From assembly GCF_003019035.1 (NCBI RefSeq), contig NZ_CP027448.1: a stretch of 64,000 bases of DNA. One strand, 5' to 3'. This document shows positions 1 through 64,000 of this stretch, in pieces. The translations under genes were made by a program, and so were the position numbers. The number at the start of each line of letters is the position of its first letter. Position 1 is the stretch's first letter. The DNA comes from Escherichia coli (lineage in GTDB: Bacteria; Pseudomonadota; Gammaproteobacteria; Enterobacterales; Enterobacteriaceae). The notes under the pieces were generated by a model. That model did not search any database, was not told the origin of the DNA, and saw only the letters and a program-made list of their open reading frames with translations.

Positions 1-539
1 CGCTGTCTGTTTTCCCATTCAACACGACTGCGGCGCGCAGCAACCACTGCATCCTCAGACACATCAAGGGCGGCAAATAGCGCCGGTGTGAACGTGATAT
101 TGGTCGGAATGTAGCACCCGATAAGCGGATCATATTCCGTCTGGTAGGTAATCAGTCCCAGCTCTGCAAGGAACGTCAAGGCTCGGGTGGCCCGGGTGAT
201 GGAGAGTTTTCCGGCAGCAGACTCCGTCGCCAGTCCGCACTCAATGGCCAGCGTAGTGATGGAGCACTGGACGCGGTTGGCCAGCGGGTCATAGTGAAAA
301 CACAGCCCCTGCAGCAGCGCATCAATAGCCCGGCGACGCAGTACCGGTGGCATGCGCCGACGCAGTCCCTTCGAACGGGCATGTGCCACATGAATGGCGA
401 AATCAAAACGGGAGGTGAAGTCCACCGCCTTTTCCATCAGTTTTTCGCAGAACTTCAGCGTTCCGGCACCTTCACGGGGTGTGAATACCGGATTCGGGTT
501 CTTTACCTGGCGGTAATACGTTTGTTGAAGATCAGTCAC
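1..539 (-). CDS. repA1: RepA1 replication initiator, 5' part only (gene continues beyond window start)
   Basis: Manual minus-strand translation from a GTG at 539..537 gives [39 protein letters not shown]..., recognisable as IncFII RepA1; position downstream of copB/copA fits. Confidence 0.75.
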
Positions 540-606
540 ACCATCCTGCACTTACAATGCGCAGAAGGAGTGAGCACAGAAAGAAGTCTTGAACTTTTCC
601 GGGCAT
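532..606 (-). CDS. tap: Tap-like 24-aa leader peptide translationally coupled to repA1
   Basis: Minus-strand [27 protein letters not shown] whose stop overlaps the repA1 GTG; expected position in a RepFIIA control region. Confidence 0.5.
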
Positions 607-611
607 ATAAC

Positions 612-708
612 TATACTCCCCGCATAGCTGAATTGTTGGCTATACGGTTTTTAGATGGCCCCGGTAATCTTTCATGTCGCCAAACTTGAAGAAGATTATC
701 GGGGTTTT
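612..708 (+). ncRNA. copA: CopA-like antisense RNA (replication copy-number control)
   Basis: Two stem-loops on the plus strand (about 620..648 and 658..704) followed by a T-run at 705..708, antisense to the repA leader; ends approximate. Confidence 0.5.
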
Positions 709-822
709 CACTTTTCTGGCTCCTGTAAATCCACATCAGAACCGGTTCCCTGCCACCTTATGGCGTGGCCAGCCACAAAATTCCTTAAACGATCAGCAAT
801 CTATCACTCACGCCTGAGATAA

Positions 823-850
823 GCAATAATGTGAATATTCACATTATTGC
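823..850. promoter_or_regulatory. 28-bp perfect palindrome spanning the copB stop; candidate CopB operator at the repA promoter
   Basis: gcaataatgtgaat|attcacattattgc read directly; functional assignment is inference from RepFIIA biology. Confidence 0.4.
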
Positions 851-1096
851 TCTGCGTTTCAGCTCTGATTCAATCAGTTTTTCAAGCATCTGCGCCTGGG
901 TAATACCTTCCTCATCTGCCAGTTCACTCAGCCTGTCTTTTAAACGGGCCTGGATAACCGCATGAAAAGCCTTATGAGTGTTGCTTCTGCGAGCCAGAGA
1001 AGCCCTTTGCCTCTCTCTGGCCGGAACAGGGTTACCTTTCCGGTATGCACGCTTGTTACCTGATGAGGAAGTCACTGCATTTTCTGTCTGCGACAT
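839..1096 (-). CDS. copB: CopB/RepA2 replication regulatory protein
   Basis: 85-aa [16 protein letters not shown]...[19 protein letters not shown], recognisable as IncFII CopB; upstream of copA/repA1 as expected. Confidence 0.85.
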
Positions 1097-1335
1097 CTCG
1101 CCTCCTCAATACTTAAACAGGGATCATTTCGCAGAGGATACTACAGTTTTTTGAAATCAGCGACTTGAGAATTGTGACAAAGATCTGTGTTGGCGCACAA
1201 ATCAACGGGGATTACTGTCGTTTAATGTGATTTAAACTGTGAAATAGTATGGTTTTCAGTTATGGAAACGCCGGGAGCGGAGAAAACTTGCTTTTTCCCG
1301 TTTCCGGGGTTGGACAACTGAGCAACGCGAAGGCG

Positions 1336-1926
1336 TCAGCTACGATGTTCAGGTGGCTGCTGATCAGCCCCTGTTGTATTCAGCCATTCGCCGGTCATCT
1401 GCAGCAGTTTTCTGGCATCGTGGCTTCTGAGCAACGGTATACCAGCCTGCCTCATAACCTCTTCCAGAAGAATATCCCGGCGTCTGCGTTCCGGTCGTAA
1501 ATGGCTGGCATCATCCAGCTCTACTGCTGCAACAATACTGAACGAACGCCGCTCAACGATAACCACATCAACATGCCACTGGGACACCATCCTGAATAAC
1601 TGCCACCACTGACGTGATCGTGGCCGGATATTCCCGTTCAGCTGGACGATATCAGCGCCCCGTACCTGCGGGCACAGATACCACCGCTTCATATCCACAA
1701 TCCTGAACAACCCTTTCATGAAACTGACCTCTCTTTCTGTCAGCAACGTTTTCTGACGCTGCCAGTATTCACCGCTGACCAGTATTCGCTCAGCTTCACT
1801 GGGGCGTATGCCTGCTGCATGTAACCGTATCAGTGCGGGAGGACAGTTTTTACTCCTCCGGAATATTATCCGGACAGACAAAACAGCTATAATAATAACG
1901 ACTACAATGAAAATAATTAAATTCAT
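1336..1926 (-). CDS. Membrane-anchored hypothetical protein, possibly DUF2726/NERD-like nuclease fold
   Basis: ORF with N-terminal hydrophobic helix (MNLIIFIVVVIIIAVL) and motif HVDVVIVER...AAVELDD; likely start at 1926 rather than the track start 1995. Confidence 0.5.
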   Translation of the reverse strand: MNLIIFIVVVIIIAVLSVRIIFRRSKNCPPALIRLHAAGIRPSEAERILVSGEYWQRQKTLLTEREVSFMKGLFRIVDMKRWYLCPQVRGADIVQLNGNIRPRSRQWWQLFRMVSQWHVDVVIVERRSFSIVAAVELDDASHLRPERRRRDILLEEVMRQAGIPLLRSHDARKLLQMTGEWLNTTGADQQPPEHRS

Positions 1927-2077
1927 TATTATGTCCTTAATTACATATGAGTCCAGATGAACGAATGTAGTTTTCACCCGAAGTAAGACTCGCAATATTT
2001 ATCCCATGAATTACCTGAACGTTATCAGAAATACGACAAACCAGATCCGCAACAGATAATTCTGTTGTGATAAGGGG

Positions 2078-2740
2078 TCACCGCCTCGTTAACCAGACAA
2101 TTTTATCAGCCTGGATTTTAATTACCCCACGACGAACCAACTCACTACGTATACTAACAGCCCGTTCTTTATGCCATTCTCCTCGCATATGCGATTTTAA
2201 ATAATTATTAAACCCCTCCACTGACACCGGTAAATTCCGCACATCACTTCCGGATGCCTGCTGCATTCTGTTAGCCCACCGGATAATAACATCCCCCTCA
2301 GGGACAATCAGGTGAGATACCGGCAAATGACTCTCAGCGTGCTCTGGCGCAATACGTTCGCAACGAAAACCCCGTTTTTGCAGAGTATGAATTATTCCAT
2401 CATAGCCTTTATCGTTTGAAATAATATGCCAGGTGTTGTTTCCGGCACTGCAGCACGTCATCCTGCCGAGCTCCATAACAAGGTGAAAGTCAACATTATT
2501 CTTCGAAATGTTATCTATCTGTCTGATACTCACTCTGATATTATCTGGCCAGGTATCAGCAGGTAAGACCACTGTTTGCTGAAGAGGACCAGCAAATAAA
2601 ATCAAATCGGTATAATCAGCAAGCGATATATTTCTCAGATTGCAACAGTTTTCATAATCAATGAGCGCAATGCGTAATGCTTCATTTCTCATCATGTTTT
2701 CCATTATATATTCACCATAATAAAACAGAATAAACTGCAA
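2078..2740 (-). CDS. Hypothetical protein (possible NYN/PIN-like N-terminus)
   Basis: 220-aa ORF; N-terminal LIDYENCCN resembles a nuclease-like acidic motif; start may be an internal Met (MENMM). Confidence 0.5.
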   Translation of the reverse strand: MQFILFYYGEYIMENMMRNEALRIALIDYENCCNLRNISLADYTDLILFAGPLQQTVVLPADTWPDNIRVSIRQIDNISKNNVDFHLVMELGRMTCCSAGNNTWHIISNDKGYDGIIHTLQKRGFRCERIAPEHAESHLPVSHLIVPEGDVIIRWANRMQQASGSDVRNLPVSVEGFNNYLKSHMRGEWHKERAVSIRSELVRRGVIKIQADKIVWLTRR

Positions 2741-3115
2741 ACCCGACGCAGTGTATCTACCGGTCTGGTTAAGTTTTCATTATCGGAATATAAAATATTG
2801 TCTGCCGCCAGTCAGGCAGCCCGGAGTTCCGTGAGTGATATAACAAATCAATAAACCACCACTTAATTCATAAACATCCTTGTGTCACTATAAGCCGGTC
2901 GGTTATCCGGTGCGCCATGAGTAATCCGTTCTGAAGAACGGAAATACAGAGTGCCAGGTTGTCTCTCATAATACAAAAGCAAATTTCATGCATCATTCAG
3001 CCTCCTTACCCTGGAGAAACGGAGGCTGTTTTTTTATATTCCTGAAACACCATCCGCAATGATTCATCGCTGGTGAGTTTTATGAATTTAATCTCAAATA
3101 TGCCAGCCTCTTTAT

Positions 3116-3325
3116 TTATTCCTTCCGTCCATATTTCCGGCATCGTTCTGCGCGTAGCCGGGCAAATCGTCGCCAGTCCGCCCGGGGAGCAATTCCGGCG
3201 GCCTGACACCACGCCTCAGCAGCCTCCATCCAGAATCCACGGATTTCCAGATTAACAGCCCTGTGTCCGGTACGCTGCCAGCGCCAGACCTGGCCGTTTC
3301 GTGAACTGTTTCTGAATCCATTCAT
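3116..3325 (-). CDS. Small Arg/Trp-rich hypothetical protein
   Basis: 69-aa ORF preceded on the minus strand by AAAGGGGGACAGGAAA-ATG (good Shine-Dalgarno); no family recognised. Confidence 0.35.
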   Translation of the reverse strand: MNGFRNSSRNGQVWRWQRTGHRAVNLEIRGFWMEAAEAWCQAAGIAPRADWRRFARLRAERCRKYGRKE

Positions 3326-3429
3326 TTTCCTGTCCCCCTTTAGTTGTCAGTATTATTGTGATAAATAATTCAGTGGACTAGTTTTCTTTCGGGTACGGAA
3401 GTTATTTCCTTTTAAGCCTTATTTCCCTG

Positions 3430-3456
3430 CCTCCTCTCTCTGAGGGAGGCTTTTTT
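3430..3456 (+). terminator. Hairpin plus T-run (plus-strand orientation), role unclear
   Basis: gcctcc-loop-ggaggc followed by tttttt immediately before the finO stop region. Confidence 0.3.
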
Positions 3457-4016
3457 CATTTCTCATCAAGCACGGCCTGAAGTTCTGCCTTTATCCGGTT
3501 CTGGCGGCGGATTTTATCCAGACGCGTTGCCGCATACGCTTCCTCCTCCTGAGAAATATGCTCCGTCACATACCCTTCCGTGTCATACCGGCAGGCACCG
3601 GCTTTCATGGCACACAGATAGCTTTCTGAACGGGTGATGGCCTTCAGCGCCCTGCGCAGTTTTTTATGCGAGAGTGGGATATTCCGCTGCGCCACGTCTT
3701 CCATTAACACGTCCCGGATACCACAGGCCAGAAGCCGGGGTGTGTCACCGTCAAACAATCCCGGCCACCAGGGCTTCAGGGTGTTCACGGCCTCATCCAG
3801 CGTGGGCAGGTTCAGATAAATGGACAGCGCCTGTCTGGCCTGCGCTTTTTTTGCCGCCAGCTCCGCTTCCCGGGCTGCTTTCTCGGCCAGCTTCTGCTTT
3901 TTCACCTTCCATTTTGGTGGCGTGGTGACATTGATGATGGTTTTCCGGCTGCGGACAGGCGTCTCTCCTTCCGTTTTCCGCTTCAGTGTCAGTACAGGTC
4001 GTTTTTGCTCTGCCAT
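3456..4016 (-). CDS. finO: FinO fertility inhibition protein (RNA chaperone for FinP)
   Basis: ORF contains [40 protein letters not shown]..., near-identical to F/R100 FinO; start set at the internal Met, track ORF starts at 4091. Confidence 0.9.
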
Positions 4017-4118
4017 GCTTACTCTGACCTTCGTGAAAATATGCCCTGCAGGCCGTTGAAACAACTCATCGTAACAGGAAGTTAATTTCAACGACCTTTA
4101 ACGTATAAATACTGACAA

Positions 4119-4978
4119 TTAAAGATATTGTTTAAACCATTGTGTCTGCACAGCTACTACACGTTCAAAAAACGCGCCCTCATAAATATCATAATGGCAT
4201 GCATCAGCTTCCTCGTATAATTCCTTAGTACCAGAAGCAACAGCATCATATAATGCTCTTCCCTGTTCCGGTGGATTAACGCTATCCTGGCCGGCAATAA
4301 CAACCAAAACTGGGCACTGGACGCTGGCTGCACTCTCTGCCGGTTTATATTGCAACGTTTCCATGACCGTAAGGAAAGGTATTTTTATATCCATTTCGGG
4401 ATGCCGGGCTTTGATTTTCTCGAAGAATACCTTCGATTCATTATCACTTAGTACCCGTGTAACCCCCACAAACATCTCTTTCCCGGTGTTTTTCTTCTTC
4501 TCTGCCATTTTATTCAGCGTGGATAGAAAAGACGCTCTCTCCGATTCATTCATCTCTCCGGTAACCAGAACATCACCGTCAGCAAAAGCCAGCTGGCTGA
4601 CAATACATTTTACGCGTTGGTCCTGCGCAGCTGCACTGAAGACATGCCCCCTCCCAGCGATGTTCCCCATAACCCAATACGCTGATTATCAATACATTCC
4701 TGCTTTTCTGCCCAATTGATAACTGAAATAATATCTTCGGTCTGCATTGCAGGAACCAGACGCCCTCGTTCTCCATCACTCTCACCGAATCCTCGATAAT
4801 CAAAAGTAATCGTTGCGAATCCTGCTTCTGTGAAGGCATTCGCAAAGCAAGGGAGCAGAACATTCCTGATACCGCAAAACCCATGGCATAAGATAATCAA
4901 CGGATGTTTTATATTTCCTTCAGGAACACGAAATGTCAGGGCAATACCTTCAGAGAGTTTGTGATCCGTAATTTTCAT
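4119..4978 (-). pseudogene. Frameshifted alpha/beta-hydrolase (dienelactone-hydrolase-like) gene
   Basis: Two overlapping ORFs in different frames (4610..4978 with GxSxG elbow GLWGTSLGGG, and 4119..4670 continuing ...GHVFSAAAQDQRVK...) that read as one hydrolase if a 1-nt shift near 4620..4660 is corrected. Confidence 0.6.
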
Positions 4979-5036
4979 AAATATCCTGTGTTATGTTGTT
5001 TATTAATAATCAGAATCAGCGTCAGTATCATACCAG

Positions 5037-5783
5037 TCACAACGCCAGAATGCCCAGCACAGCCAGATGACAGGCATAGAACGTCGGGAAAAAATCCCCG
5101 GGCCAGAAACGGGGTAATGATTTCCCTGCACACGACACCAGACCAACGGTCAGCACCGTCATCACAAGACCAGCTACAGCCGCCACATCACTGATAGTAA
5201 GGTTAAGAGCAGGAATAACAGCCAGCAGGCATGTAACCAGAACCAGACTCTCCGCTCTGTATTCCGCCCGGTATACCCGGTAGCTGGCCGCTAACATCAA
5301 CACCCCGACAATACCGTAACTGGTACCGGACAAAGGCAGCCATACTGCCAGAAGCGACATAGTCCCTGCGGAACGCCACAGGCTGCGCGTTTCACACCAT
5401 GTCAGCACCTGTGCCGCAACGGCAAAGGCAAACAGGATATTCCCCTCATACCAGGGAAAGCCGGCCAGATAATATGCGAACTGGGCAATCACTGCCCATC
5501 CCCACAACCGGTTAATGGCCTCCTGCCGGATATGCGTATGACGGGACAGATTCAGCCCCCACACCAGGGCAAAAAGCGGAAAGGCTCCTCGACCGGCCAG
5601 AAACATCCACGTCTTGTCCAGATGCAGAATGCGGTTTGCATGGTCCAGTACCATCAGCACCAGTGCCACCGTTTTGATGATATCCCGCTGTCCGGGTGAC
5701 CAGACCAGCAACGACTGCAACCAGGTATCGGTCCGGGCAGCCAGTGAATCGTTACGTGTCGTGTTCGTGTTATCCGTTGTCAT
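5037..5783 (-). CDS. traX: TraX pilin N-acetylase
   Basis: ORF contains MTTDNTNTTRNDSLAARTDTWLQSLLVWSPGQRDI..., matching F TraX; start set at the internal Met. Confidence 0.9.
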   Translation of the reverse strand: MTTDNTNTTRNDSLAARTDTWLQSLLVWSPGQRDIIKTVALVLMVLDHANRILHLDKTWMFLAGRGAFPLFALVWGLNLSRHTHIRQEAINRLWGWAVIAQFAYYLAGFPWYEGNILFAFAVAAQVLTWCETRSLWRSAGTMSLLAVWLPLSGTSYGIVGVLMLAASYRVYRAEYRAESLVLVTCLLAVIPALNLTISDVAAVAGLVMTVLTVGLVSCAGKSLPRFWPGDFFPTFYACHLAVLGILAL

Positions 5784-5802
5784 CAGTGTTTGTCTTCCTG
5801 TA

Positions 5803-8800
5803 TCAGTCTCCGCCCAGGGTTTTCTCTTTCTGCAGGTCACGAACCATATCCCGCTCCATCTGCTGCAGACGCTCCTGCAGCAGATTTTCCCGGGCAACCT
5901 CCCGGACCGCTTCCCGCTCCCGTTGTGATTCACGCAGCACACTATCCGGCAGCGCGGCTTCCCGTTCAGTTATGGCAGCCCGGTCACGCTCCTGCCCGGC
6001 AATTTCCCTGACAGCCAGCTCTGTTTTGCCATCCGGCAGGTCAGGTTTGTTCTCTGCCATTTTACGGACAATTTCATCTGCGCGGCGTTCCGTTTCACGG
6101 CGGATGGCCTCTTCAGCCTGCCTCTGTGCCAGCACCTCTGCCGTGACCGGTTCGCCATTTCCGGCTCCCGGCTGGACGCTGTTGTCCGGGATATCCCCCC
6201 ACACGCGGCCACCGGTTATGGCACCGGGATTCCACGGACGGCCTTCACCGGCGATTCTTACCACCACACCACTGTCAGGATTATCACGGGCAATCCGGAC
6301 ACCATCCTGCATATTATCAGCCAGCAGGCTTTCTCCGTTACGGCTGCCCTGCAGGGCCACAAACTGTGCATCTTCACTGCCCTTCACCCGGCCTTCACCA
6401 CTGAATCCCCGCAGCCCGTTTCCGTCATCCGTGGTCAGCGGGTTCAGCCAGATACCGGCAGACTTGCCGTTACGGTCAAAAGCCGGCAGTGCCACATACG
6501 GCTGTGGGTATTTGCGCCCCGGAGCAATAAACCGTGCAGGACTGTCTCCCCCGGCCAGCCCCGCCTGACGAAGAACGGCTCGGCCTGCCGCCACGTCCCG
6601 CAGCTCCCGCGCCGTACTGAACAGCCGCTCTGCATTCATGACCTCCCGGTCCGATTTCGGCTCAAACACATCGTGGGCAGTTCCTTTCTGTTCGGCATTG
6701 TTAATGGCATCCGTCCAGCCCTGACGGTTATCGGTGTACACCTGCACATGCTGCTTCATACGCGACAGGGCCACGTAGGCTGACTCAAAGCCGGCCATCT
6801 GTTTCCGGCTGCCTTCCGTGCCTTCAAGCGCAATGGCAAAGGTTTCACTTGCCCCCTGCGCACCGTGGGCGGTGATGGCATAGGCCAGGTCAATATGTTG
6901 CTCTGCCCGCTCCTGACCGGGGCGAATCACCCGGGTCTGCTGTCCGCCCGACAGCGTGACACTGTCACCGGAAACCGCTGTCACCGTCCAGACGCTGTTG
7001 GCCACATAGCCGCGCTCCCGGTCACTCTTCGTGAAGCGCATCCGGTCACCGGTCCCCACCCGGATGGTGTCCGGGGTGTACAGTGTGACACCTTCAGCCA
7101 CCGCCTCCCGGGGCGAAATCAGCCGCGTGTTACCTTCCGCATCCTGCAGGGTTATCAGCCCGTCACCCTTACTGATACCGGCAATCCGGTGATACACATT
7201 ATCCACCAGGACAAGTGCGTCCCGATGTGTCTCCCAGGTGGAGAGACGACGCAACTCCCCGTCGCGTATATTCGCTGTGTTCAGGACAGGCACCATGACC
7301 TGCTCTTTCCCCAGCTCACCGGCCTTTTCCCGTGCATCATGAATCATGCTGTTCAGTACGCGCCGGTCCTCATTCAGGTGCGTGACAATAAGCGTCTGCT
7401 CCCGTGCTTCCGGCGTCCTGCCGGTATAGTCGCGGACAATGGCTTCATACAGTGTCATGGGGACATCCGGAAAAGCCTCGCCGTTCTGCATCGCCTTCTG
7501 CTGCGCTTCTGCCAGTTTCGCTTCCTGGCTGTGACTGAACTCCGTCACAGAGTGCTCCGGTACCCATGCGCCCTCCTGACGTGGCACCTGAGACGGTTTC
7601 ACACTCTCAAGCCCGGACAATGCCCTTTCCACATCCCGGTTAATCAGGCTGTATACCGCCTCCCGCAGTTCCGGCGTCTGACGCACAATCTCCTTCATGA
7701 TGGCCACATCGGCAGCGCTGCGCGTCTGCTGGAGACGGAAAGGCTGACCGGGCGCGATGGCCTGCAGCTGGTCCGTGTCACCGCTGGCCACTGCACGACC
7801 ACCACCGGCCGCAATCAGGGCATATGCCCGTGCCATGTCGGTATTGCCCACCATTGAGCTCTCATCGAGCAGGAACAGCGTGTTGCTGAAATCCGGCGTT
7901 TCTCCGCTGCGCAGCTGCAGCTGCGTGCCATGCAGAAAGGACGCCAGTGTCTGTGCATCCACGCCGGCGCTGCGCATCTCCCCGACCGCACGGTGCGTGG
8001 GCCCCAGCCCCACGACACGGGGACGCTCACTCTCCGGCAGCATGTTCACGGCTGACATCACCGCCCGGAACTGTGTGGTCTTACCCACACCGGCATAGCC
8101 CTGCACCACCGTGAAACGGTCGGACGTTTCCAGTATCATGCGGGTGGCGGCACGCTGTCCTGATGTCAGACTCTCCATGACTCCGCCAGGGACTCTCTCC
8201 ATCAGCGGCGTGACCGCCTCCTTACCTTCGAGAATATGGCGAAGAATGCTCTTTTCTGCCTCATACGACGCACGGGAAACCAGCAGGCCTGTGCCATAGC
8301 CTTTTGCCACATCCACATACAGTAAATCACCGCGTTTTATCTGCGCATTGATTTCCCCTCCCAGTTCAGTAAAACTGGTTCCTTCTGCAGCAAACGACTT
8401 CGCCTCTGTCAGCAGGTCCACCATGCTGAAGGCCAGGTTTTTACTTTCCAGCACAGGAAGGGCCAGATGAATGGCCTGCTGTGCCGGCGTGTGAAGCCCG
8501 GCTTTCTGCAGACTGATAGCGGTTTCCAGCAATGTCTCACCGGCACGCGCCTTTATCTGCTCAGAAACCACCGTAAAGGAGGGATGGCGGGCAAGGTTTT
8601 CCGCCGTACGGGTTTCATCCAGCGAGGAATACAGCCGGACATCACGACCGCTGCGGGCCAGACCGTTCAGGGTGGCGTTGTCCATTGCCATCTGTGTGAC
8701 GGAGGCAAAAACCTTCGCACTGTCGCTGACGGAATGCCCGGGCGTTTCCACCCAGCCGTTCTCCAGCTTCAGTGCCGTGAACGGTGAATCGCTCACAGGC

Positions 8801-11094
8801 AGGGAGGCCGGTTCAGCCCGCCCCGGCACAACAACCGTCATCGAATCTTCACTGACGGATGCCACCTGCAGGCGGTCACCGCCGGAGACGCGGAGTCCGG
8901 GAATTTTCCCTGTCACCCTCAGACGCTCGCCGTCTGCCACCGGCATTTTTTCCGGCCGGAACAGCGACCAGCTGCTGTCCAGGGAGGAAATACGCACCAC
9001 CTGCGTTTCGCCCTGCGCATCCCGCAGGGTCAGGCTGTGACTCTGCGCCGTCACCCGATCGATAACATAGAGGTCATGACTGCGTGTCTCCGGGTTCCAC
9101 TGCTCCATCACCATCCCCGGACGGTACATATCCCGCAGATAACGGCTCCGGCTGTCCAGCCAGACCGGTGACAGAGCGGTCATGGTCACCTCCGGGTGTC
9201 CGAGCACGCCCTGTGTTTTCAGCTCACTGCGAACGGCCTGTGTCAGTATGGCCTGTTCCCGTACCCCGCTGACCTGTGCCACGCTCTCTTCTCCGGCTTT
9301 CACGCTGGCCGCAAAATCTCCGGCCAGCCGGGCATAGCGGACATTACGGTCCGGTTCACTGATGATGGTGGCCGGTCGCTGTTCTCCCCCCTGCCAGCGA
9401 TATGTGTTCACCCCGGCATCTTTCATGGCCATCAGTGCACTGCCTGTACCGGTTCGCTGCCCGCTGTCGGTTATCAGGACCTGTACGTTATGACGTGCGG
9501 CACCGTCCAGCAGGGTTAACGTCTCTTTCAGGGAGAGTTTTTCGCCCTGGTCAACGATAACAGTACTGCCCAGCGTGAAGGCCATGCCTTCCAGCAGCTG
9601 ACGACGTCCGGTTATCAGCTCACCGGACAGCCGTTCATCCTGCTTCAGGTTCATCTGCGAGCGACGGTCAGCAGCGATAATCTGCACTTCCCGCCCCTGC
9701 TCCCGGGCCATCATGACCAGTTCAGCCACCCGCTCACGCTGCCCGGCTGCACCGCCCTGCCCGGACACAATGGCCAGCGACGGACGGTCCTGTGCCAGAA
9801 CACTGACGGCATCGCTGTAGCCGGCCGTCCGGGGGACACTTTTCTCCGGATGTACGGTCACCCGGTTCTGTTTCATGATATCGCGACTGAGTGCCCGGAC
9901 TGACAGTTCATCGAGCACATGAATCCCGGACGTGAACAGCCCCTTCTCACGGTCAAGGGGGATGAGTTGCTCACGGCTGATGGCCTCATCGATACCGGCG
10001 CGTGCCCGTTCAATCACACCATTTTCCGGCGGCAGTATACCGACCGTTCTGGCCAGCACGTCCGTGTACGTAAACTGCACTTTTCGTTCACTTAATCCGG
10101 CAATCGCCTGTGTCACCGCCTGCTGCACATCCGGCCCCTCCTGTGAAACAGCCCCGGGCGCCTGCGTGCGGGTCTCCGCACGCTGATCCGCCGCGTCACG
10201 ATATGCCCGGATGTCGAACCCGGTTTCCTTCAGCGTCTGCATCCATTCAGCCATTCTGACTTCAGGATCGACGTGCTGTTTGGATTTTCGCGTATCCAGT
10301 GCCGCCACATCCCGGGATTTCAGCGAGGCGTCCTCCCCGACGGCCTCCCGGATAGTCTGCGAGCGTCCAGAAAAGGCCTCCACCGGTATGCCCAGCATTT
10401 CCCACATACCGTGCTGACCCACCACTTCGGTTTCATAGCCCAGCGCCTCAACCTGCTCTTTCAGTTTTTCCCGGTAGAGCCTGCCAAAGGCAATCTGATT
10501 AGCGTACACATTCTCAATGAACCCCGTTTTCCCCACTTTGTCACTGCTCAGTGTCTTCCATTCGCCGTTATGCTGCGTGACATTAGCCACCACCGCATGC
10601 GTGTGTAACTGTGGTTCCTGATCGCGACTGGTGTCGTGGTTAAACAGTGCCATCACCAGATTACCGGTCAGCACCGTTTCTGACTGTCCGTCCGTCATCA
10701 CCCGTGTGGAGGCCAGCGCCTCCACCTGACGGACAGCAAAATCCACGGCCTGGTTATGTGCTTCAATAAGACGTTTGTCCCCCCCGAGCATGGCCATCAT
10801 GGAGACACTTTTGGGAGCGGAAAAGGTCAGGTCGTAGCCGGGACGATGCCTGTTACGGCCATCCTGCATGCGGCTTAAATCCGCCCCGTCTGGCAACCTG
10901 CCCTCCAGAAGGCGGGTAAAGACATCCTTATCGACACTGCCCTGCAGCCCCAGTTGTTCAGCCCCCTGGCCGGCCCAGCGTTCTCCCATGCTGCCCAGCA
11001 CATAGTAATTATCCTTGTCGGTATAATAGTTCCCGGCACTTCCGGCCGATCTGACCTGCGCAATACTCATCATAAACGTATATCCCTTTGACAT
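5803..11094 (-). CDS. traI: TraI relaxase/helicase
   Basis: 1763-aa ORF ...MMSIAQVRSAGSAGNYYTDKDNYYVLGSMGERWAGQGAEQLGLQG..., essentially F TraI; start may be a few codons inside the ORF. Confidence 0.97.
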   Translation of the reverse strand: MSKGYTFMMSIAQVRSAGSAGNYYTDKDNYYVLGSMGERWAGQGAEQLGLQGSVDKDVFTRLLEGRLPDGADLSRMQDGRNRHRPGYDLTFSAPKSVSMMAMLGGDKRLIEAHNQAVDFAVRQVEALASTRVMTDGQSETVLTGNLVMALFNHDTSRDQEPQLHTHAVVANVTQHNGEWKTLSSDKVGKTGFIENVYANQIAFGRLYREKLKEQVEALGYETEVVGQHGMWEMLGIPVEAFSGRSQTIREAVGEDASLKSRDVAALDTRKSKQHVDPEVRMAEWMQTLKETGFDIRAYRDAADQRAETRTQAPGAVSQEGPDVQQAVTQAIAGLSERKVQFTYTDVLARTVGILPPENGVIERARAGIDEAISREQLIPLDREKGLFTSGIHVLDELSVRALSRDIMKQNRVTVHPEKSVPRTAGYSDAVSVLAQDRPSLAIVSGQGGAAGQRERVAELVMMAREQGREVQIIAADRRSQMNLKQDERLSGELITGRRQLLEGMAFTLGSTVIVDQGEKLSLKETLTLLDGAARHNVQVLITDSGQRTGTGSALMAMKDAGVNTYRWQGGEQRPATIISEPDRNVRYARLAGDFAASVKAGEESVAQVSGVREQAILTQAVRSELKTQGVLGHPEVTMTALSPVWLDSRSRYLRDMYRPGMVMEQWNPETRSHDLYVIDRVTAQSHSLTLRDAQGETQVVRISSLDSSWSLFRPEKMPVADGERLRVTGKIPGLRVSGGDRLQVASVSEDSMTVVVPGRAEPASLPVSDSPFTALKLENGWVETPGHSVSDSAKVFASVTQMAMDNATLNGLARSGRDVRLYSSLDETRTAENLARHPSFTVVSEQIKARAGETLLETAISLQKAGLHTPAQQAIHLALPVLESKNLAFSMVDLLTEAKSFAAEGTSFTELGGEINAQIKRGDLLYVDVAKGYGTGLLVSRASYEAEKSILRHILEGKEAVTPLMERVPGGVMESLTSGQRAATRMILETSDRFTVVQGYAGVGKTTQFRAVMSAVNMLPESERPRVVGLGPTHRAVGEMRSAGVDAQTLASFLHGTQLQLRSGETPDFSNTLFLLDESSMVGNTDMARAYALIAAGGGRAVASGDTDQLQAIAPGQPFRLQQTRSAADVAIMKEIVRQTPELREAVYSLINRDVERALSGLESVKPSQVPRQEGAWVPEHSVTEFSHSQEAKLAEAQQKAMQNGEAFPDVPMTLYEAIVRDYTGRTPEAREQTLIVTHLNEDRRVLNSMIHDAREKAGELGKEQVMVPVLNTANIRDGELRRLSTWETHRDALVLVDNVYHRIAGISKGDGLITLQDAEGNTRLISPREAVAEGVTLYTPDTIRVGTGDRMRFTKSDRERGYVANSVWTVTAVSGDSVTLSGGQQTRVIRPGQERAEQHIDLAYAITAHGAQGASETFAIALEGTEGSRKQMAGFESAYVALSRMKQHVQVYTDNRQGWTDAINNAEQKGTAHDVFEPKSDREVMNAERLFSTARELRDVAAGRAVLRQAGLAGGDSPARFIAPGRKYPQPYVALPAFDRNGKSAGIWLNPLTTDDGNGLRGFSGEGRVKGSEDAQFVALQGSRNGESLLADNMQDGVRIARDNPDSGVVVRIAGEGRPWNPGAITGGRVWGDIPDNSVQPGAGNGEPVTAEVLAQRQAEEAIRRETERRADEIVRKMAENKPDLPDGKTELAVREIAGQERDRAAITEREAALPDSVLRESQREREAVREVARENLLQERLQQMERDMVRDLQKEKTLGGD

Positions 11095-11154
11095 ATCCCG
11101 GCATCAATCCCACAATGGATATACACAAGACATATCCACATAAGGAGGCAAATA

Positions 11155-11382
11155 ATGGAAACCACCGTATTTCTCAGCAACCGCAGCCAGGCGGTCAGAC
11201 TGCCAAAAGCGGTTGCATTGCCGGAAAACGTAAAACGCGTTGAAGTGATTGCTGTCGGACGAACCCGAATCATTACGCCTGCCGGAGAGACATGGGACGA
11301 ATGGTTCGACGGAAACAGTGTCAGCGCTGATTTTATGGATAACAGGGAACAGCCTGGTATGCAGGAAAGGGAGTCATTCTGA
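11155..11382 (+). CDS. vapB: VapB/VagC-type antitoxin (AbrB/SpoVT-like)
   Basis: 75-aa ORF immediately upstream of and overlapping a PIN-domain ORF; typical vagCD arrangement. Confidence 0.75.
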   Translation: METTVFLSNRSQAVRLPKAVALPENVKRVEVIAVGRTRIITPAGETWDEWFDGNSVSADFMDNREQPGMQERESF

Positions 11383-11780
11383 TGCTGAAGTTTATGCTCA
11401 ATACCAACATCTGCATTTTTACGATAAAGAACAAACCCGCCAGTGTCAGGGAACGTTTTAACCTGAACCAGGGGAGAATGTGCATCAGTTCGGTCACTCT
11501 GATGGAGCTGATATATGGTGCAGAAAAAAGCCAGATGCCTGAACGTAATCTCGCTGTGATCGAGGGATTTGTTTCCCGCATTGACGTTCTGGATTACGAC
11601 GCTGCTGCTGCCACACACACCGGCCAGATAAGAGCAGAACTTGCCCGTCAGGGACGCCCTGTCGGGCCATTTGATCAAATGATCGCAGGTCATGCCCGCA
11701 GTCGGGGACTGATTATTGTGACTAATAACACCCGGGAATTTGAACGTGTGGGCGGCCTGAGAATTGAAGACTGGAGTTGA
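11382..11780 (+). CDS. vapC: VapC/VagD PIN-domain toxin
   Basis: 132-aa ORF with PIN-like pattern (MLNTNICIF..., ...LIIVTNNTREFERV), start overlaps the antitoxin stop. Confidence 0.8.
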   Translation: MLKFMLNTNICIFTIKNKPASVRERFNLNQGRMCISSVTLMELIYGAEKSQMPERNLAVIEGFVSRIDVLDYDAAAATHTGQIRAELARQGRPVGPFDQMIAGHARSRGLIIVTNNTREFERVGGLRIEDWS

Positions 11781-11788
11781 CCTGTTCA

Positions 11789-13942
11789 TCAGAAATCATC
11801 TCCCGGCTCAACATCCTCCCCGCGCTCCCGGTGCACATTAATGTTCACCTCTTCACGACGCTGCATCTGCTGCTGGATGTCCGGATGATTTTCCTGTTGC
11901 CATGCCTCATAAGCGGCCATATCCACCACTTCACCGGATTCACTGATCCCGGGTGGCAGTTGCTGTTCCATCTCTTCTTCCGGTTTCATTTTCAGCTCCT
12001 GCTCGATCCCCCCTACCGGAACATTCACACCTGAATCTGACTTCTTATCGTTGATGGCAGGAGACACCGGCTGTTGCGGCTGTTCAGCCTGAGTCACGTC
12101 TTCTCCGGAAACAACCTCCGGGACATCCGGTTCGAAGAGGCTGGCCATCTGACGACCTTCTGCTTCCCTTGCGGCAAGTACGGCACTCAGACGGTTCTCC
12201 ATTTCCGGGTTGATGTCACGCGGAATAAACTCCGGAGCGACCTTCGGTCGTGTCTGATATTTCAGAGAGAGTTTTACTGCCGGATACGGTCCGGGCAGGG
12301 TGACATAACAGGTCAGATCCGGCAGAGACTGAATGTCGGAATAACTGACCAGCGTCTGGCGCTCCATATCCTTACCGGTCGATACCCCGTCACGTACCGG
12401 ATCAGCACCGTAGGAATACTGCTCGCTGGCTTTCAGGTGCTCTTTCTCACCAATTTCACCGGCAGCGAACTCTGCAATCTTATGGCTGGGAGAACGGAAA
12501 AAGGCACGGGTGTTCATGACGTCAAACAGCGAGGCAGCCGCTTTCTCACCGTAGATATCTTCCAGCTGGGCATAGGACTGGATACCAAACACATAACAGC
12601 CACCGAACTTACGGGCTTCCGGCAGGATCTCCACCAGGTCCGGCAGTTTGTGTAACGTGGGTAACTCATCACAGAAAAACCACACACGACGGTTACGGTT
12701 TTCTCCCATTGCCAGCAGACCACGAATGGCAATGGACAGCCACATGGAGATCACCGGCTTCAGGGAGGCATGGGTGTCGGCATTCGACGAAATAAACAGC
12801 CAGCCGTTTTTCTGATCTTCCCGGACACCACGCATCCAGTCACGGATGGTAAAAGACTCACCGTTATGCTCAATCCCCTGCAGGTAACGGATGGCTTTCA
12901 CGTAGTTGGTCAGCACAGCACGGATGGAAATCGCCGTTTTCTCAATTTTCTCTTCCACCAGGTTGGCCGCCGGTGAATTACGCAGGAAGGTACGCAGTTT
13001 TTCGATTTTGATGGAAAGCAGTGTGTCCACCAGTTTGCTGTAGCTGCGGTTGGGGTCATTACGCATCAGGTACGCCGCTTCCGCAAAAATGGTACGTCCT
13101 GACCCCTGCCAGAACGGGTCCTCTTTTGTGCCCATCGGGATCAGCGTGTTCGCGGTATTATCAAAATCCGGCTGTGTCAGGCACTCCTTCCACAAATCCC
13201 AGGCGGCACAGCGGGCATCCAGCGGATTCAGGATTTTATCGATGGAGGGATCATAGTAACTTTTAACAAATTCCCCTGAACGGTCATAAATCACCACCAT
13301 ATCTCCACGCTGACGGGCGTAGTTGGCCAGACGACGGATAACTTCCGACTTACCGGCCCCGACCGTGCCGTGCAGACAGAAGTTCTGGATTTCGGAATCC
13401 CGGATAATCGGCAGGTCGCCAATCCGTATATCGGAGTCCTTGCCGTCTTTTTTCAGCATCCGGGCAACGTCTTTCGGATTGTCTGTCAGCTGACGACCAC
13501 CTGTGACTTCATTTTCGCTCTGTTGTTTACCCTGACGCCCCAGAATCCAGGAGACAACAAAGAAGGTAATCAGGCAAATAACCAGTGCCACAACTGTGGC
13601 CAGAACGAATGCGGACCATAGCTGCTCTCCGCACCAGATCATATATTTATCATGCAGTACCTGAGCAGCATTCATCCGGAAGGTTTTGCCGTAATACTGG
13701 ATCTCATATACCGGCTGGGACTTGATTAAATCCCGCATGCCTTCCAGCGTGGTACACCACCAGTAAATACAGCCGTTCACAAACGTCTGCCAGCTTATTT
13801 TTACCCATAAAACCAGACCAACGAGTATCCAGAAAAAAATAAACAGGCAGTAAAGCATGATATTGGCGATCTGGCTGAACATGCGGATACGCATGGACGC
13901 AATCTGACCGCCCTGGGTCATATCCTTTGCGTTAAAACTCAT
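11789..13942 (-). CDS. traD: TraD type IV coupling protein
   Basis: 717-aa ORF with N-terminal TM segments, Walker A GTVGAGKS and Q/P-rich C-terminus; matches F TraD and gene order. Confidence 0.95.
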
Positions 13943-14193
13943 GATGATATTCCGAAGAAAAAAGTCAGTCGGACTGATTATTAATGATGAAAAGATTAAT
14001 AACCGTTAAATTCCGGCTTCGCCGGCAACACTTCACGGTCGCACAAAGAATTTGCACAACCGCTCAGTGTTTTCATATTTATTTCGGAAACGCCGGGGAG
14101 AAATAAAATTTATTTTATTTCTTTCCGGGGTTGGACAACGAGCAAAGCGAGGCGTCAGTCAGGAGGCCGGTCAGACCAGCCTCCGGAAGATAA

Positions 14194-14925
14194 TCAGAGA
14201 ATATTTGCGATTGATTTGGCCAGCTGGTCTTCGAGAACAGGCTTCGCCTCTTCAAATTTCAGGTTAACCTTGTTCGCACTGGAGACCACACGGGTCTGAT
14301 ATTTATGCTGGTTACCTGTTTCAGTACTGGTCTGAATTTTCGCACCTGAAGTGCCCTGACGCAGGGCGGCAACATTATCTGTTGTCACCGTTGTCTTAGT
14401 ACGCTCTGCAATCTGCACATCCGTGATCATGGTATAGTTCACATCTTCCACCATCGCATCTGCAGCCATACCCACCAGACCAGCAGCAAGGCCCACACCG
14501 AGTGTGGCACCGGCAGAATTGGAATTATATCCGGTAATACCGGCACCTAACGCTGCACCAACAGCTGCGCCTTCATAACCACGGTTCAGCCATCCCTGAG
14601 ACTCCCGCAGATCCATCTTATCGGCCTTCAGCACATTCGCCTGAATCCAGTAGTAGGCTTTATCCGGAGAAGTCACCACCTGATACCCTTTTGCTTTCAC
14701 AGCATCAGCAATTTTGCCCTGCAGCCCACTCATGTCTTTATCAGACGTGTTTTTGATCTGCAGAAATACCGTGCGTTCGCTGGCGGGTTCAAGCCAGATG
14801 GTCTCACTCATCTGGGTCTTCACCTCAAGGTTACGCTTCTTGATTGCTGTGCTCATCGCACCACACCCTGAAAGGGCCAGAGTGGAACTGACCAGTGCAA
14901 CCATCATCAATTTTTTTGTTTTCAT
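14194..14925 (-). CDS. traT: TraT surface exclusion lipoprotein
   Basis: 243-aa [50 protein letters not shown]..., matching F TraT. Confidence 0.95.
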
Positions 14926-14938
14926 CCAAAATATCCTT

Positions 14939-15448
14939 TTAACTAACAGACTCTTTTTTGAACAGCCCTATTACTGAGGCTATAGCTGAGAGATTATAAC
15001 GATTTATGTCTATAGCATAAATAAAGAAAAAGATTATAAACAAAGCAATTAATAAAAACTCATATAAGAGTGTATGGGCAAATGAAACCATTGAAAAAGC
15101 AATCAAAAATGACAAGATATAAGTTTTGTTCTTATCATACATAAAAGATATAACTTTCGACTCATCTCTGAATTTTTCAGGGATAGCAAGATACAACATC
15201 ATTCCATTAGTAATGGCAACAAAAAGGATAAAACCCATTACGCCACTAAAACATATATCAAATCCGGCATCTCGGATATCAATTTTATCTGCCAGCAAAC
15301 GAAGAAATGTTGGCCATAATAAAACCCATAAAAACACATACCCCCCTGGCTTTATGACCTGTAATAATGGCGGGATATTAACCCCGTCTACAGAGAGTAC
15401 ATCCTTTAGTTTCTGTGTCTCCATTTTTATATCATAGTGAGTGATCAT
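14939..15448 (-). CDS. traS: TraS entry exclusion protein
   Basis: Hydrophobic 169-aa ORF between traG and traT, the conserved position of traS. Confidence 0.65.
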
Positions 15449-18270
15449 AATGGCCCCTTCAGTCGTTCCTTTTTACCATCAATCATTTTTTTCACAGCCT
15501 CTCCTGATGGCTCAGGTATTATCTTTTGACTTTCTCGCTCTTCATTATATTTATTATTCTGAGATAATGCTTCTGTTTTATGGTGATTCTGCAGTTCAGA
15601 ATACTGTCCTCTTACAATATTTTCCTCGCCATGTATGCTGTTCTGAGTATCACCTATATTCCCTTTATATTCTGTGACCATATTATCAACCTGATGTTTT
15701 ACATCATTACGGATATTACTGTCCTGTGTTCTTTGATCAATAATGGCCTGATGCCCCTGATGGTCAGCAATAATATTCTGGCTGCCACCACCCGAAGGTA
15801 CGCTCTCCATTCCTTTACCAATATCGCCACGGGATTCACGCCAGGCATTATCAACACCAGGTTGTACCTGTTCTTGCACAAAAGACCATGCCATCGCCCG
15901 ACGGCGTTCTGCAATCTCCGGTGAACTGGTGTTTGTCAGAATAGCTTCTGCATACTGCGGCGCGTGTTTCATCACATACTGTGCAAACTGTTGCGACAGG
16001 TCTTCACTCATCTGCCCACTCATGCTTTCAGTACGGGATGCCATTTCAGCATATTCATGGCTGCGGGTCATATTCGTCGTGTACTGGTCGTAACTCTGTT
16101 TCGCTGAGTTCAGGGCTGCAGACAACTGGTCCACGCGGGAATCGGCATTATTGTCAGTATGGCTTCCGGATTCACTGACTTTGCGACTGGTAAAGTAATC
16201 GCTGGCCTCTTTAAAGTCCTTACTGGCTCTAGCGTCAATATCATGGCGAGCATCATGGGAAGCCCTGCTGCCACTACTGGCTTCATGTGAGTCCAGATCA
16301 CTACCGTCAATACTGGCTCGCCCACCAACCTTAGCGCCAACATCAACACGCACACCAAAAAGGCTGGGCTTTGCATCTAATCCGGCATGAGCATCACCAT
16401 ACAATCCAGCTGATGCAGTCGTACTTCTCGATGCCAGTTCTCTTGTCGCCTGCTCATTACTGATATTATGCGCCTTCGCATAGCTTTCCACTGCACTGCG
16501 CATACGGCTGGCCATCATGGAGTCCTGAGCACTCATCGTGCTGTCAGCACCACCGGTGACAGAATCACTGCTCCCCCGGTTAGAACCAAACTGACTGAGC
16601 GTGTTCCAGGCACTGGCAATACTGCTGCTGAACCCATGCAGGGCACTTTCTGCTCTGTTCGATGCTTCCCGGGCCATTTCCTGTTGTGCCGCCGCAATCT
16701 GACGCGTTGCATTGATGCCGACCGGTAACCGGGACATCGCTCCGCTTGCATCCATCACCATATTACCATCACGGGTCTGTGTGGCGGTTGCGCCACTGCC
16801 GGTCTGGTACATCATCTGACCAAACGACGTGGTGCTGTTGGTGCTCCAGCTGAAGCCGTTCACGTTCTCCGTCTGCATGTTGCCGTAGGAGTAATTACCG
16901 TCAACCACACTGCCTGCTGCACTGGCGGTCGGGCTGATAGCAGAGGAAGCGAAATGGCTGTACACACTGGAAAATCCTGCCCCGAGCCCCCTGACCATCA
17001 TCCAGGATAATGGCGGGATCATCATGGAAAGATACCCGGCAGTGGAAGCCAGATCGGAGTATTTCAGCTGTATCTGTGAAATTTCCGAGAGCACCACCGG
17101 TGCACCATTCTGCTTCGCATAAAATGTCATGGCGCTGTTCAGAATGGCGTACAACATTGGCCATGACTGCAACCACATCAGGGCAAACACATAGCCTTTC
17201 AGGACGGACAGCGTCAGTTTGTTGAAGACAGCCGCCAGTACCAGGAGCGGGAAAATACCGATGGCGATCCCCGTCAGGATGGTCTGCGTCATGGGCAGTG
17301 TCCGCATCGCCACATGACCGATGGAGACATGTGCCAGACGTTGCTTCTCCATCGATGATGTGGTGGCCAGATTCACCAGGCTGGCCGAATCACCATTACG
17401 TGCGGCATAACTGGTGATCCCCTCCTTCAGCGCATTGATGGTGACATTCTGGCGGATGATCTGGCTGGCTGATTTACTTGAGCCATAGAAGTAACTGTAA
17501 CTGTCGCCAATCAGCGTACTGAACAACAGGTTCGGATCAGGGCGTCCACCAAATAGCTGCTGGGCATAATAATGCCATGTTTTTCCGCCACTCTGTGTGT
17601 CCAGATTCAGCTTGTCTTTCAGCGAAACCGACGCGTCCTTACAGGTCACGAAATTATTATTGCTGTCATAAACGCCCCGCAGCGGACTGGGGCGGGAAAA
17701 AATCAGCGTGTAAGGATCAGCGGAGGCCATCAGTTCCTCCAGCGTGTATTTGTGGTTCAGGTAAATATCCCCCATCACGCAGTTCTGCACATAATCCTGG
17801 AAAAGATTGGCGATTTCCGGATTACGGGACAAAAAGTCGGTGCTTTTTGATACCAGTTCTGCGCCAAACAGCATCCCCGTTTTGCTGTAGGTGACACTGT
17901 CCGGTTGCGTGAAGATCATCTCGTAACTGGCCACCATTGCATGCCCGATACGGGTCGTCAGTGAAAGTGGCATCGCCAGTCCGACCGGCACATTATCCAC
18001 CCGGTGAATTTTGACCAGGTCACTGTTATCAATAATCTGCACCGATGTGCGGACATTAACCAGCAGGCTGATAAGCACAAACACGGCCACCCAGCCCAGC
18101 AAATCCATCACGTTGTGCCGCTGTACCCACATTACGGCCACCGCTAGAACAGACAATGTGAGCGCAATTTTTTCAATGGAATCCCACGTCCGGGTCCCCA
18201 TAAAGGCGGCAATGGCATTCAGGTTATTCCGCAACCACTCACCACCGGCAATCACATAAACTTCATTCAC
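15445..18270 (-). CDS. traG: TraG mating-pair stabilisation protein
   Basis: 941-aa ORF, size and position as F TraG. Confidence 0.9.
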   Translation of the reverse strand: MNEVYVIAGGEWLRNNLNAIAAFMGTRTWDSIEKIALTLSVLAVAVMWVQRHNVMDLLGWVAVFVLISLLVNVRTSVQIIDNSDLVKIHRVDNVPVGLAMPLSLTTRIGHAMVASYEMIFTQPDSVTYSKTGMLFGAELVSKSTDFLSRNPEIANLFQDYVQNCVMGDIYLNHKYTLEELMASADPYTLIFSRPSPLRGVYDSNNNFVTCKDASVSLKDKLNLDTQSGGKTWHYYAQQLFGGRPDPNLLFSTLIGDSYSYFYGSSKSASQIIRQNVTINALKEGITSYAARNGDSASLVNLATTSSMEKQRLAHVSIGHVAMRTLPMTQTILTGIAIGIFPLLVLAAVFNKLTLSVLKGYVFALMWLQSWPMLYAILNSAMTFYAKQNGAPVVLSEISQIQLKYSDLASTAGYLSMMIPPLSWMMVRGLGAGFSSVYSHFASSAISPTASAAGSVVDGNYSYGNMQTENVNGFSWSTNSTTSFGQMMYQTGSGATATQTRDGNMVMDASGAMSRLPVGINATRQIAAAQQEMAREASNRAESALHGFSSSIASAWNTLSQFGSNRGSSDSVTGGADSTMSAQDSMMASRMRSAVESYAKAHNISNEQATRELASRSTTASAGLYGDAHAGLDAKPSLFGVRVDVGAKVGGRASIDGSDLDSHEASSGSRASHDARHDIDARASKDFKEASDYFTSRKVSESGSHTDNNADSRVDQLSAALNSAKQSYDQYTTNMTRSHEYAEMASRTESMSGQMSEDLSQQFAQYVMKHAPQYAEAILTNTSSPEIAERRRAMAWSFVQEQVQPGVDNAWRESRGDIGKGMESVPSGGGSQNIIADHQGHQAIIDQRTQDSNIRNDVKHQVDNMVTEYKGNIGDTQNSIHGEENIVRGQYSELQNHHKTEALSQNNKYNEERESQKIIPEPSGEAVKKMIDGKKERLKGPL

Positions 18271-19643
18271 AGTGTGCTCCCTCCGAAGTGATAGTTGTTC
18301 TGGTAACGACTGAGCATGCGGGCGGAAAGCTGCTGACGCATGTAGCTCATCTGACGATCGACAACCAGCAGCGCATCCTGCTGTACCTGCACCTGTGACT
18401 GAAACGCCGCAATCTGCCGGGTGGCATCATTCATGTTGTCGTTAATATGCTCGATAACCGCTTCGTCATAATTTCCCGTGGCCACCATCGCCCGGGCCTG
18501 CTGTATCAGCTCCTGAATGTACTGCAGCAGGATGTCGTAACCGATATAGTCCGTCAGCTGGTAAATCATGCTGTTGGAAACGCCGAGCATCTGCGGGTCA
18601 ACCAGATATTTGAAGACGGGGATGGTGGTACTGGAAATAAAACCTTTTTCCTTGTCATCCAGAGGCGTGTCACTGACCGCTTTGTTCTGAATGCTGGCCA
18701 GAAGTTTAGTAATCTGAGACTTCAGTGCATTATCCCGGCTGATGGTCACCGGTGTGTCAGCCACCACTTTCAGGCATTTATCAGAATCGTTGCAGTGATA
18801 AATTTTTGCTGTGCCGCCTTCCATCATGGCCCGGATAATTGAGCGGTCAGAGGTTCTGGCTGACAGCGGTGTGATTTCGCCGTTGGGACCAAACACCAGT
18901 GAGCCGGTCAGCGTCATCACAAATTCTTTCAGCTCTTTGTTGCCGTCAAACATTCTGTTTTTGGAAAGCGCATTCCACATGATGTTGATGTTTTTGGTCA
19001 CCCGCTCCTTATCCTTGTCGCTGGCTTTATCCCTGACACTGTCAGATTTCCCGCCAACGGTACATCCCTGCCGGGAAGCCGCCCAGTCAGCAAAAATATT
19101 GCTCTCACCGGCAATGTCCTGACAGACTTTCTGCTGGGACACCTGCGTCCGGGGGAAAAGCCCGCCGATAATCCCCTGTGCAGCCTGGCAGGAACTGAGG
19201 TTCATACTGTTAATGTCGCTTGCCATTTTCTGCACGAAGTCTTTTGCGGTTTTTATTTCCGGCACCGTTGTCTGCAGGGCAAGGTCAAAAAAGTAACCGG
19301 CAGCATTGCTCATAATCTGCTTAACAAAACGCTGCAACTGCTCACCATTAATAAAACTGAACGAGCCGAGATAGGCGTCGATGCCGCCACATCCAGCATT
19401 GATATCCGGCAGCGTCATGGAAATTAGCTGAACATTTTTGACCTGAGTACGGGCATACAGGGAGCCACCGTAAGCATAGCCGGCGGCCTGCCCCTGCCAG
19501 ACGCCCGGCTGTGTGGTATTGGAAGCAAATCCCAGCTTATTAAAGAACTGATTCATGTCGCTGTTCACATCCGCTGACGCTGCAGGCGTCACCGTCAGTA
19601 AGGCGGCACAAAGAACCAGAAGAGGTTTAATGCGTGGCATCAT
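18267..19643 (-). CDS. traH: TraH pilus assembly protein
   Basis: 458-aa ORF with signal peptide, position between trbF and traG. Confidence 0.9.
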   Translation of the reverse strand: MMPRIKPLLVLCAALLTVTPAASADVNSDMNQFFNKLGFASNTTQPGVWQGQAAGYAYGGSLYARTQVKNVQLISMTLPDINAGCGGIDAYLGSFSFINGEQLQRFVKQIMSNAAGYFFDLALQTTVPEIKTAKDFVQKMASDINSMNLSSCQAAQGIIGGLFPRTQVSQQKVCQDIAGESNIFADWAASRQGCTVGGKSDSVRDKASDKDKERVTKNINIMWNALSKNRMFDGNKELKEFVMTLTGSLVFGPNGEITPLSARTSDRSIIRAMMEGGTAKIYHCNDSDKCLKVVADTPVTISRDNALKSQITKLLASIQNKAVSDTPLDDKEKGFISSTTIPVFKYLVDPQMLGVSNSMIYQLTDYIGYDILLQYIQELIQQARAMVATGNYDEAVIEHINDNMNDATRQIAAFQSQVQVQQDALLVVDRQMSYMRQQLSARMLSRYQNNYHFGGSTL

Positions 19644-20053
19644 TCTTGCCCTCCCTTAATGTGTTCTCCCGGTGCATACGACATTTCAGCAGGAATATCT
19701 TGATATTTCCGTATATTAATTCGTACATTGGGGACAGAAAAAAATGTAACAAGAAACCCGGCTGCAAGCGCATATAACGTATACGGAATGGCATATATCA
19801 GGATATTCCACATATAACTCGAATTATTTAATTCCGGGTCCGCTTTCCACGAATCAATACAGGCATCAAAAATAATATCCATAACTGTCCATAAAACAAT
19901 TCTGGCAGTCAGGAATACCAGAGACAACCCAGCATACCTGCCAGTAATTCTGGAAATGTATTTATAATCTCGTTCTGTACTTCTGATTTTGAGTTCAGGA
20001 TTACTTTTATTTTCTCTCATTATAAGCCCCCTCTGATATTTCCGATAATTCAT
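19640..20053 (-). CDS. trbF: TrbF
   Basis: Small membrane ORF directly upstream of traH; assigned by F gene order. Confidence 0.6.
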   Translation of the reverse strand: MNYRKYQRGLIMRENKSNPELKIRSTERDYKYISRITGRYAGLSLVFLTARIVLWTVMDIIFDACIDSWKADPELNNSSYMWNILIYAIPYTLYALAAGFLVTFFSVPNVRINIRKYQDIPAEMSYAPGEHIKGGQE

Positions 20054-20288
20054 TCAGACCGGTCATGCGGCTGTAATATATTTCAGACACCGAAATCCAT
20101 CCCACAATTGCCCCCACAAAAAACACAACAGAAACAGAAAAGGTAAGACTCAGAGAAACGACAATTTCTACAGGGCTGGCGGGATAAAAAAGCCCCTGAC
20201 GGATAAAGGGGATATTCAGGCTGACGATTATTCCCGTCACGATGCCGGATATTCCGGCAATGAGTAACACCACCTGCTTATTTCGCAC
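20007..20288 (-). CDS. trbJ: TrbJ
   Basis: 93-aa hydrophobic ORF between trbB and trbF; assigned by F gene order. Confidence 0.6.
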   Translation of the reverse strand: MRNKQVVLLIAGISGIVTGIIVSLNIPFIRQGLFYPASPVEIVVSLSLTFSVSVVFFVGAIVGWISVSEIYYSRMTGLNELSEISEGAYNERK

Positions 20289-20823
20289 CTTTTTTTCCTC
20301 CGTACATCTGCAAAACGGTATTCACCCGCGCCATAAAACCGGCGGCATCCGTTGCCCCCTGTAAAAGCGGTAATGCCTCAAGCGTGTTGACGTTGACCAG
20401 GAAGGTGGTCGGTGTGGCCACCGGGATATTCGGGAAGAAGGTCTGCATCACCTCCGGTGGCACCGGTAATGCTTCAGGAAAGGCCGTATCCCCCTGACCA
20501 TCCAGGGTGTAGGAAAAAACGGAAAAGCCGTACTGCTGTGCCAGCTGTTTCAGTACCGGGTCAAACTGGTGACAGTAAGGGCAATGCCCCTGCATAAACA
20601 GCACCACCTTCCAGTCGGCCAGGTTAACCTGCCTGCCATTACTGAGGCGGAACCAGCGGGGAGTCGGCTTTGCTGTCCTGGCTGACGTGCCTGCTGCCGG
20701 TTGTGCAGGCTGCGTAGCCATACCCTGCGGATTCCAGAGTCGCTCTATTTCATCCCGGGTGGAGGCCTGCACAGCAGCGGCGCTCAGCAACAGGGTGAAC
20801 AGCAGTGATTTAGTGAGAGACAT
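20278..20823 (-). CDS. trbB: TrbB periplasmic thiol-disulfide isomerase-like protein
   Basis: 181-aa ORF with signal peptide and CPYC thioredoxin motif; F order. Confidence 0.85.
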   Translation of the reverse strand: MSLTKSLLFTLLLSAAAVQASTRDEIERLWNPQGMATQPAQPAAGTSARTAKPTPRWFRLSNGRQVNLADWKVVLFMQGHCPYCHQFDPVLKQLAQQYGFSVFSYTLDGQGDTAFPEALPVPPEVMQTFFPNIPVATPTTFLVNVNTLEALPLLQGATDAAGFMARVNTVLQMYGGKKGAK

Positions 20824-21094
20824 GTCCGCCCTCCTGCTGCCCTTCCATCATGGCCTGTTGCCTGGCTTCCAGTGCCTCACGCTCTTCCCGGCTGACACGG
20901 GCAATCCATGCATCCAGCACCTGGTATGCGCCGAACAGTACGAGAATGGCCGCAATCAGCTCCGCCAGAAAAAAAGCCATCCAGGGTTTGCTGTAAACAA
21001 GACGGGCGACGATATGAAACCAGACACCCAGGGAAAATACCCACATTCCCGTAATATCAAGCCGGGGTAAAGAGAATCTGCGTTTACTTATCAT
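20810..21094 (-). CDS. traQ: TraQ pilin chaperone
   Basis: 94-aa membrane ORF at the F traQ position. Confidence 0.75.
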   Translation of the reverse strand: MISKRRFSLPRLDITGMWVFSLGVWFHIVARLVYSKPWMAFFLAELIAAILVLFGAYQVLDAWIARVSREEREALEARQQAMMEGQQEGGHVSH

Positions 21095-21174
21095 GTTAAA
21101 CTCCGGTTATTATTTACATGAGAGTATTCATGTCTGTAATATTCGCGTTTGTGTGATATTAATCAGAGGTACAA

Positions 21175-21489
21175 ATGGAAAAGCGATCTTTTAAAGAAAA
21201 ACTGGAAATAATCAGAAACATAATAAGAGAGTCGTTACTGGGAAATGCGGCAATTATTGCGCTGATATATGCAGCATCACATTCATTACCGGTCAATGCC
21301 TTCCCTGACTATCTTGTAATAACTTTATTAAGTATCGCAGCAGGCATCGTTGTATTATGGTTATTTTCAATTATCTATATTTATTTTTGTGAGCTATTCA
21401 GAAGCCACTGGATTGCGGTATGGTTTATCATATGGTCTTCAGTAATCAACCTCATTATTTTGTATGGTTTTTATGACCGTTTTATATGA
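21175..21489 (+). CDS. artA: ArtA-like ORF on the anti-tra strand
   Basis: 104-aa hydrophobic ORF on the strand opposite the tra operon between traQ and trbA, same size and location as F artA. Confidence 0.55.
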   Translation: MEKRSFKEKLEIIRNIIRESLLGNAAIIALIYAASHSLPVNAFPDYLVITLLSIAAGIVVLWLFSIIYIYFCELFRSHWIAVWFIIWSSVINLIILYGFYDRFI

Positions 21490-21490
21490 C

Positions 21491-21838
21491 TTAGCCTGTC
21501 ATAAGCCCCCTTATAAAAAACCACATCACTCCGGACCATACCGATGACAACACAATACAGATAAATATTCTTCTGAACCTGTCGAAGTTCGTAACGTCCG
21601 GTAATGCGGCCGCAACTATTGAAACAACCAGTGCTGCGCCCTGACTCATAATTGCACCACACAGAGACCAGAGACTGGCGGTAAGCACATATAAACACGC
21701 GATATTAATAACAAGGAAAACCAGTGAGCTCAAGAGAAACATTTTCCTGTCATTACGCTCAGAAAAGAAATAACCGGCAATAATGACAAATATTAACAGA
21801 ACAACACCTGTAAACATTTTCAAATAATCTTCACTCAT
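21491..21838 (-). CDS. trbA: TrbA
   Basis: 115-aa membrane ORF between traF and traQ; F order. Confidence 0.65.
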   Translation of the reverse strand: MSEDYLKMFTGVVLLIFVIIAGYFFSERNDRKMFLLSSLVFLVINIACLYVLTASLWSLCGAIMSQGAALVVSIVAAALPDVTNFDRFRRIFICIVLSSVWSGVMWFFIRGLMTG

Positions 21839-21853
21839 AAATCAAATCCGCGA

Positions 21854-22627
21854 TTAAAAATTGGGTTTAAAATCTTCAGAAACGTTCAGGAACTGTTTTG
21901 CCAGGTCGTCCTGCGAAATAAAGCCGTATGATAACGGGCGAACACTGCCCTGTTTCGGGTCAACCAGCATCATGGCCGGGAAATATTTCACGCCGAGGCG
22001 CTGCGCCTGCCCCTGGTCAGTCCGGGAATCCGGCAACAGCGGATTAATCACGCCATCCACGGAAACGGGAATAACACTCAGACCATACGTATCCCGGAAG
22101 CCATTAATGACCTGCGCCAGTTGCCCGTCGATGGGGTCCTGCCCCCGGTAAAAAAACATGATGCCGTAGTGTTCAGCCAGTTTCGCAATGGCCTGTCGCT
22201 GCTGCGCCTGGTCTGCTGCCAGCTGGTTCCGTACCGTGCCGTTGTAATGGCTGTACTGCAGGTTATAGTCCAGTTCAGGATGTGCCAGCATGGCCTTTCT
22301 GGCGCTCATGGTGAAAAGCCCGGCCTGCTGAGTCCAGTAATTTTGCAGCCGGAAATATTTCACAAAATTATCCACGCCGGGATACAGAATGGCTTCGTAC
22401 AGCGCCCGCTTTGTTGCCGTCTGCAGTGCGGCCAGTTTCTGCATAATATCCGGTTCCTGACGGGGGGCTGCAGGTACAGGTTTATTTTCTTTTTCCTTCG
22501 GATTTATTTTCTCGTTATACCACTGCCAGCCTGCATCTTTTCCTGACGCCGGAAAAATAAAGCAGCAGAGTAACAGTGGCAGTAATGCTTTATTCATCTT
22601 CATTCCTTTCATCACTTTTTCTTTCAT
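21854..22627 (-). CDS. traF: TraF pilus assembly (thioredoxin-fold) protein
   Basis: 257-aa ORF with signal peptide; size and position of F TraF. Confidence 0.9.
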   Translation of the reverse strand: MKEKVMKGMKMNKALLPLLLCCFIFPASGKDAGWQWYNEKINPKEKENKPVPAAPRQEPDIMQKLAALQTATKRALYEAILYPGVDNFVKYFRLQNYWTQQAGLFTMSARKAMLAHPELDYNLQYSHYNGTVRNQLAADQAQQRQAIAKLAEHYGIMFFYRGQDPIDGQLAQVINGFRDTYGLSVIPVSVDGVINPLLPDSRTDQGQAQRLGVKYFPAMMLVDPKQGSVRPLSYGFISQDDLAKQFLNVSEDFKPNF

Positions 22628-22850
22628 CAGGTTTCTGCAGGTCAGTCAGGGCAGAAAAACAAAAATACAGAATAAACAGGAGCACACCGGAGTAAAGGAT
22701 AACGAAAGCAGCGGCAAGCATCCCGTCTGCCGTGGTTTCTTTTACCGTATCCCACGACCAGATAATTACCGGAGAAATGACAATCGCTGTAATCAAAAGC
22801 CGGATAAGAAAATCAATAAAACGGTTCGACGTGAATATGACTTTCATCAT
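22590..22850 (-). CDS. trbE: TrbE
   Basis: 86-aa membrane ORF between traN and traF; F order. Confidence 0.6.
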   Translation of the reverse strand: MMKVIFTSNRFIDFLIRLLITAIVISPVIIWSWDTVKETTADGMLAAAFVILYSGVLLFILYFCFSALTDLQKPDERKSDERNEDE

Positions 22851-22873
22851 TTCCCCCGGTTATTTCCCATACC

Positions 22874-24682
22874 TTACTGTCCTGCCTGTTTCAGCTGGTC
22901 AGCAATCTGCTCTTTCACTTTCTGCGTCAGAACGCCACTGTCCGGGATTTTCTGGTTATTCATCAGGTCTTCGTAGAAGTTAGTGAAATCCAGTCTGTTG
23001 AACTGAATTTTCTGCAGCTCATCAACCGTAATCCCCCGACAGTCAGGATGCTTCGCTCTGCCAAAACTGATACGCAACTGACCGTTGCGCCCCTGCTGCT
23101 GGACTATCTGCGCCAGCTTCGAATCAAACTGACAGTAGCTGCGTTTTTTCTCCAGACAGACGCCCAGCACTTTCTTCGAACAGAACTCCCCGACGCTGAC
23201 GGTCAGTTTGTTTGATTTTGCTTTAGCCAGGGCTTTTTCATCACTGCTGCATTTGGCCAGCCCGATATCCTGTCCCCAGCCGCTGTCCTTACAGCAGTTG
23301 CTGTATCCGGCTGCAGCCTTCTTACAAAATTTCGCCTGACCGGTGAAAGCACGGACATCCACCCCGTTCAGCGCCGCAACATCCTTACCTGCAGCGGCCA
23401 GTGCTGCCAGCTGAGAAACAGCTTCAGCAAAATCATTACTCTTCCCGCCCTGAGCCTTATCGCATTCGCCATCGAGACAGAAGACGTCTCCCCCACAGAC
23501 CATCACTTTCCCTGATGTTTTTGACTCGCAGGAGTAGGTGGCATATTCATGCAGACAGGCACCTTCTTCGGAGTAAAAGGCGCACTGGTGTGACACCAGG
23601 GTACAGGCAGGATTGTCGGTGTAGGTCTGACAAGTTCCCTTGTCTGCTGACTGCGTGACATACGTGTCCCGGTATGCCCAGCAGCTCTGGTACATGCTGT
23701 ATGACTGACCATCTTTCACCAGCGTCCTGTTCCCGCCAGCCTCCGTACATTCTGTTTTTGTCAGTTTCCCCAGCTCCTTGCTGAACGGGCAGCTTTCAGA
23801 CCAGACAACATACGGGGTGTACGAGGCTTTTTTTACCCTGACAACCAGACGCAGCTTCATTGCCGTATGACGTTTGAATTTTGTATTCCCGACCCGGACG
23901 GGGTGAGATGACGTAAAAGCCACACCGGCAGTCAGTGTTTTCTGTACTGGTGTAAATGAGGCATCTGCTGAGTATTTGGCATTCCAGCTCAGTGGGGTTC
24001 CCAGTACTGTAATTGTCATAGGTACACTCTTCTGCAAGTAAGTACGACTCCAGCTGTAATGCGCATCGACAATTTCACCGGTAACGGGAGAGGTAATGGA
24101 GACAACATACTGACCATTCACTTCACGTGCAGGTAGCTGACTCATTTCATACTCCAGCGTCCGGGTTTCCCATGTGGTACTCCCCTGCAGCTTCATACGG
24201 GCAGTTCGTGTGCAGTACTGCTCCACCTGTAAATCCCGCTCACAGGTGTAATTCGTGTATTCACTCCTGCTAATCTCCTGCGCACTGCACTGCTGCCCGG
24301 TGTTTCCCACAATGCTGTCAGCCCGGTTCACCACATCCCTGCCGGTCTGGATAAACGGTGCATCCGGTGAAAGAATGTCTTTCGGCTTGTTCATGAATGA
24401 TTCTGTAATGGTTTTTCCGGTTTCACCGGTCGCCCATTCCGTGGTGCCGTCATTTTTCAGGCCGCCATCCCCGCCGGCAGTCACGCCACCGTAATATTTT
24501 GTCTCGTCCGGATTCGCGTTATAGCCGGGGATACTCTCCTGTGGCTTAAAGCCCTGAATACTGCTGCTTCCCTGCCCTTTGATCTGGTGAGCAAAATCAG
24601 AACCGGCCCGGTAATCACTGTTGCTGTCAGCCTGTGCCATGCCGGCAACCAGAGCCAGTATCAGAGGTAAAATACGTTTCAT
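22874..24682 (-). CDS. traN: TraN mating-pair stabilisation outer-membrane protein
   Basis: 602-aa Cys-rich ORF with signal peptide, as F TraN. Confidence 0.95.
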   Translation of the reverse strand: MKRILPLILALVAGMAQADSNSDYRAGSDFAHQIKGQGSSSIQGFKPQESIPGYNANPDETKYYGGVTAGGDGGLKNDGTTEWATGETGKTITESFMNKPKDILSPDAPFIQTGRDVVNRADSIVGNTGQQCSAQEISRSEYTNYTCERDLQVEQYCTRTARMKLQGSTTWETRTLEYEMSQLPAREVNGQYVVSITSPVTGEIVDAHYSWSRTYLQKSVPMTITVLGTPLSWNAKYSADASFTPVQKTLTAGVAFTSSHPVRVGNTKFKRHTAMKLRLVVRVKKASYTPYVVWSESCPFSKELGKLTKTECTEAGGNRTLVKDGQSYSMYQSCWAYRDTYVTQSADKGTCQTYTDNPACTLVSHQCAFYSEEGACLHEYATYSCESKTSGKVMVCGGDVFCLDGECDKAQGGKSNDFAEAVSQLAALAAAGKDVAALNGVDVRAFTGQAKFCKKAAAGYSNCCKDSGWGQDIGLAKCSSDEKALAKAKSNKLTVSVGEFCSKKVLGVCLEKKRSYCQFDSKLAQIVQQQGRNGQLRISFGRAKHPDCRGITVDELQKIQFNRLDFTNFYEDLMNNQKIPDSGVLTQKVKEQIADQLKQAGQ

Positions 24683-25320
24683 TTCCCGGCATCTCCTTTC
24701 CCTGCCAGTAAATCATGAGCCACCTGCCGGCAGTCACCCGTGGCGGCCACTTTCTCCAGCGCCTGGCCGACCCGCAGGTTTCCCCGGATGATGTCGTATC
24801 CCTGACTGCAGAACACCACCAGTGCCGGTACAGTGCGAATGCCGTACTGTGAAAACAGCGTCGGGTCGATCTGAACACCATCAGTCGCGCCGTCTTTCAC
24901 CAGGGACAACACAGCTTCAGCGGTGGTCTTCAGGTCATTGTTCACCATGCCCCGCAGTGTGGCCGGAATACCGTAGTGCCGGGTTTCGCCCAGCATTCGT
25001 TTCAGCCCCTCTTCGGGAATGGAAAACGACACAAAATACAGAGCACCCTGCCGGGGTTTCCCGTCCTGCGAAGCCTGCTGTTTACGAACCAGCTCATCCA
25101 GGAAATGGTTATCTGAACGCTGAAGGGGGTTTTCCAGCACCTGTTTCTCCGCCCAGGCTTTCAGCTGATGGTCAGGTTTTTCACGCAGTTGTCTGCTTAA
25201 ATTTTCCTGCTGCTTCAGGAACTGGCGGTTTTCAGGAGTGTTCACGTTTTCTGACGCCATAACCGCCCCGTTCAGCATCATCAGCAGTGCTGCCAGAGAT
25301 TTCATACTCAGCTTCATCAT
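24679..25320 (-). CDS. trbC: TrbC pilus assembly protein
   Basis: 213-aa ORF with signal peptide between traU and traN. Confidence 0.9.
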   Translation of the reverse strand: MMKLSMKSLAALLMMLNGAVMASENVNTPENRQFLKQQENLSRQLREKPDHQLKAWAEKQVLENPLQRSDNHFLDELVRKQQASQDGKPRQGALYFVSFSIPEEGLKRMLGETRHYGIPATLRGMVNNDLKTTAEAVLSLVKDGATDGVQIDPTLFSQYGIRTVPALVVFCSQGYDIIRGNLRVGQALEKVAATGDCRQVAHDLLAGKGDAGK

Positions 25321-25325
25321 TCACC

Positions 25326-26318
25326 TCACAGGAAGACACAGTTACGTTTACGCCACATCAGGTAGCCGAAGTTTTTCTTTGTGTTGGGCGGATTTTTCCC
25401 GGTTTCCCAGCGGGTCACGCTGCGCCCGAACGGGTGGCACTGCCCGCTGTCCGGATACATATTCACCATCTGGTAACGCCAGCGTTCTTTGGGCAGGATT
25501 GGGGACGGATATTCATTACAGACGGCGTTATTTTTCCCGATGGTTTCCATAATCATGCCCTGACGGTGCAGCTTGAACGCCATGCGTTCACTGACCAGCA
25601 GGGAGGACTGCAACGGACTGGACTCATTACTCACCCAGCCATTGAACGGGTACATACTTCCCTGCGAACCGGCACACCAGAACAGAACATCGAGAGGCAT
25701 ATTAAAGGCGCTGGCAATCGCATCTGCTGCGCAGGCTCCCTGTGCTATCGGATTGGCAAAGATGACAGCTTCCGGATTGAGAATGGTGGTCAGGCTGCTG
25801 TCCGTCCAGGTGGGGTCAATTTCAGAAAGATAAGCGATATCCAGGTCACCACCTTCCAGACAGCCCAGCGATGTGATGATGTTCAGCCAGTACGTCAGCG
25901 GGTATTTGTACCAGTGAACGTGATAGAACGCCCCATTTACCTGCTTCTCATCCTTTTTCGCCGTTCCCTGTGCCGTTTTACCAAAAGCCGGCAGGCTGAA
26001 GCCCAGGTTCACCATGCATCCCGGTGACCGGGTGACGTCCGTCAACGCCATCGGCTCCCAGTAACCAATGGCCAGCCCGATACGCCTGAACAGCGGCGGC
26101 GGTGCCGGACAAATCTGAATGGGCATCGACGGGTTCGCCGTGTCGGGGACCTTACCCTGACTGACTTTGATACTGCCCAGCGAGAGCGGGAAAATACAGC
26201 TCCAGCAGATATCTGTGATCGGGTTTACAAAACGCCCCTCACAGGCAGAATCCGCAGACGCCGCAGGGACATGACCGGCGAAAAGGAATAACATCAGCAG
26301 CCACAGCCTTCGCTTCAT
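25326..26318 (-). CDS. traU: TraU pilus assembly protein
   Basis: 330-aa ORF with signal peptide; F order and size. Confidence 0.95.
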   Translation of the reverse strand: MKRRLWLLMLFLFAGHVPAASADSACEGRFVNPITDICWSCIFPLSLGSIKVSQGKVPDTANPSMPIQICPAPPPLFRRIGLAIGYWEPMALTDVTRSPGCMVNLGFSLPAFGKTAQGTAKKDEKQVNGAFYHVHWYKYPLTYWLNIITSLGCLEGGDLDIAYLSEIDPTWTDSSLTTILNPEAVIFANPIAQGACAADAIASAFNMPLDVLFWCAGSQGSMYPFNGWVSNESSPLQSSLLVSERMAFKLHRQGMIMETIGKNNAVCNEYPSPILPKERWRYQMVNMYPDSGQCHPFGRSVTRWETGKNPPNTKKNFGYLMWRKRNCVFL

Positions 26319-26947
26319 TTTCTGCCCTCCTCTGCCGGAATAAATTCCACCTTCAGGAAGCGATCGCCGGGAACGGCGTTCACCCGTGCCGGGACCTGAT
26401 CAATGCCGAGGCGCTGGCAGAGCACACCGTTCTGGTCAAAGTAAACACGGCTGTCCAGAGACTTCTGCATCTCCGGGATACTGCCCTGCACGAGGATAAT
26501 TTTGCTCTCCAGTGTGGGCGGCGTCTGGCGTTTCATCCAGGCCACCTGCGCCGGATCATCGCCATTGATGAAATACAGCGTCTGGTTAAAAGGAACATAC
26601 TGCAGCGGATTCATCACTTCACCCTGACGGGCAAACACCCGCCCTTCGTTATCCCGGATATCCGCAGCCAGTCTGACGGACGGGTCAAACAACCGGCTGC
26701 CGTATTTCTCCGTGCGTCCGATACCGGGCACGGCAGGGGGCCGCAGACTGTTGCGGATCACCCGCTCCTTAAAGGCATCCATTTTCCGGCCCATCTCACC
26801 GGACTGCTCCAGTGCCGTCAGGCGCTGCATGATCACCGTCAGCATGTCCGGCTCCTTTACCGGCCACAGATCGCCCCAGGTACCAAGATCGGCGGCGGCC
26901 ACACTCTGCCCCCATATCAGCAGGGCAATCAACCCCCGGCATCTCAT
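26315..26947 (-). CDS. traW: TraW pilus assembly protein
   Basis: ORF 26315..27061; likely start at the internal Met (MRCRGLIALLIWG, signal peptide) giving about 210 aa as in F. Confidence 0.85.
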   Translation of the reverse strand: MRCRGLIALLIWGQSVAAADLGTWGDLWPVKEPDMLTVIMQRLTALEQSGEMGRKMDAFKERVIRNSLRPPAVPGIGRTEKYGSRLFDPSVRLAADIRDNEGRVFARQGEVMNPLQYVPFNQTLYFINGDDPAQVAWMKRQTPPTLESKIILVQGSIPEMQKSLDSRVYFDQNGVLCQRLGIDQVPARVNAVPGDRFLKVEFIPAEEGRK

Positions 26948-27330
26948 GGTTCCGCCCTCATTCGCCGGGCAATATCCTGCTGGATTTCCCGGGTGATATC
27001 CGGTGCCCCCTGTACCACAGCAGGCGACACCAGAATGACCGCGTGGTGTTTCTGCTGCCACGCCTGCAGGCTGGCTTCCAGTGCCGTGTTAAAACGCGCT
27101 GAAAGAGCTTTTGACTGCGCTTCTGACAGTTGTTTCTGACTGGCGCTGTCAAAAAACGCATCCACGGTCTGTTTCATGTTGAAGGCGACAGTCACCGGTG
27201 CGTTCAGTCTGACAATGCCGTAACTGACGGCTGCGTTCAGTAACACCATTGCCAGGCATCCCGGCACCGTCCACCACCAGTGGCTGCGTCGTTCTGCCGT
27301 GACGTCGGCGGGTTTCTGCGTTGAACTCAT
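26944..27330 (-). CDS. trbI: TrbI
   Basis: 128-aa ORF between traC and traW; F order. Confidence 0.8.
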   Translation of the reverse strand: MSSTQKPADVTAERRSHWWWTVPGCLAMVLLNAAVSYGIVRLNAPVTVAFNMKQTVDAFFDSASQKQLSEAQSKALSARFNTALEASLQAWQQKHHAVILVSPAVVQGAPDITREIQQDIARRMRAEP

Positions 27331-29954
27331 GCCACACTCCTGTATTTCTCATGTTCTTCCAGCCAGGCTTCCAGCGAAGCCATTTCCGGCCCTGACTTCT
27401 TCCACGCCAGCTGCCACACTGCCTCATGAATACTCAGCCCCTCTTTACGCTTCTGCTGCACAAACTCAAAATCCGGGCCGTCAGAGCTGTACATGGCGCG
27501 GCTTAACGGGTCCACAAACAGACGGTGCCAGGAGGAATGGTTTTCCACCTGCAGCAGGAAGGAACTGAACCACTGGTCTTTGGCCGCACCAAACTTACCA
27601 ATCATGTCACGCTGCAGTGGCAGGAACTGGTCCGGATACAGTTGGTTGTATTTCGCGAACTCCTTCGCACTCTGTTTGAGGATAATTTTGTAGGAGGAGT
27701 TACCCCATGCCGCGCGGGCAGCACTGGAGGCCTTATCAGAGTCAAAGTCGACGATGTTCTGTGTGATGGTGATATAGGCACCGGTATGACGGCGGGCCGT
27801 ACGGTAGCCTTTCTCAATAAATTCACCGACCTTGTGATTTTTGAAGTCCAGCAGACGCCAGCCTTCATCAATAACGTTCAGTTTCTTGAGGTTACGCGGC
27901 GTGCGGTACATCCTGTTCTCGATGTAGATAATCAGGGAGAACATCACCGCAACCAGCAGTGACGGACGGTCTTCCAGTCCGCCCAGCTCCAGCACCACCA
28001 TTTTTGCGTCATCCCTCAGGGACGGCTCATCAGAGTTAAAATACTGGCCGTAAGTGCCGTTGGCAGTGTACTGGTCAAGCAGCACAATCATTTCGTCCAG
28101 ACGGCTGCGTATAGTTGGTGACTCGGCATACTGCTCGCTGTCACTGGCGTTTTTCAGGAAATCCACCACGTCATCAATACGTGCTCTGTTCTCTTTGGCC
28201 AGCCAGGAGGCTCTGACCGCCTGCAACAGCAGACCTTCATGCACTTCATCCAGGTTACCGTTGGGGCTGGCCATCACTGACAACTGGTCACGGACACGCT
28301 CCGCTGACTGGTCAATATCGGTGATGTTCGCAAACGGGTTAAAACGCAGGGTTTCACCGTCCAGATACACCCCGCCCATGTTCTCACACAGGGACTTGTA
28401 TCCATCCCCCATGTCGAACACCACGGCAAAGCCTCCGGAGTCCAGCACGCTGCGGATAAGTGGCTGTATCAGCCCGGTTTTACCGGCCCCGGAGGTGCCA
28501 CAGACCGCCATGTTGTAGTTGGTGTTATTCATCCCCCGGAAGAAAATATCGATAAACGCCAGCTGGTTACGGTAGGTGGGTGCCAGCAGACCTGCCGGTG
28601 TCAGGGGGTTATCCGCCACTAACGGCATCAGGTTGGCAACATTAAAGCTCTCTGCGCGCTGAACCACTCCGGCCTCTTTCAGCTGTTTAAACAGCCCTTT
28701 CCCGGCCATAAAGGGCAGGCAGGTCAGGAAATTGCGCATGTGGTTAAAGCGCGGTGAAATCAGCTCAAAACCGTTTTTACGAAAGCTGTTCAGGATGTCC
28801 TGCTCCACTTCCAGCGCCGTTTCATTATTGTCCTTGCAGAATGCTGTGATGTTGAGGAAGTAGGACACCACGGAGGACTGACCGGAGCCCAGCCGCTGAC
28901 GCAGTTCCCCCCACTCCTTCGCCTCTTTCTCCACGGACGGAAACCATTTGGCATAGGAGGTCTTCGACTTTTTCTCCAGGTCCATGTACTTCAGGTTGGC
29001 TTCGCTGTGGGTTTTCACCTGGTCTTCCACCACCAGAGTCAGCGTCAGGATGAACGGACAGGAGATGGACAGTTCCGGGTTCAGCAGGTTGCTGTAGTTG
29101 TCGGCCATGTTCCACAGGAAAGCGATTTCCGGGTTACGGGCCAGATGGAAATTCAGGATGCGGGCCGTGCTGTTCCTGCCGTTCTCACGCAGGCCCAGCG
29201 TCAGGTAATCAGCCCGGACTTTCAGATCAAAACTGTCCTCCACACACTGATAATTCAGATCAGAATACGGGTCCAGCTGACGTCTTTTCGGGTACAGGGA
29301 GTCCGGGTTATGGTTAATCATCTCCCCGACAATATCGATAAAGACCTGTGCATCCACCGTCTGTGTGGTGATACTGGCCCCCTGTAACGACGCCCGGATG
29401 ATTTTCACCAGGTTTTCCATTTCCAGAATGTCGGCCCGGCTTTTTTTCTTCGAAGGAGAACAGTACGAGATAAACACCCGGTAATGGCGCAGGGTCAGGG
29501 GCAGATTCATCCCCTCCGGCAGCGGAAACTGTGTCGCTGCCGCTTTCATATAATAGGCCCGGGTAATGGCGTTAAACCGTTCAGCCTGTTCACCTGACCA
29601 GGAGAACTCACGCAGCCCGTATTCAATCCTGTCACCAACCAGCTGACTGGACATCAGATGGATACACAACGGAATACCGCGCGGCAGTTTGGTGCGCAGC
29701 ATGTGATCGAGGGCCTCCACAATGGACTCATTCGCCCCATTGATGGGAATGGCTTCCAGCATAAAGCCCATCGTGGTGTCATTCATGAACAGACCGGATT
29801 CCTGGTTGTAATCACGGTACGGCAGCAGACGGCTGAACTGCGGGAAGCTCATTTCGCCCAGAACTTCATTGGCCTTTGCGGATTCGTCAGGCAGTTTCAG
29901 TGCTGTGACGAGGGAGTTAACCGCCTGAGTGACGGCCTCAAGTGGGTTATTCAC
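27327..29954 (-). CDS. traC: TraC VirB4-like conjugation ATPase
   Basis: 875-aa ORF with Walker A GTSGAGKTG; size and position of F TraC. Confidence 0.97.
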   Translation of the reverse strand: MNNPLEAVTQAVNSLVTALKLPDESAKANEVLGEMSFPQFSRLLPYRDYNQESGLFMNDTTMGFMLEAIPINGANESIVEALDHMLRTKLPRGIPLCIHLMSSQLVGDRIEYGLREFSWSGEQAERFNAITRAYYMKAAATQFPLPEGMNLPLTLRHYRVFISYCSPSKKKSRADILEMENLVKIIRASLQGASITTQTVDAQVFIDIVGEMINHNPDSLYPKRRQLDPYSDLNYQCVEDSFDLKVRADYLTLGLRENGRNSTARILNFHLARNPEIAFLWNMADNYSNLLNPELSISCPFILTLTLVVEDQVKTHSEANLKYMDLEKKSKTSYAKWFPSVEKEAKEWGELRQRLGSGQSSVVSYFLNITAFCKDNNETALEVEQDILNSFRKNGFELISPRFNHMRNFLTCLPFMAGKGLFKQLKEAGVVQRAESFNVANLMPLVADNPLTPAGLLAPTYRNQLAFIDIFFRGMNNTNYNMAVCGTSGAGKTGLIQPLIRSVLDSGGFAVVFDMGDGYKSLCENMGGVYLDGETLRFNPFANITDIDQSAERVRDQLSVMASPNGNLDEVHEGLLLQAVRASWLAKENRARIDDVVDFLKNASDSEQYAESPTIRSRLDEMIVLLDQYTANGTYGQYFNSDEPSLRDDAKMVVLELGGLEDRPSLLVAVMFSLIIYIENRMYRTPRNLKKLNVIDEGWRLLDFKNHKVGEFIEKGYRTARRHTGAYITITQNIVDFDSDKASSAARAAWGNSSYKIILKQSAKEFAKYNQLYPDQFLPLQRDMIGKFGAAKDQWFSSFLLQVENHSSWHRLFVDPLSRAMYSSDGPDFEFVQQKRKEGLSIHEAVWQLAWKKSGPEMASLEAWLEEHEKYRSVA

Positions 29955-30113
29955 ATGAATTCCTTAGTTGAAAAATAAAGCGAGAAATGCGGTAGCCATG
30001 AAGGGAATACCTGTAATTAACGCACCATTTCCCGGCGCATATACAAAGATTTCTGTTTTCTGAATATCCACTCATGTTCATCCGGAATTAAATCACTATG
30101 TTCTGCGACTGAC

Positions 30114-30335
30114 TTATGCATAATGTTTTCTCTGTCTTTCCTGATACGCCTGACATTCAACGCACAACGTCACACCGGGAAATATTTTCCGCCGGGCTTC
30201 CGGAATAGGATTTCCGCATGCTTCACAGAGATAAACAGGAATACCATGAGCATTTATTTTCTGGCGTATCCGGTTTATTCCTGTCATGCTCAGTTGTTCT
30301 GTCACTGAATATGCTTCATCGGCTTCATCACTCAC
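30114..30335 (-). CDS. traR: TraR (DksA/TraR-family C4 zinc finger)
   Basis: 73-aa ORF with CEACGNPIPEARRKIFPGVTLCVECQ zinc-finger pattern. Confidence 0.85.
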   Translation of the reverse strand: MSDEADEAYSVTEQLSMTGINRIRQKINAHGIPVYLCEACGNPIPEARRKIFPGVTLCVECQAYQERQRKHYA

Positions 30336-30469
30336 GGAATATTCCTCCCGACATGTTCTGACACGCTACCGCCCATCCCTTTTCACGCACAGGGCACTCG
30401 TTTTACAGGCAGATTTTGAATACAGAAAGCCCGCCGGCATTGCCGGCTGATATACAACTTCAGGGCCAG

Positions 30470-30985
30470 TTAATTAATACGTGGTTTTCCCCATGCAGAC
30501 GGTTTAATAACAAAAAACACACTGGATGGCTGATGATAAACATCCTGATTATCAATATAAGGCGCTATCCATAATGCAGCCGTCTGCTCACCTGTTCTTA
30601 GCGGACGGGGAGGTGTTACCGGCGCAACTGAACTGACCGGAACAACCGTTTTCACTTCCCGGGCAGCGGTAAACAGCGGGCGTGGTGCCAGCAGTTTCTG
30701 CTCCGGATGAGCAGTCACTACAGGCCCGCTGCCGGATGGACTGGCCGTGCTGGCGGCCCGCACCGTGGTTGTCCGGAAGTTCCCTTCAGCCAGGCGCGGC
30801 AGTGATGCCGCAGCCGGCTTTGCATCTGCAGGCTGTTCCAGCTTTTTGGCCTTCTCGTTGGCCTGCTCCATCGTCATACAGGTATCGGATGTGGTGGCGT
30901 TACACTCAAATTCCGTACTGGTTCCGGCACAGCCGGAAAGTAATAAGGTCCCCAGCAGAGGAATAAATAAAGAAATCTGTTTCAT
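30470..30985 (-). CDS. traV: TraV lipoprotein (outer-membrane core complex)
   Basis: 171-aa ORF with lipobox LLSGCAG; F order. Confidence 0.9.
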   Translation of the reverse strand: MKQISLFIPLLGTLLLSGCAGTSTEFECNATTSDTCMTMEQANEKAKKLEQPADAKPAAASLPRLAEGNFRTTTVRAASTASPSGSGPVVTAHPEQKLLAPRPLFTAAREVKTVVPVSSVAPVTPPRPLRTGEQTAALWIAPYIDNQDVYHQPSSVFFVIKPSAWGKPRIN

Positions 30986-31233
30986 TGTCCCTCACCTTTC
31001 TCATCGCAGTTCACAAAATCCTTCTTCAAATCCCTGACCGTACAGGTTTTTACAATGTCAGGATTTTCAAAAACCGTACTCCGTGATGATTTATAAACAT
31101 ATGCCACAATGCGTTTTCCCCCCGCATCAGGTTCTGGTGCACTGACTTCACATAACGGAGGTGTTATTCCGGACTCATACAGCACCGGATAATTTATTTT
31201 TTTGACGCTGCCATCAGAAACCAGCTTATTCAT
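30982..31233 (-). CDS. trbG: TrbG
   Basis: 83-aa ORF upstream of traV; F order and size. Confidence 0.55.
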   Translation of the reverse strand: MNKLVSDGSVKKINYPVLYESGITPPLCEVSAPEPDAGGKRIVAYVYKSSRSTVFENPDIVKTCTVRDLKKDFVNCDEKGEGQ

Positions 31234-31244
31234 CGAAGGGTTCC

Positions 31245-31475
31245 TTATATTTCTGAATTCTTCATCACACCGACAGCAGTCATATTAAAATTGTCCGGCA
31301 ATGACTCAGAACCGAATTTCTCCGGTGCAGGAAGTACGATTCTTGTGGCGCAGTTACTGAGAACAGCATGCATAAAATCATCTGACACGGTTTTACCCGG
31401 CACAGAGAGGGCTGTAATAACATTAATATTACGCATGTTCATTTTTATCTCCGTTGTTTCTGTTTGTTCTGTCAT
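31245..31475 (-). CDS. trbD: TrbD
   Basis: 76-aa ORF between traP and trbG; F order. Confidence 0.55.
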   Translation of the reverse strand: MTEQTETTEIKMNMRNINVITALSVPGKTVSDDFMHAVLSNCATRIVLPAPEKFGSESLPDNFNMTAVGVMKNSEI

Positions 31476-32019
31476 CAGGAAGATAAACAGGGCATTTCCT
31501 GATTTTTCCCGGCAGGGAAGCGTCTTCCGTATAAACTTCCTTCAGATGTTCATCTGCGGTTACCCCCCGGATACATTTCATTTTTCCGGGTCGCACCGGA
31601 TATTTCCCGGTGATCGCTGCCAGCGAGACATACATCAGTGCCAGTGTTGCCCATAATGCGGTGACCAGTTGCATCAGTGACCGGTCAGTCTCCCTGACAT
31701 AATCTGCAGCATCAGCCGCACGGTAATGGCAGATATCCTGTATTTCTGATCTGCCTGAAGAATCAGAGGAAGAAAACCAGCATTCACTGACCGGGAACTG
31801 TCCGGCAGGTGCTGTTTGTCTTACGAAGTTAATCTCCTTAACCAGTAATTTCCCCGGCGTGGTGTTGTCCTTCCATAAAACAAACAGAGCCATCAGGGCC
31901 ATTGTGGCCAGTGGCAGAATGACTGTGTACTTCAGACACCAGAACAGTCCTCGCAGAACCCGGGCGACAACATACCGAGCGGCATGGCACGCCTGACGGG
32001 ACGACATATTATTTGCCAT
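31429..32019 (-). CDS. traP: TraP
   Basis: 196-aa membrane ORF downstream of traB; F order and size. Confidence 0.7.
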   Translation of the reverse strand: MANNMSSRQACHAARYVVARVLRGLFWCLKYTVILPLATMALMALFVLWKDNTTPGKLLVKEINFVRQTAPAGQFPVSECWFSSSDSSGRSEIQDICHYRAADAADYVRETDRSLMQLVTALWATLALMYVSLAAITGKYPVRPGKMKCIRGVTADEHLKEVYTEDASLPGKIRKCPVYLPDDRTNRNNGDKNEHA

Positions 32020-33436
32020 CGTTGCCCCCTCCCTGGCTGCCGGACATAAACTGCTGCGGATTCAGGTTGCCCAGCTGCTTCAGCATCTGGTCAGTATTAA
32101 AGCCGTTAAGATGACTTTCAGCCGATGGCGGAACAGGAACCGGACTTTCCGGATTGTCTTCTTCCGCTCTGCTCTGCGTGCGTTCCAGCGCCATCTCTTC
32201 CACGGTTTTCAGCTGGAAGCCGTCCTGGAACACCACGGTCACTTCGTTGCCCGCACCAATCGGTATCACCGGGTGATACTGTTCGGCACGTTTGATGTAG
32301 TAGTCACTGAGCGTCTGTGCGGCTTTCGATGCGCCGCCACCGATACCCATTTTCAGGACATCACCAGCCCCGTAAGCGGCTGTGGCACCCAGCCCGACAG
32401 CCGGCTGGGAGGCGCGCTCCATTCCCTGACCGATACCGTCAACAAATCCCGCGCCCCATGCCCAGCCGAGGATTTTGCCGTTACGCATCACCACTTCGCC
32501 CTTGATACCGTTTTTACCCCGGAAGCTGACATGCCCCTTAATCGGCATATCAATAGTTTTGCCGTCCTTCAGGCAACTGATATTGCGGGTGCGTACAATG
32601 GCACGCTCACTGGACACATCCCCCCAGGCTTCCAGACCCACAAAACATCCCGTTGCGTCATACGTCTTGCTGTTCGGCATTTCCACCAGGCCGGTGATAC
32701 GCAGCTGCATCGGCACCGTGGATTCATTACCGGTGACAGAGGCATTGGCATCCGCCCCTTCAATCAGCATGGCTTTCGCAAAACTTCCTGACGGAATGTA
32801 CGGCAGTGATGGTCCCTGTTTTCCCTCATTACGGGTAAACACCTTACGCTGTATCCGGTTAGGCACCGGCACAGACTGGTACGTCACCTGTGGTGGTGGC
32901 GTGACACCATTCCCGGGATAAAACGCCGTCGGCGGTGGAACAGCAACGCTGCCCTGCGGCGGGAAGGATACGGGGCTGTTTCCTGGCTGTGGTTCGCCTT
33001 CCGGGCCGGGCGGTGAGGCTGGCATCTGCGGTACTGGCTCACCGGTCGCCGTGACAGGATTAGCACCTAGGGCTTTCACCTGCTCTGCCAGGGCGGCATT
33101 GTCCTGTCCCAGCTTTTCAATACGACGCTGGTCATCACCGCGCTGTTTGTTCAGGACATCCAGCTCGCGACGGATTTCCTCATACTGCTTCTGCATCTGC
33201 GCTGCCGTCACCTGCATCTCTGTGGTGGCATGCTGACGCACCTTGTCATCAAAGGTCGTATCCACCACACCGGTCATATCCGGCACGGGTTCCTGTTCAG
33301 CCACGGCCTCACCGTTACCGGACATGTCCACATCAGACAGATACAGTGCACCACCAATCGCGGAGGCTGTACCGACAACCACAATCCCCAGCCACAGGTA
33401 CTGCTTGCGTTTCACAATGGTATTGATACTGGCCAT
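32009..33436 (-). CDS. traB: TraB (VirB10-like) inner-membrane core protein
   Basis: 475-aa ORF with proline-rich region; F order. Confidence 0.95.
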   Translation of the reverse strand: MASINTIVKRKQYLWLGIVVVGTASAIGGALYLSDVDMSGNGEAVAEQEPVPDMTGVVDTTFDDKVRQHATTEMQVTAAQMQKQYEEIRRELDVLNKQRGDDQRRIEKLGQDNAALAEQVKALGANPVTATGEPVPQMPASPPGPEGEPQPGNSPVSFPPQGSVAVPPPTAFYPGNGVTPPPQVTYQSVPVPNRIQRKVFTRNEGKQGPSLPYIPSGSFAKAMLIEGADANASVTGNESTVPMQLRITGLVEMPNSKTYDATGCFVGLEAWGDVSSERAIVRTRNISCLKDGKTIDMPIKGHVSFRGKNGIKGEVVMRNGKILGWAWGAGFVDGIGQGMERASQPAVGLGATAAYGAGDVLKMGIGGGASKAAQTLSDYYIKRAEQYHPVIPIGAGNEVTVVFQDGFQLKTVEEMALERTQSRAEEDNPESPVPVPPSAESHLNGFNTDQMLKQLGNLNPQQFMSGSQGGGNDGK

Positions 33437-34164
33437 CAGTTGCCCTCCCCGTCACGGATGACATACACATCCATGCGCGCACCTGCCAGTAACTGGCTGG
33501 CAGGCTGGCTGAACATCACGGCACGGGTTCCCGGCTGCCAGAAGTCACTTTCCCGGATATTCAGGGCAGACAGCGTTTTATTTTCCACGGCAAAGCGGAC
33601 CATCTTCAGGTGATTCCCCGTCCATACGGCATCTGCCACTGAAGACAGCCCCGCTGGGGCCTGCAGGGTTTCCTTTGTCACCGGGACCTGATACCAGCCT
33701 GCGGGTAATTTTCCGCCACGGACGGCCTGGCTGATGGTCACAAGCAGGGATTCGTAAGGCGTGGACGTTTCCCACGCACCGGCTTCTTCTCCGGTTCCGC
33801 GCAGGTCACTGACCAGCTGAATGGTACGCCCCGCGCCTTCACGGGGAACGGCCTGAATGGAAAGATTCAGACCACGTTCTGTTTCCAGAATGAACGTAAA
33901 GGGCTTTTTGTTGACGGTGGCAACCACCACACCGCCGGAGGCGGTCTGCTCATTATTGGTCAGGGCACCATCCAGACTGTTCACGGCGATAATCCGGTCA
34001 CCGGGAACGGTAAACAGATTCGGACTGGTATTGCTGATGGCAATACTGGCCTGACCACCGTTCACCATTGGCACCACGGTGGGGGCCAGCGTACCGTTTG
34101 CGGCCATCACGCTGCAGGAAAAAAACAGGCTGCCGAATATTATTGCCGTATTATTTTTTCTCAT
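33436..34164 (-). CDS. traK: TraK (secretin-like/VirB9-like)
   Basis: 242-aa ORF with signal peptide; F order. Confidence 0.9.
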
Positions 34165-34717
34165 CGTCTGTTTCCCCGAAATTATCCAGCCAGGTCACCC
34201 CGTTTTCCCGCTTCAGAATAAGGATGTAATGTTTGATATCAGTGAAAGGTTTTGAATCACCAATCCAGGTTTTAAGCACACCACGAATTTCCACACGGCC
34301 ATACTGAGGCCAGACACGAACACTGGTCTGGAAAAAGGCTGAGTTCACGTTATCGTTTTTAATACGCTTAGCTTCTTCAGCCAGAATAACTTTCATCTGG
34401 TTCTGTGCGCCCGGGCGGATATATTGCAGAAGCGCCTGATGTGAGGCATCGACGGTTTCTGATGAAACATTCAGACGGAGGGCAATAAATGACAGCGCCA
34501 TCTGCTGTAAATAAGAGGCGTCGGCACTGTTCTGTGACACGGCAAAGGGGGCATTAAATGCCATTGGCGTCACGGCAGTGCGTTGCTCATTCTGAAGACG
34601 GTAGTTATTCACCCCCTGAATGACGTTAACAGAGAGGCTGAGAACAATAAGCACTGACATAAATATAAAGGCGATGGCCATTACACGACTGGTACTTAAA
34701 CGGGCACCGTGTTCCAT
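34151..34717 (-). CDS. traE: TraE (VirB5/VirB8-like pilus assembly)
   Basis: 188-aa ORF with N-terminal TM; F order. Confidence 0.9.
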
Positions 34718-34738
34718 ATAACAATCCTGGTATCAGTT

Positions 34739-35050
34739 CTATTTAATCCACTGCCGGAAACACGAATCGGGAACATTATGAAAAATACCGCGCAGCAGGG
34801 CTGTTGGCATATACCAGTAAATCAGGTCTCGTAACCAGGAACTGCCCCGCCCTTTTTTCAGTTTTTTAATCCCGAAATAAACCAGAACCGCTGCACCAAT
34901 ACCGAACAGATATTTCGATGTTGTGATACCCCAGCCAATACAGATTGCTGCGGGGATCAGTTCATCCAGTGGCAGGCCAAACCAGCGGCTCTGGTTGGTC
35001 AGTGTTTCCGGGAAACGATATTTCTTAAGTTTATTCTCGTCTCCCGACAT
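34739..35050 (-). CDS. traL: TraL (VirB3-like)
   Basis: 103-aa membrane ORF between traA and traE. Confidence 0.85.
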
Positions 35051-35064
35051 CGTTTTATTTCCTG

Positions 35065-35430
35065 TCAGAGGCCAACGACGGCCATACCCACAGCAATAAA
35101 TACAGAGATGATGGCAAAACCGGCCAGGAACTTGACGTTTTTGGTCATCATGTACATGACAGCACCGACCAGAACTTCAGCCAGAACAACCCATTTAACA
35201 ACACTGGAGTCCTTACCGAAGGTCGCCTTAACCGTGGTGTTACCGCTTGCCATCAGGTCCTGACCACTGCTACCGGCGGCCATCGCCAGCTGCGGGAAGA
35301 ACATCATCAGAACAGCAGCCGGGATCACAGCGCGAGCCAGGCGAAGTATATTCAGACGAGTGAATTTGGAAAAAAACGATTTCTTTTTGACGGGCGAAGA
35401 AGCACCCTGAACACTTAAAACGGCGTCCAT
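35065..35430 (-). CDS. traA: TraA propilin (F-pilin)
   Basis: 121-aa [85 protein letters not shown]..., matching F-type propilin. Confidence 0.95.
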
Positions 35431-35463
35431 ATGATTCCTCTGTTTAATATTGATAGATAAAAA

Positions 35464-35691
35464 CTAAAGTTCTTTAAATGTTGACTCGCTCTCTTCGGTC
35501 ACCTCCCTGAATATTTCTTCGTTATAGAAATCAGGAAACCGTTTCAGATGATCTCTGAGACGGATCTGGACTTCTATCGTTTTACTTCTTCCACTACGAT
35601 CTTTGGCCTTAATAAGTCGGTTATTTGTATCCTCATCGAGATACACCGAGACCGTTCTGCTTATACCGCCTCTCGCGTTACGCCTCCTCAC
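35464..35691 (-). CDS. traY: TraY relaxosome accessory protein (ribbon-helix-helix)
   Basis: R100-type TraY sequence RRRNARGGISRTVSVYLDEDTNNRLIKAKDRSGRSKTIEVQIRLRDHLKRF...; probable GTG start at 35691, track ORF extends to 35784. Confidence 0.75.
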   Translation of the reverse strand: MRRRNARGGISRTVSVYLDEDTNNRLIKAKDRSGRSKTIEVQIRLRDHLKRFPDFYNEEIFREVTEESESTFKEL

Positions 35692-35784
35692 TAAATTCAC
35701 CTCTGTTTCCCGACTAATAAAATTATGATTGCACAGAAATCGGCGAAAAAAAACACGCCAAAATTGGCGTGTCTTATTTAACAT

Positions 35785-36471
35785 TTATTTAACACCATAA
35801 AATTCACGAATTATACTTAATAGCGAATCTATTTCTCCTTTATATATACATGACACTCTGAATAAATCAAAGTGTTCAAAAAACTCTTTTATTTTCCGTT
35901 TAACTGGTTTAATTCGATCCTCAGATGCTCTGTCTGTAATACCCAATTCTCTGGCAATTGTTGCGTGACCAACACCCAGCATATAAAAAGAGAAAACAAC
36001 CAATGTTCCTGGAGAAAGATCATTCCATATCGTTAATTGACCAGAAGTATTTGTATTACTTACACTCTGATTTAACGCAAAAAATGGATAATCAGGAAAC
36101 GGATTAATTTGCCATAAAACAACAGATTCGTCATTATAAAAAGAAACATTCTCCATCCTTATCTGATAGATTTCGCCATGAAAATTAAAACGACGACAAA
36201 ATGCAGAGCCATGTCCAAGAGCCTGGCATTCCAGTTCAAGTGATGAAAGAAAAATTTCAACCTGCAGACGTATATAACTCTCTCCGGATAAAGGTTTATC
36301 TTCTCTGGAAAAGAGTTCAATAAAAGCCCCATTGGCATAAAGGATTTTCCGGTTTTTGTTACGGACACAAACCGGAACGGGAGAATTTCTGTAGATATTC
36401 TGAACGTTAAGGATGTATTTATTTACAGATTGACTGTTTAGTGGCCTTTCTCTACGATCCAGCGCACACAT
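35785..36471 (-). CDS. traJ: TraJ transfer-operon transcriptional activator
   Basis: ORF contains [38 protein letters not shown]..., which I recognise as an R100-type TraJ allele; GGAGG Shine-Dalgarno before the ATG at 36471. Confidence 0.8.
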
Positions 36472-36540
36472 AGGAACCTCCAGTAAGGATTCTATGGACA
36501 GTCGATGCAGGGAGTTACAGCTCCCTGCATCGGCGATTTT
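36466..36540 (+). ncRNA. finP: FinP antisense RNA
   Basis: Plus-strand sequence antisense to the traJ RBS and start, with stem-loop gatgcagggag-ttacag-ctccctgcatc followed by ggcgatttt; ends approximate. Confidence 0.55.
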
Positions 36541-36660
36541 CAGTTTCAATTTTTAACGTGGTATTAACCACATAATTAATATACTAATTATCTGACGTAT
36601 TGTCATCTTTTTGAATCATAAAAATTCTTATATTTGAACCAACTCAAACTTCATTTTCAT

Positions 36661-37044
36661 TTATTCATCATCATTTTTTGGGAAAAACCGGTCCATCTCA
36701 ACAGACACTTTCTCTCTGATATCGTCAACCATACTGGCATATTCAAACTTCGGGTTTCCGGAGACATGAGGACTGAGAGACTCAATACCTAAAATTTTCG
36801 CTACTGATGATTGTGTTTTTACAACGCATTCAAGAAGTAATTTATTAAACTCAGTCTGATTAAATGCAGACTCTTTACGCTCCATCTGAGCGTCATATAC
36901 ACGGAGCCCTAATTCAAGAAGCATTGAAGCAGTTCCTGAAAGGCTTATATCTTTATCTCTTGCTCCCTCCTGACGACGCTTTTCAACAATCATGTTAATT
37001 TTTTCATGAACCTCATTACTGATATACAGATTTACTCTGGCCAT
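36661..37044 (-). CDS. traM: TraM relaxosome protein
   Basis: 127-aa ORF MARVNLYISNEVHEKINMIVEKRRQEGARDKDISLSGTASMLLELGLRVY..., matching F-like TraM. Confidence 0.9.
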   Translation of the reverse strand: MARVNLYISNEVHEKINMIVEKRRQEGARDKDISLSGTASMLLELGLRVYDAQMERKESAFNQTEFNKLLLECVVKTQSSVAKILGIESLSPHVSGNPKFEYASMVDDIREKVSVEMDRFFPKNDDE

Positions 37045-37120
37045 AAGACAGTACCTTTTAGATTCTGAAATAAGAGTTTTATTTCATCTACTCATAGTAT
37101 GGTCTGAAAAAATAAGAGCA

Positions 37121-37176
37121 CCCCTAGCAGCGCCCCTAGGGGCATACTATAAAAAAACGCACGGCGCTGCTAGGGG
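37121..37176. promoter_or_regulatory. 14-bp inverted repeat pair flanking a palindromic core upstream of traM; candidate TraM autoregulatory/relaxosome binding sites
   Basis: cccctagcagcgcc (37121..37134) and its exact reverse complement ggcgctgctagggg (37163..37176), with cccctagggg at 37133..37142. Confidence 0.4.
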
Positions 37177-37220
37177 CGGCCCTAATATATCCAAATGTTT
37201 TTCATGAAAATTGTCAAAAC

Positions 37221-37272
37221 TGACCCTAACAAGGGTCGTCATAGGGTCGTTATAGGGTCGTCAACGACCCTA
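37221..37272. promoter_or_regulatory. Three phased direct repeats (agggtcgt at 11-bp spacing) plus an inverted copy; candidate accessory-protein binding sites in oriT
   Basis: agggtcgt at 37232, 37243 and 37254, followed by caacgaccct; spacing of one helical turn. Confidence 0.4.
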
Positions 37273-37344
37273 TTTAATAATGTAAAATAAATTAAAATAC
37301 ATTATTTAGAACATAAACTAATGATTTAAAAAACAAATCAGCAA

Positions 37345-37400
37345 AAACTTGTTTTTGCGTGGGGTGTGGTGCTTTTGGTGGTGAGAATCACCAACCTGTT
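37345..37400 (+). other. oriT: oriT nic region (F-type relaxase site)
   Basis: tttgcgtggggtgt|ggtgcttttggtggtgag matches the F-family nic motif as I remember it, with the adjacent inverted repeat ggtggtga/tcaccaacc; lies between traM and gene X. Confidence 0.8.
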
Positions 37401-37458
37401 GAGCCTTTTTGTGGAGTTGGTTAAATTATTTACGGATAAAGTCACCAGAGGTGGAAAA

Positions 37459-37968
37459 ATGAAAAAATGGATGTTAGCCATCTGCTTGATGTTTATAAAT
37501 GAGATCTGCCATGCCACTGATTGCTTTGATCTTGCAGGCTGGGATTACAAAATAGATCCTGATTTACTGAGAGCAATATCATGGAAAGAATCCCGTTACC
37601 GGGTTAATGCCATCGGTATTAATCCGGTAACGGGATATGGCAGCGGACTGATGCAGGTAGATTCCCAGCATTTTAACGAACTGGCCCGCTACGGAATTAA
37701 GCCAGAACATCTGACAACAGATCCCTGCATGAACATTTATACCGGTGCTTATTATCTGGCAATAGCATTTAAAAAATGGGGCGTCACCTGGGAGGCCGTT
37801 GGTGCATACAATGCAGGATTCAGGAAATCCGAACGCCAGAACCAGAGACGTCTTGCCTACGCATCAGAGGTTTACCGGATTTATACCGGGATAAAAAGCA
37901 GTAAAGGTATCCGGCTTCCGGCCACGAAGAAATCACTTCCGGAAATTAACAGCGTGCAGAACAATTAA
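37459..37968 (+). CDS. Gene X / Orf169 lytic transglycosylase
   Basis: ORF contains [57 protein letters not shown]..., matching F orf169; start set at the internal Met, track ORF starts at 37366. Confidence 0.9.
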
Positions 37969-38220
37969 TCTTACAGATATTGTCAGATACCGGTTATGCC
38001 GCAAAAGCGGCATGGAAGGCCACACACAAAAATATCATATGAGTGACAATACTGACTGGCCGAAGCCCCGCGAAGAGGTAACCCATCTTATATATACCCG
38101 GTAACTGCGCAGCCTCCTGCCAGACCATTTTTCGCGGGCACAATATTTACAGACAACCGGAAATCCGGTCGATGAAATTGAGGTATATCAGACGACACAG
38201 CAATGCCGAAAAATGATAAT

Positions 38221-38260
38221 ATAAGTAAAGCCCCGAAAAATTTTTCGGGGCTTTACTTAT
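38221..38260. terminator. 40-bp perfect palindrome, candidate bidirectional terminator between convergent genes
   Basis: ataagtaaagccccgaaaaa|tttttcggggctttacttat; GC stem with A/T runs on both sides. Confidence 0.6.
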
Positions 38261-38378
38261 ATTATCATGACTTCCACTTTCTGAACTGTTCGGCAATCAC
38301 CCATAACGCCTTGTTGATTCTTATATCACCATCAATACCTGTAATGGCTCTTGTCCTGGTATTTTTCCCGGAGGCACT

Positions 38379-39167
38379 TCACCCCGATAATCCACCTTTT
38401 ATCATATTCTCCTGAACCCGCTGCCAGGTTGTCCAGAGATCGTTCTGTTTGTCTTCCCGACGACGGGGAGTAATTATCTGTTCAGGTGTCACTGGCGTTT
38501 TATTTTCATCTTCATACCTGACCATCAGTGCAGCTCTGCCAAATAAATGTTGCTCGTCACTGTTAAGATGAATTTCTTTCATCGCCTCCATATTATCAGT
38601 GACCTTATCAAAGACACCGAGCACTTCATACGCTCCCTCGATAACCTGCCCGACAATATCACCTTTATGTGGAACGCGGATTTCGCCAAAATTATTTCCG
38701 CACACCAGGCCATTTGTGCAGACAAAACGAAAAATTCCGGGGATCATCTGATAACTGGATGAACCATCATGTGAATTAAGCAGGATAATTTCAGGAGCTT
38801 CCTGTCCGTTAATATGCCCTTCCCTGCGAAGACGTAACATATGTTTACTGTATTCGCGACGTCCCAAATCACGAACCCGACTCTGACAGGCAAAGAATGG
38901 CTGGAAACCTTCATCACGTAACTTATTGATGATATTGATTGTTGGAATATACGTATAACGTTCACTCCGGGACTCATGTTTATCACCGGAAAATACCGAA
39001 GGCACGAACTGCATTAATTCATCATCCGTTAAAGGACGTTCACGGCGGATGGAATTATACCGACCAAAACGGGAAGCTAATCGCATAACAGCTACTCCTT
39101 TATGAAAGAATAAATTTAATAAAAAATTTTTCCGCTTAATATCATCCCCCCTGATCTCCATTAACAA
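38379..39167 (-). CDS. Leading-region protein, DUF932-like
   Basis: 262-aa ORF convergent with gene X, the position of F orf273; family assignment from memory only. Confidence 0.6.
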   Translation of the reverse strand: MLMEIRGDDIKRKNFLLNLFFHKGVAVMRLASRFGRYNSIRRERPLTDDELMQFVPSVFSGDKHESRSERYTYIPTINIINKLRDEGFQPFFACQSRVRDLGRREYSKHMLRLRREGHINGQEAPEIILLNSHDGSSSYQMIPGIFRFVCTNGLVCGNNFGEIRVPHKGDIVGQVIEGAYEVLGVFDKVTDNMEAMKEIHLNSDEQHLFGRAALMVRYEDENKTPVTPEQIITPRRREDKQNDLWTTWQRVQENMIKGGLSG

Positions 39168-39204
39168 GATTGCAACAATCAGGAGGGATATTCATCACAT
39201 CCGG

Positions 39205-39492
39205 TCAGCAGATCGCCCGGATATCGAGGCCGGCACGCTTAATCTGACGCAGGAACTGTTTGAAGTGATCGGCTTCCGCAATGTTGATATGGCGGAACTG
39301 CTTATCCACACCCTGACTGAGCGCGTAGCTATAACTGAAGGCCATCTTTTCCGGGTGGCTTTTGCGATATTTTTTCAGCTCAGTCAGGCTGCTGAATTCC
39401 AGGACGTCCCACTCTTCCCTGGTGTTTTTTTTCTTCCCGGCAACAAGAAGCGTGTACGACGCGGTGTTAACGTGGATATTTCGGGTACTCAT
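39205..39492 (-). CDS. Leading-region protein, DUF905-like
   Basis: 95-aa ORF directly downstream of repeat copy 1, with GGAG Shine-Dalgarno; family assignment from memory only. Confidence 0.55.
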   Translation of the reverse strand: MSTRNIHVNTASYTLLVAGKKKNTREEWDVLEFSSLTELKKYRKSHPEKMAFSYSYALSQGVDKQFRHINIAEADHFKQFLRQIKRAGLDIRAIC

Positions 39493-39514
39493 CCTGCTTT
39501 CTCCTCTCTCTGGT

Positions 39515-40142
39515 TTTCAGCCCCCATCATCTTTTGAGTTTCGGGAGCCGCGGTTTTGACGTTTTGCGGGGACCTGCCTTTTGTTCCCTCCGGTATTCAC
39601 CATCACCTTTTTGAGAACCTTCGCCGCAAGGGGCATCACTGCCACGGACGGAAACGACTGTCCGGGGGCAGACCGCAAAAGTTTTTGCCTGCTTTTGAGC
39701 AAAAAGTTTTGCGGGATGTACATTTCACCCCTGGACTGGCGGAGACGGTTGTGGCTGTATCAGCCCCCGGCGACAGGGGCTTAAACAGGTGAATGGCACC
39801 GGACAGAACAACGGGCAGGGACCCGCCGCAACGACGTGAAGCGCGGTTTGCGAAACGGCGTTGCCCCTTACATCCCGGCGGCCTTTTGCCGGGATGCCGG
39901 GAGCGCAGGCCACGGCGCGACAGAGGCGGCGCGACCGGAACGGTCGCTGCAAGCCCGGGGTTTTCACGCATCGGACCGTAGCGACAGCCCGAAACCGCGC
40001 CAGCGGGTTCGGCGGAGACTGGCAGGTGCGCCAGCAGCTGCCTGTCGGAGTCGGGCCTGACGACCGGATGCCGCCAAGCAGCCGGGAGCCGAAGGTGCGC
40101 CCGGCAGATAGGACAACACTGCAGTAGTCAGAATCAGAGCAG
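39515..40142 (-). repeat. Frpo/ssi-like structured repeat, copy 1
   Basis: About 620-bp GC-rich block shared with 44936..45565 and 48265..48880, each directly upstream of a minus-strand gene set. Confidence 0.7.
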
Positions 40143-40413
40143 AAAGAAAAAGAGAATAATCACAGGGAAGGTGATGTGATTTCTGACAGGCCATAACCAG
40201 AGAAGGCGGGGGAAAAGAACGGGCGCCGCAGGCGCGCGTTCATCCCCGTTCCTGAAGGGAAACGACCTTCCTGAAGTCAGGTTGTTCATGCCCGTACAAC
40301 ATCAGCAAGGAGAAAGGGGCTACCGGCGAACCAGCAGCCCCTTTATAAAGGCGCTTCAGTAGTCAGACCAGCATCAGTCCTGAAAAGGCGGGCCTGCGCC
40401 CGCCTCCAGGTTG

Positions 40414-40572
40414 CTACTTACCGGATTCGTAAGCCATGAAAGCCGCCACCTCCCTGTGTCCGTCTCTGTAACGAATCTCGCACAGCGATTTTCGTGTCAG
40501 ATAAGTGAATATCAACAGTGTGAGACACACGATCAACACACACCAGACAAGGGAACTTCGTGGTAGTTTCAT
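40414..40572 (-). CDS. hok: Hok-family membrane toxin
   Basis: Manual minus-strand translation gives [52 protein letters not shown]. Confidence 0.9.
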
Positions 40573-40630
40573 GGCCTTCTTCTCCTTGCGCAAAGCGCGG
40601 TAAGAGGCTATCCTGATGTGGACTAGACAT
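40418..40630 (-). CDS. mok: Mok (modulation of killing) overlapping reading frame
   Basis: 70-aa ORF overlapping hok in another frame, the canonical hok/mok arrangement. Confidence 0.65.
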
Positions 40631-40670
40631 AGGGATGCCTCGTGGTGGTTAATGAAAATTAACTTACTAC
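40600..40670 (+). ncRNA. sok: Sok-like antisense RNA (approximate)
   Basis: Inferred from hok/sok architecture, antisense to the mok start region; boundaries not resolved. Confidence 0.3.
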
Positions 40671-40851
40671 GGGGCTATCTTCTTTCTGCCACACAACACG
40701 GCAACAAACCACCTTCACGTCATGAGGCAGAAAGCCTCAAGCGCCGGGCACATCATAGCCCATATACCTGCACGCTGACCACACTCACTTTCCCTGAAAA
40801 TAATCCGCTCATTCAGACCGTTCACGGGAAATCCGTGTGATTGTTGCCGCA

Positions 40852-41571
40852 TCACGCTGCCTCCCGGAGTTTGTTCGGCACCATCCACCGCTCCATCTCA
40901 CGGACAGCGTGACCGGCCTCTCTTGCTGCAAGACTGGCTTCCGCAATAACCTGCCAGAACGGCATATCCTGCCACTGCCAGCGTTCCATTCCGGCCAGTG
41001 ACGGAAAACGCTCGCCCCACTGCCAGAACAGGGTTTCCAGGTCATGCTCTGCCACCCGGTCACTCCAGCGTGCATGCCAGCTTCCGACTGTTTCCGGCGA
41101 ATGGAATGCCAGTTCGATTTCAGCCTGAGCGACCAGCGCCTGGTACGCACGGGCTTTCTGCTCTGCCTCCCTCGCCTGCTGGCGGCTGTACTTCTGCATG
41201 ACCAGCGCGGATTTATGGCGACTGCGTTCCCTGACACGAAACCGCACCGACGGGAACAAGCGCTCTGCTGCATCACCGGGAAGGGGAAGGAGGCAGACCT
41301 CGCCCTGTGTTTCAATCAGCACATCGATGGCATACAGCCACTGAAGACGGTTGCCGTGCAGTTCTTCTGCGGTCAGGGACGGCATGAAAAATCGCAGGTC
41401 AGACAGCGATATCCTGCGGCTTCCGTTCAGACAGCGGAAAAACGCCCCCGCATACGGATATTCAGCCAGCGTGTTACCCTGATGGCGGCGTTTTTCGGTC
41501 TCCGCCACCGCCCGCCATACGGCCTGTTGCTCTGTGCTGAGGGGAACCAGTGCCTGTGAACGTGCGCTCAT
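40852..41571 (-). CDS. psiA: PsiA
   Basis: 239-aa ORF directly downstream of psiB, as in F-like leading regions. Confidence 0.85.
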
Positions 41572-42005
41572 GCCTGACCTCCTTCCGCCATCAGGATATG
41601 GATGATGTCACTGACGCTGTACCCCTGCGCGTCCAGTGACGCCGCCAGTGCCAGTGAATGGCTGACGGCTTCCGGTGCAAACCGCCGCTGTACCTGAACC
41701 ACCGCAAACGGCTCACCACCGGCATTCACCAGAACCAGCACCCAGACCTGAGAGACATCGCCCGGTGAACATAACGCCAGGTGAAAACGTTCGTGGGCAG
41801 GCGTGAAACGGACCTGGACGGGGAAAAATCCGCCAAACTCGCTGCCGTACTCGCCGTTCATCGTCCAGTTGTCCGGCGCATCCAGCTCCCGCATCACGGC
41901 GTGTGTCAGCTCACGGCGTTCATCACTTCCGGCAGCCCGGATATCTTCATATTCCTGTGTGTTCATGGTCTGTAATACATTCAGGGTCAGTTCAGTTTTC
42001 ATCAC
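41568..42005 (-). CDS. psiB: PsiB (inhibitor of RecA/SOS induction)
   Basis: 145-aa [67 protein letters not shown]..., matching PsiB. Confidence 0.9.
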
Positions 42006-42056
42006 GGTATCTCCCTTGCTGCCGCCCCGTCTCCGGCGGGGCGGTGTGGTTGTTCA

Positions 42057-44015
42057 TCAGGCGGCATCAGCCAGGTTATCGGTGCGTTCAGTGGCATCCG
42101 TCTGTGGGCGTGGTGCACACATCCAGCCAGGCACCCAGCGGTTGTCTTTCATATGGTGCTCTGCATGTTCAGCCGCATCGCCTTTCTTCATCTTCTCCGC
42201 GTCCCGTGCAGCACCGGACAGTCCTGCCTCATTCAGGGCTGCGATAATCTGCGGCTTTTTCAGGTGTCCGAAGAAGTTTGCTTTTGTCGGCTGCCACCAG
42301 TCGCGCATGTGAAAGCCGATGGCGCTTTCCAGCGAATCCAGCGGACTGCGTGACGTGTGACCATACTCACGGGTCTGAACACCGTGGATGCTGCATGCAG
42401 TGCAGAAACTGAGCAGGGACAACAGAACCTCCTGGCTGAGTGACAGGAACGTCGTCATATCCCGTGCCCATCCCTCCGGTAACAGGGCTGCAAGACGGGC
42501 TTTTTCTGCCATCATCGCCATGAATGCGGCACCGTCCTTCCCCGATGGCGCATCGCTGGTCAGCGCATAATGCTCACATTCCAGACGAATTTTTGCGGGA
42601 TTGCTGTACGCCCCGCTACCAAACACATTCAGGCAGAGCGTCCATGCCAGCAGTGCCAGGGATTTGTCCGGCTGTTGCATAAGCGCCGCCTGGACTGCCA
42701 GCGTGCGCTCTGAGGACATTTTCGTCAGCAGTGGCAGACTGATTTCCTCCACGGAGGCTTTCTCCTGCACCTGTTCCGTGTGGTCAGCGTCGTCAGCCAC
42801 ATCATCCTCACTGCGTAACTGCACACCACGCTGGACACATACGTTTCCATAACGCCAGGACACCACCACGCCACTTCCGGCACGCATCTCCGGCGTCCAC
42901 GCCCTGACCTTCGCCATGCAGTCAATCAGCTTCATTTCTGCTTCCAGCAGGTCGGATTCCTCACACTGGTTTTCCAGCGCATCGTAACGTGCCATCAGTT
43001 CGTTCAGGCGTTCTTCTTCTGCCTCCGTCAGCACCGCTTCCGGCTCCGGCAGACTGCGGTATGTTCCGGCATCCTCACGGCACTCACCAACGGCCTCCAT
43101 GCGTCCGGCACACCATCCCCAGCCCTCGGCTTCCCGAAGGTGTTCAGCAACAGCCTGGAGTTTTTCCAGCAGGGCAGCATCGAGCGCAACACAGTCCACA
43201 TAGCCACCCTCGTCGTCGCTGAACAAATCGGTGCGCAGTTCATCTGGCGAGAAGGCATCAGCCCCCACAAAGCGGAATTTAGTGTTCCCCACCACCGCCA
43301 CTTCACTTTCGGTCACCAGACGACGAATGGTCTGTACTCCCGGTTTTCCGCCCCATCCCGACTGACAGGCAGCTTCAAACACCTGCACCTGACGCGCGGT
43401 GTCGTTCTCCAGCGCCAGCGCCTGACAGTGCTCTGTGGTGATGCGGTCTTCTGCCAGCGCATCGAGGATGACAGGCGCAAGGTCTGCCAGTTTCAGCATT
43501 CGCTGAACGTGGCGGGGTGAATAGCCCAGCAAATCACCGATTTGTGCAGGCGTTTTGCCTTCCTGCGCCATTGCACGGAATCCGGCAATCTGTTCGGCAG
43601 GGTGCATATCCCGACGATGACCGTTTTCAGTCATTGATGCGGCAGTCGCCAGTTCCTGCGGAATAACCTTCACGCGGACAGGCCAGTCAGCAGGAAGGAT
43701 GTTGCGCTCTGCCAGCATGTTGAGTGCTGCCAGTCGGCGACCGCCTGCGGCGACACCGTAACGGTCACCTGGCAGGGCATGAACAACCAGATTCTGCAGC
43801 AGGCCGACGCCCTTAATGGACTCTGCCAGTTCGCTGACGGACTCCGCAGAATACGGCACCGTGCGCACATTCAGCGGTGACTTAATCAGCGAGGCCAGCG
43901 GCACGCTCACTTCAGCCGTCTCCGCCAGCAGGGCCGACAGGACTGTTTCCTGCGTTTTTGCAGGTTTACGGCTGGATTTACGCTCCGTTTTTACCTTAGA
44001 CTCTGTAACTGACAT
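42057..44015 (-). CDS. ParB-like nuclease-domain protein of the leading region
   Basis: Large ORF with N-terminal ParB-like region (GLLQNLVVHALPGDRYGVAAGGRRLAA); start set at MSVTESKVK, track ORF starts at 44111. Confidence 0.8.
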   Translation of the reverse strand: MSVTESKVKTERKSSRKPAKTQETVLSALLAETAEVSVPLASLIKSPLNVRTVPYSAESVSELAESIKGVGLLQNLVVHALPGDRYGVAAGGRRLAALNMLAERNILPADWPVRVKVIPQELATAASMTENGHRRDMHPAEQIAGFRAMAQEGKTPAQIGDLLGYSPRHVQRMLKLADLAPVILDALAEDRITTEHCQALALENDTARQVQVFEAACQSGWGGKPGVQTIRRLVTESEVAVVGNTKFRFVGADAFSPDELRTDLFSDDEGGYVDCVALDAALLEKLQAVAEHLREAEGWGWCAGRMEAVGECREDAGTYRSLPEPEAVLTEAEEERLNELMARYDALENQCEESDLLEAEMKLIDCMAKVRAWTPEMRAGSGVVVSWRYGNVCVQRGVQLRSEDDVADDADHTEQVQEKASVEEISLPLLTKMSSERTLAVQAALMQQPDKSLALLAWTLCLNVFGSGAYSNPAKIRLECEHYALTSDAPSGKDGAAFMAMMAEKARLAALLPEGWARDMTTFLSLSQEVLLSLLSFCTACSIHGVQTREYGHTSRSPLDSLESAIGFHMRDWWQPTKANFFGHLKKPQIIAALNEAGLSGAARDAEKMKKGDAAEHAEHHMKDNRWVPGWMCAPRPQTDATERTDNLADAA

Positions 44016-44079
44016 ATATTTCTCCTTTGACCGGGGTGGTTGTATGTCTGCCGGACGTGATCCCCGTCCGGCACCTCTC

Positions 44080-45565
<1,486 letters not shown>

Positions 45566-45667
45566 CAGGAAAAAGAAGAACAGTAGCAGTAGCAGTAGCA
45601 GGAACAACAACATCAGTAACAGACAAATGACAGGCATGAAGAAACAGAAGCCCCCATCAGAACGTCC

Positions 45668-45700
45668 GCGTAATGAAAGGGGCGGCGCGTGAGCGCGGCC
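45668..45700. terminator. GC-rich hairpin downstream of the methyltransferase gene
   Basis: gaaaggggcggcgcgtgagcgcggcccctttc inverted repeat. Confidence 0.4.
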
Positions 45701-45777
45701 CCTTTCAGCGCCACCGGCGCGCGGTCTTTTCCCGGCGCGGGCAGACGGGCATTTATCCTCCCGCCTGCCCGGCGTCT

Positions 45778-46341
45778 TCAGGCACGCAGACGAATAATCA
45801 TCGTCGGGACATCGGTATAAGCAAACGTGCCGCGCGGCAGCTCCTCGCGGACGTCAGAAAACGGTAACAGCTTCTCCTGCTGGCGTGGTCCGTTGAGACA
45901 GACGGCGACCAGCACGCCACCCGGACGCAACAGGGAAAAGGCCCGCAGGATATGCCGGATATCCTGCCCGTGGCTGAACGGCGGATTCATGATAACCCGG
46001 CTGTAATACTGCGCCGGCTGCCATTCCATGAAGTCGCCACACTGAACCCTGACACCGTTAAAATTTTCCCGCAGATACCGGACCAGCCCGCTGTTGATTT
46101 CCACCGCATCACACATGGCCCCCGGCGCGGTATCCCGAATCGCCCGCAGTATGGCCCCGGTGCCGGCAGAGGGTTCCAGAATGTGATCACGGTTGCTGAT
46201 CTCCGCCAGCATCACCAGGCGATCACAGACCGGGGCAGGAGTCACAAAAAGCTGAGATTCAGCCCGGATTTCAGCAACCGGCGCGGCGTTATCCAGCCTT
46301 GCGCGCATCAGCCGGATACGTTCTCTTAACTGACTGTGCAT
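45778..46341 (-). CDS. SAM-dependent methyltransferase (NPPF motif)
   Basis: 187-aa ORF with motif I-like EPSAGTGAI and motif IV NPPF. Confidence 0.75.
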   Translation of the reverse strand: MHSQLRERIRLMRARLDNAAPVAEIRAESQLFVTPAPVCDRLVMLAEISNRDHILEPSAGTGAILRAIRDTAPGAMCDAVEINSGLVRYLRENFNGVRVQCGDFMEWQPAQYYSRVIMNPPFSHGQDIRHILRAFSLLRPGGVLVAVCLNGPRQQEKLLPFSDVREELPRGTFAYTDVPTMIIRLRA

Positions 46342-46388
46342 GTCATTATCTCCGTCATCCCCCGGGGATTTTCCCGGGGGGATATACC

Positions 46389-47750
46389 TTATTTCTGTGG
46401 AATTTCCGTGATTTTCATGTCGGTGATATACACATTCACCAGGCGGAAATTATTGTCCATTGTGCGGCGGTAGCGGTATGCCCCGTGGTCTTCTGCTTCT
46501 GCCACACTGCGCACGGCCTTACAGTCCCGGGGCAGGGCGGCCCACTGTGCCTTTGTCATTTCCCGGAAACCTTCCCCCGGATAGTTGACTACCGGCGGAC
46601 GCTTCGCGGCCTGACTGGCGACGGCAGCCTCTTCTGCCGATGGTGCTTTGTAGTCCGTGATGCGATCGGGCGTCACTTTCATCGTGCCGCTGTACCCGAG
46701 AAAACTGTAATTTGGCGTTGTGACTGAACTCACCACCCCGTTGCTTTTGTTCACACGGATGATGGTCAGCCACTCGCCCCGGCTGAAAACCTGTCCGCCC
46801 GGCTCAAAATCCTGTGTCCGGGTAACCACGCCGCCGCTTTCGTCCAGCATGGCACGCTCATAGATCAGGCGGTTCTGATAGTGGTTAACCCAGCGTTGCT
46901 GACGCTGGATCTGCCGTTCATGACAGCGGATCGCAATTTCGCGGGCCTGCTCCGTGGTGATGATGTCATCATCCAGGGCCGACCATAACGATCGACTTCC
47001 TTCATACTGGCTTTTTTCTGCCGGGCGCGGATACGTATCCAGCGGGAAACAGGCGCTAATATGGTCATGACTGCTGATGAGTTTTGCCATATTCAGATCC
47101 AGCGATTCAGCCCGCCACATCGTCAGATATTTCTGCGACTGTGCGATGGTCTTTTCAGCCTTGCGCAAATCAGCTTCGATTTTTTTGATACGACGCCAGC
47201 GAACGTCCGGACGTTCTTTATACTTCGCGTGAAGCAGTGCCGACCGCGCGCGTTCTTCCCAGTATTCCGCACGTTCAAAGAGCATCACGGCACGTTTCAT
47301 GCCGTTTTCAATACGCTGCGCATCACGACGGGCGCGGCGTTCGCTGTGATGCCCCACAAGAATGGGCTGACCGGGCGGGATCATCGCGGCCAGTCTTTCC
47401 ACTTCATCAAGTGCCTGTGCGGATTCACTGGCCCGCTTTCCGCTGTATCCGGTAAACCGCTCCGCCCGTGCTTCCTGACGTTCAGCGAGCGTGCTGTCTT
47501 CATCCTCAATCTCTCCGGCAAGTGAGAGGAGCACGTCTTCCCGGCCCGGTGTCCAGGCTGGCGCGACAAACAGCGCCTGTTTGGGTGCCCAGCGAAAACC
47601 GGCATCATGCACTTTTTTATACGTCTCCGGGTCGAGGCGTGACGCGGCATACAGGCGCAGTTTGTTGTCATCCGGTGAGTAGGTCGCGCGGTACATCTGC
47701 ACAGGGCTGGCGGCTTCCGGGGCGGTCATGGTGATGGCTGCTAATGTCAT
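46389..47750 (-). CDS. Leading-region protein, DUF3560-like
   Basis: 453-aa ORF in the operon between repeat copy 3 and the methyltransferase; family assignment from memory only. Confidence 0.6.
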   Translation of the reverse strand: MTLAAITMTAPEAASPVQMYRATYSPDDNKLRLYAASRLDPETYKKVHDAGFRWAPKQALFVAPAWTPGREDVLLSLAGEIEDEDSTLAERQEARAERFTGYSGKRASESAQALDEVERLAAMIPPGQPILVGHHSERRARRDAQRIENGMKRAVMLFERAEYWEERARSALLHAKYKERPDVRWRRIKKIEADLRKAEKTIAQSQKYLTMWRAESLDLNMAKLISSHDHISACFPLDTYPRPAEKSQYEGSRSLWSALDDDIITTEQAREIAIRCHERQIQRQQRWVNHYQNRLIYERAMLDESGGVVTRTQDFEPGGQVFSRGEWLTIIRVNKSNGVVSSVTTPNYSFLGYSGTMKVTPDRITDYKAPSAEEAAVASQAAKRPPVVNYPGEGFREMTKAQWAALPRDCKAVRSVAEAEDHGAYRYRRTMDNNFRLVNVYITDMKITEIPQK

Positions 47751-47801
47751 AAAATGTTCTCCTTCCGTCTGTTGCCGCCCCTCGCGGGGCGGCTCACCTC
47801 A

Positions 47802-48032
47802 TCAGTTAAAAGCGCGTTTCAGTTCGAGTGTGCGGAGCACCTGCCCGAAGGCCGTGTTTTTCATGGCGGGGATGTGTACACCACGCCCCCGGTGAAAACT
47901 CCGGGCTATGTGTCGCCCGAAGGCTTTCAGCACGGGGTCAATTTCCGGCGCGGGGATGTCTTCGCGTCTGAAACGGGGATGACGGCGGGGCTTTACAGCC
48001 GCTGCGGAAGGTGAAACAATACTTACCGTCAT
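47802..48032 (-). CDS. Small hypothetical protein (76 aa)
   Basis: First ORF downstream of repeat copy 3, co-oriented with the operon; no family recognised. Confidence 0.4.
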   Translation of the reverse strand: MTVSIVSPSAAAVKPRRHPRFRREDIPAPEIDPVLKAFGRHIARSFHRGRGVHIPAMKNTAFGQVLRTLELKRAFN

Positions 48033-48264
48033 AAATGAAACTCCTTATGACTGTTGAATGGAACCGCAGAAACTGCTCGAACAGTTTTTGCGGTGTGGAT
48101 TAAGCAGGTCCTCCCCGGCCTGCTTTTTTCATATCTGCGTCTGACGTTCTCCGGTGTTTTCCTCCTTCTGTTCCTGCGTTCTCATTACCTGCCAGCCGGA
48201 TGACTGACAGAACAAATAAATGCGTATTGCCGGAGCCTGAAATAAATCCTGATTTTTAAAGAAC

Positions 48265-48880
48265 ATCACCCGTTGAGTTTCGGGAGCCGCGGTTTTGACG
48301 TTTCGCGGGAACCTGCTGCTGTATTCCCTGTGGTATGAACTTCACCCGTTTGAGAACCTTCGCCGCAAGGGGCATCACTGCCACGGCCTGACGCACCTGT
48401 CCTGGGCAGAACGCAAAATTTTTTACCGGGTTTGGGGTAAAAAATTTTGTGGGCTGTTCATTTACCCTGGACAGTCAGTGCGGCAGGTTGTGGCTGTATC
48501 AGCCCCCGGCGACAGGGACTCATACGGGTGTGTGGCACCCGGCAGGCAATGAGCAGGGACCCGCCGCAACGACGGAGAGCGCGTGCGCGAAACGGCGTTG
48601 CCCCTTACATCCCGGCGGCCTTTTGCCGGGATGCCAGGAGCGCAGGCCACGGCGCGACAGAGGCGGCGCGACCGGAACGGTCGCTGCAAGCCAGGGGGTT
48701 TCACGCATCGGACCGTAGCGGCAGCCCGAAACCGCGCCAGCGGGTTCGGCGGAGACTGGCAGGTGCGCCAGCAGCTGCCTGTCGGAGTCGGGCCTGACGA
48801 CCGGATGCCGCCAGGCAGCCGGGAGCCGAAGGTGCGCCCGGCAGACAGAACAACACTGCAGTAGTCAGAATCAGAGCAGC
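48265..48880 (-). repeat. Frpo/ssi-like structured repeat, copy 3
   Basis: Third copy of the repeat; 5' end slightly diverged. Confidence 0.7.
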
Positions 48881-49072
48881 AGATAAAGGAACAACAACAA
48901 CATCAGGAACAGTTCCACAACATAAGAAAGAAACACTCCTGAGTCAGACACATCACAGACGGGAAGGGTAACGGGCGACGCGCCAGCGTGGCCCGCTTCC
49001 CTTCCGGCAGGCGTCAGCCTGCCAGGGGTTTTCGCGCGGGCTGACAGGCGGCCTCCACCGCCTGCCCCTGTA

Positions 49073-49264
49073 TCACCTGTTTCTGCTGCCCTGTAAGATG
49101 TAGTGACCGCCCAGGAAAACCGCCTGCTGATTCGCCACAAAATCGCAGATTTCATCAACAATCTGCGCGGTGGTGAGCGGTTTCTGCCCCATTTCACGAC
49201 GCCGCGCATTAATCACGGCCCTGTAATTACGCAGAATTTCGCGGGTTTCTGTGCTGATATTCAT
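49073..49264 (-). CDS. Small hypothetical protein (63 aa), start overlaps upstream gene
   Basis: Start overlaps the stop of the 140-aa ORF upstream (ATGA); no family recognised. Confidence 0.45.
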   Translation of the reverse strand: MNISTETREILRNYRAVINARRREMGQKPLTTAQIVDEICDFVANQQAVFLGGHYILQGSRNR

Positions 49265-49683
49265 GACATCGTCTCCCCGTCCAGCGCCTGTAACACAACG
49301 TCCATTGCTTCGCGTTCCTCCCTGACGAATGCGTCACCGTCGCCCCCGTTCTCACTCCCGACGGCATACAGGCGCTTCATTTCACTGCCTGCCAGCGCCA
49401 TCACTTTTTCCAGCATCACCGCCGGGACTGTCACATGACGGCTGGCGCGCTTTTCTTCCATCAGTTCACGAACAACGTCGTGAACAACGCTGACATCCGC
49501 ACCATGCTCAAAGGCATCGTCCAGCCGCTGCATGACGGTTTCCAGCTCATCGTCTGCCAGACTCCAGTCCTGAGCTATGTGGCGCACATCCCCACGGGTC
49601 AGCACCACGGCAAAAACGCATTCACTGTCCGGCACGTCTGTATCCAGCACTTCGCGGATAATTTCTTTAACAGTACAGTACAT
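49261..49683 (-). CDS. Leading-region acidic protein, possibly DUF1380-like; paralog of 51390..51824
   Basis: 140-aa ORF MYCTVKEIIREVLDTD...VTVPAVMLEKV... sharing the MY.T N-terminus and VTVPA motif with the 144-aa ORF at 51390..51824. Confidence 0.6.
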   Translation of the reverse strand: MYCTVKEIIREVLDTDVPDSECVFAVVLTRGDVRHIAQDWSLADDELETVMQRLDDAFEHGADVSVVHDVVRELMEEKRASRHVTVPAVMLEKVMALAGSEMKRLYAVGSENGGDGDAFVREEREAMDVVLQALDGETMS

Positions 49684-49729
49684 GTTCTCGTCTCCTTTAC
49701 AGGGGCGGCATTGCCGCCCCGTCCGTTAA

Positions 49730-50155
49730 TCAGTCCAGTGCCGCGTAAATCGCGTTACATTCGGGGTGAAATTCGATGTGGCTCCACAACTGCGCATCGC
49801 GCATCCTGTACAGGTGAGTCAGTCCTGCATCACCGCTGTCGTGGTACAGCCACAACTGACGGTTAATCACAAGGGAAGTCACAATGATGCCTGCGGCATC
49901 GGCGCTGACCGTACGGTCAAACCAGTTTTCACCGTTCACCATGTGGAAACGGTCGCCATCCGGCATCATGTAACCGCCACCGTCCGGCAGGCGGATGAAG
50001 TGCCAGAATCCGCCTTCATATTCCGGCATCATTTTTTTCGCCAGCGCGTACACAGATGCCTCGGCATACAGAAAATCATTGCCAAACAGATACAGCAGAA
50101 AGGAGAGACGGTCGCATTCTTCAACATTCAGAGTGACAGGTTTCGCATACTGCAT
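49730..50155 (-). CDS. Putative antirestriction protein (ArdB/KlcA-like)
   Basis: 141-aa ORF from [41 protein letters not shown]... with GGAGG Shine-Dalgarno; family call from memory, moderate certainty. Confidence 0.55.
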
Positions 50156-50567
50156 GGGATTTCCTCCGTTGTTCACATATTCCGCGACACCGGGCGGTGC
50201 CGTGCCTCCATAAAAGCCGGGCGATAAGGCGGGGATGCACAGGGCGCAAGGGAAGCCGCAGCCTGACGCACACGGCTGACGGGAGTTGGAGGGGGAGACC
50301 GCGAAATCTGAGCGGGTGAACGACCGGAAAATCACGGCAGACGGGAAGGAGGGACCGGGTGACCGCAGCGTTCATTTTACCCTTGCATCCCCGCCAGCCC
50401 GGCTAAGATGGAGGCACGGCACAGCCCGCACACGACACGGTGGCCACATAACTGAAAACCCACAAGGCCATGCCTGCATGGCCGGGTAAAGCGGAGCCGG
50501 CGGCGACTTCCTTTGTGCTCTGTCCGGGGACCGGCAGAAAAAAAAGCGGGGATTTTCCCCGCCATCA

Positions 50568-51344
50568 TCAGCCCCTGATTTTTGCCAGGGCATCCGCCAT
50601 GCTGCGGATTTCGGCCCGGGCTTCCCGGACAACTTCCCGCAGAACACCACGGTCAAACCTCTGGCGGGGCGGTTCATCCGGTATACGCAGCACATCGCAG
50701 GCCAGCCCACTGGACAGGATATGTTCAATACAATCGCTGACCAGATACATTTCCACCGCCGAAAAACGTGCGCCCCGGTTCAGGATGGCATCGAGCACCA
50801 CGGGCAGGTTTTCGTCGTCCTCATCGAGCCAGCAGGGGTGATCGCTTTCCTTCACGACCAGGCGAAAGCGGCGCGTCTGGCGGGTCAGTAACGTCTGACC
50901 AGTGGTGGTCAGCGCCGCCCGGATACGCCGCGTATCTTCTGCCACCCGGCAACTGACACTGCGTACCGCATCGCGCACCGCCGCAAGTACAGCCCTGATT
51001 TCGTCTTCGGTCAGCCATTCACCGGCATACGGAAAAGACACCTGCGTTCCGTCTGCCGGAAGTACCGGCAGCGACTGCCACTGACTGCCGGACAGTACAA
51101 GTTCCTCCCCGGTTCCGGTCAGTTTGTGAATGGCGGAGGCCAGGAGCGGCGGCAGTACGCCGCCGTGACGGTTTATAAGTAACGTCGCCAGCTGGGGCGC
51201 ATCCAGCCGCACGTAAATGCTGATCCAACCCGGATAGTTCGGGTTTCGCTGGTCAACATCAGTCTCTTCCGGCCAGCCCTGCGCCAGCAGCAGGTCGCGG
51301 GCGTGACGACAAATCAGTGCATTCAGCGTTGTGTTTTCGTTCAT
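50568..51344 (-). CDS. Hypothetical leading-region protein (258 aa)
   Basis: Long ORF co-oriented with neighbours; no family recognised. Confidence 0.65.
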
Positions 51345-51389
51345 GATTAATCGTTCTCCCTGTATCGCCGCCCGGAGGCGGCGATAACA

Positions 51390-51824
51390 TCAGTCGTTTT
51401 CGTGTGTGTTGTTTTTCAGCAGGCTGCGGGTCTGATTAACCACCGCCTGACGGCGGGTGACGCATTCCGGGACGGCGAGGCCGTTATCACGGGCGGCCCA
51501 TTCACGCTTCCACAGTGCCTGTTCAGCGGTCTGAATCAGGGACGCCAGCAGTTCAGCAGGGACGGTCACCTGGCGGTTTTCACTCACGTTGCTGATAATC
51601 TCCATCGCCGCACAGGAAGAAATACCGGACTCAGTCCGCTGGTCTTCCGGGATGTCCTCCAGCCGCGCCAGGACGGTCCTGATTTCATGATCGGACAGGG
51701 AAATATCCATTCCGTCAGCGAGGGCCTGAGTTTCTTCCGGGGACCAGATAACCAGCATCAGCGGCGTGTCTCCCGGATACTGCGCTGCCAGCTCCCGGCA
51801 CAGCGTTTCGCATGTTCCGTACAT
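51390..51824 (-). CDS. Leading-region acidic protein, possibly DUF1380-like; paralog of 49261..49683
   Basis: 144-aa ORF MYGTCETLCRELAAQYPGDTPLMLVIW...VTVPAELLASL... Confidence 0.6.
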   Translation of the reverse strand: MYGTCETLCRELAAQYPGDTPLMLVIWSPEETQALADGMDISLSDHEIRTVLARLEDIPEDQRTESGISSCAAMEIISNVSENRQVTVPAELLASLIQTAEQALWKREWAARDNGLAVPECVTRRQAVVNQTRSLLKNNTHEND

Positions 51825-51837
51825 TCTCGTCTCCTTC

Positions 51838-52059
51838 TCAATCTTTGAAGCAGGAATCCAGTTCCAGAATTTCGGTATACGCCTCCATAAACAGGCGATT
51901 GGCGCGATACAGCGTCTGGCGTGTCAGGCGTTCAACAAGCACATCGGAATCAAAGCGACAGCGATGCTCCATATCGTTCAGCCTGGCCCGAAGGTCACAC
52001 ATGGTGTTGGCCACCTCCGCCACGTCGGCGCGAAGTTTTTCGTGTCCGGCATAGTTCAT
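51838..52059 (-). CDS. Small hypothetical protein (73 aa)
   Basis: ORF abutting the methyltransferase stop at 52060; no family recognised. Confidence 0.45.
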   Translation of the reverse strand: MNYAGHEKLRADVAEVANTMCDLRARLNDMEHRCRFDSDVLVERLTRQTLYRANRLFMEAYTEILELDSCFKD

Positions 52060-52743
52060 TTACGCAGCCTCCGGTTCAAACCAGTTATCATTCGCGGCCC
52101 CCTGCTGCATGGCCCGTTGCACGGCGGCCATTCGTTGCTGTCCGGCACGGTGATACTGTTCAAGCAGCTCGATACCGATATACCGGCGTCCGGACTGAAG
52201 GGCGACCACGCAGGTTGAGCCGCTGCCTGCAAACGGGTCCAGCACAATCGCGTTCGGATGTGTGAAGCTCTCAATCAGTGGTTGCAGGCTGGTAACGGGC
52301 TTTTCCGTCGGGTGATGGCGGTTGCCTGAATATTTCCAGCCCAGCACGTCCGGCAGCAGGTTTTGTGGCAGACGTGGACGGCCTTTTGCCAGGATGTAGG
52401 CGCATTCGTGGCGATAGCCCACATATGCGGCCTTCGATGTGTAGTTTTTGGTGAAGACCAGGTGCTCGACCACACTGAATCCCGCATTTTTCCAGGCGGC
52501 CATAAAGCGATCGACGCGGTTCCAGCCATAGAGGCTCACCATCAGCGCGTCTTTTTTCAGCACACGGTACATTTCATTACAGGCCGGTTGCAGCCATTCA
52601 TCGGTTTTATCACCCGCGATGGTACGTCCCTGACGGTCACGAAAACCGACGAGGTACGGCGGGTCAGTCAGCATGAAATCAATGGCGTTATCAGGGATAC
52701 GGGCCATAACATCGATGCAGTTACCGAGGACAAAACGGGACAT
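52060..52743 (-). CDS. Orphan DNA methyltransferase (beta-class N6A/N4C type, DPPY motif)
   Basis: 227-aa ORF with DPPY early and FAGSGST later (motif IV before motif I), YhdJ-like order; no adjacent restriction enzyme gene. Confidence 0.85.
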   Translation of the reverse strand: MSRFVLGNCIDVMARIPDNAIDFMLTDPPYLVGFRDRQGRTIAGDKTDEWLQPACNEMYRVLKKDALMVSLYGWNRVDRFMAAWKNAGFSVVEHLVFTKNYTSKAAYVGYRHECAYILAKGRPRLPQNLLPDVLGWKYSGNRHHPTEKPVTSLQPLIESFTHPNAIVLDPFAGSGSTCVVALQSGRRYIGIELLEQYHRAGQQRMAAVQRAMQQGAANDNWFEPEAA

Positions 52744-53126
52744 AACAACGCTCCTTCTTTCACAGAGGGCACCGGGAGGGCCCCCTGTGGTGCCCGTTCC
52801 CCGCTGCCTGTGGGCTGTTCACCGCGTCCGGTAACTGGTCAGGCCGACCGTGGAATACCGCAGCCGTCGTCTTTTTGACGGCAAGGTTATGCCGCGAAAG
52901 CGGCTTGAAGGGCGTTCATCAGAAAAGGGCGACGGGCTGGCGTACACTGTCACCGACGCCAGCCGGGAGCGGTAAAAGCGACCGTTCCGTGCCCGCCGGA
53001 CGCGGGACACTGACCACAGGCAGCGTTCCTGCCGCGCCGCGTCAGCCGGCGCAGTAAAAAGAGGAGCACGGCGACATCCTTTGTCGGAAAAGAAACGGGC
53101 GGTTGCCCGCCCGTCTCCGTCATACT

Positions 53127-54053
53127 TCATCCGCCATAATGCGCCACATTGTCGACTATCCACGCAGGTCCGGTGACCTCCGGCAGCTCATCGTCATCTG
53201 TCGGGGAAGACCATTCCTGTTCCCCCCACAGAACATCAACAAGCTCTCCACGCTCATATCGCTGCCAGCCACAGAAATTGCAGCCCTGTTCGGCATACCA
53301 GTGCTCCAGCGTGCAGCCGAAACGGCGGCTTAATTCTGCAACAACGTCGCTTTCCGGCTGACACCACGGCGTGTCAAAATCCACCTGAATGAAGTTTTCT
53401 CCCTGACGGCCGATATTCAGGTCATACCCACAAGGCCACTTCACGCCATACCGTTCCGTATACCAGTGATATGCAGAAGGAACACCGTTCAGAACACCAC
53501 CGTTAAAGCCGTTCACTTCAACATCCAGGCGGGTCGGCAGAACCGTCAGCAGGTCAAACGGCATGGTTTTTTCCGGCACTACGTTGTCACACAGACGGTT
53601 CCACCACACCGATACATCCTCGTTACTCCAGAAGCCACACCAGTCACCTCTTTTTGCGGTGAAAAGTGCGGTGATGGTATCCCTGACATCGTCCGGTAAT
53701 CCTTCCCAGCGACGCTGTCCAGTACCGCTCTGCAGCCAGAGTTCATGCAGCATCAGGCAGTTTTGCTCATCCAGCAGTACACCGTCCTGCAGATATGTCA
53801 GCCAGCGGGTGAACGCGATATTCTCCGGCGATACAACGCCACGCCCGGCAGCCGTCAGTCCGGGGCATGGTTCAAACCGCACATCTTCAGTGGTCTGCAG
53901 AAGTCCGGCACTTCCGGCCAGAAACAGCTGAATACCTTCATTTGTGGCGCGGCGATAAAGCGGTGTGACTGCGCCGCTGGCCAGTCGTTTAATCTCAGCG
54001 ATCTGTGCCGGTTCACCAGAAAAATACATACGATTCGAGCACCAGTTTGGCAT
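53127..54053 (-). CDS. Leading-region protein, DUF1281-like
   Basis: ORF with likely start MPNWCSNRMYFSG and GGAG Shine-Dalgarno; track ORF starts at 54098; family assignment from memory only. Confidence 0.6.
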   Translation of the reverse strand: MPNWCSNRMYFSGEPAQIAEIKRLASGAVTPLYRRATNEGIQLFLAGSAGLLQTTEDVRFEPCPGLTAAGRGVVSPENIAFTRWLTYLQDGVLLDEQNCLMLHELWLQSGTGQRRWEGLPDDVRDTITALFTAKRGDWCGFWSNEDVSVWWNRLCDNVVPEKTMPFDLLTVLPTRLDVEVNGFNGGVLNGVPSAYHWYTERYGVKWPCGYDLNIGRQGENFIQVDFDTPWCQPESDVVAELSRRFGCTLEHWYAEQGCNFCGWQRYERGELVDVLWGEQEWSSPTDDDELPEVTGPAWIVDNVAHYGG

Positions 54054-54375
54054 GGGAATTCTCCTCTCACATGCGGCCTCCATCAGGCCGTGCCGCACCT
54101 GTAACCGGGCGACCGCATACGAATGCAGGTGCGGCCCCGAAGCCGCAGCGCGTGGAGGAGGAACGACGAAACGTGACCGGGTGAGGAGGCCGGCGACAGC
54201 GACACACTTGCATCGGATGCAGCCCAGTTAACGTGCCGGCACGGCCTGGGTAACCAGGTATTTTGTCCACAGAACCGTGCACAAAATGCTGTGGATAAGC
54301 TGGACACAGCAGCCCACAGCAGGCATACAGCCACACCCTCAGAGAATTGAACGTTTTTTAGCCGCAACAATGACA

Positions 54376-54423
54376 TTTGACTGTATGTGGATTCAGTTAT
54401 TAGAATGCTGTATATGCATACAG
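54376..54423 (+). promoter_or_regulatory. imp promoter with LexA (SOS) box
   Basis: TTGACT (54376..54381), 18-bp spacer, TAGAAT (54400..54405), then CTGTATATGCATACAG (54408..54423), a perfect CTGT-N8-ACAG box; a half-like box CTGTATGTGGATTCAG lies at 54381..54396. Confidence 0.7.
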
Positions 54424-54446
54424 CAAAAGAAAAGAGAGATGAGAAC

Positions 54447-54695
54447 ATGATCCGCATTGAAATTCTTTTCGACCGCCAGAGCACAAAAAACCTCAAATCA
54501 GGCACACTTCAGGCGCTACAGAATGAAATCGAACAACGACTGAAACCACACTACCCGGAAATCTGGCTGCGTATAGACCAGGGCAGCGCCCCGTCTGTAT
54601 CTGTCACAGGAGCCCGCAACGACAAGGATAAAGAACGTATCCTGTCTCTGCTGGAAGAAATCTGGCAGGACGACAGCTGGCTGCCTGCAGCATGA
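54447..54695 (+). CDS. impC: ImpC (DinI-family SOS regulator)
   Basis: MIRIEILFDRQS...ILSLLEEIWQDDSWLP resembles the DinI C-terminus; first gene of an imp/umu-type operon; track ORF starts earlier at 54387. Confidence 0.75.
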   Translation: MIRIEILFDRQSTKNLKSGTLQALQNEIEQRLKPHYPEIWLRIDQGSAPSVSVTGARNDKDKERILSLLEEIWQDDSWLPAA

Positions 54696-55129
54696 GTACC
54701 GTTTATCACCGTCCGGCTGACCCTTCAGGCGATGACAGTTACGTGCGACCGTTGTTTGCCGATCGTTGCCAGGCCGGTTTTCCTTCGCCTGCCACTGATT
54801 ATGCTGAGCAGGAACTGGATCTGAACAGCTATTGCATCAGCAGACCTGCAGCCACCTTCTTTCTGCGCGCCAGCGGTGAATCGATGAACCAGGCTGACGT
54901 GCAGAATGGTGATCTGCTGGTAGTGGACAGGGCCGAAAAACCACAACACGGGGACATCGTTATCGCTGAGATCGACGGTGAGTTCACCGTCAAACGACTG
55001 CTGTTGCGCCCACGCCCGGCACTGGAGCCGGTTTCAGACAGCCCGGAGTTCCGCACACTGTATCCGGAAAACATCTGTATTTTTGGTGTTGTCACTCACG
55101 TGATACACAGGACGCGGGAGTTACGCTGA
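54692..55129 (+). CDS. impA: ImpA (UmuD-like S24 peptidase-domain protein)
   Basis: 145-aa ORF with LexA/UmuD-type Ser-Lys dyad context (ASGESM ... K) and overlap with impB start. Confidence 0.85.
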   Translation: MSTVYHRPADPSGDDSYVRPLFADRCQAGFPSPATDYAEQELDLNSYCISRPAATFFLRASGESMNQADVQNGDLLVVDRAEKPQHGDIVIAEIDGEFTVKRLLLRPRPALEPVSDSPEFRTLYPENICIFGVVTHVIHRTRELR

Positions 55130-55251
55130 TGTTTACACTGGCTGATATCAACAGTTTCTACGCCTCATGTGAAAAAGTTTTCCGCCCGGACCTTCGCAAC
55201 GAACCGGTCATCGTACTCAGCAATAACGATGGCTGTGTGATCGCACGCAGC
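55126..55251 (+). pseudogene. impB: impB (UmuC-like Y-family polymerase), 5' fragment cut by insertion
   Basis: MFTLADINSFYASCEKVFRPDLRNEPVIVLSNNDGCVIARS matches the UmuC N-terminus, then leaves homology and hits a stop at about 55284. Confidence 0.8.
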
Positions 55252-55301
55252 CCAGATTATGTGGAATTGCAAGTAACGTTGTAGTGCTGATGAGGAAAAT
55301 T

Positions 55302-57530
55302 TTATCTGACTACAATATTGATATCGTTTTCCGCAACAATCAGCATCACGGCAGGTAAACCCTCCACACGCATTTTCTGGTGTAATTTTTTGATTAAATT
55401 ATCATCTTCATTACTGGCTTTTGCGGAAAAGCCTTGTGGATGGGAGTGCCATTCGCCAACATAATCGACAACACGAGCGGTCAACTGGTGAACCCGTTCT
55501 AATGCTTCTTGTTGTCCCGCTTCTCCCCGGACAAAGGAGGCTGGAGAGGATTTACTGTCGATAGGTTCAGGGAGCACGTCAACCAGAATAATCGTTTTGT
55601 TCTTAAAATCTGTTATGCCAACAATTGCACCTCCTGTTTCATTAGGCAGTGCCTGTAAGCGGGTGTGCTGCAATTTTTGCGCTAAGCCCTGGTCATATTT
55701 AACAACCCATTCGCCAGAAATTATAGATACCACGGAATAGAGTTCAATTTCATGTGCATCCATCGCGCCTGATATTTCATCAGATACCCAGATACACAAT
55801 CGAGCATTTCCTTTGAGTGCAGTCTGGCGAAGTTGGCGTGAGAGGATACCGGCATGAACATGAATACATTCACTGGACATACGTACAGAAATATCCCGAC
55901 ATCCACCACCGACCCAACGATCGCCATAATTGTGCTGTAGGTGAGTACTTCCCCACTCACTGCTCAAAATTGCCCGATAGTATTGCCCCTCAATTGCATC
56001 AATTCGGCATTGTCTGTCTACATCCTCCATTAACATCACGCTAGACTGACCCGATGGAGTCAGAAACAGGCTAACTATTCTGGGTATATCATCTTTTAAC
56101 ACTAGAGTCCTCGGCACCTCAAAGGTGGTACTGACATCCACAACTAAGTCTGCCTCATTCATTGCCTTAGCAATATCATCATCGTCATCAAGAATACTTT
56201 TATGGATCGCCTGAGGGAGGGGCTCATGCGGATAAATAGATTTGGCAATATGCTGAATAATATGGGGTTTTGAGACTCCAATATGACAATCAAACCCAAT
56301 ATGGCGAGACAAATTATGTGGAAGAAGCCGATCTGGATCAATAAAAGTCCATGTCCCCCACCCCATTCGAATCCAAATATCAGCCAATGTACTACCAAGA
56401 GCGCCAACTCCAGCTAAAATACCTCGAAAAGCTGCACTCTCTGAATCAACAGCAGATATGTCTCTCGCATGTGTGGCCTTCATAGCCGAACGTATTTCAA
56501 CTGGTAAAAGCGGTAATTGTCGCCACTTGGTACTAATTGATCCGCCAAGAAGCCGTACGCGATGCTGTACTCCTCGCTCATTTTTTGGCGCCAGCATATC
56601 TAGTGCAGTGGCAAGTTCACCGAGTGAACTTTGCACAACATAGCCCATCACATCCGTACGTTCTGTTTCTCCGTTTCTTAGACGGGGGATCCAAAGCAGG
56701 ATAAGTAAGCCTTCTCCTTTACCAGACGTTGGGCGGATACCATCACTTGGTATTGCTTCATAAACAGCGTCAGTTAGTGGTTTTAGGAGCTCACTTCCCC
56801 ATTCATTAAGTTGTTCTTCTAATTTTCCCAGATTATCCGGGTATGTAGCCACCGTAGAAACATCGACAGGAGGAACAGCAATAGTTAATAAGCGAAATGG
56901 CTTAACGCTTGAGGTATCTTGTTCTGGTACAGCCCTTAAAATAATCGGTCGCCCCTCACTGACCATCTGGAGACTGAGCTTATTGTCAGTCGCGTGATGA
57001 TAATCGGGGTAATTGGCTGGCAAAATGAGCTGATAGGGACTCAAATAAAAAAGTTGCTCAAGTGGCTGATCTTCTCGATGTAGATGCAGTTCGGCCGATT
57101 CTCTAAGCCACCAAAAAATGCGCTCAAGGAATCTCTCGGGGGTCCAACTGCGCTCAACTGCGCTCCAGGAGGCCTCATATAGGCAAAGAATTCGTGGTGA
57201 GCCAGGTTCTCCAGCATGCTGGTGAGAAAGAACAGGGAAATCTTTCCGCAATGCATGAACCAAGATAGGTATGCTTGATTTGGGATTGACCTCAATAGCC
57301 AATCGTTCTTTACGACGAATACGGGCTTGATTACCAGAAGCCACAGTCCCATCAGCAGCATCAATGATTAGATATTCCGAGCGGTTATCATTTATTTCAG
57401 AAAATCGTAATTCTCTGACTGTGACGTAAGGATGATTCTCGCATGCTTTAAGCAGCGAAATCGTTTGTGGATAAAGGCTATCGCGCCCCGATGAATCGAG
57501 GCGCTCACCCAATTCGAAATATTCGATCAT
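55302..57530 (-). CDS. Fused E2-like / E1-like (ThiF/MoeB) / JAB-MPN peptidase protein
   Basis: 742-aa ORF: N-terminal H...C pattern (HQHAGEPGSPRILCLY, UBC-like); central Rossmann GILAGVGALGSTLADIWIRMGWGTWTFIDPDRLLPHNLSRH (E1 signature); C-terminal JAMM-like EWHSHPQGFSAKASNEDD. Confidence 0.75.
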   Translation of the reverse strand: MIEYFELGERLDSSGRDSLYPQTISLLKACENHPYVTVRELRFSEINDNRSEYLIIDAADGTVASGNQARIRRKERLAIEVNPKSSIPILVHALRKDFPVLSHQHAGEPGSPRILCLYEASWSAVERSWTPERFLERIFWWLRESAELHLHREDQPLEQLFYLSPYQLILPANYPDYHHATDNKLSLQMVSEGRPIILRAVPEQDTSSVKPFRLLTIAVPPVDVSTVATYPDNLGKLEEQLNEWGSELLKPLTDAVYEAIPSDGIRPTSGKGEGLLILLWIPRLRNGETERTDVMGYVVQSSLGELATALDMLAPKNERGVQHRVRLLGGSISTKWRQLPLLPVEIRSAMKATHARDISAVDSESAAFRGILAGVGALGSTLADIWIRMGWGTWTFIDPDRLLPHNLSRHIGFDCHIGVSKPHIIQHIAKSIYPHEPLPQAIHKSILDDDDDIAKAMNEADLVVDVSTTFEVPRTLVLKDDIPRIVSLFLTPSGQSSVMLMEDVDRQCRIDAIEGQYYRAILSSEWGSTHLQHNYGDRWVGGGCRDISVRMSSECIHVHAGILSRQLRQTALKGNARLCIWVSDEISGAMDAHEIELYSVVSIISGEWVVKYDQGLAQKLQHTRLQALPNETGGAIVGITDFKNKTIILVDVLPEPIDSKSSPASFVRGEAGQQEALERVHQLTARVVDYVGEWHSHPQGFSAKASNEDDNLIKKLHQKMRVEGLPAVMLIVAENDINIVVR

Positions 57531-58714
57531 TGGTTTGATACACCTGCCCTAGGAGCGGCGGCCGTAGCAGCACTTACCGCAGCTGAAACAGCACCAACAA
57601 TAGCGGGTATTAACTTCCCGTCTCCAGCCACTTCAAATTCAAGGAACGCTGTATCTTTAAGATCCCCCGTACAGCTAAACCAACCATCAACACTGTCCAG
57701 AATATCCTCATACTCACGCTTAGCCCGGATGCACGGTGGATCATAATCATCATCAAGTATCTGATTGCTACTCGATACAATTGTTGCCCCGGAACGAGCC
57801 TGACCTAAAGCATTACGGGCCGCATCACAAACTTCAGCATTCTCCCCCCATTGTGACCAGCTATCATAGGAAAGTGAATGCCATGAACAATGATGCGGTG
57901 TGAGGAGAAGATCATATTCTAGTGCCTCAGCATTGCTTTTGTAACGATCCCATAATCGCTCCCAGATGAGAACTTCTGCGTCTCCACCTAATAGAAAGTG
58001 CATAGGATTACGGGAATATGCAGAGGGCAGTATTTTCATGTTCATGATGATACTGGATTCGTTTTTAGAAAGAGCTTCTTCCAAATATTCATCATCTTCA
58101 TGTGGTGCGGGCGCCAGAAGCTGTGCGGAGAACACTTCTGAAATTTGCCCGTCAATTCTGGTGAATGTATCTCCAGCTTTGATAAGAATGGCACTCAGAT
58201 CATCTGTTTTGCCATTAATATCTTCACCCATGATAAGGATTCGATTACCGCTAGATGCATAACCATGTTCCCGCCAGTATTTTACTCGGCGCCGTGCTTC
58301 TGTATTAAATGCCTGAGCATCTTCGCAAAGTGTGTGACTTTTGGAACGACGCCGAAAAATCAATGGTGATGACCACAATTCTCGAATAATGATACGCTTT
58401 TCTGAACGTTTCACATCGTCATCTGGATAATCTTCAGGACGGCCCAGCCAGAAATGTTTACGCAGGCCACCGCAATGATCCTGATCGGGATGACTGAGCA
58501 TAAAAACATCAATAAAGGGACGATCTTTTTCATCATACTTCAATCTGCTACGTAATGCCGAGGCAACATCAGGTGTGTCATCATTGGGGTTATCAGCAGC
58601 AGAGCGAATATGTACATCAATCAGAATGGATGTGCCCCGGGTGTCGGCCAAACGTACCAGTGTCATATCACCGTTGCCGACTTGGAAAAAAGTAATTTTG
58701 GCTGCCATCGACAT
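57527..58714 (-). CDS. Metallo-beta-lactamase-fold protein
   Basis: 395-aa ORF with HPDQDHCGG (HxHxDH metal site); stop overlaps the downstream start (ATGA). Confidence 0.8.
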   Translation of the reverse strand: MSMAAKITFFQVGNGDMTLVRLADTRGTSILIDVHIRSAADNPNDDTPDVASALRSRLKYDEKDRPFIDVFMLSHPDQDHCGGLRKHFWLGRPEDYPDDDVKRSEKRIIIRELWSSPLIFRRRSKSHTLCEDAQAFNTEARRRVKYWREHGYASSGNRILIMGEDINGKTDDLSAILIKAGDTFTRIDGQISEVFSAQLLAPAPHEDDEYLEEALSKNESSIIMNMKILPSAYSRNPMHFLLGGDAEVLIWERLWDRYKSNAEALEYDLLLTPHHCSWHSLSYDSWSQWGENAEVCDAARNALGQARSGATIVSSSNQILDDDYDPPCIRAKREYEDILDSVDGWFSCTGDLKDTAFLEFEVAGDGKLIPAIVGAVSAAVSAATAAAPRAGVSNQ

Positions 58715-58767
58715 CTCCTTTAGGGATACGAAAGATTGAGGTTAAGAGCATCTATTGCTAAGATACA

Positions 58768-58796
58768 TCTAGTAATTATACTAGTCTAGTAATTAG
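58768..58796. promoter_or_regulatory. Direct repeats in the divergent promoter region; candidate operator
   Basis: tctagtaatta at 58768..58778 and 58785..58795, in the 128-bp gap between divergent operons. Confidence 0.35.
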
Positions 58797-58842
58797 ACGT
58801 ATATTTTGGACTTAAATTGTAAGTACAGGAAATTATTGATAA

Positions 58843-59697
58843 ATGAGTGATAAAATGGTGAGAACTGGTCATTGGAGCCAAGAAAGACGGCTTGAATTCA
58901 TCGATTTTCGCCTACTGTGGGAAGGTCGGCTTAACCGTGCAGATCTCACGACATTTTTCAGAATTTCAGTTCCGCAAGCCTCATTAGATTTGGCAAAATA
59001 TCAAGAAGTTGCGCCAAACAACATGGTGTATGATCGAACTCAGAAGGCTTACATTACGACTCCTGATTTCAAACCTGTTTTTACAAGCTTTGACAGTAAT
59101 CATTACCTGAATGAACTACTTGGGCGAGAAAATGAAATAGTGGATCCTGATGATAGTTTCATTGGGTGGGTACCCCCGGTAGCCAGCCTTCCTCTCCCTG
59201 CCAGGAAAGTACAACCTGAAATATTGATTGATTTAATTCGAGCCATGCAAAGAAAACAGGCTTTGGTTGTTGATTATCGCTCAATGACTAATGAACCAGC
59301 AATTCGTACGCTATACCCAACAGCATTTGCACATGATGGGCATCGGTGGCATGTTCGTGCTTATTGTTTTAAGTCTACAATGTTTAAAGATTTTGTTCTT
59401 GGTAGGTTTTTTAAAATCGTTGAATTTGTTTCCCCACCGACATCAATTCCACAAGATGTGGACTGGAATACATTTATTGACGTGGTAATAGGTCCAAACC
59501 CTAACTACGATATGAATAAACGGCTATCTATTGAACATGATTATCAAATGGTAAAAGGAGAAGCAAAAATCCACATACGTAAAGCGCAATTATATTATCT
59601 TAATCGTCGATTAAATTTGGATGTAAATAGCGATGGTTCAATAGATGACAAACAGCAGATCATCATGCTCAGAATAGACGAGTCTAAAACCTATTAA
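58843..59697 (+). CDS. wHTH-WYL regulator (BrxR/CapW-like)
   Basis: 284-aa ORF with N-terminal HTH-like region and WYL-like segment LVVDYRSMTNEPAIRTLYPTAFAHDGHRWHVRAYCFKSTMFKDFVLGRF. Confidence 0.65.
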   Translation: MSDKMVRTGHWSQERRLEFIDFRLLWEGRLNRADLTTFFRISVPQASLDLAKYQEVAPNNMVYDRTQKAYITTPDFKPVFTSFDSNHYLNELLGRENEIVDPDDSFIGWVPPVASLPLPARKVQPEILIDLIRAMQRKQALVVDYRSMTNEPAIRTLYPTAFAHDGHRWHVRAYCFKSTMFKDFVLGRFFKIVEFVSPPTSIPQDVDWNTFIDVVIGPNPNYDMNKRLSIEHDYQMVKGEAKIHIRKAQLYYLNRRLNLDVNSDGSIDDKQQIIMLRIDESKTY

Positions 59698-59709
59698 GGG
59701 AATATTTAT

Positions 59710-60228
59710 ATGAATGCGAATGATGTTAACAAACGGAATAAAGAATGGATGATTGTAATCATTATTATCTATCTTTTTATTTTGTTATGTATAGCAACAT
59801 ACGCTATTGGGGCTATGTCTCTAGGTTGGTTACCAACACCTTACGCACCATTAAGGGTGCCACTGATGTGCGGAGCAATTGCCTATATAGGTGGTTGTTT
59901 ATATTGTTTTCGTGCAATTTACCTCAATAAATGTATTAGAAAACAATGGGATCCAGATTGGCATGTATGGTATTTCATTCGCCCACTGACCAGTACAATC
60001 GCAGGTGCTATCAGTTATTTATTCCTTAAGGCGGGGTTGTTAGTTTTGGAGTCTAGTTCCAATGTAGGAGCTAGTGAAATGGGTTTCTTTGCGCTGGCAT
60101 TTATTGCTGGTTTTAACGTCGATAAATTTGTCGCAAAAATCGAGGAAGTTGCAAAGGCTGTCTGGGGTATTGAAAAAACTCGAAGCTCGACTAATAATGA
60201 TGCGAAAAATTCGGAAAAAAAAGAATAG
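59710..60228 (+). CDS. Small multi-pass membrane protein (about 4 TM helices)
   Basis: 172-aa hydrophobic ORF 13 bp downstream of the regulator gene. Confidence 0.6.
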   Translation: MNANDVNKRNKEWMIVIIIIYLFILLCIATYAIGAMSLGWLPTPYAPLRVPLMCGAIAYIGGCLYCFRAIYLNKCIRKQWDPDWHVWYFIRPLTSTIAGAISYLFLKAGLLVLESSSNVGASEMGFFALAFIAGFNVDKFVAKIEEVAKAVWGIEKTRSSTNNDAKNSEKKE

Positions 60229-60274
60229 TCTGGATGTATTTAAATTAAAATGAAATTAGTGCTGAGCTATTTTA

Positions 60275-61594
60275 TTACTTTCTCTTATTTCCTGGGGTCG
60301 CGCCCCCAGTGAGCTTATTCAAAAGTTTGTCCACTGCCTGTATATCGTTTTCTACAGCGGCTTGTTCGTCATCAGTCAAAGGGATTTCCTGCATCAGCTT
60401 GAGTAGATTCTGGCGACCTTCCAAGTATTGTGCTTCAGATGAAGATTTTGGCATATAAAATGAGCATTTTGCACATGCCATCCGATGGGGGCATTGCTCA
60501 AAAAAGTCATAAGTACAGAAACCGTGTCCAAGATCATAATAACGCCATGGCTTCCCGGATGCTACCAGCCCTTCAGCTATCGCGTCTTGATCAATGAGAA
60601 CTGAAACCATGCGGCGATTACATTCAAAGTAACCAGCTTTATCCAGTGATCCTGCCAACCTCGTCGGTGTAATTTCGACATAATGTCGGGTAGATTCAGG
60701 TGAAGAATGCCCCAACCATTTCTGTAGCTCAAAAATATCAAGTGGTTCCCTGGCGTTGTAAAGCTGACTGGCTATAGTGGCTCTTGCCCGATGGCTGGTG
60801 ATTTTACCTCTGGCATCCTGCTCAGGTATACCAGCCTTTCTGCATAGCAAAGGGATTAGCGAATTATTAATATAACTACTGTGTACCCGTTTCCCCCTGT
60901 GCATGAACAAAAAACGGACGCTTTCACCTGTTTTAGAATCTTCCTGGAGGGGGTGGGGGTTACGAACAAGTTCCCATTGTTCGATATATTCCCCGATAAT
61001 AGGGTCAACTGGCTTTGTGAATGCCGCGTAAGTCTTGCTAACGGGTACATCTATCAGACAGATACGGGATACATTATTTTCTTCTGGCTGTTGCCAGCGG
61101 ATACACCCACACTGCATACGTAGAATTTCATCACGTCTGAGGCCTCCAAATAACCAGAGAACGCTGAGTGCTCTGACCATCTCCAGTGGATAAAAATAAG
61201 GATATGCAACACAGTTTGGTAAATCCGACTCCTGCAGGTTCTGTCCGGCGTGAAGTAATTTACACCACATATCATCGGCCACAATACGAGGCTCTGGTCC
61301 AACCAGGGAAGTCAAGCTACGCGGTGCCCTGAAAACTCTTTCTGGGCTGAATCGTACAGGTATCCATCCCCATTCCTGCAAGTCATGAAAGAAAGTTCTA
61401 ATATGACCCAACATCCTGGCTCTCGCTGCAGGCATCATCATTTTGCCACGACGGTCACGATACATGCCCCCAGGGGTTGCCCATTCACCAACTTTCATTC
61501 TACAAGCGGCGGTCACCCAGACGATCGCGGTGTCCCGTGTCCAATCAGATGGTGACAGACAGGTTGGATAGCACTCAGCTAACCAGCTGACCAC
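60275..61594 (-). CDS. Tyrosine recombinase (large, with C-terminal Cys/His cluster)
   Basis: 439-aa ORF with GGLRRDE, HRARAT, LGHSSPESTRHY catalytic-type motifs and CPHRMACAKC cluster. Confidence 0.8.
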   Translation of the reverse strand: MVSWLAECYPTCLSPSDWTRDTAIVWVTAACRMKVGEWATPGGMYRDRRGKMMMPAARARMLGHIRTFFHDLQEWGWIPVRFSPERVFRAPRSLTSLVGPEPRIVADDMWCKLLHAGQNLQESDLPNCVAYPYFYPLEMVRALSVLWLFGGLRRDEILRMQCGCIRWQQPEENNVSRICLIDVPVSKTYAAFTKPVDPIIGEYIEQWELVRNPHPLQEDSKTGESVRFLFMHRGKRVHSSYINNSLIPLLCRKAGIPEQDARGKITSHRARATIASQLYNAREPLDIFELQKWLGHSSPESTRHYVEITPTRLAGSLDKAGYFECNRRMVSVLIDQDAIAEGLVASGKPWRYYDLGHGFCTYDFFEQCPHRMACAKCSFYMPKSSSEAQYLEGRQNLLKLMQEIPLTDDEQAAVENDIQAVDKLLNKLTGGATPGNKRK

Positions 61595-62525
61595 ACTTTA
61601 GCAAAACGTACCAACCGGACAAAATAGATGAAGGGCGAAGTACTGAGGTAGCACGCCACCGTTTGCACCATACCAGCCATTTAGTTGGTACATCAGCTGT
61701 TGCATTATATTCGCGGGGAGGACGGCGACGTTGTGTTATTCGGTAATCAACCCCTTCCTCAATAGTCCCTGATGCAGCCAGTATACGCGATAGAGTAGCT
61801 GAGGCTTCCCGGAGGGAATCCGGGCACGTTGCAGCAATCTGTTGCAACGTGGTCACGGTGATATGGTCTAGTTGAGCATCCCTTTGCAGAAGCATTGCCA
61901 TACACATGGCATTTCTGATGCCGTTGTTCCGACTATCACGAGGCACATATCCCAGAACCTGCATCATATTGTCAAGCTGGCTGACGGCAAAATCGGTGCT
62001 CTGTCGGCCAAAAACCTTAAGACAGAGCCGATATTGATAGAATATGCCACAGTGTTCCAGCCGCTCAAACCCACATAGCAACCATGCTAACGCTATAACA
62101 TATTGCCGACAGTTGCCGCTGGCTCCAAACCGTCGACGAAATTCCCCTTCGCTGTTGCAAATAACTTCTAACCACTCTTCTTGTGTCCAGGCCCAGTATG
62201 TTTTCCGGATGCGCTGCATCTCTAGGACTATATCGTGAATAGATGAATTGTAGGGGGCCTTGGCCGCATGCATTTTTGTTAGCGTGTCGCGTAGTGGTAA
62301 AAGAAGGCGGGAAAGCCGTTTTTGTATATCAGGTGACCAGTTTTTACCTCCTTGCTGGAAGTGGTCGACCAATGTATCCAGTGCCGCAAGCTCGCTTTCA
62401 GAGATCTCCGATCGGGTATCCCAAAGTAGGGCAGGAAGACTGAGTGATGTTGTCGGACAAGGCGCTGTATGTTCAGATTGCATCATGGAGAAGGATCCTG
62501 CTGTTGTAGTACAGTAAGGCGGCAA
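61575..62525 (-). CDS. Recombinase-associated ORF (overlaps both flanking recombinase genes)
   Basis: 316-aa ORF overlapping the upstream gene by 43 nt and the downstream gene by 20 nt; no catalytic motifs seen; could be an accessory protein or the frameshifted N-terminal part of the 439-aa recombinase. Confidence 0.5.
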   Translation of the reverse strand: MPPYCTTTAGSFSMMQSEHTAPCPTTSLSLPALLWDTRSEISESELAALDTLVDHFQQGGKNWSPDIQKRLSRLLLPLRDTLTKMHAAKAPYNSSIHDIVLEMQRIRKTYWAWTQEEWLEVICNSEGEFRRRFGASGNCRQYVIALAWLLCGFERLEHCGIFYQYRLCLKVFGRQSTDFAVSQLDNMMQVLGYVPRDSRNNGIRNAMCMAMLLQRDAQLDHITVTTLQQIAATCPDSLREASATLSRILAASGTIEEGVDYRITQRRRPPREYNATADVPTKWLVWCKRWRATSVLRPSSILSGWYVLLKCGQLVS

Positions 62526-63535
62526 GTATGCAAGGATGCGACCGTGTAATTGAAACGACTACTCAGATCACGTGCGCTGAGATGAATATAGAGCAGAGTT
62601 GACTGGATACGACGGTGGCCAGCGAATGCAGCAATTTCGTGGATGTCCCACCCCACGCGTGCCAGTTCTGTCAGACAAAGATGTCGGAATGTGTGGGTGC
62701 TGATGAGTGGAAGATCAGCCTTAATAGCTAAACCGCGAACTACTTTTGACCAAGTCCAGTTGCTAATAGGTTCTGCCCGATTACGCGGAGAGCGTGAGAG
62801 AAACAACGGACCGCGAGATGAGCTTAGCATACGACGTTCAGTGAGCCATGCTGTGTAGAGTTCCCCCGTCACAGGAGAATAGGGCACAACCCGACCAAAG
62901 CGGTTTTTGGTATGCTCAGCGCGCACAGTGAGCAAGCGTTGAGAAGGGTCAATATCTCCGGTAGCTACTGTGCAAAGTTCTTCTCTGCGTAATCCGCAGT
63001 CGTAGGCCAGTGCCAGCATAAAACGAGTACGGATATCAGCTTGTCCGGCTACCTCAAGAAAGCGCAACCACTCCGCATCATCCGGGATCCACGGTAGCCG
63101 CCGCTGCAACGGCACTATACCAGCTTTTCCTTTCCCTCCGTTTTTCCAGACACCTCGTCTGACAGGATTTCTCTCCCGTATCCCCTCCTCACAAAGCCAA
63201 TAGTTGTACAGTCGTACCACCGTCAGCCGGTGGCGGATAGTGGCAGCTGCCAGCTGGCGACCGGTATGCAGGCTGCGGACATAGAGTGCGACCGTATCAC
63301 GTCCAGCGACAGCAGCCGTCAGGGCAACAGAGTGACAGAAAGCGAGCCAGTCATTGACGCCACGGGCATAGGCATCAATGGTGTTTGGAGCACACAGCAG
63401 GTCCTCCTGCAGGCACACCCACCGGCAAGCTGAAGGATCGGCCGACAGAAAAGGCAGCGCATCCAGCAGTTTCTTGTGCACAGCATCCCCCTTTTCGATA
63501 ACAGAATGTGTTGTATGAAATATAGTCAATTCCAA
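62483..63535 (-). CDS. Tyrosine recombinase (XerC/D-like)
   Basis: 350-aa ORF with GLRREE, HTFRH, GHRRIQSTLLYIHL catalytic-type motifs. Confidence 0.85.
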   Translation of the reverse strand: MELTIFHTTHSVIEKGDAVHKKLLDALPFLSADPSACRWVCLQEDLLCAPNTIDAYARGVNDWLAFCHSVALTAAVAGRDTVALYVRSLHTGRQLAAATIRHRLTVVRLYNYWLCEEGIRERNPVRRGVWKNGGKGKAGIVPLQRRLPWIPDDAEWLRFLEVAGQADIRTRFMLALAYDCGLRREELCTVATGDIDPSQRLLTVRAEHTKNRFGRVVPYSPVTGELYTAWLTERRMLSSSRGPLFLSRSPRNRAEPISNWTWSKVVRGLAIKADLPLISTHTFRHLCLTELARVGWDIHEIAAFAGHRRIQSTLLYIHLSARDLSSRFNYTVASLHTCRLTVLQQQDPSP

Positions 63536-63543
63536 ATAACATA

Positions 63544-64000
63544 GAAGCGAAGCGGCTGGGCATAAAAATGGGAGTACCGTGGTTTCAGCTGAAGTCGGTG
63601 AAATTTCCGGAGCCGGTCATCGCCTTCTCCAGTAATTACGCGCTATACGCATCGATGTCGAACAGGGTTATGTCTCATCTCGAGGAGCTGGCGCCGGGCG
63701 TGGAGCAGTACAGTATTGATGAGATGTTTCTCGACGTGCGGGGTATTGACAGCTGCATCGATTTCGAGGATTTCGGCCGGCAGCTGCGTGAACACGTCAG
63801 GAACGGGACTGGCCTGACTATCGGTGTCGGAATGGGGCTAACCAAAACGCTGGCAAAGTCAGCACAGTGGGCTTCCAAAGAGTGGCCACAGTTTGGTGGC
63901 GTGCTGGCGTTAACGCCAGGCAATATCCGCCGTACGGAAAAACTGCTGTCACTGCAGCCGGTGGAGGAAATCTGGGGGGTAGGCAGCAGGATATCAAAGA
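63544..64000 (+). pseudogene. impB: impB (UmuC-like), 3' portion after the insertion (continues beyond window end)
   Basis: In-frame EAKRLGIKMGVPWFQLKSVKFPEPVIAFSSNYALYASMSNRVMSHLEELAPGVEQYSIDEMFLDVRGID... matches the UmuC region that follows the N-terminal fragment. Confidence 0.8.

Follow-up and report, generated by a model that had tools for sequence, protein, structure and literature searches.

A 56-bp perfect palindrome beside oriT of an IncF plasmid: a probable intrinsic terminator hairpin closing the orf95-DUF932 leading operon

Introduction

Most inverted repeats that directly follow a stop codon in E. coli are intrinsic terminators (PMC6060812). Two-way terminators have A and T tails that are complementary and tend to base-pair (PMC1852404). 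The palindrome described here shares with bidirectional intrinsic terminators a GC-rich hairpin with a short A/T loop, complementary A- and T-tracts, a position after a stop codon and between convergent genes, and a core that is identical to the gene-end hairpins of many unrelated bacteria. It departs from them in several respects: its tails are complementary for 14 further pairs, which gives a 26-bp stem found in only 2 of the 120 generic copies listed; its T-tract, TTTACTTAT, is interrupted and weaker than most; a stop codon lies within the stem; and selection is seen on one RNA.

A second group of related structures is formed by the Frpo/ssi promoters of F and IncI plasmids, which are likewise stable leading-region hairpins that can fold on the transferred strand. 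In plasmid F, ygfA is the sole tested leading-region gene in the opposite orientation, and its expression is late, taking place only once the plasmid is double-stranded (PMC9849209). The remaining leading genes are transcribed off the incoming T-strand from Frpo/ssp hairpin promoters (PMC9849209; bioRxiv 10.64898/2026.01.09.698686), and leading-gene expression is transient (PMC9849209). The palindrome belongs to the same transcription unit as Frpo1, which lies ~1.3 kb upstream. Nevertheless, Frpo/ssi promoters are imperfect stem-loops of 100-330 nt that rebuild -35 and -10 boxes and lie upstream of genes, whereas the palindrome is perfect, rebuilds no promoter and has natural variants that unpair the transferred strand. 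Its identification as a promoter of this type was rejected, as it spans 56 nt, lies downstream of genes and has no box pair in its stem.

REP elements and the 3′-UTR stabiliser hairpins of E. coli are also extragenic palindromes, occur at convergent junctions and would leave a paired 3′ end. The palindrome is not dispersed but single-copy, and it is by copy number, rather than by the REP consensus, that it is set apart from them. In the sib/tI system of phage lambda, known for retroregulation, a long RNA duplex forms just after a gene, and termination and read-through yield different RNA ends. The likeness, a long perfect RNA duplex after a gene, is by analogy only, and concerns the alternative that the hairpin may serve message stability or RNase III cleavage, as explained below. 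Among the papers covered on ORF169/ORF273, yubP/yubQ and ssi sites, no description of the hairpin was found.

The operon that would run from Frpo1 through orf95 to DUF932 is under active study for its early post-conjugation expression, and the palindrome would define the 3′ boundary of this oriT-proximal leading unit. A striking palindrome beside oriT of F-type plasmids appears to receive an ordinary explanation, which mainly tidies the record.

Extent, rarity and folding of the palindrome

The window, that is, the whole stretch of 64,000 nt that was analysed, had been noted to hold a perfect 40-bp palindrome at 38221-38260. The sequence is exactly as claimed, but the true extent is longer (Table 1). 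The two arms, 38213-38240 and 38241-38268, are 100% complementary and have zero spacer, which makes this the longest perfect palindrome of the window. In 200 first-order Markov sequences matched to the composition of the window, the longest arm had a mean of 7.9 nt and a maximum of 12 nt. The 56-bp palindrome is therefore far above chance expectation and strongly non-random. Unlike a dispersed repeat, it occurs only once in the window and in each plasmid record.

As a single strand, the palindrome folds into a 26-bp stem closed by a 4-nt loop. A stretch of 101 nt that contains it has a predicted folding energy of -42.9 kcal/mol as RNA (z = -10.9) and of -27.1 kcal/mol as DNA (z = -10.3), no shuffled sequence equalling either value. 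The isolated 56-nt RNA hairpin reaches -38.4 kcal/mol and the inner hairpin -18.2 kcal/mol. Searches against Rfam 15 returned zero families at gathering score on the palindrome; the matches below threshold were chance ones, to models that combine a hairpin with a U-run, among them miRNA precursors and the PyrG and His leaders.

Next in length among the perfect palindromes of the window is AGCAATAATGTGAATATTCACATTATTGCT, at 822-851, with arms of 15+15 nt. The stop codon of a CopB/RepA2-like ORF of 85 aa (839-1096, minus strand) overlaps it, and we take this palindrome to be, probably, the CopB operator and repA promoter region of the IncFII replicon.

Setting in the IncF leading region

The window derives from an IncF plasmid: FinP, the traJ 5′ UTR and sok were recovered near the palindrome at full Rfam score, and positions 37000-41600 are collinear with plasmid F at 93% identity. 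The gene order is traJ and traM (minus strand), the oriT gap, gene X (plus), the palindrome, the DUF932 gene (minus), orf95 (minus), hok/sok and psiA (minus). Gene X and traM are divergent according to both sequence and annotations. Gene X converges on the palindrome, its stop codon being separated from the left arm by 244 nt. This spacer (37969-38212) is conserved, with 92-99% identity among E. coli plasmids and ~75% to Salmonella; it holds no convincing ORF, terminator or Rfam match, and is possibly the 3′ UTR of gene X.

Table 1. Coordinates of the palindrome and of the neighbouring features in the window
Feature	Position	Strand	Remarks
Full perfect palindrome	38213..38268	.	56 bp, 28+28 nt, same sequence on both strands
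Inner core AAAGCCCCGAAAAATTTTTCGGGGCTTT	38227..38254	.	GC stem GCCCCG/CGGGGC, A/T centre; tail TTTACTTATATTATC in either direction
Centre A5T5 run	38236..38245	.	Loop and innermost A-T pairs; A3-6/T3-6 in relatives
DUF932 gene (orf273 / yubP)	38265..39086	-	Pfam PF06067; 273 aa and 822-nt CDS in relatives
Normal DUF932 stop TGA (38265-38267) and in-frame TAA (38262-38264)	38262..38267	-	Both within the right arm
Gene X (orf169 / ygfA / yubQ)	37366..37968	+	Pfam SLT lytic transglycosylase; 169-aa form from 37459
orf95	39205..39492	-	Upstream gene of the orf95-DUF932 transcription unit; no Pfam match
Frpo1-like long imperfect stem-loop	39538..39860 (approximate)	+ (transferred strand)	Upstream of orf95-DUF932

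On the other side of the palindrome, a 921-nt single-stranded DNA fold over the Frpo1-like region has a predicted energy of -233 kcal/mol (z = -13.4). The tip of this stem-loop lies at 39673-39714, in the GC-rich gap between orf95 and hok/sok, and its position corresponds to that of the single-stranded-DNA promoter Frpo1/ssp1a, which in F is located upstream of ygeA/ygeB (PMC9849209; bioRxiv 10.64898/2026.01.09.698686). Since the stem-loop lies just upstream of orf95, the palindrome would end a unit that runs Frpo1, orf95, DUF932, head-on to gene X. Gene orientation, taken together with the work on F (PMC9849209), indicates that the plus strand of the window is the T-strand.

The palindrome had been placed between gene X and a DUF932-like gene. 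The two genes are indeed convergent and of the expected families (Pfam SLT on the plus strand, DUF932 on the minus strand), but the element does not lie strictly between them, as in relatives the DUF932 TGA falls inside the right arm, which is the 5′ arm of the minus-strand hairpin. With the 3′ end of DUF932 lying within the hairpin, any annotation, reporter fusion or deletion made there will disturb the putative terminator. In the window, DUF932 ends early, at 235 instead of 273 aa, owing to a nonsense codon at 38379-38381 (minus strand), where the CGA shared by all aligned relatives has become TGA through A instead of G at 38381; the premature TGA may represent a pseudogene allele or a sequencing error.

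Anatomy of a putative terminator and recurrence of its core

The inner hairpin has the anatomy of a Rho-independent terminator. Its stem (GCCCCGAAA/UUUCGGGGC, loop AAUU) has a predicted energy of -14.8 to -18.2 kcal/mol, and by TransTermHP rules, which accept candidates with a hairpin score of -2 or lower and a tail score of -2.5 or lower (PMC1852404), it scores -14.5, in keeping with a stable, GC-rich and short-looped stem. In either direction the tail TTTACTTATATTATC obtains -4.10 and so qualifies as a U-rich tract, but it is interrupted and modest: of 238 generic tails that follow this core, 89% are stronger. Beyond the full stem, the same rules give the outer tail -4.15 for the minus and -1.85 for the plus strand, and the T-run found there (TTTTC in the window) is unconserved among relatives. 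The element is also placed as a terminator would be, at the 3′ end of a transcription unit with the DUF932 stop inside the stem. The inner stem begins only 10-13 nt past this stop codon, and at such a distance a coupled ribosome partly represses a terminator (PMC4824070).

The core of this hairpin recurs widely. A scan for AAAGCCCCGAAA-N(0-8)-TTTCGGGGCTTT, with one genome per species, found the 24-nt core in at least 120 unrelated genomes. Among the matches listed, almost all come from unrelated bacteria, for example Bacteroidota and Firmicutes, with a single F-like copy (L047). With ORF context taken from a crude stop-to-stop call, 103 of the 120 listed copies lie at ORF 3′ ends, 60 of them between convergent ORF ends and 43 at one end, and only four are inside ORFs. 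By its sequence, then, the core is a generic hairpin of terminator type. What is not generic is the extension of the arms. Perfect pairing usually goes on for 0-4 nt past the core; of the 120 matches listed, two reach 26 nt, one of which is an F-like contig. As the outer arms pair mutually here, they fit the tail pairing that has been described for two-way terminators (PMC1852404). Apart from how long and how perfect its stem is, the palindrome is ordinary.

The earlier note had described the element as a GC stem with flanking A/T runs that would work as a terminator in both directions. The GC stem comprises only the inner six pairs, the outer arms are A/U-rich and the T-run is modest (tail -4.1). 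That it is a terminator is supported by its anatomy, its position, the recurrence of the core at gene ends of unrelated genomes and the covariation described below, from which termination itself would follow as the likely activity. As for the two directions, the palindrome is its own reverse complement, so that the hairpin encoded towards DUF932 would form identically on the convergent gene X transcript. The two RNAs being identical across the palindrome, the inner terminator should act both ways. On the other hand, selection can be demonstrated, from natural variants, for the minus direction only, and a consensus scan flagged a terminator on the minus strand alone.

Conservation of the palindrome and variation at its centre

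A comparison among related plasmids had been suggested as a check. The palindrome is kept in thousands of records, and the length of its centre varies. Megablast recovers the spacer and palindrome together from 4,190 plasmid records and blastn from 4,556, the majority belonging to Escherichia, Klebsiella, Salmonella and Shigella. F itself carries the same hairpin at NC_002483 65,256-65,310, with a centre of A3T6 instead of A5T5. Perfect symmetry at the centre is thus lineage-specific. In pSLT-like Salmonella plasmids, the flanks are ~75% identical, and the palindrome is kept with two mirrored double changes.

Variation was analysed in 117 F-type copies, obtained from a metagenome scan anchored in the 3′ coding sequence of DUF932 and from plasmid loci. 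The canonical arms are present in 96 of them. The centre exists in 12 forms that differ in length or sequence (A3-6/T3-6, together with T>C changes), which is consistent with slippage in an unconstrained loop, and the interval from CCCCG to CGGGG measures 9, 10 or 11 nt.

The last observation bears on the proposal that the palindrome is a double-stranded operator for a dimeric protein, for instance a component of the relaxosome or a leading-region regulator. Perfect dyad symmetry and proximity to oriT speak for an operator, and a weak promoter-like match (9/12) overlies the left arm at 38192-38220. Fixed spacing of half-sites is nonetheless lost in natural copies, which differ by up to 2 bp; the strand-asymmetric pattern of G·U pairs detailed in the next section would be meaningless for duplex DNA; and the same core recurs at gene ends of unrelated phyla. 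We give this proposal hardly any credence.

The palindrome had also been suspected of being cruciform-prone or fragile, and a fragile site that extrudes a cruciform could drive rearrangement of the leading region. The AT-rich centre favours cruciform extrusion, and two anecdotal broken contigs are known: in one of them an 85-nt deletion ends at the centre, and in the other the right arm contains the end of an IS66-family element. These two disrupted copies compare with 117 copies of the sample and over 4,000 plasmid records in which the palindrome is intact, and both come from metagenome assemblies, in which they are possibly assembly errors. Moreover, at 56 bp the palindrome is much shorter than those that suffer SbcCD-dependent instability in E. 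coli. Fragility of the site is accordingly most improbable. Since copies broken by deletion or by an IS exist, the palindrome appears to be dispensable.

The first of the disrupted contigs (L155, QZLQ01001425.1, near ~3226) lacks the segment equivalent to window positions 38156-38240, the right end of the deletion falling exactly at the centre, and is also without part of the gene X 3′ region. In the second (L247, 1-1790), a P4-type integrase gene and an IS66-family C-terminal remnant or end (Pfam DDE_Tnp_IS66_C) abut the right arm (junction …GCCGCTTAC / TATTATCATGAC), this integrase/IS66 segment replacing gene X and the left arm.

Strand-specific covariation

Within the arms of the 117 copies, four stem pairs are altered on both sides with Watson-Crick pairing kept, a number that none of 500 shuffles reached. 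In addition, seven different single-sided transitions occur, and all seven are T>C or G>A on the plus strand; each of them therefore leaves A·C mismatched on the plus strand, and the RNA of the minus strand still pairs as a G·U wobble. In pSLT, a single transversion close to the outer end abolishes pairing on both strands. Over the 22 distinct sequences, 99.8% of the cells are paired on the minus strand, including nine G·U cells, as against 98.0% on the plus strand, where ten cells are unpaired. Compensatory and wobble changes together, as expected of a conserved RNA structure, are found for the minus-strand RNA only. No variant with a wobble on the plus strand was seen in five further plasmid records.

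The direction of mutation was controlled with the rare transitions of 230 nt of non-coding and 400 nt of coding flank, where 92 are of the class that would give G·U in the minus strand and 112 of the opposite class. The flanks thus have no such bias, and the probability of a seven to zero split is 0.45^7 (p about 0.004). Per base, changes are less frequent in the arms (16 in 46) than in either flank, non-coding (183 in 230) or coding (202 in 400). Tolerance of G·U on one strand only is the signature of an RNA structure on that strand, here the DUF932-sense transcript. As read from these natural variants, the pattern shows that selection acts on an RNA hairpin at the end of the orf95-DUF932 message, and not on a protein site, a cruciform or a hairpin of T-strand DNA. 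Where a palindrome is perfect, comparing the wobble classes of the two strands in this way is an inexpensive means of finding the strand under selection.

It could be argued that the symmetry is upheld by mutation rather than by selection, a short terminator having been extended and kept perfect by intrastrand template switching, so that the double changes would be single copying events. The double changes are exact mirror images, homopolymer slippage marks the centre as a mutationally active site, and one deletion ends precisely at the palindrome centre. Template switching may well be the source of the mirrored double changes. As an account of the whole element it is improbable, because template switching cannot filter single changes by wobble class (7:0, compared with 92:112 in the flanks), and because the arms carry fewer changes per base than either flank.

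The same seven variants weigh on the idea that the functional form is a DNA hairpin on the transferred plus strand, which would act as a roadblock to complementary synthesis, as a priming site or as a stop for transcription templated by single-stranded DNA, ahead of gene X and oriT. The DNA hairpin is stable (-27.1 kcal/mol, as given above) and the plus strand is the T-strand, as argued from gene orientation and PMC9849209. Furthermore, another leading-region stem-loop, ssp2, is a proven roadblock that is resolved by UvrD (bioRxiv 10.64898/2026.01.09.698686). All seven single-sided variants, however, put an A·C mismatch on the T-strand, three of them together in pSF-088-type plasmids, and the hairpin, only 56 nt long, has no rebuilt -35/-10 boxes and lies downstream of the T-strand-templated genes. 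This function on the transferred strand is very unlikely.

A probable terminator with an unusually long stem

The explanation that we consider probable is that the palindrome is an intrinsic terminator hairpin that ends the oriT-proximal leading operon, symmetric by sequence and with an unusually long paired extension. The RNA hairpin that it encodes would mark the 3′ end of the orf95-DUF932 transcript, downstream of a single-stranded-DNA promoter of the Frpo1 type. Its inner part, GCCCCGAAA, loop and UUUCGGGGC, followed by UUUACUUAU..., would be the Rho-independent terminator at which RNA polymerase is expected to stop, and the outer 14 A/U-rich pairs would correspond to the two tails of a two-way terminator paired together. 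Such paired tails would leave a fully duplex 3′ end, expected to resist 3′ exonucleases, and in this manner the long stem may stabilise the message. A terminator at this junction would keep leading-region transcription from going antisense through gene X into oriT, and likewise would keep gene X transcription from going antisense into DUF932.

Covariation in the outermost pairs implies that the RNA spans the whole palindrome, unlike what would be seen with simple termination at the inner tail. For this reason, and given the modest T-tail, the unconserved outer T-run and the 10-13-nt distance from the stop codon, a second RNA-level reading is kept alive. It proposes that the hairpin is a 3′-end processing or stability element of read-through transcripts, its 26-bp duplex acting as a barrier to 3′ exonucleases or as a target of RNase III and setting the lifetime of the orf95-DUF932 message. 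The full stem must exist in RNA, as the covariation reaches the outermost pairs; its -38.4 kcal/mol far exceeds what termination needs; arms this long are present in only two of the 120 generic core copies among the matches listed; the T-tail is weak; and leading-gene expression is transient (PMC9849209). On the opposite side, the core is found in other genomes as a textbook terminator motif at the ends of genes, and a role in stability or processing is compatible with termination and does not exclude it. As the main function of the palindrome, we hold it to be unlikely.

It can also be speculated, with a similarly low expectation, that the 14 extra A/U pairs work as a timer of zygotic induction, the duplex 3′ end or RNase III cleavage setting how long the Frpo1-driven message survives, or else that the hairpin halts transcription from a single-stranded DNA template short of gene X and oriT.

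Hairpins at the same junction in other plasmid lineages

A scan of viral contigs with the DUF932 3′ anchor returned zero matches. In Klebsiella plasmids of the IncFII(K) type, the order is DUF932, a hairpin (GCGCCGGGCAGCTGTCCGGCG, then TTTT), a DUF5983 gene, a 32-nt spacer with a small hairpin and the convergent SLT gene, and in an Enterobacter plasmid DUF932 is followed by yet another hairpin, whose T-run lies on the opposite strand. In these Klebsiella and Enterobacter IncF-like plasmids (L010, 2323-2720; L006, 1111-1480), the additional DUF5983 gene between DUF932 and the SLT gene has non-homologous hairpins at its two junctions. The possibility that the 244-nt spacer of the window holds a remnant of DUF5983 was discarded, the best tblastn and blastn matches having only E = 0.1-0.4, and the F/R100-type spacer retains no trace of this gene. 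Judging from these sequences, a hairpin after DUF932 is recurrent, and its sequence and polarity are non-uniform.

Follow-up and report, generated by a model that had tools for sequence, protein, structure and literature searches.

The anti-phage system 6A-MBL of P. aeruginosa (van den Berg et al. 2024) pairs an E2-E1-JAB protein with an MBL-fold protein in an operon that Iyer, Burroughs and Aravind (2006) classed as type 6a, and later papers cite it as experimentally validated defense in P. aeruginosa. One account of an 'MBL pathway' groups it with type II CBASS and describes a fused E2-E1 protein that conjugates its enzyme. In type II CBASS, the C-terminal Gly/Ala of cGAS is needed for conjugation by Cap2, and Cap3 cleaves at the same C-terminus. 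The repressor CapW binds to a palindrome within the divergent promoter. Among mobile elements, those carrying tmexCD1 have umuC as a reported target.

Here we compare with these systems an E. coli stretch of 64,000 nucleotides (the window), in which an earlier note had linked defense-like cargo to a neighboring anti-defense island on a conjugative plasmid. We put at about 80% the probability that the interval consists of an F-type leading region and a umuC-targeting 6A-MBL element, in this copy probably immobile, and that their adjacency is owed to umuC targeting. The leading region and the element are both of known kinds, novelty being confined to what has docked at the umuC end.

Results

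The F-type nick site of oriT (Table 1) is flanked by traM and an SLT gene, an arrangement found in annotated relatives. Because the F nick sequence is on the + strand, that strand is the one transferred and higher coordinates reach the recipient first, which makes the DNA from 37.4 kb upward the leading region. Judged by its sequence, the window from 37.4 to 55.3 kb is a standard F-type leading region, and the block at 38379–54098 showed ~97% DNA identity to annotated F-like plasmids. The genes ssb, psiB and psiA, methyltransferases and ArdB/KlcA-type antirestriction genes aid the establishment of an entering plasmid and its evasion of restriction. NCBIfam and Pfam matches and the exact nick site confirmed that ssb, psiB, methyltransferases and an antirestriction gene are present on a conjugative plasmid, as the earlier note had stated.

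Table 1. Features of the oriT, leading region and umuC element (window coordinates)
Feature	Position	Strand	Evidence or remark
F-type oriT nick site	37359..37375	+	exact 17-nt match to GTGGGGTGTGGTGCTTT
DUF932 gene	within 38379..54098	-	leading-region establishment/anti-defense block
psiA	40852-41571	-	NCBIfam, 419 bits (cut-off 243)
psiB	41568-42005	-	NCBIfam, 276 bits (cut-off 100)
ParB-like protein gene	42057-44111	-	NCBIfam
plasmid ssb	44375-44953	-	NCBIfam, 384 bits (cut-off 265)
class-I SAM methyltransferase-like ORF	45778-46341	-	NCBIfam, weak matches only
DUF3560 gene	46389-47750	-	leading-region block
ArdB/KlcA-type antirestriction gene	49730-50155	-	Pfam Antirestrict PF03230, E 8e-27
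DNA methyltransferase (methylase) gene	52060-52743	-	NCBIfam, 486 bits (cut-off 244)
DUF1281 gene	53127-54098	-	leading-region block
promoter-like site	54377-54406		just before LexA box
LexA (SOS) box CTGTATATGCATACAG	54408..54423	+	upstream of dinI-umuD
dinI-like gene	54447-54695	+	annotations of homologous loci
umuD	54692-55129	+	annotations of homologous loci
umuC 5' stump	55129-55256	+	42 codons + 2 bases; tblastn with pAPEC-O2-R UmuC, junction alignment
inserted mobile element	55257..63545		8,289 bp; empty-site and multi-locus junction comparison
cap2_3, 742-aa E2-E1-JAB triple-module protein	55302..57530	-	NCBIfam NF058523, 661 bits (cut-off 320)
MBL-fold protein of 6A-MBL, 395 aa	57527..58714	-	NCBIfam NF058524, 426 bits (cut-off 220)
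candidate operator, divergent promoter region	58768..58798		two copies of CTAGTAATTA; consensus and repeat observation
CapW/BrxR-family WYL transcription factor, 284 aa	58843..59697	+	divergent from MBL-cap2_3 operon
hydrophobic (membrane) protein, 172 aa	59710..60228	+	fourth cassette gene, 13 bp downstream of WYL gene
large tyrosine recombinase, pseudogene	60275..62486	-	736 aa when intact
small XerC/D-like tyrosine recombinase, 332 aa	62483..63481	-	NCBIfam XerC/XerD-like matches
umuC 3' part, from codon 43	63546..64000	+	leaves window; tblastn, junction alignment

At its far end the leading region holds a LexA box, the sole CTGT-N8-ACAG match in the window, whose SOS function would follow from the known LexA consensus, and the start of umuC, an SOS mutagenesis gene. 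At least 4,600 other plasmids were homologous as far as window 55253–55256, where the match broke off. Aligning the window with pAPEC-O2-R, whose umuC is unoccupied, and with further occupied sites set the element's ends at 55257 and 63545, with no target bases duplicated and none lost at the junctions, and placed the insertion precisely at codon 43. The cargo end begins TTATGTGGAATTG, the recombinase end closes with CAATTCCAAATAACATAGA, and the two ends are imperfect inverted repeats. With this homology break, an empty umuC site and precise ends, the right-hand block is indeed an acquired element, and the end proposed for it earlier, 63547, was within 2 bp of the mapped one. The block had also been described as directly adjacent to the anti-defense genes; the element does stand at the end of the leading region, but dinI-umuD-umuC' (54447–55256) intervenes. 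The G+C content was 38–47% in the cargo versus 54–62% in the leading region. When related plasmids were surveyed for the insertion, the site was empty in thousands, and the element was present in 330 of the 72,556 PLSDB plasmids.

An identical element occupies the chromosomal umuC of E. coli; in strain AMSCJX02 the chromosomal and plasmid 8,289-bp copies are 100% identical and their flanks differ. Relatives occupy IncN mucB, Pseudomonas rulB and, facing the other way, Klebsiella umuC. The recombinase pair and end motifs recur in mucB/umuC/rulB elements whose cargo is CBASS, R-M, metabolic genes or a type III effector. The supposed link of the element's position to the anti-defense genes was not upheld, given the chromosomal copy and several relatives with non-defense cargo. 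Instead, the element lies beside the anti-defense island because it targets umuC. We consider it unlikely that the cassette is placed for early entry and expression and works with the anti-defense genes in protecting the plasmid or its new host. Such coupling would fit the start of the element only 17.9 kb past the nick site on the transferred strand and the strand that the MBL-cap2_3 operon and the recombinases share with the leading genes, but it sits poorly with the chromosomal umuC copy, with the occurrence of the element family in both orientations and with same-site relatives that bear metabolic genes or a type III effector. Moreover, the leading region has all three of its Frpo-like single-strand promoter repeats at 39.5–48.9 kb, with none in or beside the element, and the cassette has its own CapW-type repressor. 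A further point for coupling is that Enterobacter, Citrobacter and Klebsiella have F-like plasmids in which defense cargo (CBASS, R-M, 6A-MBL) again occupies umuC beside ArdA/methylase genes; given this recurrence in several genera, the plasmid umuC location may offer some selective advantage.

The cargo had been correctly identified from the sequence as E2/E1/JAB, MBL-fold, WYL regulator and hydrophobic 172-aa proteins, and its assignment to defense agrees with the scores of both 6A-MBL proteins, well above the NCBIfam equivalog cut-offs. Cap2_3 contains the Pfam domains Prok-E2_A (67–174), ThiF (369–472) and Prok-JAB (617–734) and is 65% identical to its P. aeruginosa orthologue; its start overlaps the stop of the MBL gene by 4 bp. 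The MBL-fold protein carries HPDQDH as its metal motif, and its C-terminal tail reads ...AAAPRAG-VSNQ. All 115 MBL homologues kept H.D.DH, and 107 of the 115 had PRAG within the C-terminal tail, 20 of these ending exactly at Gly and the rest 2–7 variable residues later (32 in one case). The WYL protein, with a Pfam WYL match, matched full-length S. maltophilia CapW (7tb6, E 1e-62) and BrxR (7t8k, E 2.5e-38) and was 67% identical to its P. aeruginosa partner, which has WHD_BrxR/WYL/BrxR_CTD. The 172-aa protein, with a strongly hydrophobic N-terminal segment, had no match in Pfam, NCBIfam or PADLOC and was 80–81% identical to the same-position gene in two P. aeruginosa contexts. Sequence search found no solved structure of either 6A-MBL protein.

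The WYL and membrane proteins had been proposed as a second immunity system. They belong instead to one set with the 6A-MBL pair: all four genes stand together in P. aeruginosa, at 65–80% identity and in two unrelated genomic contexts, and a second recombinase lineage also carries them; on this comparison the cargo is one conserved four-gene cassette that includes the published anti-phage 6A-MBL pair. In the candidate operator, the second CTAGTAATTA copy sits within the palindrome GTCTA-N5-TAGAC. The operator overlaps a promoter-like site at 58755–58782, promoter-like matches in this region being no commoner than in shuffled sequence (19 vs 16.1 ± 4.2).

We propose that the CapW/BrxR-type repressor, co-transcribed with the membrane protein, would repress the divergent MBL-cap2_3 operon until released by a signal. 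The MBL-fold enzyme would be made with a short C-terminal extension beyond the conserved PRAG motif, and the JAB domain may trim it back to the glycine, by analogy with Cap2/Cap3 and cGAS. As in type II CBASS, the E1 domain would adenylate the exposed glycine and the E1-E2 domains would conjugate the enzyme to a target, thereby activating or localizing an MBL activity, probably nucleolytic, against phage; the JAB domain could also undo the conjugation. We infer trimming and conjugation from the motif and from CBASS.

Opposed conjugating and deconjugating activities on a host target could also make the cassette mainly an addiction or stabilization module rather than an anti-phage one, as Iyer et al. 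(2006) raised for mobile E1/E2/JAB operons, and many Klebsiella plasmids have lost the recombinases but still carry all four cargo genes, which shows that their retention does not depend on mobility. We regard this as very improbable: NCBI curators and later papers, in the accounts they give, handle 6A-MBL as a tested anti-phage system, the regulator is a CapW/BrxR protein, from a family that accompanies defense systems, and the cargo is infrequent: among 5,426 complete E. coli genomes, 35 have it, at 16 places in chromosomes and 28 on plasmids.

From its gene content and ends, the carrier of the 6A-MBL cassette is a site-specific, transposon-like element of 8.3 kb that encodes two tyrosine recombinases, one small and one large. 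The large recombinase has Pfam Phage_integrase at 439–606, and its intact translation shows the R..H-x-x-R..H..Y residues; alignment with intact copies (L003, L004) showed a +1 frameshift that breaks its gene at window 61588. The open frame of the small recombinase extends to 63535 and in Klebsiella copies runs on into umuC' as a fusion ORF. The 3' part of umuC is a different allele from the 5' stump, with 62% amino acid identity to F-type UmuC. Given the frameshift in the large recombinase and the different umuC alleles on its two sides, the window's copy is probably immobile and probably arrived on this backbone by plasmid recombination, not by fresh transposition. That the whole element is a dead relic with drifting cargo and no present function on the plasmid, as the frameshift, the mosaic flanks and the insertion sequences riddling its relatives might suggest, is the least probable reading, since the frameshift touches mobility only, all four cargo ORFs are full length (99.4–100% identity across dozens of plasmids and chromosomes), and the catalytic-type motifs (HPDQDH, the Gly-rich E1 loop, the HSH..S..D JAB motif) are intact.

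Discussion

Set against the leading-region anti-defense islands of conjugative plasmids (Samuel et al. 2024), the left 17 kb shows nothing different and is a classic case: ssb, psiB, antirestriction, orphan methylases and repeated Frpo-like units beside oriT. The cassette resembles P. aeruginosa 6A-MBL in its two defining genes, in the same order and with overlapping ORFs, in equivalog scores 2-fold above cut-off, in proteins 65–76% identical and in the same flanking WYL and small membrane genes, which fall outside the two-protein NCBIfam definition. It differs in its E. coli F-type plasmid host and its umuC-targeting recombinase carrier, and protection of an enterobacterial host from phage or other mobile elements is a prediction.

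With type II CBASS the cassette shares related E1, E2 and JAB domains (PADLOC E1-E2 and JAB matches; Cap2 7tsq), an enzyme with a conserved C-terminal Gly, as in cGAS, and a CapW-type regulator. However, it is without a CD-NTase and a cyclic-nucleotide effector, its three domains are fused in one protein, and its substrate would be an MBL-fold hydrolase, mostly with a short extension past the Gly.

The carrier is related to the rulB integron-like elements (ILEs) of Pseudomonas. At one end it has two tyrosine recombinases, as the pDC3000A ILE does; the small one is 43% and the large one 35% identical to its pDC3000A counterpart. Like rulB/umuC ILEs, it also has a conserved cargo-end motif, TTATGTGGAAT, variable cargo and an insertion in a umuC-family gene downstream of LexA-controlled umuD/rulA. 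It lies at codon 43, whereas the ILEs lie at about 76, and it carries a defense system where pDC3000A carries a type III effector; it is also inverted, so that its recombinases are not behind the umuD promoter. The rulB ILEs of pWW0 (Rhodes et al. 2014), unlike the window element, have three recombinases and tetR. SEs, GInts and tmexCD1 elements are likewise tyrosine-recombinase transposons with imperfect inverted-repeat ends and site-specific targets, and their joints, made across a 6-bp segment, leave the target unduplicated. SEs depend on intA-tfp-intB-srap and GInts on ginABCD, whereas the window element has just two genes for recombinases, the large one retaining the catalytic RHRY residues.

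The plasmid setting and the insertion in umuC

The tra genes fill the left part of the window, and to their right lies an exact match to the F nick sequence, GTGGGGTGTGGTGCTTT, on the plus strand. Transfer therefore moves the plus strand, and the leading region is all that lies to the right of the nick. Its content is that of an F-type leading region: from the oriT nick site onward it has ssb, psiB/psiA, antirestriction and methylase genes, and the transferred strand serves as template for the strand on which they lie. The gene calls made here in the earlier note were borne out by NCBIfam and Pfam, which identified psiA, psiB, a ParB-like gene, ssb, a SAM methyltransferase-like ORF, a DNA methyltransferase (486 bits against an NCBIfam cut-off of 244) and an Antirestrict-family protein of the ArdB/KlcA type. 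Three direct copies of a repeat unit of ~640 bp, each upstream of a gene block, are 95-97% alike (67% for the left half of the third copy); presumably they represent the F-like plasmid repeats Frpo/ssi, which act as single-strand promoters. At the end of the region stands dinI-umuD, with a promoter-like site and then a perfect LexA box before it. A megablast search of PLSDB with positions 38600-63547 matched at least 5,000 records, and nearly all of the matches listed covered query positions 1 to 16,654 or 16,657 at ~97% identity, ending at window positions 55253-55256. The leading region is, in short, ~97% identical to that of thousands of F-like plasmids.

Coordinates of the features discussed, in the window and in the compared loci
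Feature	Replicon or locus	Position	Strand	Remark
tra genes	window	1-36.5 kb	minus	
F nick sequence	window	37359-37375	plus	
Repeat, copy 1	window	39513-40150		
Repeat, copy 2	window	44936-45573		
Repeat, copy 3	window	48252-48887		
dinI-umuD-umuC' transcript into the element	window	54377-55302		
LexA box	window	54408-54423		perfect
5' umuC stump	window	55129-55256		UmuC residues 1-42
Element	window	55257-63545		8,289 bp
Candidate operator	window	58768-58798		
Large recombinase gene	window	60275-62486		extra base at 61588
3' umuC part	window	63546-64000		UmuC residue 43 onward
UmuC'-integrase fusion	compared locus L004, K. pneumoniae NZ_CP060050	12274-13880		
Cargo with recombinase end lost	compared locus L005, K. 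pneumoniae NZ_CP029739	6001-11636		
Element in mucB	compared locus L007, E. coli IncN plasmid pR14-S7K7-2	5905-12220		
Element with CBASS cargo	compared locus L009, Enterobacter cloacae pNDM1_EClY2403	3361-13211		
85%-identity variant	compared locus L013, E. coli G3/10 chromosome NZ_CP060075	6001-15500		

In the comparison plasmid pAPEC-O2-R, which served as the empty-site reference, an intact umuC follows directly after umuD. We aligned the left and right junctions of the window, of plasmid pSE11-2 and of an E. albertii plasmid with this empty site. The left junction reads ...CCC(A/G)GA joined to TTATGTGGAATTG..., the right junction reads ...CAATTCCAAATAACATAGA joined to (A/G)GC..., and no base was gained or lost, which sets the limits of the element. 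Its G+C content is 38-47%, against 54-62% for the surroundings, and imperfect inverted repeats form its two ends; the circular joint predicted for an excised element is …CATAGA followed by TTATGTGG…. The 3' part of umuC is 62% identical to the F-type UmuC protein, as it is in pSE11-2, and the 5' stump is F-type. The two halves thus come from different alleles, and the backbone is a mosaic for which recombination took place at the element or close to it.

Two other readings of the junctions were considered. CATAGA at the recombinase end is unlikely to be a variable footprint of the SE kind: it is unchanged in the 74%-identical element of the IncN plasmid and reads CATATA in a lineage at 60%. 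The left junction has an A at position -3, as CCCAGA in the window and as GCAGA in the chromosome of E. coli AMSCJX02, and we considered whether this A had been copied from the CATAGA end through a heteroduplex overlap. This was rejected because 55 E. coli genomes with an intact, unoccupied umuC carry the same A, which is thus a natural synonymous polymorphism.

The juxtaposition of an anti-defence region and an acquired element, to which the earlier note had drawn attention, is real and was correctly delimited. The element stands beside the anti-defence island because F-like plasmids keep umuDC at the end of the leading region, where a family of tyrosine-recombinase elements uses umuC as a landing site. 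This landing site explains how defence genes come to lie next to plasmid anti-defence islands without functional coupling. Each insertion also inactivates umuC, plasmid or chromosomal, which encodes the catalytic subunit of the error-prone polymerase V.

The cargo is a 6A-MBL system

The defence role that had been guessed for the cargo is supported by NCBIfam equivalog matches to the known anti-phage system 6A-MBL. A protein of 742 aa matches NF058523, the cap2_3 protein of this system (661 bits against a cut-off of 320), and has the Pfam domain order Prok-E2_A (67-174), ThiF (369-472) and Prok-JAB (617-734). A protein of 395 aa matches NF058524, the MBL-fold protein of the system, with 426 bits against a cut-off of 220. 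The two genes are adjacent and co-oriented, and their ORFs overlap by 4 bp. According to papers that cite it, van den Berg et al. 2024 reported phage resistance by 6A-MBL experimentally; in the passages that concern the system, a 2025 preprint counts it among the known jumbo-phage defences of P. aeruginosa and a review describes its confirmation. A passage from the Corbett laboratory treats "Type II CBASS/Pycsar/MBL" as one group: in these pathways the enzyme of the pathway itself is conjugated to unknown targets by a fused E2-E1 protein, and a JAB peptidase reverses or primes the conjugation. Our literature search for a mechanistic study of the MBL pathway returned passing mentions only, and a PDB sequence search returned no structure of either protein.

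An assignment of the cargo to CBASS was considered: in PADLOC-DB v2.0.0, cap2_3 gives only generic CBASS "E1-E2" and "JAB" matches and the MBL protein a partial "LmuA" match. Type II CBASS needs a CD-NTase/cGAS gene and an effector activated by cyclic nucleotides in the operon, and the cargo has neither: no CD-NTase or CBASS effector was matched among the six proteins of the element by PADLOC or NCBIfam, and all of the space in the element is accounted for. We rejected CBASS because the cargo has no CD-NTase.

A WYL regulator and a membrane protein belong to the cassette

The gene divergent from the MBL-cap2_3 operon encodes a WYL protein, residues 10-282 of which align with residues 10-284 of CapW (7tb6, E 1e-62); BrxR (7t8k) is matched with E 2.5e-38. 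The protein has the full-length CapW/BrxR architecture of wHTH, WYL and C-terminal domain, and its orthologue has WHD_BrxR, WYL and BrxR_CTD domains. CapW and BrxR act as repressors: they bind to a palindrome in a promoter region that also serves a divergent defence operon. The 128-bp region between the two transcription units of the element holds two copies of CTAGTAATTA, the second of them inside a GTCTA-N5-TAGAC palindrome, and the repeats overlap a promoter-like match. On this sequence pattern, the CTAGTAATTA repeats and palindrome are a candidate operator. The gene for a hydrophobic protein of 172 aa, which had no family match in PADLOC, NCBIfam or Pfam, lies 13 bp after the WYL gene.

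The WYL regulator and the membrane protein had been proposed as a separate candidate system, a proposal that the P. aeruginosa contexts contradict. There, two different MBL orthologues in unrelated contexts, one of them beside a TniQ/TniB transposon, stand in the same four genes in the same arrangement. Identities between the window and P. aeruginosa are 65% for cap2_3, 76% for the MBL protein, 67% for the WYL protein and 80-81% for the membrane protein, and the four genes are also the cargo of a second recombinase lineage, which occurs in Klebsiella and E. coli. The WYL and membrane genes belong to the 6A-MBL cassette, which is one cassette and not two systems, and the natural 6A-MBL unit is of four genes rather than two.

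A conserved PRAG tail suggests how the MBL enzyme may be conjugated

We compared the tails of 115 near-full-length MBL homologues. The metal motif H-x-D-x-DH was found in all 115, and PRAG within the C-terminal tail of 107. Twenty homologues stop exactly at the PRAG glycine; the others extend by 2-7 non-conserved residues, and one by 32. The MBL protein of the window ends in PRAG-VSNQ. In type II CBASS, the C-terminal Gly/Ala of cGAS is conserved only where Cap2/Cap3 are present. Thioester formation and conjugation both depend on this residue, and Cap3 cleaves precisely at the cGAS C-terminus, also in a linear fusion. By analogy with type II CBASS, the JAB domain would trim the extension and expose Gly391 of the MBL protein, the E1 domain would adenylate this glycine, and the E1 and E2 cysteines would then hand the MBL enzyme to a target. 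Candidate cysteines in cap2_3 are C544 in GGGCRD (E1) and C116 in RILCLYE (E2), both conserved in the Pseudomonas orthologue. The PRAG C-terminus with its removable extension is a concrete, testable handle on the mechanism of 6A-MBL.

The element is distributed among plasmids and chromosomes and appears to move

The element or parts of it were present in 330 of 72,556 PLSDB plasmids (Klebsiella 184, Escherichia 96), at full length in 37. Many Klebsiella copies keep the four cargo genes alone, and in many Klebsiella plasmids the cassette has become fixed plasmid cargo without the recombinase end. In one K. pneumoniae locus (L005), where that end is lost, the match stops at element position 5588 and adjoins lacIZY.

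Among 5,426 complete E. coli genomes, 35 contained the cargo, in 16 chromosomal and 28 plasmid places, and an intact 73-bp chromosomal umuC site was found in 5,378. The chromosomal copies are arranged as hlyE-umuD-umuC'-element-'umuC-dsbB and interrupt the Glu43 codon at the same place, between GA and G. In E. coli AMSCJX02, the copies on the chromosome and on plasmid pAMSC6 are identical at all 8,289 positions, with intact recombinases and with different, precise flanks. Their identity implies recent movement of the intact form, and no better evidence for mobility of the delimited unit is available than this pair. The chromosomal umuC of E. coli G3/10, a human faecal isolate, holds a variant with the same four genes, in which the large recombinase is disrupted by an IS3-family element.

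The data show that 6A-MBL, a ubiquitin-like defence that was recently validated but is mechanistically unexplored, circulates on F-type, IncN-related and Klebsiella plasmids and on E. coli chromosomes, with a dedicated element that targets umuC as its vehicle. In the literature searched we found no description of an enterobacterial 6A-MBL element, the four-gene unit or the PRAG tail, nor any paper on umuC as a plasmid defence hotspot, the nearest being the rulB ILE (integron-like element) and tmexCD1/umuC reports. Both the 6A-MBL system and the umuC/rulB-targeting type of carrier are already known; as far as we have checked, their enterobacterial combination has not been described.

Orientation of the element and a possible link to the SOS response

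Klebsiella IncFIB(K) plasmids carry the element in inverted orientation relative to umuC. In them, 41 umuC codons fused in frame to the small integrase (annotated as an integrase of 394 aa) come directly after umuD, the arrangement described for Pseudomonas ILEs, and this order of genes suggests that the umuD promoter drives the Klebsiella integrase. A search ahead of the Klebsiella umuD found a degenerate half-site only and no perfect LexA box, so SOS control of the fusion is at most putative there. The reconstructed Klebsiella target has no duplication and is joined 6 bp upstream of the point used in the E. coli type. Whichever the orientation, the 6-bp segment of the target stays beside the cargo end and CATAGA beside the recombinase end, from which we infer that insertion may proceed by a homology-independent, 6-bp staggered exchange.

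In the orientation of the window, the recombinases are not behind the umuD promoter. The SOS-controlled dinI-umuD-umuC' transcript aims into the 3' end of cap2_3, the stop codon of which lies 45 bp inside the element, and a scan of the window found no terminator-like site between the umuC' stump and cap2_3. SOS induction could, on this layout, produce antisense RNA against the defence operon.

A broader reading is that umuC may be a docking port for defence cassettes, wired to the SOS response, in plasmids and chromosomes. In co-directional insertions the LexA-controlled umuD promoter would drive the UmuC'-recombinase fusion, and DNA damage or incoming single-stranded plasmid DNA would trigger hopping between the plasmid umuC and the chromosomal umuC of the recipient. 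Insertion in either orientation would come about by homology-independent exchange across the 6-bp segment, and with the inverted orientation found in the window the element would be locked where it is. As a separate proposal, the membrane protein, whose 80% identity between E. coli and P. aeruginosa is above that of the enzymes, might be the missing effector or conjugation target of 6A-MBL. We consider these proposals unlikely and would allow them about one chance in five.

The recombinases and comparison with known elements

The right 3.3 kb of the element consists of two recombinase genes. The small recombinase (332 aa) is XerC/D-like. Intact copies of the large one are 736 aa long; residues 439-606 form a Phage_integrase domain, and the R, H-x-x-R, H and Y residues are visible. 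In the window and in pSE11-2 the large gene is split by one extra base outside any homopolymer. It is in two pieces in many E. coli and Salmonella plasmid copies, and intact in the E. albertii, Klebsiella and AMSCJX02 chromosome copies.

Relatives carry other cargo. In the E. coli IncN plasmid, mucB is broken at the equivalent codon by a 74-84%-related element, which stands between mucA and ardK/ardR (antirestriction regulators) with ardB; its cargo of LysR, hydrolase and isocitrate-lyase-family genes is not of the defence kind. In the umuC of an Enterobacter IncF plasmid that carries NDM-1, the recombinases are 60-63% identical, with the same end motifs and umuC position, and the cargo is a type III-like CBASS (cyclase, two accessory genes, exonuclease and nucleosidase-type effector) with its own CapW-type WYL regulator. 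Type II restriction-modification with an ATPase was found in the F-like umuC of Citrobacter and K. grimontii, chlorite dismutase and cupin genes on a P. aeruginosa megaplasmid, amidohydrolase, SDR and LysR genes on a Pantoea F-like plasmid, and IS-riddled or cargo-deleted remnants on various replicons. With such variable cargo among the relatives sampled, the family is a general cargo carrier in which defence is common but not exclusive.

Membership of the GInt elements was rejected on gene content, as these have ginABCD, three integrase-like genes and a small protein. So was membership of the SE, elements of which type, carrying tmexCD1, have also been reported in umuC: the SE core is intA-tfp-intB-srap with a tfp that lacks RHRY, whereas the present element has two recombinase genes only, no further SE core ORFs were found in it, and its 736-aa protein keeps RHRY. 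The Tn554 family (TnpA/TnpB with TnpC) has a similar small-plus-large recombinase layout, by which alone the two are likened, and the element has no TnpC-like ORF.

The two-recombinase rulB/umuC ILE shares with the present element the tandem small and large recombinases at one end, the variable cargo at the other and the site-specific position in a umuC/rulB homologue. Rhodes et al. 2014 described rulB of pWW0 as an active, site-specific hotspot for integron-like elements and discussed LexA-driven expression of the integrase. The integrases of the type III-effector ILE in rulB of P. syringae pDC3000A are 43% and 35% identical to the window pair, and the cargo-end motif TTATGTGGAAT is common to both elements. 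They differ in the insertion codon, 43 in the window against about 76 in pDC3000A and Citrobacter, and in orientation: the ILE integrase lies directly after, and co-directional with, the LexA-controlled umuD/rulA-umuC' stump, whereas in the window it is the cargo end that faces umuD.

Follow-up and report, generated by a model that had tools for sequence, protein, structure and literature searches.

Leading-region repeats of an IncF plasmid combine a Frpo-type single-stranded DNA promoter with a conserved, predicted folded domain

Introduction

The closest described relatives of the repeats analysed here are Frpo1 (ssiD) and Frpo2 of the F plasmid, which are class-1 single-stranded DNA (ssDNA) promoters, also named ssp1a/ssp1b (Masai & Arai 1997; PMC9849209; PMC12672017). 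Promoter activity has been demonstrated for both, and class-1 promoters occur in more than 5000 plasmid records, usually three times in each. An Frpo fragment placed in the leading region confers anti-CRISPR protection when carried on the transferred strand and not otherwise (PMC11541004), and 5' RACE has been reported for class-1 promoters in pESBL (PMC12672017). Related repeats are ssi1-ssi3 of ColIb-P9 (IncI1; Bates 1999) and R1-R3 of pO26-CRL125, called 'Frpo-containing repeats' (PMC3817090). The F plasmid also carries ssp2 ('Frpo3'), a class-2 ssDNA promoter and roadblock to complementary-strand synthesis (bioRxiv 10.64898/2026.01.09.698686; 10.1101/2025.04.03.647016), whose hairpin stalls that synthesis and prolongs Frpo2-driven expression (bioRxiv 10.64898/2026.01.09.698686).

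Here we compare these systems with three direct repeats in the window, a stretch of 64,000 nucleotides from Escherichia coli (contig NZ_CP027448.1). Every repeat joins two non-coding modules, A (gene-proximal, ~350 nt) and B (distal, ~180 nt), into a composite unit. We consider it probable (about 85%) that the two modules, promoter and distal domain, act on the transferred strand while it is single-stranded in the recipient.

Setting and organization of the repeats

The plasmid is of IncF type, and all three repeats lie within its leading region. The plus strand contains an exact match, with 0 expected by chance, to GCGTGGGGTGTGGTGCTTT, which we take to be the nic sequence of F oriT. Plus is therefore the transferred strand, which enters the recipient 5' to 3', heading to higher coordinates; the traJ 5'UTR and FinP, matched in Rfam at 36465-36573, are consistent with this orientation. 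Since the genes downstream of the repeats are all on the minus strand, the transferred strand is their template.

A repeat search with three-way alignment found exactly three direct copies of ~635 nt each and no fourth within the window (Table 1). The positions given in the original prediction match the alignment borders to about 10 nt, and its description of the repeats as GC-rich agrees with their 62-63% GC (52% in the window). Near-identity, also claimed, holds for the distal 280 nt (~97.5% among all three copies) but not for the gene-proximal 350 nt of copy 3, which is only ~80.5% identical to copy 1 or 2; copies 1 and 2 share 95.4% identity there.

The gene set following copy 1 is not a DUF905 set, as had been proposed, but consists of the YgeA-like and DUF932 genes (the latter labelled by homology with the annotated F region); the DUF905 gene sits in the ssb set, where the true start of ssb was set by NCBIfam alignment. 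F has two copies, one preceding ygeA and the other ssb, syntenic with copies 1 and 2 and followed by the same genes. Unlike F, this plasmid has a third class-1 copy and an additional cassette encoding the 76-aa ORF, DUF3560 protein and methyltransferase, annotated homologues of which are present in a related sequence. This cassette is bounded by copies 2 and 3, exactly where synteny with F breaks. As a side effect, then, the repeats double as homology blocks for gene-cassette exchange, and comparable exchange at Frpo repeats has been described (PMC3817090).

The predicted spacing of about 20 bp between repeat and gene is found at copies 1 and 2 (21-30 nt separate them from the start codons at 39492 and 44914) but not at copy 3, which ends 231 nt before the start at 48032. 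This longer gap, with an antisense RNA locus inside it, counts against reading module A as a promoter.

Table 1. Coordinates of the repeats, their modules and neighbouring features in the window
Feature	Position	Strand	Remarks
Repeat copy 1	39513-40150	+	638 nt; Frpo hairpin and distal domain
Repeat copy 2	44936-45573	+	638 nt
Repeat copy 3	48256-48887	+	~632 nt; alignments start 48252/48264
Class-1 ssDNA promoter, copy 1	39521..39870	+	96.6% to F ssiD; z -8.05
Class-1 ssDNA promoter, copy 2	44944..45293	+	95.7% to F ssiD; z -8.55
Class-1 ssDNA promoter, copy 3, diverged type	48264..48607	+	83.4% to F ssiD, 92% to F Frpo2
Copy 1 hairpin stems	~39538-39858	+	
Copy 1 AT-rich apex	39675-39711	+	
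Copy 1 conserved bulge TACATTT	39719-39725	+	
Copy 1 TGGACT	39732-39737	+	-35-like
Copy 1 internal loop	39634-39640 / 39755-39762	+	CATCACT against CTGTATCA
Copy 2 TGGACT	45155-45160	+	
Copy 2 internal loop	45057-45063 / 45178-45185	+	TATCACT against CTGTCTAT
Copy 3 TGGACA	48468-48473	+	
Copy 3 internal loop	48373-48379 / 48494-48501	+	CATCACT against CTGTATCA
Multi-helix structured domain, copy 1	39913-40091	+	
Multi-helix structured domain, copy 2	45336-45514	+	
Multi-helix structured domain, copy 3	48650-48828	+	
Copy 1 P1	39913-39918 / 40086-40091		
Copy 1 P2	39926-39954		
Copy 1 P3	39969-39978 / 40052-40062		Encloses P4 and P5
Copy 1 P4	39989-40012		
Copy 1 P5	40017-40046		
Copy 1 P6	40064-40085		
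oriT nic-site sequence, F type	37357..37375	+	Exact match
ssiE homologue, second ssi	37963-38151		97.9% identity
Class-2 ssDNA promoter hairpin homologue (F ssp2 / 'Frpo3')	50163-50517		
Rfam family AS-pc01, antisense RNA locus	48027-48128	+	Between copy 3 and 76-aa ORF
YgeA-like ORF, 95 aa	39205-39492	-	First gene after copy 1
DUF932 protein gene	38379-39167	-	Copy 1 set
ssb	44375-44914	-	First gene after copy 2
DUF905 gene	44080-44319	-	Copy 2 (ssb) set
ParB-like gene	42057-44111	-	Copy 2 set
psiB	41568-42005	-	Copy 2 set
psiA	40852-41571	-	Copy 2 set
76-aa ORF	47802-48032	-	First gene after copy 3
DUF3560 gene	46389-47750	-	Copy 3 set
Class I SAM methyltransferase gene	45778-46341	-	Copy 3 set

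Module A, a hairpin promoter of the Frpo/ssiD family

Homology to F ssiD, location on the transferred strand, leading-region position and hairpin fold together support module A as a class-1 ssDNA promoter of the Frpo/ssiD family, a feature that is already known. The Frpo/ssi-type reading originally proposed is thereby upheld for ~350 of the ~635 nt; the other part forms a structured domain of its own, which went unrecognised in that proposal. With the F ssiD/Frpo entry D90178 (listed in Supplementary Table 2 of PMC11541004) as reference, all three copies align in the same orientation over ~350 nt, at 83-97% identity, and they share with F the same long imperfect hairpin on the same strand.

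The plus strand of every copy forms an imperfect hairpin of ~320 nt (z = -8.1, -8.6 and -9.3 for copies 1, 2 and 3 against dinucleotide shuffles). Folding of the minus strand had been suggested, but the relevant strand is plus, the transferred one: in all 10 homologues compared, its hairpin is the more stable by 7-19 kcal/mol. Many conserved G.T pairs are kept, 14 of the 52 consensus pairs show compensatory changes, and the architecture is unchanged in diverged homologues. A strict sigma-70 consensus scan of the linear sequence returned no promoter, which counts against module A. On the hairpin, a putative -35 element is TGGAC(T/A), located in the upper part of the 3' arm and followed after 17 helical positions by the conserved internal loop; TTGAGA-17-(C/T)ATCAC on the 5' arm is a second -35/-10 candidate.

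Module B, a conserved distal domain

The promoter-distal half of the repeat lies outside the published 328-nt Frpo and contains a multi-helix domain of ~180 nt, predicted to fold on its own, separately from the hairpin. We found no description of this domain in the literature and no Rfam family matching either strand. Its conservation exceeds that of the hairpin, and it is kept across Enterobacterales leading regions. Changes on both sides affect 19 of 49 pairs among 19 sequences; among 40 representatives (<95% identical), compensatory changes are seen in 31 of 49 pairs, with 95.5% of cells paired, a count reached by 0 of 500 shuffles and compared with at most 12 in slid controls.

The domain is tightly coupled to ssDNA promoters: of 134 copies, 126 have a recognisable promoter hairpin immediately on their 5' side and 4 more adjoin other long hairpins. 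The promoter hairpins so joined represent four sequence families or more. IncF and IncI/K plasmids share the domain at 92-96% identity, whereas their hairpins align over only ~100 nt at ~77%. Such coupling, with partner hairpins unrelated in sequence, suggests that the domain acts while the DNA is single-stranded. ColIb-P9 and pO26-CRL125 likewise have three dispersed leading-region direct repeats, each ahead of a gene set and serving as recombination points for leading-region cassettes, with the same hairpin architecture and the distal domain present. They differ in that IncI-type hairpins are alignable only over ~80-115 nt around the apex (~75-80% identity) and in their gene sets (ardA and others).

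Whereas the full domain is present here, in F no more than the first ~92-100 nt is retained, and a shortened variant continues from there. A truncated Frpo fragment without module B is active in vivo (PMC11541004), so module B is not needed for promoter activity as such.

Two other structured elements invite comparison. The STAXI motif (Rfam RF01728), reportedly described by Weinberg et al. in 2010, is a candidate structured ssDNA or RNA near ssb, topoisomerase, antirestriction and integrase genes. Like module B, it is a conserved non-coding structure, associated with ssb/antirestriction genes of conjugative elements and suspected of acting as ssDNA; it differs in architecture and host range, and cmscan gave no STAXI match in the window at the gathering threshold or in copy 1 at E up to 10. 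The sso of rolling-circle plasmids is a structured ssDNA of 150-300 nt, recognised by host RNA polymerase for priming. Orientation specificity, high structure and conserved unpaired bases are common to both, but replicon type and hosts differ, and a common TAGCG-like pentamer is too short to count as homology.

Alternative explanations

It is possible, though doubtful, that the domain acts as RNA, either in the upstream operon mRNA (minus), whose structured 3' end, terminator or processing site it would form, or as a plus-sense sRNA antisense to that 3' end. Its location precisely between operons is consistent with this, as are plus-strand transcription in the vicinity (AS-pc01) and the prediction of 44 of its 49 pairs on both strands alike. 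In 38 of 40 representatives P3 has an A.C mismatch whose counterpart in minus-sense RNA is a G.U pair, and the RNAalifold consensus energy of the 40-sequence alignment with RNA parameters is slightly better for minus (-38.7 versus -33.5), without clear strand preference. However, variable pairs favour plus (64 G.T versus 18 A.C cells), as does single-sequence folding (40/40 sequences with DNA parameters, 35/40 with RNA parameters). The plus strand is G-rich, which alone favours plus-strand folding, and this strand evidence is statistical. Nor does the domain end in an intrinsic-terminator tail in the minus sense (2 weak sites versus 1.6 expected, neither directly after it); the absence of an Rfam match and the coupling to unrelated hairpins also weigh against an RNA. 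We infer that the domain folds as single-stranded DNA.

It appears unlikely that the repeats serve mainly for priming, as ssi sites in which the domain assembles a primosome or is recognised by primase, with gene expression a secondary effect. ssiD came to light as a single-strand initiation signal, and in vitro Frpo transcripts serve as primers of DNA synthesis (PMC7690428); in vivo, early conversion downstream of Frpo1 and Frpo2 is rifampicin-sensitive (bioRxiv 10.64898/2026.01.09.698686). A second ssi, ssiE, is present, and a compact domain fold would stay SSB-free. Yet the domain has no known link to PriA or DnaG, and conversion is efficient in F despite a degenerate domain. That the repeats represent a decayed insertion sequence or other mobile element, or are small-protein genes, is highly improbable, even though they are dispersed, ~635 nt long and border gene cassettes, automatic annotation places 'hypothetical proteins' inside them, and a group II intron is inserted beside the domain in some plasmids. 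They contain no transposase fragments, and the original view that their internal ORFs are non-coding is sustained by 0 NCBIfam matches, by indels of every length class (domain lengths modulo 3: 16, 13 and 11; 1-nt indels between IncF and IncI copies), by base-pair-compensatory substitutions and by upstream start codons that differ between copies. As far as sequence tests allow, the remnant and small-protein explanations are refuted.

Proposed working of the composite unit

We favour a promoter and a distal domain that both act on the transferred strand. For the promoter, module A, the mechanism is borrowed from experiments on F and ColIb-P9 and applied here through homology, strand, position and fold. 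On entry, the transferred strand would fold back into the ~320-nt imperfect hairpin, mimicking duplex promoter DNA, to which host sigma-70 RNA polymerase could bind. Transcription would then run along the transferred strand, to lower coordinates, into the adjoining gene set, and hairpin transcripts might also prime complementary-strand synthesis. Once the region became duplex, hairpin and promoter would be lost.

For the domain we propose a role as barrier or insulator on the transferred strand: it might block polymerases arriving from upstream, namely RNA polymerase of the preceding operon and complementary-strand DNA polymerase, and so extend the time during which the adjacent hairpin promoter stays single-stranded and active. 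The F ssp2 roadblock offers a precedent for such a structural barrier, as a transferred-strand structure that delays duplex conversion and prolongs ssDNA-promoter expression. The distal domain, a multi-helix junction without promoter-like features, differs in this from ssp2, which is a promoter in the form of a long hairpin. That F Frpo1 and Frpo2 work despite their reduced domain speaks against this model, and the conserved unpaired bases of the domain hint at specific recognition, beyond what a simple barrier requires. The promoter half of each repeat is thus a known F element; less ordinary is its coupling to a conserved ~180-nt folded domain.

Plasmid type and transferred strand

The window is DNA of an IncF-type conjugative plasmid, since Rfam finds in it the traJ 5' UTR with FinP, CopA and sok (see the table). 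The sequence GCGTGGGGTGTGGTGCTTT, which we take to be the nic site of the F oriT, occurs once and lies on the plus strand. Because of this position, the plus strand is the transferred strand and enters the recipient 5' to 3' from about 37368 towards higher coordinates. The leading-region genes are all on the minus strand, so the transferred strand is their template. The repeats start 2.1, 7.6 and 10.9 kb 3' of nic (copies 1, 2 and 3). A further single-strand initiation signal, a homologue of F ssiE (97.9% identity), is located past oriT and before the first leading gene set.

Positions of the repeats, their components and neighbouring features, with the helices of the distal domain
Feature	Position	Strand	Remarks
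CopA	624-713		Rfam match
traJ 5' UTR and FinP	36465-36573		Rfam match
nic sequence	37357-37375	+	single occurrence
ssiE homologue	37963-38151	+
sok	40570-40746		Rfam match
Repeat, copy 1	39513-40150
Repeat, copy 2	44936-45573
Repeat, copy 3	48252/48264-48887
F ssiD match, copy 1	39521-39870	+	96.6% identity
F ssiD match, copy 2	44944-45293	+	95.7% identity
F ssiD match, copy 3	48264-48607	+	83.4% identity
GCGGTTTTGACGT motif	39550-39562, 44973-44985, 48289-48301		basal 5' arm of class-1 hairpin
Candidate 1 -35	39732, 45155, 48468
Small hairpin	39872-39895, 45295-45318, 48609-48632	+	ATCCCGGC-GGCCTTTT-GCCGGGAT
Distal domain	39913-40091, 45336-45514, 48650-48828	+	copies 1, 2, 3
P1			closing stem, CGGC.C with G.GCCG
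P2			hairpin, GCGACCG-GAA-CGGTCGC
P3			long-range stem, CATCAGACC with GGGCTCGACG; encloses a 2-bp helix, P4 and P5
P4			hairpin inside P3, CCGAAACC/GGGTTCGG
P5			variable hairpin inside P3
P6			hairpin
Equivalents of group II intron sites	about 40100, 45523, 48837
AS-pc01	48027-48128	+	Rfam antisense RNA
Class-2 hairpin	50163-50517	+	upstream of antirestriction genes

Three repeats and their gene sets

Two abutting repeat families of three copies each compose the repeats, and a three-way alignment agrees with this delimitation; BLAST and nhmmer detected no further copy in the window. The three direct copies of the original prediction are thereby confirmed, and so is their GC-rich character (62-63% against 52% for the window). 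Their near identity holds for the distal 280 nt, which are about 97.5% identical among all three copies, but not throughout the gene-proximal 350 nt, where copies 1 and 2 share 95% identity and copy 3 only about 80.5% with either. Similarly, a location about 20 bp upstream of the first gene is correct for copies 1 and 2, which end directly before the ribosome-binding site of that gene, 21-30 nt from the ATG at 39492 and 44914 (the latter, the ssb start, being fixed by NCBIfam alignment), but copy 3 is separated by 231 nt from the ATG (48032) of a 76-aa ORF. The genes after copy 1 had been called a DUF905 set; they are a 95-aa YgeA-like ORF and DUF932, and DUF905 comes after ssb.

The spacer following copy 3 (48033-48263) carries the antisense RNA AS-pc01 and, just upstream of the 76-aa ORF, a 10-codon mini-ORF (MKKAGRGGPA). 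Together they look like a leader-plus-antisense control layer over the single-strand promoter.

The gene-proximal half belongs to the Frpo family of class-1 single-strand promoters

Reference Frpo and ssi sequences were those of Supplementary Table 2 in Samuel et al. (PMC11541004), with D90178 for F ssiD. All three copies match F ssiD on the same strand, at 83.4-96.6% identity, and ssi1-3 of ColIb-P9 align at 80-87% over the apex region of about 90-115 nt only. Folded as plus-strand DNA, each repeat forms an imperfect hairpin of about 320 nt; the minimum free energies of 661-nt units are -178 to -188 kcal/mol (z -8.1, -8.6 and -9.3), and no shuffle was as stable. The minus strand had been proposed for folding; the strand of interest is the plus strand, which carries nic and on which the hairpin is more stable by 7-19 kcal/mol in 10 of 10 homologues. 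An RNAalifold consensus of 12 homologues contains 52 pairs, 14 of them compensatory, together with many conserved G.T pairs, and homologues from F, IncI/K, Citrobacter, Lelliottia and Klebsiella fold with this architecture as well.

Homology to F ssiD, position in the leading region, fold and compensatory changes all agree with the original prediction of Frpo/ssi-type single-strand promoters, which is right. The feature is already known, as reports on F, pESBL, ColIb-P9 and pO26-CRL125 and more than 5000 matching PLSDB records, typically with Frpo repeats in three places per record, attest. In F, Frpo1 precedes ygeA/ygeB and Frpo2 precedes ssb-yfjA-yfjB-psiB-psiA, and deletion of either abolishes early expression in transconjugants (Couturier et al., PMC9849209). 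Start sites were mapped in pESBL by Wen et al. (PMC12672017), who coined the name class-1 ssDNA promoters. Activity in the single-stranded form only was demonstrated for F Frpo1 and Frpo2 (PMC9849209) and for the pESBL class-1 promoters (PMC12672017), and both ColIb-P9 and pO26-CRL125 are reported to have three repeats with Frpo in the leading region (PMC3817090). From sequence likeness, early and transient expression from the single-stranded but not the duplex form would be expected here too.

A strict consensus scan revealed no linear sigma-70 promoter in the repeats, and two candidates can be read in the hairpin. In the first, a TGGAC(T/A) hexamer matching the -35 consensus at 4-5 of 6 positions is followed 17 helical positions on by a conserved internal loop (CTGTATCA or CTGTCTAT) and has an AT-rich apex upstream; the second is TTGAGA-17-(C/T)ATCAC on the 5' arm. 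We favour TGGAC(T/A) as the putative -35, with a -10 that would be pre-melted in the internal loop, because of shared features, the limits of the functional fragment and the analogous TTGCAT...TAAGAT on the same arm of the class-2 hairpin in this window. Common to the three copies and to those diverged class-1 homologues that were examined are the AT-rich apex, a conserved unpaired TNCATTT and, in the upper 3' arm, the hexamer TGGAC(T/A/G); the internal loop, about 17 helical positions past the hexamer, conserves ATCAC opposite TGTATCA or TGTCTAT. The Frpo fragment functional in vivo (Samuel et al., PMC11541004) keeps a duplex partner only for the first candidate, or upper part. Transcription would then proceed from the internal loop down the 5' arm into the genes.

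A hairpin of a second kind is found upstream of an antirestriction (ArdB/KlcA-like) gene set (50163-50517; z -4.4). On the basis of its 86.7% identity to candidate Frpo' 4 of Samuel et al., it appears to be the counterpart of the F class-2 promoter (ssp2, 'Frpo3'). Its 3' arm contains TTGCAT...TAAGAT, analogous to the first class-1 candidate, and no distal domain follows it.

The first gene past many single-strand promoters opens with the peptide M-x-T-(R/Q)-N-(I/V)-x-V-N-T-A, even where the remaining sequence is unrelated. Here it is MSTRNIHVNTAS at 39492 (39461-39492), and it also occurs at loci L089, L092, L117 and L129. On the transferred strand the DNA that encodes it reads GCGGTGTTAACGT, similar to the motif GCGGTTTTGACGT that every class-1 hairpin has in its basal 5' arm; the shared opening may be a signal at the level of DNA or mRNA and not a protein motif.

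A conserved multi-helix domain beyond the promoter hairpin

The deposited ssiD and the 328-nt Frpo both stop at 39870, leaving the next 280 nt outside. This distal part is more alike among the three copies than the hairpins are, and contains a domain of 73% GC. Compared with an IncI-gamma/K plasmid, the distal half is 92-96% identical, whereas the hairpins reach only about 77% over some 100 nt. Homologues of the domain were collected from one-genome-per-species contigs, from PLSDB (Klebsiella, Enterobacter and Salmonella) and by a pattern scan of metagenomes; all annotated loci are leading regions beside traM and oriT, where the element runs antisense to the genes.

RNAalifold folds 19 sequences into 49 pairs in seven helices. 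Changes on both sides affect 19 of these 49 pairs while 97.0% of cells stay paired, a result equalled by none of 500 shuffles and opposed to at most 6 pairs in slid controls. Among 40 representatives less than 95% identical to one another, the count rises to 31 of 49 pairs with 95.5% of cells paired, against 4-12 pairs and 24-42% paired for slid controls. The distal domain as a conserved structured non-coding element is therefore strongly supported. No description of it was found in the literature searched, which is not proof of absence.

The reading of the repeats as an insertion sequence remnant or as small proteins was rejected, since they hit no family, conserve no reading frame and vary by substitutions that compensate one another in base pairs. 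Seven ORFs within the repeats gave no NCBIfam match and thus no transposase fragment. The distal domain is not coding: its lengths fall into all three classes modulo 3 (16, 13 and 11), and no protein family matches; the original prediction had rightly dismissed the ORFs inside the repeats. Nor does the domain belong to a known RNA family: no covariance model of Rfam 15, STAXI included, matched. At the gathering threshold across the whole window, Rfam returned nothing in the repeats on either strand, and for copy 1 (39480-40200) with E up to 10 only chance-level matches (E >= 0.5) appeared.

Between the Frpo hairpin and the distal domain lies a small hairpin. IncI copies have an unrelated one in its stead (CACACC-GT..CA-GGTGTG) and other copies have others again, so that the position is conserved and the sequence is not.

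Several plasmids of Klebsiella and E. coli, among them L002 (at 9782/12125), L006 and L010, carry a group II intron in plus orientation, inserted some 9 nt beyond the 3' end of the distal domain. The intron encodes a reverse transcriptase with the domains RVT_N, RVT_1, maturase and HNH. An intron of class C, which targets hairpins, would have been independent evidence of plus-strand DNA folding; the HNH domain rules out this class, and the insertion is consequently uninformative on DNA structure.

Comparison with F and probable cassette exchange

The window is syntenic with F (NC_002483), with about 94% identity over the shared blocks 36453-39963, 40121-45386 and 48947-54336. What lies between copies 2 and 3 (45574-48255), a cassette of the 76-aa ORF, DUF3560 and a SAM methyltransferase, is absent from F, whose single ssb-proximal Frpo2 is nearer to the copy 3 hairpin (92%) than to that of copy 2 (88%). 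This comparison marks the repeats as borders of an exchangeable cassette and suggests its gain or loss by recombination between them, as noted for repeats bordering exchangeable cassettes of IncI plasmids (PMC3817090).

In F, only the first 92-100 nt or so of the distal module are present, followed by a shortened variant (GGGATGGAAGCCCGCCAGGGCGGAGAC...; 9175-9266 and 14563-14655 in the F sequence). The same variant occurs in Salmonella 'Frpo* 6', and the region 3' of the P2 hairpin thus exists in at least two alternative forms.

Folding strand and possible role of the distal domain

The strand on which the domain folds bears on whether it acts as DNA or as an RNA element, the latter being one alternative to our preferred reading. 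With the structure fixed, the plus strand has 64 G.T against 18 A.C cells (18 against 13 pairs), and single-sequence folding favours it for 40 of 40 representatives under DNA and 35 of 40 under RNA parameters; the Frpo hairpins, known plus-strand structures, are likewise more stable on plus. Against this, the plus strand is G-rich, and P3 has, in 38 of 40 representatives, an A.C mismatch that would become G.U in a minus-sense RNA. Consensus energies are mixed, plus being better in alignment A4 (-55.5 against -48.5) and minus slightly better in the 40-sequence alignment A5 with RNA parameters. Since they do not consistently favour one strand, we rely on the G.T/A.C counts and the per-sequence energies, by which the distal domain probably folds as DNA of the plus, that is, the transferred strand.

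The domain is closely coupled to promoters. Among 134 copies with enough flank, 126 have a recognisable ssDNA-promoter hairpin directly 5' on the transferred strand, drawn from at least four sequence families, namely the F, IncI and Citrobacter types and the Salmonella 'Frpo*' type (Samuel et al.). Of the eight others, four have different long hairpins ending at a gene start and four look rearranged. The genes following the coupled hairpins are typical of leading regions, namely ssb, DUF905, ParB-like, DUF932, DUF3560 and RadC-like genes. For promoter activity as such the domain is dispensable, as follows from the functional Frpo fragment (PMC11541004) and the degenerate F copy.

We tentatively propose, with a probability of about 0.4, that the distal domain represents an undescribed class of element, a multi-helix junction of single-stranded DNA, fused to several unrelated promoter families across conjugative plasmids of Enterobacterales, that times the single-stranded phase of the promoter. 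An RNA polymerase coming from the upstream operon, and the DNA polymerase that makes the complementary strand, would both run 3' to 5' along the transferred strand and meet the distal domain immediately ahead of the hairpin. Being compact and GC-rich, the junction could stall or insulate DNA or RNA polymerases and so keep the promoter hairpin intact; the roadblock at F ssp2 offers a precedent for such a barrier (bioRxiv 10.64898/2026.01.09.698686). Timing might also be achieved by recruiting a specific host or plasmid protein. Conservation of the unpaired bases suggests that some factor recognises the domain specifically, which a plain barrier would not need. A priming site is the other alternative.

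Biological significance

The Frpo copies themselves are ordinary, being a known device by which genes for ssb, psiB, antirestriction and methylases are expressed in the first minutes after entry; in F-like and I-like plasmids, this early expression precedes complementary-strand synthesis. For annotation, the gain is three plus-strand promoters in place of ORFs and the delimitation of a whole cassette by two of these. In conservation the distal domain surpasses the promoter hairpin, its covariation is among the clearer signals for plasmid non-coding DNA, and it is present in more than 5000 plasmid records, many from clinical isolates. Apart from the class-2 hairpin, it accompanies every type of single-strand promoter in this analysis. 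As F has only a degenerate version, F-centred work may have missed it. Should the domain indeed function as a folded single strand of DNA, it would be one of the rare complex DNA folds in nature that serve a biological role, and would add a component to the model of how early plasmid expression is timed against duplex conversion, a model now open to direct tests by published assays.

Follow-up and report, generated by a model that had tools for sequence, protein, structure and literature searches.

Sequence evidence for an intact R1-type hok/mok/sok cassette in the leading region of an IncF conjugative plasmid of Escherichia coli

Introduction

The locus described here raises the question of whether a short stretch of plasmid DNA that encodes a small Hok-type toxin also carries the remaining parts of a post-segregational killing system, and, if it does, to which of the known systems it belongs and what it would do for its plasmid. 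The hok/sok system is the founding example of type I toxin–antitoxin systems. The locus lies in a 64 000 nt stretch of Escherichia coli DNA (contig NZ_CP027448.1 of assembly GCF_003019035.1), the whole of which we refer to as the window, and a preliminary description made from the letters alone had called it a complete hok/mok/sok locus at 40380–40680. On the sequence comparisons set out below, we put the probability at about 97 % that the locus is an intact R1-type hok/mok/sok (parB) type I toxin–antitoxin cassette, the same system as flm of plasmid F. Coordinates of all features are collected in Table 1.

Table 1. Features of the hok/mok/sok locus and its surroundings (window coordinates; + numbers in brackets are positions in the hok mRNA)
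Feature	Position	Strand	Basis or remark
Complete locus	about 40314–40781	−	Promoter through terminator-like hairpin
hok promoter	40781–40752	−	−35 TGGTCA (40781–40776), 18-nt spacer, −10 TATGAT (40757–40752)
Full-length hok mRNA, about 398 nt	40745–40348	−	+1 = G at 40745
Mature (3'-processed) hok mRNA	40745–40386 (+1..+360)	−	R1 primers (PMC1635323)
tac, core GGCGCUU	40745–40739 (+1..+7)	−	Pairs with fbi in minimum-energy fold
ucb / anti-SD box	40679–40672 (about +67..+74)	−	Includes A70 G71 C72, matching R1
mok Shine–Dalgarno (SD) GAGG	40638–40641 (+105..+108)	−	G105, A106 match R1 (PMC9841398)
mok frame, 70 aa	40630–40418 (ATG 40630, stop ends 40418)	−	ORF list, Pfam
dcb, GGAUAGCCUC	40613–40604 (about +133..+142)	−	GCCUC pairs with GAGGC of mok SD in Rfam consensus
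hok SD AAGGAG	40587–40582	−	Sequence
hok toxin gene, 52 aa	40572–40414 (ATG 40572, stop 40416–40414)	−	ORF list, Pfam
GC hairpin GGCGGGCGCAGGCCCGCC	40405–40388 (+341..+358)	−	Terminal stem of truncated hok mRNA
fbi, core AAGCGCC	40356–40350 (+390..+396)	−	Pairs with tac in minimum-energy fold
Terminator-like hairpin	40346–40314	−	14-bp stem, UUCG loop, then UCUCCUU; directly 3' of fbi
Sok RNA, 64 nt	40621–40684	+	Both ends are exact R1 sok primer matches (PMC1635323)
Sok promoter (candidate)	40586–40614	+	−35 TTGCGC (40586–40591), 17-nt spacer, −10 TATCCT (40609–40614); read by eye
psiA	40852–41571	−	Next gene on hok strand; PsiA E 3.6e-38
Frpo-like direct repeats, 300 nt	39513–39812 and 44936–45235		95 % identical, 5,423 bp apart
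VapB-type antitoxin	11155–11382	+	MazE/AbrB fold, E 2e-5
VapC, PIN-domain	11382–11780	+	E 3e-19

Results

The toxin and mok reading frames

The predicted Hok protein matches the Pfam family HOK_GEF (E=1.2e-21; score 76.5 bits, cut-off 22), and the Mok protein, whose frame overlaps hok out of frame, aligns along its entire length with DUF5431, the Mok family (E=2.6e-41). Disruption of the toxin frame was looked for and the frame is whole; the 52-aa and 70-aa frames named in the preliminary description are both borne out. The mok AUG falls at +116 of the hok mRNA. Besides the frame at 40414–40572, no further Hok/SrnB/PndA-like toxin was found in the window; SrnB and PndA queries match weakly and at a single place, which is the hok locus.

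Automated annotation of this region departs from the reading given here. The RefSeq/PGAP records give Hok (WP_001372321.1) as a protein of 41 aa that starts at an internal GTG (Val12) and occupies 40414–40539 (−). Set against the established 52-aa protein from ATG 40572, the PGAP version is a truncated Hok; in R1, start-codon mutations at +174 abolish toxicity (PMC9841398). On the + strand, a 74-aa ORF (40616–40840) overlaps Sok and, in antisense, the leader and promoter of hok, and a 'hypothetical protein' is annotated at the corresponding place of a related plasmid; this ORF is probably not a real gene.

The hok mRNA, its promoter and its 3' end

The transcription start at 40745 (−) was fixed by the R1 hokF primer together with a set of R1 anchor nucleotides (Le Rhun et al., 2022, PMC9841398), 19 of 19 of which match when +1 is set there. 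These anchors include the TATGAT −10 box, G4/C5/T6 of tac, A70/G71/C72 of ucb, G105/A106 of the mok Shine–Dalgarno sequence and G345/C358 of the 3' stem. Four of four R1 primers for Sok and for the mature hok mRNA (Faridani et al., 2006, PMC1635323) also match exactly. The comparison with R1 that had been proposed at the outset thus came out in agreement throughout, the identity to R1 being judged from 19 anchor bases and 76 primer bases, together with the near-identity to R100, instead of from an alignment of the whole locus. The hok promoter was picked up by a consensus scan, and T−12, A−11 and T−7 of its TATGAT match the mutationally defined −10 box of R1 hok (PMC9841398); the R100 promoter is identical, and that of F differs at one position in the interval compared.

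The mature mRNA ends in the GC-rich inverted repeat ggcgggcctgcgcccgcc at 40388–40405, two bases of which (G345 and C358) match R1; the R1 hokR primer sets the end of the mature mRNA at +360. In R1, the truncated mRNA is lost when G345 or C358 is mutated (PMC9841398), and the stem has been described as a roadblock for 3' exonucleases (PMC1635323). We read this hairpin as the stem that closes the processed mRNA and as the exonuclease roadblock. We also considered it as an intrinsic terminator and rejected that reading, because it lies approximately 40 nt inside the full-length transcript and is a documented processing roadblock. Since trimming shortens the hok mRNA by 39 nt at its 3' end (PMC1635323) and the processed end lies at +360, we infer, rather than map, a full-length 3' end for this copy at about +398/399, which corresponds to about 40348 in the window.

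Directly beyond fbi lies a second hairpin, with a calculated folding energy of −25.1 kcal/mol, in which an A-to-G change in R100 and F keeps the pair as U–G. In our own reading this is likely to be the transcription terminator of hok. An Rfam L25-leader match at 40319–40338 scored 19.3 bits, below the gathering score, and was set aside as a chance match to this hairpin.

These assignments modify the preliminary description in two respects. The hok/mok/sok locus is real, but the interval 40380–40680 given for the complete locus is too narrow, since it omits the hok promoter (40781–40752), the first 65 nt of the leader with tac (40745–40681) and the last 4 nt of Sok (to 40684) on one side, and fbi (40356–40350) and the terminator-like hairpin (40346–40314) on the other. 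Likewise, the GC hairpin that had been placed at the 3' end of the toxin mRNA does stand there in the processed mRNA (+341..+358), but not in the primary transcript of approximately 398 nt.

Predicted folding of the hok mRNA

Two alternative sets of pairings, with their energetics, were computed for this locus. In the minimum-energy fold of the 398-nt RNA (−175.9 kcal/mol, z = −8.25), +1..+7 is paired to +390..+396 and ucb sequesters the mok Shine–Dalgarno sequence; G4, C5 and T6 of tac are functionally defined in R1 (PMC9841398). The alternative is an open leader, represented by the consensus structure of the Rfam model RF01794, which consists of a tac–ucb stem, a Sok-target hairpin and an SDmok–dcb stem; ucb, which pairs with the mok Shine–Dalgarno sequence in the closed fold, pairs with tac in the consensus structure. 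The covariance match of this model to the leader at 40746–40570 scores 88.9 bits (E=7.5e-20; gathering score 59). An 18-nt insertion relative to the model is present in the window.

The penalty for forcing the published open pairing (G4–C72, C5–G71 and U6–A70) is 12.2 kcal/mol in the 398-nt RNA but falls to 0.2 kcal/mol when the RNA is cut to 360 nt; in that 360-nt RNA, adding the SDmok–dcb pairing to the forced open form costs 2.0 kcal/mol. This narrowing of the energy gap from 12.2 to 0.2 kcal/mol suggests that removal of fbi would bring a translatable, Sok-accessible fold within reach, as in the R1 model. The unconstrained minimum-energy fold of the 360-nt RNA keeps the closed ucb/SD hairpin, the open form being isoenergetic and not favoured.

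The pairing of tac with fbi, which the preliminary description had singled out for checking, is present in the minimum-energy fold and is accompanied by compensatory changes in three divergent loci, obtained by scanning viral contigs for Hok relatives (here L007, L008 and L009). When the 5' third of the region is searched for complements in its 3' third, the longest is formed by these two segments, at an equivalent position, in six of six loci: they read GGCGCUU/AAGCGCC in the window, R100 and F, GGGUGCUUG/CAAGCACCC in L007 and L008, and GGGUGCUC/GAGCACCC in L009. The sequences of tac and fbi therefore change in a compensatory way across loci, in a sample that is small (six loci, with three divergent ones too few for statistics). 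Both segments were located by direct search for complementary segments; an automatic MAFFT alignment had put the 5' ends of the divergent loci in the wrong place.

The Sok antisense RNA and its promoter

Sok, with the sequence GACUAGACAUAGGG...CUAUCUUCUU (3' end CUUCUU), has the published length of 64 nt and is complementary to +62..+125 of the hok mRNA, a segment that spans the mok Shine–Dalgarno sequence (+105) and the mok AUG (+116). It is predicted to fold into an unpaired 5' tail of approximately 11–12 nt, a long hairpin and a U-rich tail (z = −5.6). A sok promoter, also to be checked according to the preliminary description, can be read as TTGCGC-17-TATCCT, the −10 box of which ends 6 nt upstream of the Sok 5' end, but only 7 of the 12 positions agree with the sigma-70 consensus, and the consensus scan passed over it. 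In the literature the Sok promoter is called strong. The −10 box lies inside dcb, in agreement with the location in dcb of a Sok-promoter mutation (PMC9841398), and the layout is kept as TTGCCT-17-TAACCT in L007 and L008, where the spacing and the TTGC and TA..CT cores are conserved. The promoter therefore appears to be present, as a candidate rather than as an independently proven element.

The Rfam family RF01794 carries the name 'sok antitoxin', yet it matches the sense strand of the hok mRNA (40746–40570, −), from one base before +1 to the hok AUG. Because the experimentally defined Sok occupies 40621–40684 (+), the Rfam annotation puts Sok on the wrong strand and makes it approximately 2.7 times too long.

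Position on the plasmid

The plasmid is an IncF conjugative one, and the cassette occupies its leading region, where the order is psiB–psiA–hok/sok–Frpo1–...–oriT. Read along the − strand from approximately 64 kb, integrase genes, a ThiF/metallohydrolase pair and umuD are followed by antirestriction and methylase genes and then by ssb, a parB-like gene, psiB, psiA and hok/sok; beyond the cassette lie a DUF932 gene, an SLT transglycosylase gene, oriT, traM, the tra genes to traI and traX, finO and IncFII repA. The region at about 55300–60200 shows homology to pRHB01-C21_2, with genes for a ThiF-family adenylyltransferase, a metallohydrolase and then a WYL-domain protein, and with tyrosine recombinase/integrase genes beyond; the arrangement resembles a defence or accessory island beside umuD and dinI.

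A type II vapBC module, present at 11155–11780, is inserted between traI and traD in the orientation opposite to the tra operon, and the earlier statement that hok/sok is a second addiction system in addition to vapBC is upheld.

The Frpo-like repeats bracket ssb...psiB–psiA–hok; in F they align with the stretches that precede ygeA and ssb, the homology to F running approximately 150 nt past the 300-nt core. In F these two sequences are the Frpo1 and Frpo2 single-stranded-DNA promoters (PMC9849209). The + strand of the repeat is predicted to form one long imperfect single-stranded-DNA hairpin (z = −6.0), and the hok locus has psiA on one side and the Frpo1-like promoter on the other, an arrangement shared with flm in F. 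A 68-aa ORF lies within each Frpo-like repeat of a related plasmid, where PGAP labels it 'single-stranded DNA-binding protein'. The ORF at 39517–39723 (−) in the window, with its counterpart in the second repeat at about 44.9–45.2 kb, has no Pfam match, and gene prediction has probably mistaken a structured non-coding element for a coding sequence here.

Distribution of the locus

The 501-bp stretch at 40300–40800 is 100 % identical in all of the best plasmid matches listed, and the identity is ≥99 % in at least 1,472 plasmid records. The search matched at least 5,000 records; among those listed, most are of conjugative IncF plasmids of Escherichia, Klebsiella, Salmonella and Shigella, and the annotation under the matched stretch reads 'type I toxin-antitoxin system Hok family toxin'.

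Discussion

Every defining element of hok/mok/sok, with a candidate for the Sok promoter among them, is present and intact in the window and is identical to the experimentally characterised R1 locus wherever the two could be compared. Taken together, the Pfam, Rfam and nucleotide matches lie far outside what chance would produce. The element is an already known and very widespread one, and what is described here is an ordinary copy in its canonical place.

The mechanism that such a locus would follow comes from the literature on R1 and was checked here as far as sequence allows. A weak promoter (TGGTCA-18-TATGAT) would give rise to a stable hok mRNA of approximately 398 nt, in which tac is paired with fbi and ucb hides the mok Shine–Dalgarno sequence, so that neither ribosomes nor Sok could bind. 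Slow exonucleolytic trimming from the 3' end would take off fbi and halt at the GC hairpin (+341..+358), upon which the 5' end would refold into the tac–ucb and SDmok–dcb pairings and expose the mok start region; translation of hok would be coupled to that of mok. As long as the cell keeps the plasmid, the short-lived 64-nt Sok RNA would be abundant and would bind through its 11-nt single-stranded 5' tail, blocking translation of mok and hence of hok, and RNase III would cleave the duplex. In plasmid-free segregants, Sok would decay first, and the stored hok mRNA would mature and be translated into the 52-aa membrane toxin that kills the cell. By analogy with that literature, transcription, processing, RNase III cleavage and killing would all be expected of the present copy, and its sequence identity to R1 parB suggests that it contributes to post-segregational killing and plasmid stabilization.

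One alternative, which we regard as unlikely although it is the strongest of those considered, retains the same mechanism but supposes a different selective unit and a main selected role that is local: the cassette would guard ssb–psiB–psiA against deletion by recombination between the Frpo repeats, act during establishment in the recipient, or both. The 95 %-identical repeats at 39513–39812 and 44936–45235, homologous to Frpo1 and Frpo2 of F, do flank ssb...psiA–hok; Couturier et al. (2023, PMC9849209) proposed exactly such safeguarding for flmAB; and hok is co-oriented with the leading genes, so that the transferred strand is the hok template. However, cloned R1 parB stabilizes unrelated replicons (literature cited in PMC1635323 and PMC11541004), so that killing at the level of the whole plasmid suffices to explain the locus. 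The two roles are compatible, and the present data do not discriminate between them.

An extension of the same idea, to which we likewise give little credence, is that hok serves as a checkpoint of establishment and integrity and not only as a killer upon segregational loss. Since the locus has the orientation of the leading genes, with the Frpo2-like single-stranded-DNA promoter upstream of it, hok mRNA could be made from the incoming single strand upon entry into the recipient, before a template for Sok exists. If that were so, the slowly maturing, end-paired hok mRNA would be a timer that kills recipients in which complementary-strand synthesis has failed, and cells in which the Frpo1–Frpo2 interval is deleted would die too. 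Safeguarding of the interval, and the listing of flmC downstream of Frpo2, are already to be found for F in Couturier et al. (2023), who also noted that flm lies between the two Frpo repeats and shares the orientation of the transferred strand; an account of early conjugative gene expression (PMC12672017) mentions neither hok nor flm.

It is very unlikely that the cassette is a silent relic which no longer aids plasmid maintenance, as is the case for most chromosomal hok loci of E. coli K-12. The activity we ascribe to this copy is read from its sequence, and the presence of vapBC on the same plasmid means that selection on hok/sok could be relaxed. Against this, both frames, the hok promoter and the candidate Sok promoter, tac, ucb, dcb, fbi and the 3' stem are intact and equal to functional R1 at every tested position, the locus bears no IS insertion or rearrangement, and conservation is 100 % in the records listed and at least 99 % in no fewer than 1,472 plasmid records. 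Least probable of all, to the point of being almost certainly wrong, is that the antitoxin RNA is the minus-strand element, co-oriented with hok, that Rfam labels 'sok antitoxin' (40746–40570): RF01794 does match the minus strand, but a match running from one base before hok +1 to the hok AUG is simply the leader of the hok mRNA, and the R1 Sok used experimentally (GACUAGACAUAGGG...CUUCUU) corresponds to + strand 40621–40684 (PMC1635323).

Taking the locus, then, as an intact R1-type cassette, its copy on this plasmid is indistinguishable from that of R1/R100 and so carries little weight as a discovery. The presence of at least two addiction modules on one plasmid, hok/sok and vapBC, bears on plasmid persistence and on plasmid-curing strategies. 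The practical use of the analysis lies in annotation, for which it supplies exact coordinates of RNA elements that automated pipelines misplace; the errors at this locus comprise the wrong strand for Sok (Rfam), a Hok cut to 41 aa, and spurious ORFs over Sok and over the Frpo repeats.

Comparison with known systems places the copy closely. From R1 hok/sok (parB) the window shows no difference at any position checked. R100/NR1 has the same Hok coding sequence, Sok RNA, promoters, tac, ucb, dcb and fbi boxes and 3' stem, and the same position beside psiA; the mRNA in the window differs from that of R100 by two substitutions (+44 and +368) and by a 2-nt indel in the 3' untranslated region just 5' of fbi. 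The flmA/flmB/flmC locus of F shares the architecture and the genomic position (psiA–flm–Frpo1), and its tac, fbi, 3' hairpin and hok −10 box are identical to those in the window; the gene order psiB–psiA–hok–...–traM is the same in F, R100 and the window. The hok coding sequence of F differs at 4 of 159 positions, and the toxin by one residue (H39Y). In the antisense RNA the divergence from F is greater, with 19 of 64 Sok positions differing (14 substitutions and 5 deleted bases) as against none in the comparison with R100, and on these counts the copy is assigned to the R1/R100 subtype, an antisense RNA of the flmB type being absent. The three divergent loci, which lie on phage-like contigs, resemble the window in having a Hok/Gef toxin of 60–69 % identity (67–69 % for L007 and L008), a conserved leader, the same layout of the candidate antisense promoter and a compensated tac/fbi pair. 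These loci and the wider Hok/Gef family (chromosomal hokA–E, srnB and pnd) differ from the window in the primary sequence of the leader, of the tac/fbi boxes and of the 3' untranslated region.
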